Part shown: one piece after another, positions 1-26,460 of the stretch
Layout: every line of letters starts with the position of its first letter
Numbering within the stretch: position 1 is the first letter of the stretch
NCBI GenBank assembly: GCA_008932965.1
Contig: WBXG01000021.1
Coordinates: forward strand, 1-26,460
From: Verrucomicrobiota bacterium
GTDB taxonomy: Bacteria > Verrucomicrobiota > Verrucomicrobiia > Chthoniobacterales > UBA6821
Reading direction: 5' to 3'
Length of the DNA: 26,460 nucleotides
Program-made: the position numbers and the translations under genes
The notes under the pieces: generated by a model
The model's database searches: none
What the model was told of the DNA's origin: nothing
What the model saw: only the letters and a program-made list of their open reading frames with translations

Positions 1-26
1 ATATAGTTCCCAATGGAAGCACAATT

Positions 27-141
27 TAAACAAAATATTTCCTACCCATCGTGATGAGGAGGCCGCGAAGGCTCATGGGGCAAGGTGCGTGAGTACTTTG
101 ACGCTGGGCTGCATCAGATTCTCTACTCTCCAACTCAAAAG
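27..141 (+). repeat. Copy B of the palindromic MITE-like repeat family. It is a truncated long form: degenerate terminal repeat, left arm and central hairpin. The right arm is absent and the copy abuts the 3' end of tRNA-Thr.
   Basis: GTGATGAGGAGGCCGCGAAGGCTCATGGGGCAAGG starting at nt 51 aligns with GTGACGAGGAGGCCGCGAAGGCTGATGGGGTAAGG at 2217 in the glnD copy (about 28/30 over the first 30 nt, about 70% after that). Similarity to the central region of the long form (CTCAAATCAAAATGTGAG versus CCAACTCAAAAGTGGAG) continues to within a few nt of the tRNA end. The terminal repeat is degenerate (TAAACAAAATATTTCCTACCCATCG). Confidence 0.6.
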
Positions 142-217
142 TGGAGCCGGCAGTCGGACTCGAACCGACGACCGGCTGATTACAAATCAGCTGCTCTACC
201 AACTGAGCTATGCCGGC
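142..217 (-). tRNA. tRNA-Thr (anticodon UGU), 76 nt with encoded CCA
   Basis: The minus strand reads GCCGGCA-TA-GCTC-AGTTGGTA-GAGC-A-GCTGA-TTTGTAA-TCAGC-CGGTC-GTCGG-TTCGAGT-CCGAC-TGCCGGC-T-CCA. It has a 7-bp acceptor stem, 4-bp D stem, 5-bp anticodon stem with a 7-nt loop (anticodon TGT) and a T arm containing GGTTCGAGTCC. Confidence 0.92.
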
Positions 218-297
218 TTTTACCAAGATTGAATCTTAGCAGGTTGAGAAGCCTTTCATAAACCCCGTTGGCGTGCAAGAACATAGTTTAACCCGTT

Positions 298-3234
298 TTA
301 TCTATTCCTTTTGACTCCATCTTTCTTTATTTCCTGAGGAATGGAATATTCCTTTAAAATTGCTCTTAACAATCGCTGATGAAGCACGGCAAGCGTCTCT
401 TTATCAGTCACTTTTTTTTCATGAGATCCTAGAATATAAAATGTATCAAATGCTGCCCTCATTTCTGTAGCAATTCGGGCACAGTTAATAGAAATGTCGT
501 GATAATGGAGTGCTCCTACTAAATCATAAAAGAGGCCCTCTCGATCTGCTGTCTCTACTTCAACGAGGGTATGACTCGGATGTGATTGATTATCGATGAA
601 TAAATACGAAGGGCCCATCGTATCGTTCTGATTTAGGGATTCGATATTATCCAAAGGAGAGAAGTTCTTATCAAAACGATCTTGAAGCTTATGACTCTGA
701 AGTTTTAAAAGTTCTTGCAGCTTTTTCTCCATTATTTTTTTTTCTTTCTCAGTTAACATGGGGTCAGCACGAACACTAGTAACCCGAAAAATATCCAGGG
801 TAAGCTGATCCTGACGTGTAAAAATATCAGCACTGAGAATATTAATTCCTGCTGCAAGAAATGCTGCAGCATAACGTTCTAGTAATTGCTCTCGATCCCA
901 TCCACATATAGAAACTTCGGTATAACCAGATTCCCTGTTCTCTTTCCACTCAATTTCTGCAGCAAGGGAGTGCCACTGTGGAGCGTTGGTGTGCATTCGC
1001 TGTTCAAAAAATGAGCGAAATAACTGCAGGTGATCCTTGATGCGTGAAGGTTCTATCGTCTTGAAATAGCGTTCTGGCATCTGTTTGAAATGAACCTCAA
1101 TTTCTTGCCCGAAATCCTCTGGTACCATTTGTTGAACTATTCTTTTTATAGCATCACGATCGTGGTGGTTTTTCTCAAAAAATGTTTTTCCTAATTCTAT
1201 ATATCTCTTTGTTTGATCATAGAGACTCCACACAAGTTGCTCTTTCCAGTCACTCCAGTGAGCATCACTTGCCCCCATTCCATCGGCTAATGTTAGAATG
1301 ATCAGTGAGTCAAGTAGGGATACTGTTTTGATCTTCTTAGCAAAATTGATGATTGTTGCAGTATCGTCCAAATCACGTGACCGAGCAACCGTTGCTAATT
1401 CGGCGTGAAATTTGACCAAGGTAATTAATAAATTTGAGCGCTCCTCAGAAAGTTCTAATCGTAATGCAACTTTTTTTGCTAGCTCTACACTGGCAAGAGC
1501 ATGATGTGAGACATTAGCTCCCTTCCCTGTGTCATGAAGTAACATTGCAAGATACAGCATGGAAGGATCATCAAGGTTTTTAAATAACTTGCTATAACGA
1601 ACTAATTTTTTGTTTGTTGTAAAAAGAAGCGAATCAATTTTTTCAAGACAGACCAGTGTATGTTCATCAGCTGTGTAGAGATGATAAAATTCATGTTGAA
1701 CTAAGCAGGTCAACGTACCAAATTCAGGAATATATTTTCCTAAAAATCCCAGATCATGCATCCTACGAAGAATAGGCCCTACATCCCCTTTTCTCGATAG
1801 AATGGTTAAAAAGATAGTGCTTATCTCCTTTGATTTTTGAAATCGTGGACTGATTTTTGAAAGGTTCCTCTTTATAAGATCGTTTAATTCAGAGGAAAAT
1901 TGAAGAGAGCCTACTTGTGCAATCTGAAAAGATTTCATCATACGCTCCGGATCTGAAAAGATTCTGGGATTTTCTGGAAACAGGACTCCTTCCCTAATGA
2001 CAAACCCAGAGAGTTTTTCTTCTTTCTTTTTTTTCTTTGAATAGGAACCTAATTTTCCTGTTTCTTTTTCGTTAAGAGGAGGTTGCAGGCGAGCGAGCAC
2101 GGCAGATGTAATTAGATAAATTTCACGTGTAATTTCATAATAATTTTTCATGAAGGCTTCACTCCTTCGAATCATACTCTGCTGTGTGTAACCTAGCCCG
2201 GATGTTTCATACTGATCGTGACGAGGAGGCCGCGAAGGCTGATGGGGTAAGGCAGGCGAGCATTTTGATGCAGGGCTGTATGTGTACATACTGCTCAAAT
2301 CAAAATGTGAGTCTAACGCAGCATCCATCTGACTTCCCGGCTTCCGTAGTAGATCAGTATGAAACATCCGGGCTAGCTTGGTTGCAACTTTTCCCTGCAG
2401 GCGCAGTGTCAATTGATCCTGAACTCTTTTCTCCTGGTAGTGCATTTCATGACGTACTTTTAGAAGAAAATCGTAATTCTTCTCTAGTTTTTTTCTTTCT
2501 TTCTCTGTAAGAAACTTTCTTTTGGTTAAATATTTAAGTTGCGACTTTGAACCATGGAAAATAGAAATCCATAGAAGATTTTGATAGTCACGAAGTCCTC
2601 CGGTTCCTAATTTTATATGTGGTTCCTGCATAAATACACTTGTACCATAGCGTTCTCGGAGTTTTCTAATATTCTCAATCCTCCATTGGATATAATTTTT
2701 TTCTTGTCCAAGGATACAGATTTTCCGGAATTTTTTTTTAAATATGTTAAATATCTTTTTTTCTCCGGTAAGAAAACGACATTCCAACACTGCTGTTTTG
2801 AAAAGCATCTCTTGATTCGCATAGGTAAATACTTCCTCTAACGAACGAGTTGAGTGTCCTACTCTAAAATCAAGATCCCATAAGGTCATTAAAATGGAGC
2901 TAATGAGCTGTTCACTTTCAGGAAGCAATTCTTTTTCCTCATATAAAAACATAATATCAATATCGCTATAGGGATTCATTTCACCTCGTCCATATCCTCC
3001 AATAGCGACAACCGACAGTCCTTGAGCAAATTTTTTTTTCTTCCCAATAAAAAAAATAAAAATACTTTTTAATAAAATATCAATGAGGTCTGAGCGTTTT
3101 TGCGCAACTTTTCTTCCACTTTCACCTTTACTATGGAGCTGATAGAGTTCCTTCTCTCGATAGTGATAAATTTTTTTTATCTGTTCTAGAGATAATTCTT
3201 CATGAAGATTTCTTTTTTTGAAAACTGATTTCAT
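298..3234 (-). CDS. glnD: Bifunctional [protein-PII] uridylyltransferase/uridylyl-removing enzyme GlnD, carrying a 60-aa in-frame insertion derived from a repeat element
   Basis: NTase motif VAIGGYGRGEMNPYSDIDIMFLY. GGLRDYQNLLWI motif. HD domain (FYHLYTADEHTL, LLHDTGKG). Two C-terminal ACT-like domains (TEVSICGWDREQLLERYAAAFLAAGINILSADIF and TLVEVETADREGLFYDLVGALHYHDISINCARI). The ORF-track start at 3276 is a TTG that overlaps the upstream gene. The first ATG (MKSVFKK) is at 3234, 13 nt after the upstream stop and directly preceded by GGAAGAGG. Confidence 0.88.
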   Translation of the reverse strand: MKSVFKKRNLHEELSLEQIKKIYHYREKELYQLHSKGESGRKVAQKRSDLIDILLKSIFIFFIGKKKKFAQGLSVVAIGGYGRGEMNPYSDIDIMFLYEEKELLPESEQLISSILMTLWDLDFRVGHSTRSLEEVFTYANQEMLFKTAVLECRFLTGEKKIFNIFKKKFRKICILGQEKNYIQWRIENIRKLRERYGTSVFMQEPHIKLGTGGLRDYQNLLWISIFHGSKSQLKYLTKRKFLTEKERKKLEKNYDFLLKVRHEMHYQEKRVQDQLTLRLQGKVATKLARMFHTDLLRKPGSQMDAALDSHFDLSSMYTYSPASKCSPALPHQPSRPPRHDQYETSGLGYTQQSMIRRSEAFMKNYYEITREIYLITSAVLARLQPPLNEKETGKLGSYSKKKKKEEKLSGFVIREGVLFPENPRIFSDPERMMKSFQIAQVGSLQFSSELNDLIKRNLSKISPRFQKSKEISTIFLTILSRKGDVGPILRRMHDLGFLGKYIPEFGTLTCLVQHEFYHLYTADEHTLVCLEKIDSLLFTTNKKLVRYSKLFKNLDDPSMLYLAMLLHDTGKGANVSHHALASVELAKKVALRLELSEERSNLLITLVKFHAELATVARSRDLDDTATIINFAKKIKTVSLLDSLIILTLADGMGASDAHWSDWKEQLVWSLYDQTKRYIELGKTFFEKNHHDRDAIKRIVQQMVPEDFGQEIEVHFKQMPERYFKTIEPSRIKDHLQLFRSFFEQRMHTNAPQWHSLAAEIEWKENRESGYTEVSICGWDREQLLERYAAAFLAAGINILSADIFTRQDQLTLDIFRVTSVRADPMLTEKEKKIMEKKLQELLKLQSHKLQDRFDKNFSPLDNIESLNQNDTMGPSYLFIDNQSHPSHTLVEVETADREGLFYDLVGALHYHDISINCARIATEMRAAFDTFYILGSHEKKVTDKETLAVLHQRLLRAILKEYSIPQEIKKDGVKRNR
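2194..2375 (+). mobile_element. Copy A, the full-length long form of the palindromic MITE-like element: 178 bp (2196-2373) flanked by TA on both sides, located inside the glnD coding sequence
   Basis: Perfect 23-bp terminal inverted repeats AGCCCGGATGTTTCATACTGATC (2195-2217) and GATCAGTATGAAACATCCGGGCT (2352-2374). TA at 2194-2195 and 2374-2375. Internal arms are partly complementary. The central hairpin is CATTTTGAT...ATCAAAATG around GTATGT-GT-ACATAC. Homologous copies occur at seven other places in the window. Confidence 0.85.
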
Positions 3235-3247
3235 CCTCTTCCGTATT

Positions 3248-4171
3248 TTAAGGATTTTTATTTTGATGAATGACAATTTCTACACGCCGATTGAGGCTCT
3301 GTTGTTCAATAGATCCAGTGCTCGGAACTAGGAAATGGGTCTTTCCTAGTCCATAAGCTTGGATTTGGTTGGGATTAATGAGCTCTTTTTTGATAAGCCA
3401 CTCTTTAATAGTATTAGCCCGGCGTGTGCTCAAATTCATATTAAACTCATCACTTCCAAAATTATCAGTAAATCCCTCTACGATAAACTGAGCTTTTGGA
3501 TTGCGCTGAATGAGAAGAGCTAGCTTTTTTAGACTGTTTTCAGCCTCTTTCTTTAATTGATCTGCGTTATATTCAAAAAGTAAATCGGTCGGGAGTAATA
3601 TCGGAGCTGTTTGCGAGGAAAGAACTGTTTTTTCCTCAATGAGTTGATCAAGCCTGCTATAGGTTGCTACACTCTTTTGTTTATCCAATCCTATATCTTC
3701 TAAGGTACTCTCCTTGGTGGTTGAATCAAAGGCGAGTAGGGGCTGATTATCCCTAGGTCTACCTTCTGGAAGAATTATATTTTCACTAAGTACCTCCGGT
3801 TTATCTTCTAAAAAATCATTGTTATCAATCAAACTAGGTTTAGGGTTATTATTTTGAAGAGGGCTCTCTAAAGAAAAACTCTCTGTTTTTTGTATTCCTA
3901 AATCGACTTCATGTTGAATAATATTCGTTTTTTTATCTTTAAACTCTTCTAAAATTACTGGATCTATTTTTACACTTTCCAAATGAAATCTTCTTGGGAC
4001 AATACTATCAAAAGTTGATGGGTTAAATGTCCCTATTTCTAGATTTTTTATCCTATCAAAAAGAAAAAGATGTATGGATATCGATGCGATAATAGATCCT
4101 ATAAACCAACCACAAAAATTAATATCCCTTGGATCAAACTTTCTTTGATAATCTCTCTTTCTTTTATTCAT
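3248..4171 (-). CDS. OmpA/MotB-domain protein with an N-terminal membrane anchor (peptidoglycan-associated)
   Basis: N-terminal hydrophobic helix FCGWFIGSIIASISIHLFLF. C-terminal OmpA-like domain (FEYNADQL...IVEGFTDNFGSDEFNMNLSTRRANTIKEWLI...GLGKTHFLVP...NRRVEIVI). ATG start at 4171. Confidence 0.8.
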   Translation of the reverse strand: MNKRKRDYQRKFDPRDINFCGWFIGSIIASISIHLFLFDRIKNLEIGTFNPSTFDSIVPRRFHLESVKIDPVILEEFKDKKTNIIQHEVDLGIQKTESFSLESPLQNNNPKPSLIDNNDFLEDKPEVLSENIILPEGRPRDNQPLLAFDSTTKESTLEDIGLDKQKSVATYSRLDQLIEEKTVLSSQTAPILLPTDLLFEYNADQLKKEAENSLKKLALLIQRNPKAQFIVEGFTDNFGSDEFNMNLSTRRANTIKEWLIKKELINPNQIQAYGLGKTHFLVPSTGSIEQQSLNRRVEIVIHQNKNP

Positions 4172-4457
4172 TTCTATGGTGACTCTAAATCAATTCACAT
4201 TCTCTATGAGGTTTAAATTCTTTTAAATTCTAACTCATCATAATAATAAAGTGAATAAATTCATACTATATTGATAACTAGCTTGCAAATCTGTATGTTA
4301 AGATTTTTAAATGCGTTAATAAGCCTCTTTATTATTAAAGAATAACTTGGTAAAGTGGGGCTACCCTTGTTCCATAGAACAAATTGTTATAACACTATAA
4401 CATCTATTCACACTTTATTATCACACTTATTGGTCTTTTTAAAAAAAGAACTATGTT

Positions 4458-6317
4458 ATGGATTTTTTTGATTACCCTACCCATTACCAAGTAATTATTG
4501 TGGGATCTGGACATGCTGGTGTCGAGGCAGCATGTGCCTCAGCTCGTTTGGGATGTAAGACATTACTTCTGACACAGAATGTAGATACGATTGCTCAAAT
4601 GTCCTGTAATCCTGCCATTGGAGGATCTGCAAAAGGACATATTGTAAGAGAAATCGATGCATTAGGAGGAATGATGGGACTTAATGCTGATGCTACAGGC
4701 ATTCAATTTCGCATGCTCAACGCTAGTAAAGGACCAAGTATAAGAGCTCCACGCGCCCAGTGTGATAAGAAAGCTTATCAATTTAGGATGAAAGCCTTAT
4801 TAGAAAACACAGCAAATCTGACAATAACTCAAGCATCTGTTGAAAAGTTGTTGACGAAAGGAGATCAAATTGTGGGAGTAGAGACAAACTTTGGCATTAG
4901 ATACTCCACCTCAGCAGTTGTTATTACAACTGGAACATTCATGCGAGGACTCACACATGTTGGTAAAAGAAGCTCACCCGGAGGAAGAATGGCAGATACT
5001 TCTTCGGGAATCAGTCATGAACTAGAAAAATTAGGATTCCACTTAGGTCGTTTCAAAACAGGAACACCATGTCGCCTTTTGGCTTCTTCGATCAATTTTG
5101 ACGAATGTGAACCACAAATAGGAGATGAAAACCCATCCCCCTTTTCTCATATCCGTGAAACACTCGTAAAAAATATTCACGATGTCCATACGCTCAACTA
5201 TGTTGATAAAGAAATATTCCACGTGGAACAAATTCCCTGCTGGATTACCTACACTAATGAAAAGACACATGATATTATTCGCTCTAACATAGATCGTTCG
5301 CCTCTTTACTCGGGAATGATTGATGGAGTAGGTCCACGTTACTGTCCTTCCATCGAGGATAAAGTAATCAAGTTCTCTGAGAAGCCACGGCATCAGATAT
5401 TCCTAGAGCCTGAAGGCCGGCATACTGGAGAAATTTATGTCAATGGAATCTCTACGAGCCTCCCCTTTGAAGTCCAATATAACTTTGTGAGATCCATAGA
5501 GGGTCTCGAGAAGGCAGAGATTTTACGTCCAGGCTATGCGGTTGAATACGATTATTGTTTTCCAAATCAACTCTACTCAACCCTCGAAACAAAAAAAATC
5601 AGTGGTCTCTATTTTGCTGGTCAGATAAATGGAACTTCTGGTTATGAAGAGGCTGCAGGTCAGGGCTTGGTCGCAGGGGCTAATGCAGCGCTAAAAGTTT
5701 TAATGAAAGCACCACTCCTTCTTGGTAGGGAGGAGTCCTATATTGGTGTGATGATAGATGATCTCATTACCCGTGGGACCCCGGAGCCTTACCGTATGTT
5801 TACAAGCAGGGCTGAATATCGTTTACGTCTCAGGCAGGATAATTGCGATATAAGACTCACAGAAAAAGCAATTAATTTAGGATTAGCATGTAATTACCGA
5901 ACTGAATCCTATCATAAAAAAATAAAAACTATAAAAGCACTTCAGGATAAATTATCTCAAATGTGCTATCAAGGAATCGCAATGAATCTCTGGTTGAGGC
6001 GTCCAGAAAATAAAGCAGCATTGCTACCAGATGAGTATAGAGAGGAGTATAGCCCGGAAATTTGGTCTCTCATTGAAACAGATTTAAAATTTGAGGGTTA
6101 TTTAAAGCGTGAAGAACTTCAAATTCAGCGTGCCAAAAAACAGGAAGAGAAAAAAATTCCCACTGATATTGATTATACCAGTATTCCAAGTTTGAGTTCT
6201 GAGGCACGTCAGAAACTTACAGAATTTACCCCAGCTTCATTGCGGCAAGCTTCTAAGATTAGTGGGATCACTCCTGCTGATATTGATGTATTAACTATAT
6301 GGCTATCAAAAAGATAG
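4458..6317 (+). CDS. mnmG: tRNA uridine 5-carboxymethylaminomethyl modification enzyme MnmG (GidA)
   Basis: 619 aa. FAD-binding N-terminus [21 protein letters not shown], then [52 protein letters not shown] and C-terminal [15 protein letters not shown]. All are characteristic of the MnmG family. Confidence 0.95.
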
Positions 6318-6325
6318 ATTGTCTT

Positions 6326-6393
6326 TAAGGGGTTAGTTATTTTCATCAAATTATCTGCGGAAGCTGGGAAACCAGTATGAAATATGCAGGTTA
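6326..6393 (-). repeat. Copy C1 of the repeat family, a mini form of about 68 bp
   Basis: The right terminal repeat ACCAGTATGAAATATGCAGGTTA is well conserved. The internal TCTGCGGAAGCTGGGAA matches the arm CTGCGGAAGTCGGGAAG of copy E. The left terminal repeat is degenerate (GGTTAGTTATTTTCATCAAATTA). Confidence 0.55.
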
Positions 6394-6447
6394 GACCCCT
6401 AGCTTTGAGGCCCCCCTCGCTACGATTAGTAGGAAACATCCGAGTTA
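6394..6447 (-). repeat. Copy C2 of the repeat family, a single-arm fragment adjacent to C1
   Basis: TTGAGGCCCCCCTCGCTACGATTAGTAGGAAACATCCGAGTTA aligns with the reverse complement of the left arm of copy A (CGCGGCCTCCTCGTCACGATCAGTATGAAACATCCGGGCTA). Confidence 0.55.
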
Positions 6448-6518
6448 ATAATCTCATTTTAGGATAATTTATAATTATTTTTGACGACAAATTCTAAGAG
6501 AGCGATTAATATGACCCG

Positions 6519-7904
6519 ATGGCGATAATTCCTTATGATCTTGTTGTAATTGGTGGTGGTCCAGCTGGCTACGTGGGTGCAATCAGGGCTGCTCATCTCG
6601 GTAAAAAAGTGGCTGTTGTAGAAAAAGAGCGCGCTGGAGGAACTTGTCTCAATTGGGGCTGCATTCCAACAAAGTCACTCTTACGTAATGCGGAAATCTT
6701 CTCACTGATGAAGCTTCATGCTGATGACTTTGGGCTTAGCTTTTCAGAGCTTGATTACGACTGGACAAAGGTCATCGGGCGCTCCCGTAAAGTTGCTGAT
6801 AAATTAGCAGGAGGGATCGAGTTTCTACTCAAAAAGAATAAAATAGATTATATTCTTGGTGAAGCTACGATTCCAAAGTCAGGGCAGGTTCATGTGCAAA
6901 AATTGGATAGCACTGAAGTGCAATTAGCTGCTCCTAAAATTCTCATTTGTACTGGTGTCACAACACGTGAGATGCCAGGATTTCCGATGAATGGAACCTC
7001 GGTAATTGGGAGTCGTCAGGCTATGGCACTGCCCACACAGCCAAAAGAAATTATTATTATTGGTGCAGGAGCTATTGGAATTGAGTTTGCTTACTTCTTT
7101 AATGCCTTTGGTACAAAAGTAACTGTTATTGAAATGATGCCACATATTTTGCCGGTAGAAGATACCGAGGTGAGTGTGGCACTCGAAAAGGTGCTAACCA
7201 AAAAAGGAATTAATTTTTTAACCTCCACGCAAGTAGAAAAAATAGAAGCAAGTTCAGAGCGTGTTTCAATTACGATTTCTGGAAAAAAGAATGAAACCCT
7301 TTCTGCTGATGTAGCTCTTGTTGCTATTGGAGTGACTTCACTTTTACCAGGGGGAATGACCTTCAAGCTCGATCCCAAAGGATATTTGGCTGTCAATGAT
7401 AACTACGAAACAAATGTTCCTGGTGTTTATGGAGCGGGAGATATTATTGGTCCTCCTTGGCTTGCTCATGTTGCTAGCTGGGAAGCCATACAAGCAGTTG
7501 AAGGAATCTTTGGAAAAAGAAAACCCCAACGCAGGCGCGTTTTTCCTGGATGTACATACTGTCAGCCCCAAGTCGCTAGTGTGGGCCTCACAGAGCGAGC
7601 TGCTAAAGAGAAAGGAATGAATGTTAAGGTGGGAAAATTTCCTTTCCAAGCAAGTGGTAAGGCTCAGGCGATGGGAGAAACAGAGGGTTTTGTGAAGCTT
7701 CTTTTCAATGAGCCCCATGGTGAAATCGTAGGTGCCCACATCATCGGCTCGGAGGCAACTGAAATGATCGCAGAGCTTGGACTAGCTATTACCCTAGAGG
7801 CAACCTATGAAGATATTGCTAGCACCATCCATGCCCATCCTACCTTGAGTGAAGCAGTCATGGAAGCAACTGAGGCCACCCACGGAAATGCGATTCATAT
7901 TTAA
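6519..7904 (+). CDS. lpdA: Dihydrolipoyl dehydrogenase (E3 component, pyridine nucleotide-disulfide oxidoreductase)
   Basis: 461 aa. FAD-binding motif VVIGGGPAGY. Redox-active disulfide GGTCLNWGCIPTK. NAD-binding motif IIIGAGAIGIEFA. GDIIGPPWLAHVA. C-terminal dimerisation motif with HAHPTLSE. Confidence 0.9.
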   Translation: MAIIPYDLVVIGGGPAGYVGAIRAAHLGKKVAVVEKERAGGTCLNWGCIPTKSLLRNAEIFSLMKLHADDFGLSFSELDYDWTKVIGRSRKVADKLAGGIEFLLKKNKIDYILGEATIPKSGQVHVQKLDSTEVQLAAPKILICTGVTTREMPGFPMNGTSVIGSRQAMALPTQPKEIIIIGAGAIGIEFAYFFNAFGTKVTVIEMMPHILPVEDTEVSVALEKVLTKKGINFLTSTQVEKIEASSERVSITISGKKNETLSADVALVAIGVTSLLPGGMTFKLDPKGYLAVNDNYETNVPGVYGAGDIIGPPWLAHVASWEAIQAVEGIFGKRKPQRRRVFPGCTYCQPQVASVGLTERAAKEKGMNVKVGKFPFQASGKAQAMGETEGFVKLLFNEPHGEIVGAHIIGSEATEMIAELGLAITLEATYEDIASTIHAHPTLSEAVMEATEATHGNAIHI

Positions 7905-7908
7905 AATA

Positions 7909-7980
7909 GGACTGAAAATTTCTAACTTCTCGGTGCTATCATTCCTGCCTTACTAAAATGAGTATGAAATATTAGGGCTA
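7909..7980. repeat. Copy D of the repeat family, a degenerate mini form
   Basis: The right end TTCCTGCCTTACTAAAATGAGTATGAAATATTAGGGCTA parallels TTCCCGGCTTCCGTAGTAGATCAGTATGAAACATCCGGGCTA of copy A. The left end GACTGAAAATTTCTAACTTCTCGG matches the terminal repeat only weakly. Confidence 0.4.
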
Positions 7981-7999
7981 ATCCCAAAAGCATTCCTTC

Positions 8000-8368
8000 A
8001 TGACTTCCAAAAAGTATACTCAATTTATAAGGAAGCGTGTTTTACAAGAATGGCGTGGATTGCCTCAGGAGAGATGTCTTGAACAAAGTTCCGATGTTTC
8101 AGAAGTGCTAAGTCAGGTTATTCAAAAATTAGGACTAAAAAAGCGTTTTCAAGAAGAAGAGATCATGAGCGTGTGGCACGAGATTGTGGGAGATTTTCTG
8201 GCATCTCACTCAGAACCGTTGCAGCTGCGGTATGGGACTCTCTATGTGCGTGTCATTCAGCCAACCGTTCGTTATGAGCTAGATCGAGTATGGAAGGGAG
8301 AAATTGTTCGTAAACTCCAAGAGCGTTTTGGAAGCACTAAGATTCGCGATATGAAGCTCAGTTTTTAA
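8000..8368 (+). CDS. DUF721-family protein (DciA-like small protein)
   Basis: 122 aa. The pattern W-x-EIVG-x-FLASHSEPLQLRYGTLYVRVIQPTVRYELDRVWKGEIVRKLQERFGSTKIRDMKL matches my recollection of the DUF721 signature (W..ivG......h..p......g.L.v.v.....EL......i...l). It lies 3 nt upstream of folB. Confidence 0.65.
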   Translation: MTSKKYTQFIRKRVLQEWRGLPQERCLEQSSDVSEVLSQVIQKLGLKKRFQEEEIMSVWHEIVGDFLASHSEPLQLRYGTLYVRVIQPTVRYELDRVWKGEIVRKLQERFGSTKIRDMKLSF

Positions 8369-8371
8369 ATT

Positions 8372-8734
8372 ATGGAGCGAATTATCGAAATAAAGTCCCT
8401 TGAAGTGATAACATCCATCGGGGTATCCAAGGAAGAACAAGCAATGAAGCAGCAACTTTTATGTGACCTTCGATTTACTGCGTGCACGCAGCAAGAATCA
8501 TTGGAGGATGAACTCTCCGCTACTATCGACTATGTTGCAATCAGCCGCTGCGTACAGGAAGTTGCAAGTGAAGCCCCAAGGAAACTTTTAGAAACATTAG
8601 CTGACGACATAACAAAATTTTTAATTCTGAAATTTGAGATTCTTTGGATAGAGCTCACGCTCCAAAAATTTATTCTCCCCAATACAAAATATGTTGCAGT
8701 ATCAGTGCGACGCGAAAGAGGGTCTCTTCTTTAA
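8372..8734 (+). CDS. folB: Dihydroneopterin aldolase (FolB family)
   Basis: 120 aa. The layout I-x-I-x-L-x-V-x-T-x-IGV-x-x-EE-x-x-x-Q-x-L...DEL-x-x-TIDYVAISRCV...KLLETLADDI is typical of FolB-family proteins. Confidence 0.7.
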   Translation: MERIIEIKSLEVITSIGVSKEEQAMKQQLLCDLRFTACTQQESLEDELSATIDYVAISRCVQEVASEAPRKLLETLADDITKFLILKFEILWIELTLQKFILPNTKYVAVSVRRERGSLL

Positions 8735-8766
8735 GGTCGATGTAAAAAGAAAGATAGGGGATCGCC

Positions 8767-8871
8767 TAAACCCGGATATTTCATACCGATTCTGCTGCGG
8801 AAGTCGGGAAGTCAGATGGATACTGCGTTGATCTCGAAGTCTTCCTCGGGCAGTATGAAACCACCAGTGAT
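8767..8871 (-). mobile_element. Copy E of the repeat family, about 105 bp, inverted relative to copy A, with the central region deleted
   Basis: TAAACCCGGATATTTCATACCGATTCTGCTGCGGAAGTCGGGAAGTCAGATGGATACTGCGTT aligns nearly base for base with the reverse complement of the right arm of copy A (TAGCCCGGATGTTTCATACTGATCTACTACGGAAGCCGGGAAGTCAGATGGATGCTGCGTT). The far end, GGCAGTATGAAACCACCAGTG, is a degenerate terminal repeat. Confidence 0.75.
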
Positions 8872-8881
8872 TAATCAGCAC

Positions 8882-9115
8882 CTATTCGCCATCGTTACCA
8901 ATGGCCTCAACAGGACAACCCTCCATTGCCTCTTTGCAAAGCGCTTCCTCCTCAGGAGTAGTTGGTTGTTTAAAGACGTAAGAGTGCCCACCGTCATCAT
9001 TGCGAGTAAAGTTCGCGGGAGCTGTTTCTCGGCACAAATCGCAGTCGATGCACTGATCATCAACGTAAAAAGAGCCTCCAGCATTTTCAGAATATTTATT
9101 AGAATGATCCGCCAT
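8882..9115 (-). CDS. Small single-cluster [4Fe-4S]/[3Fe-4S] ferredoxin
   Basis: 77 aa. Cluster-binding motif CIDCDLC followed distally by GCPVEAI (C-x2-C-x2-C...CP). ATG start at 9115. Confidence 0.8.
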   Translation of the reverse strand: MADHSNKYSENAGGSFYVDDQCIDCDLCRETAPANFTRNDDGGHSYVFKQPTTPEEEALCKEAMEGCPVEAIGNDGE

Positions 9116-9239
9116 AAAGCACTAAGAAGGTAAAACTCTTTTTTGAGATTGCAACCATTTTCATCAAATTCTTTACATTAAAATGAACATTTTATACAAC
9201 TTTGAAACACCATTCCTCACCAAACACTGACCTAACACT

Positions 9240-11294
9240 ATGAAGTTAACCCTCTTCAGAAAATCTTGTAACACCATTGCTACACTCGCTATCGGTGCTG
9301 CTGTTTTATTACCAATAAAGGAGGCAAGTGGGCATCAGAATACATTATTAACGTTAGATTCAAAAAAAGAGATTGAGAAAATCATTCTATTTTTAACATC
9401 TGATATTGAAGCCTTATCGCAAGATACCCCTAATCCAGGGTTTACCTATGTAGGAACAGCTGGAGAGCTTCAGCGAAAAAAGCTTCCACTGAGCTTCTAC
9501 TGCACGAATCAATTTTGGGAGCAATATGTTCTTCAACTTCCTGGTGAAGATTCCAACTCCGCAGATCTTTATAATCCCAGTGAGAATACATTTACCCCCA
9601 TGCCTGGATCGCGTGGTCAACTCCAAGTGGAGCGCATTAATATTAAAAGCGGCTGTAATATTTATGATGCTGCTACGTGGCAAATTGCCCTTGCCTTAGC
9701 AGGAGACGATGGTGTGAAGGGAGATGGAGAAGAAAACATATTTTCATTAACTGATAATCAAAATGAATTGCTGAAGGAAGGTTATGATGGAAAAGATGCT
9801 GGTGATGTTAACCAAAATGGAGCACCACACAAAGATGCTAATAGAGGAGTAACGGTCATAGGGCCAGAGAACCAATACCAATTTCTTTATAATGGATGTG
9901 TGATTACTAACCCTAAAGAGGCATACTTTTACAGACAAGTTCCTAAAACTTTTAAGAATGAAGATCCGCTGGGTAAAACAGTTCAAATATTGGATACAAA
10001 TGGCAATCAAATGCCCGATGATAATGTAGACTATCCAAAAATCTCAATCTCATGGACAGATTGGAAACCTATTACTGGAGAAAATATTTGGGCTTTTCTC
10101 ATTGGCCCTTTGCATACAGCGCTCATTAAATACAAAAAATCTCCCTGTGTTCCTTTTGAATCGGTTGCTGTTCAAAACGCAATAGCTGTCCTTGGGACAT
10201 TTCAAAAAATGCAATCTGGGGTTGGAGGTATTTACTATGCACCATCAGGTTCTATGGCTAATATTGGCACTCAAGCAGTAAGCCGCTATGAAGTCTCCGT
10301 GGAAAATAACATCTCTGCTCTCGGTGGGCTTCTTGTCTTTCGGAGAGTTCTTCAAGAGGAACTCAGTTTTGCTCAGTTATCGACTAAAGAAAGATATGAC
10401 ATTCGCAAATCGCTTGGGATTATTCAGACCATGCTTTATGGAGGTACCTATCAGGTCAATTCTCAACTTGGTCAAAAAGAAGAGAGAAGAACTCATGGTC
10501 TTCTCTCCTTTCTAAAAAATGAAGCATGGGATGCTACGAGTGGAAGGTTTTATTCAGGCGGTGAGGCAAATAAAATGGATGAAAGCACTCATCAAGAAGT
10601 AGAGAAGTGGCTCCCGCATGCAACTCAAGCAGTTGATGTGAATACTTGGGGTTTAGCTGTATTAGGACAAAACTTCCTTGATAGTGCTTATGGCTTCGGT
10701 ACCGCATATCAACTTTGGGTGAATCTCAAAAGTTGGGGGGGATATTATGGTGCAGCGCAAAATGGAGTTGATCAAGAATTGTGGGGGGTTGGTTACTCTG
10801 ATCTTGATCATGAGGGTAACGGGAAAATAGATCCTAGCGACCATTCAGGAATTTTATCTGGAGAGTGGACAGCAGGTGCTATCACTGCACTGAGAGCGTT
10901 GATCACTCAATATGATCAGGTGATTGAGGCTGGAAAAGAGAGTCCAGAGAATATAGAAAAAGCTCAACATTATGTTGCTGACCTACGAAAAGATCATGAT
11001 GCCATGATCACTCATATCCAAAGCCTGAGAACAGATCGTTATGCTGATGAAAAAGCTTTTAACAGTGTTAGACCAACCAATTATTCATCATTGATAAATA
11101 TTCCAACTGATAAATTAGGTTATCTTTATGCTAGCAAGCGCTATTTAATTCCCTTTGGCTGGTATGCAAATCCGATTCCTAGCATGGCAAGTACAACCTG
11201 GGCTGTGATGCTACATTATAATTTCAATCCTTTCTCCGTGAAAGGCGATTACTCTGCTAATGATTTAAGTAATCCGGAAGAAGAGATAAATTAA
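9240..11294 (+). CDS. Secreted protein of unknown function (684 aa), possibly an all-helical toroid or glycosidase-like fold
   Basis: A long ORF with an N-terminal signal-like segment (MKLTLFRKSCNTIATLAIGAAVLLPIKEASG). It has repeated segments rich in aromatic and small residues (YDAATWQIALALAG, NIWAFLIGPLHTA, VNTWGLAVLG, EWTAGAITALRAL, STTWAVMLHY) that recall (alpha/alpha)6 barrels. I recognise no diagnostic catalytic motif. Confidence 0.7.
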   Translation: MKLTLFRKSCNTIATLAIGAAVLLPIKEASGHQNTLLTLDSKKEIEKIILFLTSDIEALSQDTPNPGFTYVGTAGELQRKKLPLSFYCTNQFWEQYVLQLPGEDSNSADLYNPSENTFTPMPGSRGQLQVERINIKSGCNIYDAATWQIALALAGDDGVKGDGEENIFSLTDNQNELLKEGYDGKDAGDVNQNGAPHKDANRGVTVIGPENQYQFLYNGCVITNPKEAYFYRQVPKTFKNEDPLGKTVQILDTNGNQMPDDNVDYPKISISWTDWKPITGENIWAFLIGPLHTALIKYKKSPCVPFESVAVQNAIAVLGTFQKMQSGVGGIYYAPSGSMANIGTQAVSRYEVSVENNISALGGLLVFRRVLQEELSFAQLSTKERYDIRKSLGIIQTMLYGGTYQVNSQLGQKEERRTHGLLSFLKNEAWDATSGRFYSGGEANKMDESTHQEVEKWLPHATQAVDVNTWGLAVLGQNFLDSAYGFGTAYQLWVNLKSWGGYYGAAQNGVDQELWGVGYSDLDHEGNGKIDPSDHSGILSGEWTAGAITALRALITQYDQVIEAGKESPENIEKAQHYVADLRKDHDAMITHIQSLRTDRYADEKAFNSVRPTNYSSLINIPTDKLGYLYASKRYLIPFGWYANPIPSMASTTWAVMLHYNFNPFSVKGDYSANDLSNPEEEIN

Positions 11295-12303
11295 AAAGTG
11301 TTTTATCTGCAACCTCCTGAGGGGTAATGTCTGTAACCTTTTCTGAAGGACTTTTCATGAAATGAGCTTTTTTGGAATAGGGTAACCAGATACTTGGATT
11401 GATATCTCCAAAAAGAGTGAGGGTTGGGATATCGAGTCCTGCTGCTATATGCATGGCACCCCCGTCAGAGCCTACAATGAGATTGCATCCGTAAAAAGAA
11501 CTCATCAGCTGACGTAAATCATTTGTTGGTTCTGCTAGCAGAGAATGAGGAGGGAATGATCCTAGCAGTGCTGCTGCTAAATGATCATCTCCTGGGTGCT
11601 GAAGTGACGAAGCTGATCCCGGAGACCAAAAAAGACGTATACGTGCATGGGGAAGCATGAGGGAGATAAATTCTTTCCACTGCTCCAAGGACCATCGCTG
11701 TTGGGGACGACGCGCTGAAATTTGAAGTCCTAATACCGGTTGTTTTTTATTGCCAGGAATGTTGTTTCGTTCAATTAGAGCAGACTGCTTTTCTTCTTTT
11801 GAAAGCACTAGGGAGATGGCCTCAGGAGCTGAGGCAGAGATCCCTAGGGCATGGGAGTAGGTCAAGATTTGTAATACATGGGATTTATTGTGATCGATGG
11901 TAACGGGACGATAATTTTTGGGGAGTTTTGATCTTAAAGGTTGTTCTGGCATCGCTCCATAAATGATTTTTGGAGCAATCCATCCGGCTATTTTTGCGGT
12001 TCTTTCGTTAAAAACAGGAACTGCAATAATGATGACATCATACCGCTGTAGTCGAAGTCTTAGCAGAAGAGCTGTTTTATCCATCCATGCATGAAATTTT
12101 TTTAGGAAACCATGAAGGTGTTTTGCTTTAGAATAGGACCAAAGATGCGATAGACGGGAATCATATTTCAGAATGGAAATGTTATAGGAATTGCCAAGAA
12201 GATCAATCGTAGCTTTGGGATAGGCCTCATGTAATACTTGGATCAAAGGTGTGGTGCAGACAAGATCACCAATGTTATCGTTTCGAATGATAAGTAATTT
12301 CAT
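11257..12303 (-). CDS. Glycosyltransferase family 9 (LPS heptosyltransferase-like)
   Basis: 348 aa. N-terminus MKLLIIRNDNIGDLVCTTPLIQVLHEAYPKATIDLL is typical of GT9. The C-terminal part reads NLIVGSDGGAMHIAAGLDIPTLTLFG. Confidence 0.8.
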   Translation of the reverse strand: MKLLIIRNDNIGDLVCTTPLIQVLHEAYPKATIDLLGNSYNISILKYDSRLSHLWSYSKAKHLHGFLKKFHAWMDKTALLLRLRLQRYDVIIIAVPVFNERTAKIAGWIAPKIIYGAMPEQPLRSKLPKNYRPVTIDHNKSHVLQILTYSHALGISASAPEAISLVLSKEEKQSALIERNNIPGNKKQPVLGLQISARRPQQRWSLEQWKEFISLMLPHARIRLFWSPGSASSLQHPGDDHLAAALLGSFPPHSLLAEPTNDLRQLMSSFYGCNLIVGSDGGAMHIAAGLDIPTLTLFGDINPSIWLPYSKKAHFMKSPSEKVTDITPQEVADKTLFNLSLLPDYLNH

Positions 12304-12323
12304 AGTAATGGTTCATTCTTGTT

Positions 12324-12353
12324 TTGACGCAAGAGGACTTGGATCTCTACACT
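12324..12353 (+). promoter_or_regulatory. Candidate sigma70-type promoter for hemQ
   Basis: TTGACG (12324-12329), an 18-nt spacer, then TACACT (12348-12353), about 40 nt upstream of the first ATG at 12393. The TTG start proposed by the ORF track at 12324 is the first triplet of this -35-like hexamer. This is a sequence match only. Confidence 0.3.
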
Positions 12354-12392
12354 ACTCATCACAACGACACAAGTCATTTCATCCATGTAACA

Positions 12393-13265
12393 ATGCATCA
12401 TCGATCCTCTCCTCCTATTCTCCCCACTGAGGGATACCATGTTCTTCATCTTTTTTTGAGAGTTGATCATTCTGTATGGGATTATTTCAACCAAGAGGAG
12501 CAAGAAGTGCGGCTAAGAGCATTCAAGAAGGTGATTGAAGAGATCCAAGGGATTGCTACCACACAACTCCTTAGTTTTAGTATGGTAACTCCTAAGGCCG
12601 ATCTTGGTTTTATGTTGATTACCCCAGATCTCGATGTTTTGGATCAAGCTGCCAAAAAATTAGAACATTCATTAGGCCATGGCGTCTTGGTCCCAACCTT
12701 CTCATGGCTTTCGATGACGGAACGTAGCGAATACGGGATGAATAATGAAGAATATGCAGCGAAGCTCGAGCACGAGGAGGGAATCGATGCAAGGATGCCT
12801 GCCTTCGAAGAAAAAATGCAGGCTTTTCGCGATCGCATTTCAAAATATATCCAGGATCGCCTTTATCCAGAACTTCCTGAAGCCAAAGAATGGCCAGTCT
12901 TCTGTTTCTATCCGATGTCAAAGCGTCGTAATCCTGATCAAAACTGGTATGCCCTCTCTCTCGAAGAGCGAAAGAAACTCATGCAGGGACATGCTTTGGT
13001 GGGAAGGGGCTATGCAGGACGCGTTCGTCAATTCATTACTGGTTCCACAGGACTTGATGATCAAGAATGGGGGGTCTCTCTTTTCGCCAAGACAACGAGT
13101 TCCATTAAAGAGATTGTTTACGAAATGCGCTTTGATGAAGTGAGTGTGAAATATGCTGAGTTTGGAGAGTTTTTTATTGGAATCCAAATGAATCTCCAAA
13201 ATCTCCTGGAACGTCTTGGGTTGAGTCACCTGACGTCTGGAAAGAATGATAAGAAAGAGTTATAA
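12393..13265 (+). CDS. hemQ: Coproheme decarboxylase / chlorite dismutase-family protein (HemQ/ChdC type)
   Basis: YPMSKRRNPDQNWYALSLEERKKLMQGHALVGRGYAGRVRQFITGSTGLDDQEWGVSLFAKT...IVYEMRFDEVSVKYAEFGEFFIG matches the conserved HemQ C-terminal half. It has Gln in RQFITG where true chlorite dismutases carry the distal Arg. The start is assigned to the first ATG. The alternative TTG at 12324 would leave only 20 nt to the divergent GT9 gene. Confidence 0.8.
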   Translation: MHHRSSPPILPTEGYHVLHLFLRVDHSVWDYFNQEEQEVRLRAFKKVIEEIQGIATTQLLSFSMVTPKADLGFMLITPDLDVLDQAAKKLEHSLGHGVLVPTFSWLSMTERSEYGMNNEEYAAKLEHEEGIDARMPAFEEKMQAFRDRISKYIQDRLYPELPEAKEWPVFCFYPMSKRRNPDQNWYALSLEERKKLMQGHALVGRGYAGRVRQFITGSTGLDDQEWGVSLFAKTTSSIKEIVYEMRFDEVSVKYAEFGEFFIGIQMNLQNLLERLGLSHLTSGKNDKKEL

Positions 13266-13332
13266 AAAAGATTCAAAGGGACCAATCATCTTTTCTTAGT
13301 ATAGTGGGGGGTTAAATTGATGTAAATGTGCT

Positions 13333-13440
13333 TAACCCGCATATTTCATACTGGTTCGTCGCGAGGAGCCGCGAATCCTGACGCAGCATCCATCAGGTGT
13401 TCGCAAGCTGCAGCAGAATCGGCATGAAATATCCAGGTTA
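13333..13440 (+). mobile_element. Copy F of the repeat family, 108 bp including TA flanks, same orientation as copy A, with the central region deleted
   Basis: TAACCCGCATATTTCATACTGGTTCGTCGCGAGGAGCCGCGAATCCTG-ACGCAGCATCCATCAGGTGTTCGCAAGCTGCAGCAGAATCGGCATGAAATATCCAGGTTA. Both terminal repeats and both arms align with copy A. TA is present at both ends. Confidence 0.85.
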
Positions 13441-13460
13441 ATGCAGTCATAAAGCTACAG

Positions 13461-14138
13461 TCACTGTATCGTTTTGAGCCAACGTCCTAAAAGACGATAT
13501 TTTAAACAACCCCTCATCGATTGGCTAAAATAATAAAGCTTTTCTTCGGCGTGATGCAATGGCTTTGTAAAGTCATTTCCAGGACGCGGTTTTTGCCAAG
13601 CAAGAAACGGTGAAGCCACCCAGGTCCTTAGCTGAAATTGATCATAAAGGTTATCAATATTCGGCCTTTTTTCAACGGGTCCTGGTAGATCATGCCATTG
13701 CAAGAATCGATCGTAAGAACTCTGATTATAAACAATAAAGTGAGCTGCTACTGCATGCAGGCATTCAATAATTTCCACTTTGATTTCCTCTTCTAATTTA
13801 AAATCCAGTTGTAGTTTTTTAGGATGTACATACATAGCCCCTCCCAGAAAAATGTCCCATCTGTTTTTCTCTTGGAGTAAGTATTGAAAAATTAGAGGCC
13901 ACGTTTTCATGGCATCACACGTCATACAATCATCTTCTAAGACAATTAAGTAAGGCCATCCTTCGTTTTTAGCACGAGCAATTAACTCAAGATGACTCAT
14001 TGTGCATCCTATTTGTTTGTGCTCATCTGGCGTCACAACGAAACGTTCACACTCCAATCCATGAGGCAGCATCGCTTGCTGCACCAGTGTGAAAGTGGCC
14101 TCGTGAGCCTCTAGGTTAATAACAAAAGCCTTGTTCAT
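13461..14138 (-). CDS. Glycosyltransferase family 25-like (LPS/LOS glycosyltransferase)
   Basis: 225 aa. AFVINLEAHEATF...GLECERFVVTPDEHKQIGCTMSHLELIARAKNEGWPYLIVLEDDC follows the GT25 layout (vInL...R, GC..SH, lIlEDD). Confidence 0.6.
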   Translation of the reverse strand: MNKAFVINLEAHEATFTLVQQAMLPHGLECERFVVTPDEHKQIGCTMSHLELIARAKNEGWPYLIVLEDDCMTCDAMKTWPLIFQYLLQEKNRWDIFLGGAMYVHPKKLQLDFKLEEEIKVEIIECLHAVAAHFIVYNQSSYDRFLQWHDLPGPVEKRPNIDNLYDQFQLRTWVASPFLAWQKPRPGNDFTKPLHHAEEKLYYFSQSMRGCLKYRLLGRWLKTIQ

Positions 14139-14142
14139 AATT

Positions 14143-15210
14143 CTATTTAAATTGCTGATACACTTTTAATGTCTCTCTCATCGTTCTTTCCCAAGAAAAT
14201 TGATTCGCTTGCCTCACTGCTTTTTCTGATAACTCATTACGTTCTTTCTGAGAATTGAGCAACGATATTGCTGCTTCTGCAATATTCTGCGGAGATGCTT
14301 GAAGCAGCTCTATGAGAATTCCTCCAGAGCCAATAACCTCAGGAAGACTGCTTGTCTGGAGCCCGATAACAGGCGCTCCCATTTTCATTGCTTCCAATGG
14401 CGGCAAACCGAACCCTTCATATTCAGATAAATAAAAAAGTGCTTCACAATACTTGTAAAGGACTGCTAGCAACATATCATTAGGATGCTCCAAGAGGTCG
14501 ATGGAATCTGCAACGCCAAGATCGCGAAGTTGTTTTTTTTCTTCATCATTCCAAGGAGCGCCTACAACAACCAATCGAAGATCATTGTATTTTTTTTTCA
14601 AAAGCGCAAAGACTTGGAGCGTCAGGTAAAAATTTTTGTAAAAATACCGATGCCCTACATATAAAAAAAAGCGTTGCTGATAGAGGTTTTTGACATCAGC
14701 AGAAGGTAAGTACAATGAAGATGCCAAAGGAATAACAGTGCTTCGCGAAGCACATTGAGGGAACCGCTCCAATAGATCTGCTTGAGTAGATTGAGAAACA
14801 CAAATGATATGATCTGCACGCTGAATAGCTGCGTTTTGATCTTGAATGACTTTTTCACTACGCACATAGCGATCAGAAAAACGTGCCATAATAAAATCGT
14901 GTACGGTAACCACAACATTGCCGGGAATATTCTTCCATGATAATGGCACTGAAAGATGATAGTAGGAAGGATGGATCAGATCCATGGAACTAAGCCGCCT
15001 GCATACCAGCCAAGGACTTCGAGAAAGGATCTCGGGCAAGCAAAAAAACTTGAGATCTTTATTTTGTGGAGCGCAAAATTCATTTTCTATTTTTTTAAAA
15101 ACATAGGGATGAAACGTTCTCGGCAAACGAGAAATAATCTCGCTCATATAACGATTAATTCCACCAGCTTGTTGAAGTTTATATATGTAGGGATCGTATA
15201 AAATCTTCAC
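14143..15210 (-). CDS. Glycosyltransferase family 4 (GT-B fold, Glycos_transf_1)
   Basis: 355 aa. N-terminal GGINRY. C-terminal YLSEYEGFGLPPLEAMKMGAPVIGLQTSSLPEVIG is the typical GT4 E-x7-E region. GTG start at 15210, 4 nt after the upstream stop. Confidence 0.85.
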   Translation of the reverse strand: MKILYDPYIYKLQQAGGINRYMSEIISRLPRTFHPYVFKKIENEFCAPQNKDLKFFCLPEILSRSPWLVCRRLSSMDLIHPSYYHLSVPLSWKNIPGNVVVTVHDFIMARFSDRYVRSEKVIQDQNAAIQRADHIICVSQSTQADLLERFPQCASRSTVIPLASSLYLPSADVKNLYQQRFFLYVGHRYFYKNFYLTLQVFALLKKKYNDLRLVVVGAPWNDEEKKQLRDLGVADSIDLLEHPNDMLLAVLYKYCEALFYLSEYEGFGLPPLEAMKMGAPVIGLQTSSLPEVIGSGGILIELLQASPQNIAEAAISLLNSQKERNELSEKAVRQANQFSWERTMRETLKVYQQFK

Positions 15211-15214
15211 ACTT

Positions 15215-16348
15215 TTAGGATTTCAAAACTCTTGCAGCGAATTCATGATAATTTTTTTGGAATTGATCTCGTGTATGAACTTTTCTCACGTGCTCATAGG
15301 AAGCCTTTGCACGCTGTTGAACTTCTTCATCAGGCAGCGCAGCAAAGGCTCTTGCCGTTTCCATGACCGCTTCAACGGTTCCGCTCTTAATGAGCATACC
15401 AAAATCATTCAAATCGACAGAAGCTTCATAAGTACAGAGGGGCACCATACCCGCATGCATGCAGTGAATCACGCTCCCACCACCACCTTCAGAGCATGAT
15501 GGATAAATCGTGGAAGCATGCGTTCTTGCTATCTCCTTAAATTCTAAAGAAGCCATATCCACCCAGCCTCGTGCATGAATATTGGGTGTATGAAGTAATT
15601 CCTTTTCATAGAGCCGGAAAAAATCTGGTTCCTTTTCAGGACGAGCGCAAATCGTGAGTGATAATTCTGGCATCTGAGCAAAAGCCTCCAAGACAAGATC
15701 GAGACCTTTGTGCACCATGCCATAACTTGCAACCCATAAAAAATTTTTCTTTTTTTCTGTAAAATTCCGTTCTTGAGGCCACTCGAATTCATAAGCTGAG
15801 GAAATCGGAATGCGCGTGATTGGTTTCTTCGCAAAAGCAAAACTGTTCATGGTGTATTTATTTCCTAATACCACAATTTCATCCTCCCCTCCATTATCAG
15901 GAGGATGCGTGTGCCTCCGTGATCTCAATACCACACCCTTACGATCACGAATAGCAGCAAGTCGTGCAAGCTCTGCTTGATTGGCTAAAAGCCAGTGTGC
16001 TGCTGTGGCATGGGTGATTCGCTTGCAGGTCTTAGGCAAATAAGCATCCCATCGCTCAAATTGCCCCTCTATGTCAATTGCAATACATGTATCACTTGGA
16101 GGAACATAAGTGCGATTGTGATATTCGATAACATCAACAGCATATCCAAGCTTTCGATATGTTTCTGCTATCGTCACCACTTCAAAAGCATTGGTGTGAC
16201 CACGTGCTTTTGGTGAATTCCACCCCTCTTTAAAAGGCCAAAAAATATAACCCAAAACAACTCTCCCTCGAGAAGGCCTTTGTGTCAACAAACGAACCTC
16301 AGGCAACCGCTTTTTGTGATCAAAAATTTTTTTAATGTAGAAAAACAT
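15215..16348 (-). CDS. GT-B fold glycosyltransferase (GT4-like)
   Basis: 377 aa. FLWVASYGMVHKGLDLVLEAF then IYPSCSEGGGGSVIHCMHAGMVPLCT resembles the Glycos_transf_1 nucleotide-sugar binding region. The N-terminal half is divergent. Confidence 0.6.
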   Translation of the reverse strand: MFFYIKKIFDHKKRLPEVRLLTQRPSRGRVVLGYIFWPFKEGWNSPKARGHTNAFEVVTIAETYRKLGYAVDVIEYHNRTYVPPSDTCIAIDIEGQFERWDAYLPKTCKRITHATAAHWLLANQAELARLAAIRDRKGVVLRSRRHTHPPDNGGEDEIVVLGNKYTMNSFAFAKKPITRIPISSAYEFEWPQERNFTEKKKNFLWVASYGMVHKGLDLVLEAFAQMPELSLTICARPEKEPDFFRLYEKELLHTPNIHARGWVDMASLEFKEIARTHASTIYPSCSEGGGGSVIHCMHAGMVPLCTYEASVDLNDFGMLIKSGTVEAVMETARAFAALPDEEVQQRAKASYEHVRKVHTRDQFQKNYHEFAARVLKS

Positions 16349-16351
16349 AAA

Positions 16352-17272
16352 TTAGGCTTTTTTTAAAACTCTCCGTTTTGTCATACTTAGTCCATAGAAA
16401 AAAGACGCACTTACCCATTTGCTCCAAGTTAGCTTCTCTTTTCCTCTTAAACTCAATTTTATGCCATTAATTTTTTGAACCCAAAAGTCCATTTGCAATA
16501 CGAAAAGGTTTTGTTGTTTAGTCTGAAGTTCTAAAAGGTTCTTTTTTAAAAAATCTAAGGTGACTTCGTCGTAATGCTCGACCAACAAGATAGGTAAGGC
16601 CTCAAAAGGCTCTAAAACAGAAGACCTCAGAGCAATTGGATAAGAACCTAAAGCAAGCGCTTCCCAAAGTCGATGGGTGTCTATCCCATTTCCTGGAGGC
16701 GCCAAGACAAAACGATGTCGCTTCAATTGCGTTAAAAATTCCTTATTACCGCCATGATTACTGGGTAGATCACAAGTGATCCAATGTTCTTGTTGAGCAC
16801 GCACTTTAAAAGAATCATAAATTCTTTGTCGCACTGCAGGATTCGTTTCAGGACGAAAGTTGATGTACAGCCATTGGTCTCTTGAAATATCGAATTTCTG
16901 AGAATCAATATTTAATGTCACAGGATCTTCAACGCCTCCCAACCCCAGCGGCAAGGCCGTCACCTTCGGATGCGGATGTGTGACATTAGATGCAAACCAT
17001 CGCTCTACATTCAGCGGCAAAAATTGCTGCCTAAAAAAATCGCAGGGAACATCACTCTCTCCTGTTACCAAAACAATACGTTTCCGCGTTAATCTCAAAT
17101 ACTCAAACAATCGTAGCACTTCATCCGTTTTACAAAAAACAATGTCACCAGCTTTGAAATGAGTGTTGGCATAAGGATGAAAATTACTCCAATAAGTGTT
17201 ATCACATGCTTTTTCAAAAAGATCACATCTGACTAGAGCTTCGGATGGAAACGTGTTTTGAAAAGCGATCAT
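16352..17272 (-). CDS. Exostosin-like (GT47-like) glycosyltransferase
   Basis: 306 aa. RHRFVLAPPGNGIDTHRLWEALALGSYPIAL matches the exostosin-family C-terminal motif (F.L.P.G.g.d..Rl.Eal..G.iP). Confidence 0.55.
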   Translation of the reverse strand: MIAFQNTFPSEALVRCDLFEKACDNTYWSNFHPYANTHFKAGDIVFCKTDEVLRLFEYLRLTRKRIVLVTGESDVPCDFFRQQFLPLNVERWFASNVTHPHPKVTALPLGLGGVEDPVTLNIDSQKFDISRDQWLYINFRPETNPAVRQRIYDSFKVRAQQEHWITCDLPSNHGGNKEFLTQLKRHRFVLAPPGNGIDTHRLWEALALGSYPIALRSSVLEPFEALPILLVEHYDEVTLDFLKKNLLELQTKQQNLFVLQMDFWVQKINGIKLSLRGKEKLTWSKWVSASFFYGLSMTKRRVLKKA

Positions 17273-17293
17273 GTTGATGCTTGCAGCCTGAAG

Positions 17294-17439
17294 TAGCTGC
17301 AGAAGAAGTGAAGATTGAAGAGTATCTTTAAGATCAAAACAGAATTTTTATTTTTGAATATTATACCTGACAAGATGTGTTTTAAGTAAACTTTTTTCAG
17401 AAAACTTCAGTTAATTACTCTTCACTCTTAACTGCAGCC
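17294..17439. repeat. Imperfect inverted repeat flanking a spacer of about 90 bp (AT-rich by eye) inside the glycan operon
   Basis: Left arm AGCTGCAGAAGAAGTGAAGATTGAAGAGTA (17294-17323). Right arm TACTCTTCACTCTTAACTGCAGCC (17416-17439). About 20 of 24 positions pair, with a 5-nt bulge. TGCAGCCTG is directly repeated at 17282-17290 and 17432-17440. Confidence 0.5.
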
Positions 17440-17445
17440 TGCTGC

Positions 17446-18327
17446 TCACCAATACCCCCCTCCCTCAATCTCTTGCCAGCCAATAGGCCGCTCTTCTTCT
17501 AGAGGAGGAGACCATGCCGCATTCATTAATTTTTGAAACTTGGGATTGCCTCTCCAACGTCCACCACTAATTCCAAAAAACAATTGTGTTGCCCCTCCCA
17601 AATGAATGGCAATTTTTCCCATTTTTTTGATCATTGCTCCAAGCGGTAGTCCATAAGCACCGCATCCCAAGATAGCGACATCAAAACTTTCATTTTGAAC
17701 TTTTTTTTCTAAGAGCGTGAGTGCCTCAAACCACGAGGCGTATTCTATTTTATTATCGGGCACTGTTTGCGGCGCCTTCATGAGTTTCAACGTAAATTCA
17801 GGAAGCATTTTAGGATTACTAAAAATTTTTTCTCGAACAGTTGAGTATTGTTTTTCTATCGATGCTGTAAAAGGGTGGACCACAAGAACAGTTTTTCCTT
17901 CAAGCTGCTGCGACCAGGGATCGTCAAAAAAATAAGGCTCTAATGCTGGAAGTTCCGCTAATTTTGATTTTTTAGCGTACACTTTAATAAGCCATCCATG
18001 AAAAGGAGCATCCATGAGCCCGAAAAGGTCAGCATGAGCAATGGCATCCGAATAAGTAGCAGCAAATTTTTGGAGATGATCAGAGGTCATGGGAAATACT
18101 CCTGCTGGCGATCTTAACATCTTCTGCTCTTTTTCTGAAAGTGTTCCATCAAGCAAAATTTTTCCAGTACAATATCCTTCCACCCATCCTATGCGCCCAA
18201 TTAATGCAGGAGCATTTGTTTGAAGAATCTTAGCAATAGATTGATTGCACTCGTCTGGTGACAGCGTTGGAACAACCTTAATAGCAGCTTTCCGATTAAT
18301 ATAAAATTGACGCACTCTGTGAATCAT
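17446..18327 (-). CDS. Hypothetical glycan-locus protein, possibly a GT-D/DUF1792-like glycosyltransferase
   Basis: Long ORF. Segments LIGRIGWVEG, GKTVLVVHPFTASIEKQY and FDVAILGCGAYGLPLGAMIKKMGKIAIHLGGATQLFFGI loosely recall the DUF1792 layout. The assignment is tentative. The ORF-track start at 18381 is a TTG. The first ATG is at 18327 and still overlaps the upstream gene by 32 nt. Confidence 0.5.
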   Translation of the reverse strand: MIHRVRQFYINRKAAIKVVPTLSPDECNQSIAKILQTNAPALIGRIGWVEGYCTGKILLDGTLSEKEQKMLRSPAGVFPMTSDHLQKFAATYSDAIAHADLFGLMDAPFHGWLIKVYAKKSKLAELPALEPYFFDDPWSQQLEGKTVLVVHPFTASIEKQYSTVREKIFSNPKMLPEFTLKLMKAPQTVPDNKIEYASWFEALTLLEKKVQNESFDVAILGCGAYGLPLGAMIKKMGKIAIHLGGATQLFFGISGGRWRGNPKFQKLMNAAWSPPLEEERPIGWQEIEGGGYW

Positions 18328-19288
18328 AGAATTTTTTTTTAAAAAAACGCCATTGCCGCTGCTGCATCCAATATCGAACAATCATATTTCTCAAACTCCA
18401 AAATAAACGCTCTGGAATTTTTTGATGTTGTTGGATGTCCAAAATTTGATCAATGACATAATCAAAATAGACCTCATCTGCAAAAAATGTTTGATAAGCC
18501 TCGTGCGCCTTTTTTCCCATGTCGACATAGTCTTTTTCTCGTTGCTCAAGAATTTCATCCAGTTGATCCAAGTCTTTTTCTTTAACAATCACAGCAAACT
18601 CATCCCACTTGGGTCCTCGAGGCAAGATCCAGTCATCAGAAATAATCACAGGTGCCACTCCCATTTTCATCACTTCAAAAAGCCTAATGGAAGCACCACT
18701 GGTTCCCTTAGGACAAAGTGCAAATTTTGAAGCAGTCATGATTTCACAATATTTCTGCTGCTGCGGCAAGTGATCTTCTTTTCTGCTATGCGCATTAAAA
18801 TAGGAAGTTGAGTTTGCTACGAGCACATCATTCCTACTGGACTTTCTTTGAAATAATTGAAGACGAAGGGGAGAGCTGTCTTGACCAACAAATGAGTAGA
18901 AAAAAAATTTTGGCGAGGAGTAAGACTTGCCTGTGCACTGAGCAACAAATGGATTATGAACTTCCTTGGGGAAAAGATTGTAGGCCCCTGTTCTAAAACG
19001 GGACTGAAATTTTAAGCGCTTGTTGTTGGAAGTGTAAATACCATGCAACAGCGGCATCGGAATATCTCCATCAGCAACGACAAAGCACTTGCTAGGATCT
19101 ATAATATTTTCATTCTTGCGAAGATCCTCAAACCAATTTGGCCCACTAATATCACTAAGCAGAACAAGATCAGCTTCTTCAGCTTGCTGACACAGAGAAT
19201 GTTTTTGTGATGATAACATCCAAAGCTCTCTTAGCCTTTCATGCTGATATACCTTATCAGATGAAGCGCTGGTTAAAAAAATTTTCAT
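18296..19288 (-). CDS. Exostosin-family (GT47-like) glycosyltransferase
   Basis: 330 aa. SKFALCPKGTSGASIRLFEVMKMGVAPVIISDDWILP is a clear exostosin C-terminal motif. Confidence 0.72.
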   Translation of the reverse strand: MKIFLTSASSDKVYQHERLRELWMLSSQKHSLCQQAEEADLVLLSDISGPNWFEDLRKNENIIDPSKCFVVADGDIPMPLLHGIYTSNNKRLKFQSRFRTGAYNLFPKEVHNPFVAQCTGKSYSSPKFFFYSFVGQDSSPLRLQLFQRKSSRNDVLVANSTSYFNAHSRKEDHLPQQQKYCEIMTASKFALCPKGTSGASIRLFEVMKMGVAPVIISDDWILPRGPKWDEFAVIVKEKDLDQLDEILEQREKDYVDMGKKAHEAYQTFFADEVYFDYVIDQILDIQQHQKIPERLFWSLRNMIVRYWMQQRQWRFFKKKFYDSQSASILY

Positions 19289-19296
19289 TTCAATTG

Positions 19297-20085
19297 TTAC
19301 AAAAGTTGAAACTTAAAAATTCCTAACGCATATTTTTGGCATGCTAAAAATGCTATGTCTTTTGAGATATCCTTTGATTCTACGAGATCTCCTGCACTTA
19401 ATTTATCTCTTGTCAAAAAAGCAAAACTTTTTAACTCAAGCCCCAATTGCCCTGCCTCTTCAACAATGGTTTGAGGATTAAAAATACGATGCGCATTAAA
19501 GCAAACGCGTTCTGCTCCAATCGGTGTGGAAAGCCAAAGGGTTCCTCCTGGCGTTAGTATTTTTTTCAAACTCTCTAAACCTAACTTCCATCCTTCATCG
19601 TTGATTTGATCTCCATATCTTCCCAAGCCAAAATGCTCTAGCGTGTGCAAACAGGTCACACAATCGGCAACGTTTTCCCATTGTTGAGGCAAGTGAAAGA
19701 GATCGACTTGATGAAAAAGGACTCTTTCCACACAAATTGGAATTGGTCGAATATCCAGAACTTCGACATCTCGAGTGCATGCCAAATGAGCGATAAAGCC
19801 ATCTAGTCGAGAACCAACATCAATATGCTTTACGGGTGCAGCTTCAATAATTTTTTTCGCAACCCAAAGATCTTGCCAAAAATATTCGCCATGATTGCCC
19901 CCTTCCTCAAACCGATCTAATAATTTAGGATCGAAAATAATAGGCCATGAAGTTTGAGAGCGAAACTGTTTTAAAGATCTTAAATACCATGGCAAAGAAG
20001 TTATAGCTTTGATCATTCTTGCAGGCTGGCATTGGAGAGCTCCTAAAAGAAGCGACGCTTTAAATAGATAATATTTTAAGGACAT
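19297..20085 (-). CDS. Class I SAM-dependent methyltransferase-like protein (DUF268-like)
   Basis: 262 aa. HIDVGSRLDGFIAHLA (motif I-like), VEVLDIRP, DCVTCLHTLEHFGLGRYGD and LKKILTPGGTLWLSTPIG follow a methyltransferase-fold layout. The start ATG shares one nt with the upstream stop (TAATG). Confidence 0.65.
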   Translation of the reverse strand: MSLKYYLFKASLLLGALQCQPARMIKAITSLPWYLRSLKQFRSQTSWPIIFDPKLLDRFEEGGNHGEYFWQDLWVAKKIIEAAPVKHIDVGSRLDGFIAHLACTRDVEVLDIRPIPICVERVLFHQVDLFHLPQQWENVADCVTCLHTLEHFGLGRYGDQINDEGWKLGLESLKKILTPGGTLWLSTPIGAERVCFNAHRIFNPQTIVEEAGQLGLELKSFAFLTRDKLSAGDLVESKDISKDIAFLACQKYALGIFKFQLL

Positions 20086-20966
20086 TAGTTAATTTGAGAT
20101 AAGGCTTCTGCAACTTGAAAATCAGACCATTCCAAAGGTATGTTTTTATTTTGAATTATTCCTTGAGGAATGTTGTATAGAAAACTGGGCCATGAACTAA
20201 AAGTACTTTTTGGAGAAATAATATAATCACAAAGCTGAAGCAATGCTTGATCAACACCAATGGATTGATTTTCAAAAAACTCAAAAGGAAGTCCTTCAAA
20301 ATCTTGAAGGTTAATTTTTTCCTTAGTGATAAGCACAAAAGCAATAGTTCCTGAGCCTTGATGCGTTGCTAACAAATTTCTCATAGAGGCCGCATAAACC
20401 GCCTCTTCAAAATAATAAATCCCTCCTGCAAAAATTTTGTAGTCACCTTGTCGAATATGGACTGCAACAATTTTGTTTTTCTGAGAGGCAATCCCAGCTT
20501 GATTTAAAAGAGTTTGGGCTGTTTTAAGATATTTTGATTTCAGTCGAAAAATTCCTTGTAGCCTTTCTTTCATTTGTTCCTCTATTCCACCACACCAAAA
20601 AAAGAAACTTCCTTTTGTAAATAGCAATATTCGCCGAGAAGTCTCATTCATGACTTTTTCCAATCGCGAAAATTCTATAACTTTCGCTTTGTCTTGCTCC
20701 GGTGTGACCCTCCAAGAAATAACTCGCGGTGATACAGAAAGTTTTTTTTCTATTTTTTTAAGCCTTTGATTGTTGAGTAACCGAAGTGCCACAAAAAAAA
20801 GTGCCACAAAAAAATTTCTAGGGGCGTATAAGTAGCTGTATTGAAAAAAAGTTAAATCGAATAAGTAATACTTTTCTCTTTGCGCAAATGAAAAAAAACG
20901 AGCAAATCTAAAAAGGCGATTTCCAAGTTCTCCGTACTTTTCGGTGATAATAATAACTTTTTTCAA
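20085..20966 (-). CDS. Glycosyltransferase family 11-like (alpha-1,2-fucosyltransferase-like)
   Basis: 293 aa. N-terminal GELGNRLFRFA, VAVHIRQGDY (the HxRRGDY-type motif) and ISPKSTFSSWPSFL (STFSwW-type motif). The TTG start overlaps the upstream TGA (TTGA). Confidence 0.65.
   Translation of the reverse strand: MKKVIIITEKYGELGNRLFRFARFFSFAQREKYYLFDLTFFQYSYLYAPRNFFVALFFVALRLLNNQRLKKIEKKLSVSPRVISWRVTPEQDKAKVIEFSRLEKVMNETSRRILLFTKGSFFFWCGGIEEQMKERLQGIFRLKSKYLKTAQTLLNQAGIASQKNKIVAVHIRQGDYKIFAGGIYYFEEAVYAASMRNLLATHQGSGTIAFVLITKEKINLQDFEGLPFEFFENQSIGVDQALLQLCDYIISPKSTFSSWPSFLYNIPQGIIQNKNIPLEWSDFQVAEALSQIN
20786..20815. repeat. In-frame 15-bp tandem duplication inside the GT11-like gene
   Basis: GTGCCACAAAAAAAA (20786-20800) followed by GTGCCACAAAAAAAT (20801-20815). 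It encodes FFVAL-FFVAL on the minus strand. Confidence 0.85.
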
Positions 20967-21805
20967 AAGGGAATTTTGGACTTAATCCGCTTTATAAATC
21001 TGCTTAAAAAATTTTCTGAAGATTTTTTTTTCATCCAAGAACAGTGCCATAAATGACAACATATTGTATTGGCTTGAAAATAAGATTCCATCTTTCCCCC
21101 AAGAACTCTATCTCGAGGAAAATTAGGTAATGGATAAAAATAAGAATTAGGAAAAGCAACGATTGTATCCATGCTGGGAAGACATTTAAAAAATGCCCTT
21201 GTTGTATGATGCGGTCCAGTAGAGTCAATAATTTGCATCGCATCACCACTTAAAACTCCTTTTCGGAAATTCAAAAGTTCGCTAATCAAAGGATTATTAG
21301 GAGAAGACCCTATAATAGAGTTCGATAAATTAGGCTTTTGATCGTATACAATCCCAGCAAAAAAATCGCATCCTCTTAGCTCATCCAATGGTTTTACGAT
21401 AAAAAAATCTAAATCCAAATAGATACCGCCATATTTTTTAAGAATTTCACACCTCAAAATGTCTGACTTCTGACCCAAGTTAGATGCTTGATCAAAAACA
21501 TCCCTGTTTTCTAATTCAAAATCGATATTATCATTATTCCAAAGTTTGTACTCCCAGTCAGGATGGATCTGCTTTAATTTGCTCACAAAGTTTTGGCAAT
21601 TTTCCGGAGGATTTTCTCCTAACCATATTTGGTGAATGATTTTTGGTATTAATTCCTTTTTGTTGTTTTTGGCTCGAAAGGCTTCATATGACTTTTGAAG
21701 CAAATCCCATTGCTCCCGATTAATGCGATTCTGATATCCATGAGAAAACTTCATGGATGCATTAAACTCATTCTCGATACTCATTATATTATCTGCCATA
21801 AACAT
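20963..21805 (-). CDS. Glycosyltransferase with DXD sugar-binding region (GT32 / Gly_transf_sug type)
   Basis: 280 aa. IPKIIHQIWLGENPPE, HPDWEYKLWN and KSDILRCEILKKYGGIYLDLDF are typical of GT32. Alternative ATG starts lie at 21799 and 21784; the last removes the overlap with wzt. Confidence 0.72.
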   Translation of the reverse strand: MFMADNIMSIENEFNASMKFSHGYQNRINREQWDLLQKSYEAFRAKNNKKELIPKIIHQIWLGENPPENCQNFVSKLKQIHPDWEYKLWNNDNIDFELENRDVFDQASNLGQKSDILRCEILKKYGGIYLDLDFFIVKPLDELRGCDFFAGIVYDQKPNLSNSIIGSSPNNPLISELLNFRKGVLSGDAMQIIDSTGPHHTTRAFFKCLPSMDTIVAFPNSYFYPLPNFPRDRVLGGKMESYFQANTICCHLWHCSWMKKKSSENFLSRFIKRIKSKIPF

Positions 21806-22988
21806 TATTAAAACTTGTTACCGTCATGAGTTCTCGTTCATTAATTTTAAATTTTTTGATGGCTCCATCTGGATAAATTACCCACGATTCAAATGCGCCT
21901 GCTTTCATTAACCGGTCAATATTATTTTGAGCTTCAGCCTCTGTTCTATCTTTAGAAATAATAGAAATCACAATGTCAGGAGACCCACTCCATGTTGGTT
22001 CTGTTCGCATTGTTTTCATTCTTACTTGAGAAATCCAACCAATATCAATCGTAATAATTCCTTCTGTTGTTTCAATGGGAGTATTAAAAACTAATTCTCC
22101 ATCTGGAAGTTCTTGTAACAAATGTTTAGCAAGCAGTCCTACTTGAATCCCAACTCTACTATCAGGAACTCCCGGAATATAATTTTCAGCATGCGAAAGA
22201 TGAAGTGATTCTAAATATTTCGCTGTCGCTTCACGCGCCGTCCCATGAGCAACAAGCCGGCCTTCTTGCAAAAGGACACCATGGGTGCAGAGCTCCAGGA
22301 CACTTTGTGCGGAGTGACTCACAAAAAGAACGGTTGTCCCTGAGTCACGAATTTCAATGATGCGGTTGAGGCATTTTTCTTGAAATTTAGCATCCCCAAC
22401 CGCCAAAACTTCATCGAGGATCAAAATCTCAGGCTCTAAGTGCGCTGCCACTGCAAAAGCAAGTCGCACGCGCATCCCACTCGAATAGCGCTTCACCGGC
22501 GTCTCCATAAAATCAGGGATCTCGGCAAATTCCACAATGCGACCGTAGCGATCATTTATCTCTTTTTGCTTCAATCCAAGAATGCTTCCATTGAGATAAA
22601 CGTTTTCTTTTCCTGTCAGATCATAATTAAAACCGGTGCCAACTTCGAGCAAGCTGGCAATACGTCCTCGAATCGAGATTCTACCTTCTGTTGGCGCTGT
22701 GATGCGCGAAAGAAGTTTGAGCAGTGTCGATTTTCCAGAACCATTCCTTCCCATGATACCAACAACATCACCTTTTTTAATTTCTAAATTAATATCTTGA
22801 AGCGCCCAGAAATCATAAGGCGTCGGCATGCGATCTGTCTGATGATCAAAAACAGAGGCGTGTGGATCGGGTCGTCGCAATTTGCGAGCCACCCAACTTT
22901 CAATCTGATCGACAAGCATCTGCCTGCTGATAACGCCGAGCCGATATTTTTTTGACAAACTCTCTATTTTGATGACGACATCGTTCAT
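21789..22988 (-). CDS. wzt: Polysaccharide/O-antigen ABC exporter ATP-binding protein (Wzt/TagH type) with a C-terminal extension of about 135 aa
   Basis: Walker A GRNGSGKST, signature YSSGMRVRLAFAVA, Walker B ILILDEVLAVGD, H-loop FVSHS. The ATG at 22988 (MNDVVIKIESLSKKY) lies 5 nt after the wzm stop. The ORF-track start at 23012 is an overlapping TTG. Confidence 0.88.
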   Translation of the reverse strand: MNDVVIKIESLSKKYRLGVISRQMLVDQIESWVARKLRRPDPHASVFDHQTDRMPTPYDFWALQDINLEIKKGDVVGIMGRNGSGKSTLLKLLSRITAPTEGRISIRGRIASLLEVGTGFNYDLTGKENVYLNGSILGLKQKEINDRYGRIVEFAEIPDFMETPVKRYSSGMRVRLAFAVAAHLEPEILILDEVLAVGDAKFQEKCLNRIIEIRDSGTTVLFVSHSAQSVLELCTHGVLLQEGRLVAHGTAREATAKYLESLHLSHAENYIPGVPDSRVGIQVGLLAKHLLQELPDGELVFNTPIETTEGIITIDIGWISQVRMKTMRTEPTWSGSPDIVISIISKDRTEAEAQNNIDRLMKAGAFESWVIYPDGAIKKFKINERELMTVTSFNNVYGR

Positions 22989-22993
22989 ATAAA

Positions 22994-23881
22994 TTATAAA
23001 ATATCGACGCAATGTCGTTCGGTTTTATTAAACAAAAGCACTCCCACAAAAATTGTAATAATGCTTACAACAAAACTGATTGAAACTTCAAAAAGCGTGA
23101 CAGTTCCCTGCCCCATGAAGGCATAACGAAAAGCCTCGATGACCGAAACCATCGGATTCAGCAAATAAAGCGTACGAATTAGGCCCTCAGGAACAAGACT
23201 CAGAGGATAAACAACACAACTTCCATACATCCAAAGTTGGATAAAAAATCCGAGGAGAATTTGAAGATCCCGAAAGCGTGTGGTAATAGCAGAGATAAAG
23301 CAACCTACTCCGAGTCCGAGTGCTCCCATTTGTATCAATAAAATGGGAAGAACGATCACACGCCATCCCATGCTAATGGGTGCACCATGCCATGTATACC
23401 AAAGATAAAACCCAAGAAATAAGGCTAGCTGCATGCCGAATCCCACCAGGTTCACAATGAGCTGGGAGATGGGGACAACGAGCCTTGGAAAATAGACTTT
23501 GTCAAAGAGCGAGCTATTGGAAAGAAAGGTGGAGGCAGTTCCTGTCACACAGGCTGAAAAATAACTCCAACAAACCGTTCCTCCCATAAAGAAAAGGATA
23601 GGTGGAATCACTCCCGTAGAGATCCTTGCAATGTTAGAAAAAACGAGGGTGAACATCAGGCTTGTGAAGAGCGGTTGCATGATATACCAAAGCGATCCAA
23701 AAAAAGTCTGCTTATAGCGCGAGACGTAATCGCGATGAACCATGCGCATGATGAGCTCACGGTATTCCCAAATTTCCTTCCAGGGAATATGAAAAAGGTT
23801 CACACGAGGTACTATGATCGTCGTCCATGCTTCTTGATTGGAGTGTGTGGTTGTCGGATGAGAGGTCAAAATAGTTTTCAA
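22994..23881 (-). CDS. wzm: Polysaccharide/O-antigen ABC exporter permease (Wzm, ABC-2 type)
   Basis: 295 aa. WEYRELIMRMVHRDYVSRYKQTFFGSLWYIMQPLF is the typical ABC-2 N-terminal motif, followed by about six hydrophobic segments. The start is uncertain: TTG at 23881, with no in-frame ATG before residue 45. Confidence 0.85.
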   Translation of the reverse strand: MKTILTSHPTTTHSNQEAWTTIIVPRVNLFHIPWKEIWEYRELIMRMVHRDYVSRYKQTFFGSLWYIMQPLFTSLMFTLVFSNIARISTGVIPPILFFMGGTVCWSYFSACVTGTASTFLSNSSLFDKVYFPRLVVPISQLIVNLVGFGMQLALFLGFYLWYTWHGAPISMGWRVIVLPILLIQMGALGLGVGCFISAITTRFRDLQILLGFFIQLWMYGSCVVYPLSLVPEGLIRTLYLLNPMVSVIEAFRYAFMGQGTVTLFEVSISFVVSIITIFVGVLLFNKTERHCVDIL

Positions 23882-23940
23882 TGAGTGAAGTGAAAATGAG
23901 TTACGATTCTATCATCAAAGGGCAACGTCTGAAAAGGAGT

Positions 23941-24017
23941 TAACCCGGATATTTCATACTGATCGTTACGAGGAGGCTTCCCGGCTTCTGTTGGTAATCA
24001 GCATGCGATATCCAAGT
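23941..24017 (+). mobile_element. Copy G of the repeat family, a 77-bp mini form in the divergent wzm/GT2 promoter region
   Basis: TAACCCGGATATTTCATACTGATCGTTACGAGGAGGC joined directly to TTCCCGGCTTCTGTTGGTAATCAGCATGCGATATCCAAGTT. The left terminal repeat matches the family consensus and the right one is diverged. Confidence 0.8.
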
Positions 24018-24087
24018 TGGGACAAAAAATAGAAATTCATTGAGAATTGATGACAACAACTCTACGTTCCAGAGATTACCTTGCTGT

Positions 24088-25401
24088 ATGAAACATTCTT
24101 TCTATTCCCTTTTAAGAAACAACTTAGCTTCTACAGCAAAGTTTTACCTCATTTTTTTGGTGACTCCTCTAACCAGAAAGCTTCAGCAATCAGAGTTACA
24201 GCATCATGATAAAGATGCTTTCAATAAAATCTACGGGCACCTCATTCGATTTTTAAATTGGTTTTGTCAGGGATTAATCACCGTGGCATATCCTACGATG
24301 GGTTATAATCCACTGCAGTCACGGTCTCATCAGCTTGAGTCGATGTGGGCCTCTCAATTTTTAGGAGTTGCTTCACCACAACTTGAAGAGGAGGCAAAAA
24401 AAAGCATTACTCGTATTCAAGATACCCCTTCTAGTTGCAAAGAGCACCTGCAGGCGATTCCCCATTTTACGATCCTGATCTGCTTTCATCATCATCTAAA
24501 CTTTTTTAAAAGCTGCCTCGATTCAATCAAGGAGGCATGTATTCAGAGCCCTAGCACCAAGGTCGAAATTCTTATTATTAATGATGACCCCTCCATTAGC
24601 TCTTCCTCGTTATTAGCTCAGGCATCGACATTGTTGCAGGAGAAAATCACCCTTCATTTTCATGAAAAAAATCTTGGGATCTGCTATAGCGCTAATCAAG
24701 CTATTGCCTGTGCCAAAGGAGAATGGATATTGCATTTGGATTGTGATGATCGTCTCACTCCCAATGTTTTTTCCATTCTGGAGCAAACAATCCAGCAGAA
24801 GCCGGAGATCCGCTATATCAGCTCTCGAGCCATTGATATTGATGAAAAAGGGAATATCCTATCATGGCGTTTACGCTCAGAACTCCCAAGAGATCTCATC
24901 AATAACAATGTGGCCAGTCATCTCAAAGTGATTCGAAAAGATCTTCATGATGATTTGGGGCTTTTTAATCCTCTCTTTGAAGGATGCCAAGATTATGAGT
25001 TCGCTCTGAGAACAGCTATTAATGAGTCTCTTTGCTTTATTCCGGATTATCTTTATGAGTATCGATGGCATGATCAAAGTCAAACAGTCAGCAATAACAA
25101 AAGTCAAAATCTCACAGCCAATCGTATTCGTCAGATTTATTTGCTCAGTCTCTATTGGATCAACCATGGAATAAAAAATATTCACTGGGAAATCAGTGGG
25201 GTCCATGCCGCATCGTGGTGCAAGCATCTCGGTGACTCTCCAAAGGAATTATCTTCTCCTGGAGGTTATGCCGTAATGCTCGAGGCAACAACCTCCTTTC
25301 AAGAGCAACAATGGAAGTTATTACTAGTTCACGTAGCCACTGCTGTTATCGATCTTTATCGGAACCACCATAAGAGTGGTACTATTTCAGTAACTCTTTA
25401 G
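24088..25401 (+). CDS. Glycosyltransferase family 2 protein with N-terminal (about 125 aa) and C-terminal (roughly 100 aa) extensions of unknown function
   Basis: GT2 core: FTILICFHHHLNFFKSCLDSIKEA, ILIINDDPS, NLGICYSANQAIACAKGEWILHLDCDDRL. The first ATG is at 24088 (MKHSFYS). The ORF-track start at 24040 is a TTG. Confidence 0.78.
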   Translation: MKHSFYSLLRNNLASTAKFYLIFLVTPLTRKLQQSELQHHDKDAFNKIYGHLIRFLNWFCQGLITVAYPTMGYNPLQSRSHQLESMWASQFLGVASPQLEEEAKKSITRIQDTPSSCKEHLQAIPHFTILICFHHHLNFFKSCLDSIKEACIQSPSTKVEILIINDDPSISSSSLLAQASTLLQEKITLHFHEKNLGICYSANQAIACAKGEWILHLDCDDRLTPNVFSILEQTIQQKPEIRYISSRAIDIDEKGNILSWRLRSELPRDLINNNVASHLKVIRKDLHDDLGLFNPLFEGCQDYEFALRTAINESLCFIPDYLYEYRWHDQSQTVSNNKSQNLTANRIRQIYLLSLYWINHGIKNIHWEISGVHAASWCKHLGDSPKELSSPGGYAVMLEATTSFQEQQWKLLLVHVATAVIDLYRNHHKSGTISVTL

Positions 25402-25412
25402 TCAGAATCTTC

Positions 25413-26460
25413 TCATGCAGCATGATGAAACTGCAGCTCATACAATTTTCGGTAAATTTCCGAAGAGGAGAGTAGTTCTCGGTGGGTTCCTATAGCAGCA
25501 ATACATCCTTGATCCATCACCACAATGACATCACTTGCAAGAACTGTAGAAAGACGATGTGCAATTGCAATAACGGTGCGTCCCTCCTCCAAGCGTTGTA
25601 GGGCCATTTGAATCATTCGTTCTGATTCGGAATCGAGAGCGGAGGTCGCCTCATCTAAAAGCAAGATCGGTGCTCCTTTGAGTAGGGCGCGGGCAATGGC
25701 AAGGCGCTGTTGTTGGCCTCCTGAGAGAAGGCACCCTTTATCACCAACCATCGTTTCGTAGCCTTTGGGTTGAGCTAAAATAAAATCGTGGGCAAATGCT
25801 TGGCGAGCGGCCTCTTCAATTTCTACTTGAGTGGCATCAAGGCGTCCGAAACGAATATTTTCATAGATCGTATCATGAAAAAGAAAATTCTCCTGAGTGA
25901 CGACCCCAATCTGTTCTCGTAGGGAATCCAGTTGAAGAGACCTTACATCATGCCCATCGATCAAGACAGCTCCCTCCTGGGGATCATAAAAACGGAGAAG
26001 GAGAGATAAAATCGTACTTTTACCAGCTCCGCTGGCCCCCACAAGAGCTATCTTCTGACCTGGTTGGATTGTAAGATTAATTTCATGGAGTGCAGGAGTT
26101 GCATTTTTGATCCCATAATGAAAAGTGAGATCTTTCAGCACAATGTGACCCGTACATTTCATCAGGGGAAGGGCATCCTTCTCGTTATTGATGGTAGGGT
26201 GTGTTGCAAGAAGCTCAAAAATACTTGTAGAAGCACTCAAGCACTTCTGTAGCGTTAAATGGATACGACTGACTTTTTTTACTGGCTCATAAAGTAAAAA
26301 CATTCCAGTCATGAGGGCTAAAAATTTCCCTAACGAGAGATGTCCAAAATAGACATAGAAAAGAGCGAGAGAGACTCCAAAAGCAGCTACTGTTTCAATC
26401 ATCGGTTGTACGATTGCTGAACTCTTTTGAACATTGAGGCTAGAGGCAAACTGGATGTCA
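25413..26460 (-). CDS. ABC exporter of the fused permease-ATPase type (MsbA/ABCB-like); 5'-partial, continuing beyond the window
   Basis: C-terminal NBD with Walker A GASGAGKST, signature LSGGQQQRLAIARAL and Walker B ILLLDEATSALD. The upstream part is hydrophobic TMD sequence. The reading frame stays open from 26402 to the window edge at 26460 (DIQFASSLNVQKSSAIVQP before the first Met). Confidence 0.85.
   Translation of the reverse strand, partial: DIQFASSLNVQKSSAIVQPMIETVAAFGVSLALFYVYFGHLSLGKFLALMTGMFLLYEPVKKVSRIHLTLQKCLSASTSIFELLATHPTINNEKDALPLMKCTGHIVLKDLTFHYGIKNATPALHEINLTIQPGQKIALVGASGAGKSTILSLLLRFYDPQEGAVLIDGHDVRSLQLDSLREQIGVVTQENFLFHDTIYENIRFGRLDATQVEIEEAARQAFAHDFILAQPKGYETMVGDKGCLLSGGQQQRLAIARALLKGAPILLLDEATSALDSESERMIQMALQRLEEGRTVIAIAHRLSTVLASDVIVVMDQGCIAAIGTHRELLSSSEIYRKLYELQFHHAA

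Follow-up and report, generated by a model that had tools for sequence, protein, structure and literature searches.

The window, i.e., the whole stretch of 26,460 nt analysed from a contig of a Verrucomicrobiota bacterium, carries eight loci with related palindromic sequences, and the question is what these sequences are, whether they are mobile, and what enzyme could move them. The repeat family is apparently an undescribed, non-autonomous MITE family of Verrucomicrobiota. As a whole, the data are very probably explained best by a 176-bp MITE with a 4-bp target duplication, mobilised in trans and carrying a 60-codon frame tolerated by genes. The terminal repeat TAACCCGGATATTTCATACTGATC was matched five times in the window at ≤3 mismatches, compared with no match in 100 dinucleotide-preserving shuffles, and a repeat search recovered further ends at 6370–6393, 6424–6447, 7957–7980, 13417–13440, and 27–63. 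Seven of the eight loci were matched by a profile HMM of copies from related genomes, with 6326–6393 weak (E about 0.1), and revealed no copies in the window beyond these eight. Copies or remnants are thus present at all eight loci according to TIR matches against shuffles, HMM, and synteny. The initial annotation was right in describing a high-density, non-autonomous family with terminal inverted repeats, two related yet distinct arms, and copies in both orientations (alignment). It was also right that the window has no transposase ORF, as no transposase domain was identified in any of its large ORFs.

The intact element has a 176-bp core (2197–2372 in the full copy, instead of the 178-bp form proposed at first), CCCGGATATTTCATACTGATC ... 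GATCAGTATGAAATATCCGGG, and is bounded by 21-bp terminal inverted repeats (TIRs), CCCGGATATTTCATACTGATC, conserved across subfamilies A, B, and C. In the full copy 2194–2375, the TIRs are 21–24 nt long and 96% complementary (inverted pair I4). With this size, under about 500 bp, the presence of TIRs, and a sole open frame of 60 aa with no coding for transposase, the element has the architecture of a MITE. Subfamily C is 185 bp long. The two halves of the element are imperfectly complementary, so that one strand folds into a single long hairpin, with −106 kcal/mol for the consensus (RNA parameters). Copy 2194–2375 folded as DNA reached −54.2 kcal/mol (z = −10.4 vs shuffles) and copy 13333–13440 reached z = −2.2 vs shuffled sequence. 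The other six window copies folded no better than shuffles (z −1.0 to +0.8), and the hairpin at first attributed to each copy is thus supported for these two only.

The full-length element is located at 2193..2376 (+) within glnD, with CTAG duplicated at 2193–2196 and 2373–2376, and is 93% identical to the family consensus. The copy at 27..141 (+) is truncated and corresponds to consensus ~1–117 with about 80% identity (alignment; HMM match 35–148, E = 1e-16). It is common to the window and strain L096, and the 3' end of tRNA-Thr(UGU), coded at 142–217 on the minus strand, adjoins it. As annotated initially, alignment to the consensus revealed the central region in these two copies only. A 68-bp remnant at 6326..6393 (−), starting 9 bp past the mnmG stop codon, consists of the terminal repeat fused to sequence of the right arm and is degenerate at its far end (TIR repeat families D2/D6, inverted pair I6, and alignment). 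It is abutted by a 54-bp left-arm fragment at 6394..6447 (−), consensus about 1–55, which ends with TTAA and was recognized by inverted pair I2 (74% over 47 nt vs the left end of the full copy), HMM (E = 1e-3), and alignment. Only the last ~45 bp, with the right terminal repeat and neighbouring arm, are recognisable in the remnant 7909..7980 (+), based on TIR family D2 (79%) and alignment; its HMM match was not significant. The lpd|dciA spacer holding this remnant has a full-length copy at the orthologous site in the Tobar2m-G38 MAG (L019, 6294–6476).

Between folB and a ferredoxin gene, the 105-bp derivative at 8767..8871 (−) has one intact end, arm, and centre (HMM match 8771–8863, E = 1e-23), and its other end is degenerate, with the junction apparently at a direct repeat of CATACTG. 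The arm is similar to that of subfamily B, CTGCTGCGG..., and the alignment scores of the derivative are about equal for the A and B consensus (97.8 vs 98.6). The copy at 13332..13441 (strand not assigned) belongs to the diverged subfamily B, with an alignment score for 13333–13440 of 119.8 vs 83.2 for the main subfamily A. It has a central deletion of ~65–75 bp, both terminal repeats intact (inverted pair I13), and an intact TTAA duplication at 13332–13335 and 13438–13441, read directly in the flanks. Finally, the 77-bp form at 23940..24017 (+), in the divergent spacer of an ABC-2 permease gene and a GT2 gene, arose by internal deletion and joins consensus 1–34 to 138–182. TTAA precedes its left end, which is perfect (zero-mismatch TIR at 23941–23964), the right end is degenerate, and both alignment and HMM (E = 6e-9) support it. 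The seven copies other than that in glnD would be older, intergenic, and common to strains, and probably decay via truncation and independent internal deletions. Of the nested-deletion series proposed initially, the internal deletions are real, as 23941–24017 documents; the series is not, since the short forms decayed independently, belong to at least two subfamilies, and have unrelated breakpoints.

The family extends well beyond these loci, as had been anticipated. A search of related contigs (653 kb, from five or more Verrucomicrobiota MAGs) with nhmmer gave 323 matches in 227 intervals, about 106 of them full length and 65 exactly 182 bp long when TA is counted at each end. An exact 20-mer scan recognized at least 93 stretches, and all those listed are from MAGs of Chthoniobacterales, 'Spartobacteria', or Verrucomicrobiia; the carrier MAGs originate from freshwater metagenomes. 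Most elements with both TIRs in related genomes are, by a wide margin, full length: among 100 TIR-bounded elements, the core is exactly 176 bp in 49 and within 174–182 bp in about 70. The family appears undescribed, as initially supposed: no description of the element or its TIR strings was found in the literature, no Rfam family matched the element or its nested modules even at E up to 1, and there was no match of the consensus to plasmids or of the TIR to viral contigs.

The gene glnD ([protein-PII] uridylyltransferase; 298..3234, minus strand) codes for 978 aa including a 60-aa segment encoded by the element, LARMFHTDLLRKPGSQMDAALDSHFDLSSMYTYSPASKCSPALPHQPSRPPRHDQYETSGL; this location of the 2194–2375 copy had not been recognised in the initial annotation. 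The ORF is open across the insert and has GlnD_UR_UTase, HD, and ACT domains in Pfam. The GlnD_UR_UTase match ends at profile position 108 of 141, precisely at the insert, which interrupts it. Over 13 kb, three related contigs (L096, L097, and L098) match the window at 98.6–99.5% identity, yet exactly 180 bp (2197–2376) are missing from them and they have the empty allele AAC-CTAG-CTTGG with a single CTAG. The same empty allele is an exact 60-aa gap in P0001 and six more distant GlnD orthologues. As orthologues at 46–73% identity are also without the 60 residues, the empty state is ancestral. The element is mobile, because its glnD copy is absent in a strain about 99% identical, and copy 2197–2372 would be a recent in-frame insertion. 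The empty-site comparison proposed earlier thus confirmed mobility, with a single CTAG at the empty site. Dispersed copies with presence/absence polymorphism are also evident between species, with empty sites at both levels; an insertion at L019 7641–7822 has no counterpart in the window. In the Kiruna MAG, glnD has an independent copy, inserted in the opposite orientation in the sequence that links the ACT domains.

In the AlphaFold2 model of GlnD (pLDDT 80.9, pTM 0.75), most of the insert (residues 298–347) is modelled at pLDDT <50, flanked by two confident helices (277–295 and 354–383), i.e., the insert is predicted to be a disordered 60-residue loop. Peptides HTDLLRKPGSQMDAALDSHFDL and QYETSGLGYTQQS would span the insert junctions. 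The insert-bearing GlnD may be translated and functional.

The core and duplication together are 180 bp, or 60 codons, with one frame open in both orientations, and GlnD therefore stays intact. In the open frame, which is free of stops in both orientations of the consensus, the target is read as Leu (codon YTA), with ACC/GCC CGG ... next. Because of the stop-free frame, insertion at an in-frame Leu codon adds a 60-residue peptide, L-[T/A]R[I/M]FHTD ... QYE[I/T]SG-L, with no truncation of the protein. On either strand, 49 of 65 copies have frame 3 open and none of 65 any other frame, compared with 4% of shuffled copies. Twenty-eight of 106 full-length copies are inside ORFs extending at least 50 codons on both sides (15 of 106 at 100 codons or more), in both orientations equally (14 and 14). 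Among other hosts are the gene of a PriA-like helicase and one whose aldose-1-epimerase domain is interrupted by the insert. The 60-aa peptide retrieved only 21 short spurious ORFs from a word-indexed protein database, and the long proteins matching it that were checked in an exhaustive representative search are host enzymes or have no Pfam family. In 33 cleanly aligned copies with a consensus identity of 85% or more, stop codons occurred at 0.39 and 0.27, compared with 0.46 and 0.50 simulated, and 36% of copies were open on both strands vs 38% simulated. As stop codons match the rate of random mutation, the open frame is a property of master sequences, and these 33 consensus-like copies bear no sign of copy-by-copy maintenance. 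A four-fold stop-codon deficit in the first simulation was rejected as confounded by subfamily structure and misregistered copies. In subfamily C, the frame is open in one orientation only.

Identical 4-mers flank 56 of the 100 TIR-bounded elements (TTAA/TTAA 31, CTAG/CTAG 18, CTAA/CTAA 5, and TTAG/TTAG 2) and 48 of 64 exact-length copies (TTAA 30, CTAG 16, TTAG 2). The target duplication has a fixed length of 4 bp, in agreement with the lone CTAG at the empty allele. In the '182-bp' unit, positions 3 and 180 vary, and do so together with the outer flank as a direct repeat; non-palindromic duplications are always direct and never inverted. All identical duplications fit YTAR, with usage skewed to palindromes: TTAA and CTAG are enriched 1.5-fold and 2.1-fold over background, and CTAA and TTAG are depleted to 0.4-fold and 0.1-fold (chi-square p about 1e-6).

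A transposase supplied in trans would bind the 21-bp terminal repeats and make 4-bp staggered cuts in the target, favouring the palindromes TTAA and CTAG, and gap repair would then duplicate the tetranucleotide. As the cognate transposase was not found, the enzymology is read from the TIRs and the target duplication, which suggest DDE-type cut-and-paste chemistry and point to putative partners among IS5-group, IS701, and IS1380/piggyBac-like enzymes. The search covered the window, the 653 kb of related contigs from fragmented MAGs, and a filtered metagenome scan. TIR pairs 400–4000 bp apart with no intervening end (98 loci; L053, L082, and L051 inspected) were separate MITEs flanking ordinary genes, matches of left-half and right-half HMMs 300–4000 bp apart were nested or tandem MITEs with no transposase, and clustering of multi-copy ORFs across loci revealed only orthologues. 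A metagenome TIR scan excluding known arms gave 12 loci among the matches listed, with no transposase in the candidate regions inspected. 'Orphan' TIRs with inner sequence unlike the known arms were set aside, as they belong to two further subfamilies or are solo ends beside trpS, lolE-like, or hppA genes.

Tentatively, the partner of this MITE could be an enzyme of the IS5 family (IS5 group) with 4-bp duplications at YTAR. IS5 in E. coli makes 4-bp duplications with the motif (C/T)TA(A/G), a likeness that extends to IS5-derived MITEs (PMC5009759), and all four tetranucleotides here fit it. Even usage of YTAR would be expected from an IS5-type preference, but palindromes prevail here and CTAA and TTAG are strongly under-used. 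The CCCGG termini of the element are, moreover, dissimilar to the ends of IS5, and no IS5-type transposase was found near any copy or linked to the ends. An IS1380-family/piggyBac-like or IS701-family partner, which would duplicate a fixed tetranucleotide and might excise precisely, is conceivable but doubtful. TTAA is duplicated most often, the two preferred sites are palindromes, and the core starts with CCC beside TTAA, like the ends of piggyBac (PMC7351741, PMC10813416). PiggyBac is specific for TTAA (PMC7351741), IS1380 transposases serve as its prokaryotic outgroup (PMC10813416), and the duplication of the IS701 family is 'highly conserved' and exactly 4 bp (PMC2266710). However, the likeness to piggyBac/IS1380 is a resemblance only, with CTAG at 32% of sites, or roughly one insertion in three. 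CCCGGATATTTC does not agree with the consensus published for IS701 ends, ---YACT-Y--YR (PMC2266710), and no IS1380/piggyBac-like or IS701 transposase was identified in the material searched.

A broader reading joins a piggyBac/IS1380-like enzyme with selection for the 60-codon length and two-way open frame in master copies, i.e., a translation-adapted transposon, and is rather unlikely as a whole. Its open-frame properties may be kept in two diverged subfamilies with differing internal peptides, and its enzyme may be specific for the palindromes TTAA and CTAG, with precise excision possible. If this reading were true, the coding 85–90% of a compact genome would offer safe landing sites at Leu (YTA) codons, and the family would be a tractable RPE counterpart for studying how selfish DNA adds loops to proteins.

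The IS630/Tc1-mariner-type transposase duplicating TA, to which the initial annotation had linked the MITE, is very improbable. Short TIRs are present, TA is found after most ends as described and at the centre of every duplication, and IS630-type elements favour CTAG-like sites. This TA is, however, the centre of a 4-bp direct duplication: bases inside and outside it co-vary as direct repeats in the pairs given above, including seven direct non-palindromic pairs, and the mixed TTAG/CTAA pairs expected under TA duplication are absent among the pair classes tabulated for 64 copies of exactly 182 bp. Neither the window nor the inspected TIR pairs of related contigs yielded an IS630-like ORF. Functional structured RNAs or regulatory palindromes (REP/BIME-like, terminators, or sRNA genes), maintained by selection and dispersed through recombination or by a RAYT-type enzyme, would fit the very stable hairpin and the position of most window copies just downstream of genes, but are hardly credible given the missing Rfam match, copies in both orientations and within coding sequences, a clean 4-bp duplication with an empty site, the decay of most window copies with loss of folding, and a 176-bp size with 21-bp TIRs in place of the 20–40-bp palindrome (PMC3733652), GTAG/CGTC tag, and lack of duplication of REPs.

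Whichever enzyme moves the 176-bp MITE, natural populations contain both filled and empty alleles at about 99% identity, and a conserved regulatory enzyme, GlnD, gains a 60-residue loop in one step, with a second, independent insertion in glnD of a different species. The elements coincide with contig ends, and in MAG annotations they give rise to small ORFs that are spurious and to genes that seem fused. Assemblies and annotations of the lineages carrying the family would improve if it were recognised.

Among known systems, Correia elements (CREE/NEMIS) of Neisseria, MITEs of ~100–155 bp, resemble the present family in having TIRs, a target centred on TA, copies in the hundreds, and size variants from internal deletion, and no transposase is known for them. 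Their duplication is confined to TA, and they are mostly intergenic, with effects as promoters or terminators; the present family duplicates 4 bp and has a quarter of its full-length copies in ORFs. Coxiella QMITE1 and intragenic ERIC/IRU are bacterial MITEs with ORFs and occasional in-frame host fusions, and QMITE2 has 7–9-bp direct repeats (PMC10969869). They differ in TIRs and duplications, and the in-frame frequency here is closer to that of RPEs.

RPEs are palindromic repeats of Rickettsia inserted in-frame in genes (Ogata et al. 2000/2002, as summarised in PMC10969869). Compared by description, the present family is RPE-like in behaviour, and membership among the RPEs is not asserted. 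Both are palindromic, ~100–180 bp long, and of high copy number, with many copies in-frame in unrelated housekeeping genes; a conserved peptide is encoded, the host ORF stays open, and the insert is predicted where the fold tolerates it, here in a disordered loop. In-frame insertion preserving the ORF was found in GlnD of the window, in GlnD of the Kiruna MAG, and in the 28 copies in long ORFs. A cognate transposase is known for neither, and the transposition mode of RPEs is not known. RPEs are a textbook oddity of selfish DNA inside protein-coding genes, with obligate intracellular Alphaproteobacteria as hosts, whereas the same gene-dwelling behaviour is now found in another phylum, in Verrucomicrobiota MAGs from freshwater metagenomes. 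The present family also differs in its frame, open and equally used in both orientations, and in its sharp 21-bp TIRs, defined 4-bp TTAA/CTAG duplication, and strain-level empty site, and the mechanism is more accessible here.

Three contigs from other samples (L096, L097 and L098), which belong to near-identical sister strain(s), are 98.6–99.5% identical to the window across 13 kb. They carry seven of the eight window copies, and exactly 180 bp are missing from them at the copy in glnD. The window reads GTAAC-CTAG-(176 bp)-CTAG-CTTGG at this site, and L096–L098 read GTAAC-CTAG-CTTGG. The same 60 residues are missing from all GlnD orthologues compared (46–73% identity), so the empty site is the ancestral state and the window's insertion is recent. 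The mobility proposed in the initial annotation is thus confirmed by an empty site with a single CTAG in strains of such high identity. Other insertions are also lineage-specific: a full copy in the Tobar MAG (L019 7641–7822) lies at a site that is unoccupied in the window, and in the Kiruna MAG, which has CTAA in place of the window's glnD insertion, glnD contains a separate copy at another position. In the sister strain, the sequence just past the window's left edge contains one more full-length element (L096 13243–13424), 93.5% identical to the glnD copy, within a called 228-aa gene with no Pfam match.

The family consensus folds as a single long imperfect hairpin. When the unit is counted as 182 bp, including TA at each end, positions 3 and 180 are conserved at about 50% and their neighbours at more than 90%. 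Both positions co-vary, in direct-repeat fashion, with the base just beyond the unit; this sets the element itself at 176 bp (CCCGG...CCGGG), with a 4-bp duplication. The flanking tetranucleotides of 64 exact-length copies were TTAA/TTAA (30), CTAG/CTAG (16), and TTAG/TTAG (2). If only TA were duplicated and the terminal base pair inherited, mixed pairs such as left TTAG with right CTAA would be expected, and none was found among the tabulated pair classes of these copies. The TA duplication described initially is therefore replaced by 4-bp direct repeats, and the assignment to IS630-type MITEs, which duplicate TA only, is not supported. A YTAR preference can also accompany TA duplication, as in IS711 (PMC2266754), a pattern excluded here by the flank co-variation. 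Among 100 TIR-bounded elements, the flanks were TTAA (31), CTAG (18), CTAA (5), and TTAG (2). TTAA (1.5-fold) and CTAG (2.1-fold) are used more often than the genomic background would give, and CTAA (0.4-fold) and TTAG (0.1-fold) less often (chi-square p ~1e-6). At least three subfamilies have the TIR in common and differ in their arms. In the related genomes, the great majority of elements with both TIRs are full length: the core is exactly 176 bp in 49 of 100, and about 70 fall within 174–182 bp.

In the window, the consensus end TAACCCGGATATTTCATACTGATC occurs five times with at most three mismatches, compared with none in 100 dinucleotide-preserving shuffles; more diverged ends were recovered by repeat search at all the other copy positions. 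The eight intervals were read with their flanks, and each was aligned to the family consensus. The copy at 2194–2375 is the sole complete one. That at 27–141 retains only the left two-thirds and adjoins tRNA-Thr(UGU). At 23941–24017, consensus positions 1–34 are joined to 138–182, the copy at 13333–13440 has lost its centre and kept both ends, and 8767–8871 consists of one good end, an arm, and the centre. Short remnants lie at 6326–6393, 6394–6447, and 7909–7980. The nested-deletion series proposed earlier stands only in part: the internal deletion at 23941–24017 is real, but the short forms are not one series, because 13333–13440 is nearer to subfamily B and 8767–8871 fits A and B equally. 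They are best read as decay products rather than propagating short subfamilies. A profile HMM from related copies matched seven of the eight loci and no additional ones in the window; for the remaining locus, 7909–7980, a related MAG has a full-length copy in the orthologous lpd/dciA spacer. Folding better than shuffles was found for 2194–2375 (z = −10.4) and 13333–13440 (z = −2.2) only, and the long hairpin ascribed to every copy thus holds for the least decayed ones and not for the rest. The truncated end of the first copy coincides exactly with the 3' end of the tRNA-Thr gene (142–217, minus strand), with the same layout in strain L096; the right third of the element is missing beside the tRNA (window 27–217).

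The complete copy falls within a 978-aa glnD ORF (298–3234, minus strand), an in-frame insertion missed in the initial annotation. Core and duplication together make 180 bp, or 60 codons. The frame YTA (Leu) followed by ACC/GCC CGG is stop-free in both consensus orientations, with two to six stops in the remaining two frames per strand. Of 65 copies, 49 have this frame open on each strand and none has any other frame open; shuffled copies are open at a rate of 4%. The window GlnD gains the peptide LARMFHTDLL...QYETSGL, and the Kiruna GlnD carries the opposite-orientation peptide LARIFHTDRDD...QYEISGL in the linker between ACT domains, so that glnD has received at least two independent insertions. 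In Kiruna_bin-02438, a different species, this copy (L014 3867–4054 and 6420–6576 for the pair) is accompanied by a 155-bp copy at the ompA–glnD junction or N-terminus, and the glnD ORF has 1027 aa compared with about 918 aa in a typical GlnD. In an AlphaFold2 model of the window GlnD (48-sequence alignment, pLDDT 80.9, pTM 0.75), most of the insert (residues 298–347) has pLDDT <50 and no secondary structure; it is placed between the confident helices 277–295 and 354–383, and the remaining fold is unaffected. The Kiruna site corresponds to a linker already of low confidence in the model (residues 856–873).

On related contigs, 28 of 106 full-length copies lie in ORFs running at least 50 codons on both sides (15 of 106 for at least 100 codons), with 14 in each orientation. 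The hosts include a PriA-like helicase and a 1022-aa protein that contains three copies. When 1.84 billion representative proteins were searched exhaustively, 130 carried the peptide, mostly short spurious ORFs on intergenic copies. Several were long hosts, among them an aldose-1-epimerase with its domain interrupted by the insert. In another of these, P0222 (576 aa), a Vut_1 vitamin-transporter domain and an FtsX permease domain are bridged by an element segment (residues 339–400), an apparent fusion, real or an annotation artefact, of two ORFs joined by a spacer copy.

A four-fold stop-codon deficit from a naive simulation was discarded, as it was confounded by misregistered and subfamily-divergent copies. 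Among the 33 copies with 85% or more identity to the consensus, the stop-codon values were 0.39 and 0.27 versus a random expectation of 0.46 and 0.50, and 36% were open on both strands versus 38% expected. Since stops match random expectation, the open frame is a property of master sequences, with no visible copy-by-copy upkeep. Subfamilies A and B differ in their internal peptides, yet the 180-bp periodicity is retained in each, as are the two open frames; subfamily C has a net 183 bp and is open in one orientation only. This is suggestive, and not proof, of selection on the masters.

The 20-mer CCCGGATRTTTCATACTGAT occurs in at least 93 stretches in a scan of one genome per species; among the 93 matches listed, all are from five MAGs labelled Chthoniobacterales, Spartobacteria or Verrucomicrobiia. 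With the 182-bp copy as query, nhmmer found 323 matches across 227 intervals in 653 kb of contigs of those MAGs, about 106 of them full length and 65 exactly 182 bp. The similarity therefore extends beyond the window loci, and the refutation suggested in the initial annotation, restriction to these loci, fails. Window proteins were found identical on metagenome contigs, and taxonomically named GlnD homologues are labelled Chthoniobacterales or Chthoniobacteraceae. The element had no match in plasmids, viral contigs, Rfam, or the searchable literature, TIR string included. A distinct element of about 178 bp (L102 4681–4858, L104 19–196, L107 1–178), on metagenome contigs of 51–55% GC, has the same 21-bp terminal repeat, the same tetranucleotide-type flanks, and an unrelated interior, CTGCCGCTCGTGCGGCGCAAG... 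The terminal repeat is thus common to more than the window's 40%-GC lineage, and presumably the transposase likewise.

Longer copies of 257–282 bp or 359–374 bp carry one or two additional modules of about 85–96 bp (L075 5010–5273, L056 5367–5624, L016 6174–6445, L065 7268–7539, L055 2864–3231, and L068 1069–1442, all outside the window). The modules are laid out as TTGACTCGCTCGC...GGCAGTCTCCCC...CCGCCGGTGGT, contain their own hairpins, and had no match in Rfam. As 57 of 60 module hits are at most 120 bp from a MITE arm, they seem to be confined almost entirely to this family, as its cargo or as nested inserts. A 429-bp copy (L089 5558–5986) has a nested insert of about 160 bp with short inverted repeats GACTTCTTTGAAAACTC / GAGTTTTGAAAGAAGTC at its ends, which suggests that these genomes contain another small mobile element, unrelated to this family.

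The window encodes glnD, an ompA-family gene, mnmG, lpd, dciA, folB, a ferredoxin, a heptosyltransferase, a chlorite-dismutase-like protein, and a low-GC polysaccharide cluster with an ABC-2 exporter. The cluster (13461–23881, minus strand) comprises GT25, GT4, two Exostosin/GT47-like, DUF268, and Gly_transf_sug/Caps_synth-type enzymes, accompanied by ABC-2 permease and ATPase genes. GC is 34% around 20–22 kb and 40% for the window, element copies are absent inside the cluster, and it may be a variable O-antigen or capsule locus. A 684-aa ORF (9240–11294, plus strand) has no Pfam match and is 99% identical in the sister strain.

All testable defining features of a MITE were found in the family. 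With TIRs, a fixed-length duplication, and empty sites combined, it is very probably a non-autonomous element moved by a transposase. No large ORF of the window has a transposase domain, in agreement with the initial annotation, and the cognate enzyme was not found in several searches of the window, related contigs, and the metagenome loci inspected. An IS5-group enzyme is a candidate mobiliser, as IS5 makes 4-bp YTAR duplications (PMC5009759), the type seen here. An IS701-family enzyme is also a candidate; duplications in this family are exactly 4 bp (PMC2266710), but its published end consensus mismatches the element ends. For an IS1380/piggyBac-like enzyme, there is a resemblance only, in TTAA specificity and CCC termini (PMC7351741, PMC10813416).

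Many MAG and metagenome contigs start or end inside a copy (L083 1–137, L060 1–136, L066 1–135, L005 2–143), and L111–L113 end near window position 23–24 kb; short-read assemblies of these genomes are apparently broken up by the family. Gene calling also yields many 60–140-aa "hypothetical proteins" that are translated copies (P0121–P0141 and most of P0142–P0271). The family matters as a hazard for the annotation and assembly of Verrucomicrobiota MAGs, and its other main value is as an accessible system similar to the Rickettsia palindromic elements (RPEs). In behaviour, RPEs are the closest known elements; they were singled out in a 2024 MITE review for unusually frequent in-frame insertion (PMC10969869). 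Unlike RPEs, the present family occurs in another phylum and habitat, has defined TIRs and a 4-bp palindromic duplication, codes in both orientations, and has documented strain-level polymorphism.

Follow-up and report, generated by a model that had tools for sequence, protein, structure and literature searches.

The closest described systems are the Rickettsia palindromic elements (RPEs), RPE-1 together with its related families (Ogata et al. 2000, 2002; summaries in PMC10969869 and PMC2229807). One Rickettsia protein with an RPE, Gmk, is both translated and active (PMC2229807), and a 2024 review singles out RPEs for their frequency while merely speculating on other prokaryotes (PMC10969869). 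Contiguous ORFs, sometimes in frame in genes, have also been described for other bacterial MITEs, namely the 107-bp form of Correia, the 127-bp form of ERIC, QMITE2 of Coxiella, and the Anabaena elements MITEb and MITEe, with the in-frame cases described as occasional and often situated at the ends of genes or within hypothetical ones.

The repeat family examined here has one member inside glnD in the window (the whole stretch of DNA analysed, 26,460 nucleotides). RPEs and this family share three properties, namely (i) both are short (~100-180 bp), hairpin-forming repeats with an open reading frame; (ii) both are found in intergenic DNA and, unusually often, fused in frame in conserved housekeeping genes; and (iii) the insertions of both appear to be tolerated. 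The RPE terminal inverted repeat (TIR) is ~12 bp, whereas that of the present family is 21-25 bp, and the target-site duplication, listed as unknown for RPEs, is here a clear 4-bp YTAR. RPE hosts are obligate intracellular Alphaproteobacteria, whereas the present family resides in free-water metagenome-derived Verrucomicrobiota (Chthoniobacterales). Unlike RPEs, the family is translatable in both orientations, which are equally used, and it shows presence/absence polymorphism among near-identical strains, which demonstrates ongoing activity. Both insert peptides were searched against Pfam and NCBIfam, which we take to hold the TIGRFAM RPE domain models, at E values up to 10, and matched no RPE model and no meaningful family. 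The family behaves like the RPEs, but judged by sequence it is not a member of the RPE families, nor does it reside in Rickettsia or other Rickettsiales.

The mechanical glnD ORF covers 298-3276 on the minus strand, with a TTG at 3276 as its upstream limit; the ATG at 3234, which gene callers also choose, is the likely start and gives a product of 978 aa. Pfam detects NTP_transf_2, GlnD_UR_UTase, HD, and ACT (two ACT domains) in this product. Among 2904 homologues, the nearest carry the name [protein-PII] uridylyltransferase, and the top one shows 99% identity once the insert is left aside. The combination of NTase, GlnD_UR_UTase, HD, and two ACT domains, together with these homologues, marks the host gene as a GlnD orthologue, and all invariant columns of both a 26-sequence and a 100-sequence ortholog alignment are retained.

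The 60 extra codons (2194-2373, minus strand) encode ARMFHTDLLRKPGSQMDAALDSHFDLSSMYTYSPASKCSPALPHQPSRPPRHDQYETSGL, the peptide already reported in an earlier note on this DNA. Alignment with orthologues, as that note had advised, revealed a clean 60-aa gap between K-L and G-Y in 25/25 aligned GlnD sequences, and the net addition proved to be exactly 180 nt, as had been claimed. Excision rejoins VATKL to GYTQQS, as the note had foreseen, and this junction is identical to that of the 99%-identical orthologue P0001. The note had placed the site in the NTase-HD linker; it lies instead in a loop inside the PF08335 GlnD_UR_UTase domain, whose profile match ends at the insert, at position 108 of 141. 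A solved GlnD structure was sought for mapping the insert site, and none was found. Contig P0004 begins immediately after the element. The features of the window are collected in Table 1.

Table 1. Coordinates of glnD, the inserted element, and family relatives in the window.
Feature	Position	Strand	Remark
glnD ([protein-PII] uridylyltransferase/uridylyl-removing enzyme) CDS	298..3234	-	978 aa including insert
60 extra codons, net 180 nt missing from empty allele	2194..2373	-	aa 288-347 of 978
MITE proper, 176 bp, CCCGGATG...CATCCGGG	2197..2372	.	
Left 4-bp target-site duplication CTAG	2193..2196	.	one CTAG in empty site, two in filled
Right 4-bp target-site duplication CTAG	2373..2376	.	empty/filled comparison and family flanks
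Left terminal inverted repeat CCCGGATGTTTCATACTGATC	2197..2217	+	
Right terminal inverted repeat	2352..2372	-	perfect complement of left TIR
Spurious antisense ORF, 108 aa	2184..2510	+	plus strand open across element
Truncated family copy, 5' part only, ~80% identical	28..115	+	near tRNA-Thr(TGT)
tRNA-Thr(TGT)	142..217	-	
Short internally deleted family copy, ~79 bp	6369..6447	.	intergenic, mnmG/lpdA
Solo TIR-like end	7956..7985	.	intergenic
Short family copy	8768..8862	.	where the 3' ends of folB and a ferredoxin gene converge
Internally deleted family copy, ~111 bp, TTAA each side	13333..13443	.	intergenic
Internally deleted family copy, ~76 bp	23941..24016	.	intergenic

The empty site, AACCTAGCTTGG (AAC-CTAG-CTTGG), contains a single CTAG, whereas the filled site contains two. 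Empty sites are present in syntenic contigs from three samples (L001-L003), which have 98.6-99.5% DNA identity to the window; JGI 3300045435, ERZ28593679, and ERZ21931129 are samples with the empty allele. The filled allele recurs on an independent JGI contig, L095, with the same 978-aa product and 100% identical DNA over 4684 nt, which argues against an assembly artefact; JGI 3300027969 is an example of a filled-allele sample. These empty sites, together with the multiple copies of the element, uphold the view of the note that the insert is a mobile repeat and not native GlnD sequence. The insertion is very recent and is polymorphic (filled or empty) among strains that are ~99% identical, so that selection has had little time to act on the filled allele. 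Filled and empty glnD differ by 8 non-synonymous and 7 synonymous codons, and the corresponding counts for four neighbouring genes are 15 and 42. Several of these glnD changes seem to have arisen in the lineage of the empty allele, and five fall in the N-terminus, which is not conserved. This dN/dS-type comparison contains too few changes to decide on relaxed selection in the filled allele. A search of metagenome_contigs with one degenerate junction pattern gave 0 matches despite the existence of L095, which makes that collection incomplete for allele counting.

The note had described a 178-bp element (2196-2373) with perfect 23-bp TIRs and TA on both sides. The element is real, but its proper length is 176 bp (2197-2372), and the perfect repeat measures 21 nt within the element proper, 22 nt from 2196, and 25 nt from 2193, with the wider inverted repeat arms (2190-2217 and 2352-2379) being 28 nt long and 96% complementary. 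The TA dinucleotides are likewise present on both sides, but they form the centre of a duplicated CTAG. In the glnD transcript, the element is predicted to fold into a hairpin of great stability (-89 kcal/mol, z = -9), and this structure could hinder translation or draw in RNases. An Rfam search of the window had the tRNA as its sole match, with no known RNA family at the element.

Across the family, the flanking 4-mers are TTAA, CTAG, or TTAG (consensus YTAR), and both flanks are identical in 64/93 copies, against 28 expected. TTAG/TTAG flanks occur 8 times and TTAG/CTAA flanks never, which indicates direct duplications and not an extension of the TIRs. A 2-bp TA duplication, of the kind made by IS630/Tc1-mariner-type MITEs, was therefore rejected, since the bases flanking TA co-vary as direct repeats and extend the duplication to 4 bp. 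A 4-bp 5'-YTAR-3' target duplication is the signature of IS5 (PMC5009759), and the likeness concerns this duplication; the 176-bp element, unlike IS5, codes for no enzyme. Because the family makes 4-bp YTAR duplications, we infer that an IS5-type DDE transposase may mobilise it in trans, and the predicted autonomous partner would be an IS5-family element with CCCGGAT(A/G)TTTCATAC ends. Examination of TIR pairs 500-3500 bp apart and of ORFs beside unpaired ends, in ~1.4 Mb of loci, yielded no autonomous transposase with matching ends between or beside TIRs, and between separate MITE copies there were only ordinary genes (a PriA-like helicase, a hydrolase, and an amidohydrolase). IS copies are often lost from MAG assemblies.

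The window contains 6 TIR-like 21-mers, where shuffled sequence leads one to expect 0.00. The note had stated that the same element recurs elsewhere in the window; family relatives are indeed there, but all are truncated or internally deleted and none is full-length. The closest full-length sibling, 93% identical, is just outside window position 1. As the note had suggested, a repeat search in relatives was informative: the element exists in multiple copies and is restricted to a small number of Chthoniobacterales genomes, occurring in at least 91 genome stretches, nearly all from four Chthoniobacterales MAGs, and in at least 85 metagenome stretches. All real matches are from Chthoniobacterales/Verrucomicrobiota; a single Lysobacterales match (L009) was rejected as a chance 22-nt match in 63% GC DNA, and viral_contigs contained 0 TIR matches. 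We obtained 132 unique full-length copies (93 + 39), with the modal length found in 63/93, and the TIR core is conserved across >130 copies. The sole ORFs in the element are two read-through frames of 59-60 codons. In a set of 5.8 billion proteins, the element peptides matched only short 'hypothetical proteins', 137 in all, each a translation of a repeat copy, and no long hosts. With its TIRs, a target-site duplication opposite an empty site, small size, multiple copies, and lack of a transposase gene, the element qualifies as a bacterial MITE.

Each strand of the element has one stop-free frame, in the glnD copy as well as in the consensus; the four remaining frames stay open in only 1-8% of copies. 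When the core is shuffled, only 2.6% of the shuffles leave both frames open. The note was right that the opposite strand is open across the element, and the antisense ORF at 2184-2510 exists only because of this second open frame. Both strands read L-ARIFHTD...YEISG-L (variants L-A/T-R-I/M-F-H-T-D ... Y-E-I/T-S-G-L), since the ends are inverted repeats. Each insertion adds 176 + 4 = 180 nt, or 60 codons, and the open frame is the phase in which the target YTA is a leucine codon. YTA is a codon in 178/342 genic YTAR sites of the window, or about half.

In-frame copies, defined by a host ORF open for at least 40 codons on each side, make up about one third of the full-length copies (44/132; 29/93 + 15/39), and their orientations are balanced (14 vs 15). 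The scan of other coding sequences that the note had proposed thus uncovered in-frame copies at a frequency comparable to that of RPEs, and RPE-like behaviour in an unrelated family, as surmised there, was borne out. Unlike the occasional cases known for Correia, ERIC, QMITE2, MITEb, and MITEe, these copies are internal to long ORFs, including those of essential enzymes, and maintain length and frame. Pfam-checked hosts include pheT, dxr, ispG, pyrF, aroD, malQ, ComEC, and other glnD alleles; a Pfam match was absent for 7/30 host ORFs scanned, and some 'hosts' may therefore not be real genes. Exact length is kept in 43/44 in-frame copies (29/29 and 14/15), compared with 42/88 elsewhere (33/64 and 9/24), where the first count becomes 33/63 once the only split-gene candidate is excluded. 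Stop-creating changes number 0 in read frames, 17 in non-genic copies, and 11 in unread frames, and the copies in the essential genes pheT, dxr, ispG, and pyrF keep frame and length despite 10-30% divergence. The ratios of non-synonymous to synonymous changes relative to the consensus are 3.43 and 1.93 for copies that are read; non-genic copies give 3.10 and 1.65 (p = 0.68 and 0.42), so that the amino-acid changes of read copies look as unconstrained as those of non-genic ones. To the question of the note, whether the insert is tolerated or even used, the family as a whole gives a divided answer: these comparisons support tolerance within genes, but not use of the peptide, for which added amino-acid constraint is absent.

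Old in-frame copies, one or two per gene, are present at different sites in related glnD genes. At one glnD CTAG site, 99%-identical strains (L016 and L096) hold different family members in opposite orientation; an in-situ inversion was rejected here, as the elements are 81% identical when reverse-complemented, whereas the flanks are 99-100% identical. Copies at fixed sites may turn over in this way, a suggestion that forms part of a joint reading of the family as coding-compatible selfish DNA, to which we give slightly less than even weight.

The AlphaFold2 model of GlnD has a mean pLDDT of 83.8 and a pTM of 0.78. In this model, residues 301-346 have pLDDT <50 and lie between helices 277-297 and 354-383. 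The insert is thus predicted to be a disordered loop, as the note had thought worth checking, in an otherwise confidently folded GlnD. We consider it quite probable that the glnD insert is a recent and tolerated passenger delivered by a coding-compatible MITE. A non-autonomous 176-bp MITE entered the glnD CTAG very recently, duplicating four bases and adding 180 nt; the build of the family (180 nt, one open frame per strand, and the YTA leucine phase) often leaves host genes intact; and the 60 residues come to lie in the loop that joins two long helices in the GlnD_UR_UTase domain. The protein most likely to result is full-length and folded, with a flexible loop on its surface, and the peptide would be a neutral or slightly harmful passenger without a function of its own. 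The filled GlnD allele would then retain activity.

A null allele that is still in frame could not be told apart from a tolerated one by sequence, and the site is in a conserved catalytic-region domain, PF08335. The insertion may have inactivated or crippled GlnD, leaving a young incipient pseudogene that is still in frame and has yet to gain stops, or an allele kept only where PII uridylylation can be dispensed with. Such an outcome would fit the interrupted PF08335 match, the polymorphic allele with an empty site in three other samples, the strong mRNA hairpin, and the 8:7 non-synonymous to synonymous ratio, which exceeds the 15:42 of the neighbours, although several of those non-synonymous differences belong to the other lineage. 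We nevertheless regard it as unlikely, because the gene keeps all ortholog-invariant columns, the insert occupies an inter-helix loop while the remaining protein models confidently, and the filled allele was independently assembled in another sample. Moreover, in-frame copies of the family persist in essential genes with frame and length preserved, and related glnD genes carry old in-frame copies at other sites.

Far less probable is co-option of the peptide, whereby GlnD or other hosts would have acquired some novel property, for instance a loop serving interaction or regulation. The rarity among shuffles of two open consensus strands, the conserved terminal motifs ARIFHTD and YEISGL, and the recurrence of copies in related glnD genes could be taken in its favour; however, those motifs are the TIRs, conserved as DNA for transposition, and read copies are no more constrained than non-genic ones. 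Each orientation, moreover, encodes a peptide unrelated to that of the other, both are used to the same extent, and disorder is predicted for the insert. No match to a curated protein family exists for the peptides, the hosts are functionally unrelated, and the glnD insertion is missing from ~99%-identical strains. More improbable still is an assembly or binning artefact in which the repeat was wrongly stitched into glnD. While MITEs do break or confuse short-read assemblies, as the start of contig P0004 just past the element may illustrate, the exact product and its surrounding DNA recur on the independent JGI contig, at the junctions the 4-bp CTAG of the empty site is precisely duplicated, and the same anatomy is seen in dozens of other in-frame copies.

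In practice, repeats of this family generate many spurious 'hypothetical proteins', inflate MAG protein lengths, and break assemblies. Alleles of GlnD with and without 60 residues offer natural matched pairs for studying how enzymes tolerate large disordered insertions. More broadly, the family may be a second, independent case of selfish DNA compatible with coding, comparable in scale to the Rickettsia elements but found in free-water Verrucomicrobiota and with a mechanism that can be seen, one that has evolved matched properties (176 + 4 = 180 nt, one stop-free frame per strand, and a YTAR target with a leucine YTA) along with copy turnover, a proposal that we find nearly, though not quite, as credible as its negation. 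If it is true, about half of genic insertions would be frame-neutral, and the element would make use of coding sequences to spread through a compact genome, with copy turnover producing strain-level length and sequence polymorphism in housekeeping enzymes. The family provides a concrete model for the shaping of a selfish element towards frame neutrality, and it extends the in-frame colonisation of housekeeping genes, previously regarded as a Rickettsia peculiarity, to an unrelated, uncultured freshwater lineage.

The 60-residue segment of GlnD that the earlier note had read as an in-frame mobile repeat, and whose translation we found identical to the peptide given there, falls in a clean gap in 25 of 25 aligned orthologues (45-99% identity), with the 99% identical homologous protein P0001 reading ...GKVATK-LGYTQQ... 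across it. The contigs encoding P0001, namely L001-L003, come from three samples and are syntenic with the window (98.6-99.5% DNA identity), and their alignment with it is interrupted solely at the element, with an overlap of 5 bases. The empty site, AAC-CTAGC-TTGG, is matched by AAC[CTAGC]CCGG...CCGGG[CTAGC]TTGG in the filled allele, a net difference of +180 nt. An assembly error as the origin of the filled allele was ruled out by an independent JGI contig, which encodes the same 978-aa product and is 100% identical in DNA across 4684 nt. Because the filled allele is present on this contig and the empty allele in L001-L003, the element represents a presence/absence polymorphism among ∼99%-identical strains, and the glnD insertion is a recent one. 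The repeat is also a breakpoint for assemblies, as at the 2424-nt P0004 contig, which encodes the C-terminal 617 aa of the window GlnD at 100% identity and starts 46 nt ahead of its ORF, directly past the element.

The host gene resides in low-GC DNA (∼40% for the window) of a Chthoniobacterales member (Verrucomicrobiota), and its top homologues carry the name Chthoniobacterales [protein-PII] uridylyltransferase. Its likely start is the ATG at 3234 (978 aa), which is backed by orthologues and gene callers; the mechanical, TTG-started ORF would run into the 3' end of the OmpA-like gene that lies upstream (3248-4171). GlnD contains the Pfam domains NTP_transf_2, GlnD_UR_UTase (PF08335), HD, and ACT, and retains all ortholog-invariant columns in both a 26-sequence and a 100-sequence alignment. 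Codon differences between the filled and empty alleles comprised 8 non-synonymous and 7 synonymous changes, against 15 and 42, respectively, in four neighbouring genes; several of the glnD changes lie on the empty-allele lineage or in the unconserved N-terminus. A 684-aa ORF elsewhere in the window (9240-11294, plus strand), with no Pfam match, is likely a real lineage-specific gene, given its conservation and synteny in L001-L003 and its 25 synonymous to 7 non-synonymous codon differences.

While the earlier note placed the insertion in the linker between the NTase and HD domains, the PF08335 match breaks off right at the insertion, after profile position 108 of 141, so the site is inside this domain. 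In an AlphaFold2 model based on a 100-sequence alignment (mean pLDDT 83.8, pTM 0.78), the insert is predicted as an unstructured segment between helices 277-297 and 354-383, with residues 301-346 lacking secondary structure (pLDDT <50) and flanks exceeding 85-90. Our search found no solved GlnD structure. Two caveats attach to the insertion at this site: the RNA hairpin of the element is highly stable (-89 kcal/mol, z = -9), and the codon differences between the filled and empty alleles are as given above.

Coordinates of the glnD element and associated features (window positions unless a locus is named)
Feature	Position	Strand	Remark
glnD ORF	298..3276	minus	mechanical ORF; start TTG at 3276
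Inverted repeat inside glnD	arms 2190-2217 and 2352-2379		28 nt, 96% complementary
60 extra codons	2194-2373	minus	aa 288-347 of GlnD
Element proper	2197-2372		176 bp
Target-site duplication copies, CTAG	2193-2196 and 2373-2376		
93%-identical sibling	L001:13245-13422, also L095:4870-4994		CTAG both sides; left of window position 1

A scan for the terminal inverted repeats (TIRs) in one genome per species returned at least 91 stretches, nearly all from four Chthoniobacterales MAGs (Kiruna_bin-02438, Tobar2m-G38, Deming_bin.170, and SMAG_U8253); the sole Lysobacterales match was rejected as a chance 22-mer. Metagenomes yielded at least 85 further stretches, and the viral contigs scanned yielded none. 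When the fetched loci were searched by BLAST with the element as query, the genome set yielded 93 unique full-length copies and the metagenome set 39 (pairwise identity: mean 73%, maximum 98%), together with size classes of ∼96 bp and ∼270 bp; TIR-to-TIR spans in L004-L179 were likewise ∼90-100 bp and ∼250-290 bp besides the 176-bp form. Within the window, the TIR 21-mer has 6 near-matches (0.00 expected from shuffles). Intergenic relatives of the element are present in the window, as had been claimed, but all are truncated or internally deleted. One of them (28-115), near tRNA-Thr(TGT) at 142-217, retains the 5' part only. The closest full-length sibling lies just outside window position 1, ∼3 kb from the glnD copy, in frame within a 228-aa called ORF for which Pfam gave no match. 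Furthermore, translated repeat copies account for at least 137 'hypothetical proteins' in the database (66-204 aa; Chthoniobacterales/Verrucomicrobiae MAGs; including P0121-P0240), which are hence annotation noise. Rfam contained no family matching the element.

TA, noted earlier as the flank on both sides, adjoins 85-88 of the 93 genome-set copies; however, the base preceding it co-varies with the base following it, and the 4-mers TTAA, CTAG, and TTAG match on both sides in 64 of the 93 (28 expected). The non-palindromic TTAG was paired with TTAG eight times and never with CTAA. The duplication is therefore a direct 4-bp YTAR, which leaves an element proper of 176 bp instead of 178 bp. Since 4-bp YTAR duplications are a hallmark of IS5 (PMC5009759), an IS5-type transposase acting in trans would move this non-autonomous element; no autonomous copy with matching ends was found in the fetched loci.

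In-frame copies, defined as lying within an ORF that stays open over 40 codons or more to either side, accounted for 29 of 93 genome-set copies (hosts up to 1194 aa) and 15 of 39 metagenome-set copies. Pfam confirmed as hosts PheT, Dxr, PyrF, AroD, MalQ, ComEC, IspG/GcpE, FtsX permease, OprB porin, PMT glycosyltransferase, a Liv-type permease, a prephenate dehydratase carrying two copies in tandem, a GT2/deacetylase fusion, an SBP_bac_5 protein, and HAD hydrolases; a PriA-like helicase was assigned by eye, and Pfam matched nothing in 7 of the 30 host ORFs scanned. Exact length was kept in 29/29 and 14/15 in-frame copies, against 33/64 (33/63 without the split-gene candidate, the only one across both sets) and 9/24 elsewhere. 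Read frames contained no stop-creating changes, against 17 for the non-genic copies and 11 for frames that are not read. Length retention, the single split-gene candidate, stop absence, and the near-even use of the two orientations are signs of selection on the hosts.

Two in-frame copies share one host ORF at L094:2859-5912 (minus), L078:6638-7507 (plus; the prephenate dehydratase), and L053:83-2002 (plus; the PriA-like helicase, with a composite N-terminal insert). Copies at other sites occur in the glnD genes of P0006, P0007, P0008, P0009, and L016, and P0008 GlnD carries a ∼17-aa in-frame remnant, NLTRRFHGTHPLYEISGL, resembling two joined TIRs. The glnD alleles L016:3526-6606 (minus) and L096:2001-5063 (plus) have 99.1-100% identical flanks and a common, identical N-terminal in-frame copy. 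In the ACT-ACT linker, one shared CTAG site (element at ∼nt 2540-2740 of the CDS) is occupied by a different family member in each allele, and the two are oppositely oriented. These elements are 69% identical directly and 81% reverse-complemented, and the arrangement suggests either hotspot re-insertion or core swapping via the TIRs.

Both the glnD copy and the family consensus have exactly one stop-free frame per strand and several stops in the remaining four; across copies, 52% and 61% were open in the two permissive frames, and 1-8% in the others. Accordingly, the opposite strand is open across the element, as noted earlier, and this second frame gives a 108-aa antisense ORF (2184-2510, plus strand). 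Owing to the inverted-repeat ends, L-[A/T]R[I/M]FHTD ... YE[I/T]SG-L is read in both orientations, with unrelated middles, and in-frame use was nearly even (14 vs 15). In the permissive frame, the target YTA forms a leucine codon: the host residue ahead of the insert was L in all 24 printed in-frame copies (of 29), and 178 of 342 genic YTAR sites in window genes have YTA in this phase. As 176 + 4 = 180 nt, an intact copy landing in a gene would leave the frame undisturbed about half of the time, whichever way it is oriented. Only 2.6% of composition-matched core shuffles had both frames open, and this low rate suggests, without proving, that the element itself was selected for two open frames.

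Non-synonymous to synonymous ratios against the consensus were 3.43 and 1.93 in the read frames; the corresponding frames of non-genic copies gave 3.10 and 1.65 (p = 0.68 and 0.42). The insert peptides matched no curated family. Visible constraint on the insert is limited to avoiding stops and keeping length; family-wide, the results favour tolerance of the peptide over its use.

In-frame MITE fusions are on record for Rickettsia palindromic elements (RPEs), the Correia 107-bp form, ERIC, QMITE2, and Anabaena MITEs. RPEs are exceptional in the frequency of such fusions, an RPE-bearing Gmk was shown to be active, and their target-site duplication is listed as unknown. The likeness to RPEs proposed by the earlier note holds for behaviour, in that in-frame fusions are frequent, but the present family is not a member, as it shares no homology with them and resides in another phylum; unlike RPEs, it has long TIRs and a defined YTAR duplication and uses both orientations equally. 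No open-access text joining MITEs with Verrucomicrobia was found. In summary, our analyses confirm an in-frame mobile repeat in glnD and support, with refinements, the interpretation first given to it. Coding-compatible MITEs were already known; the present family is a new member notable for its scale and for cleanly matched filled and empty alleles that occur in nature.
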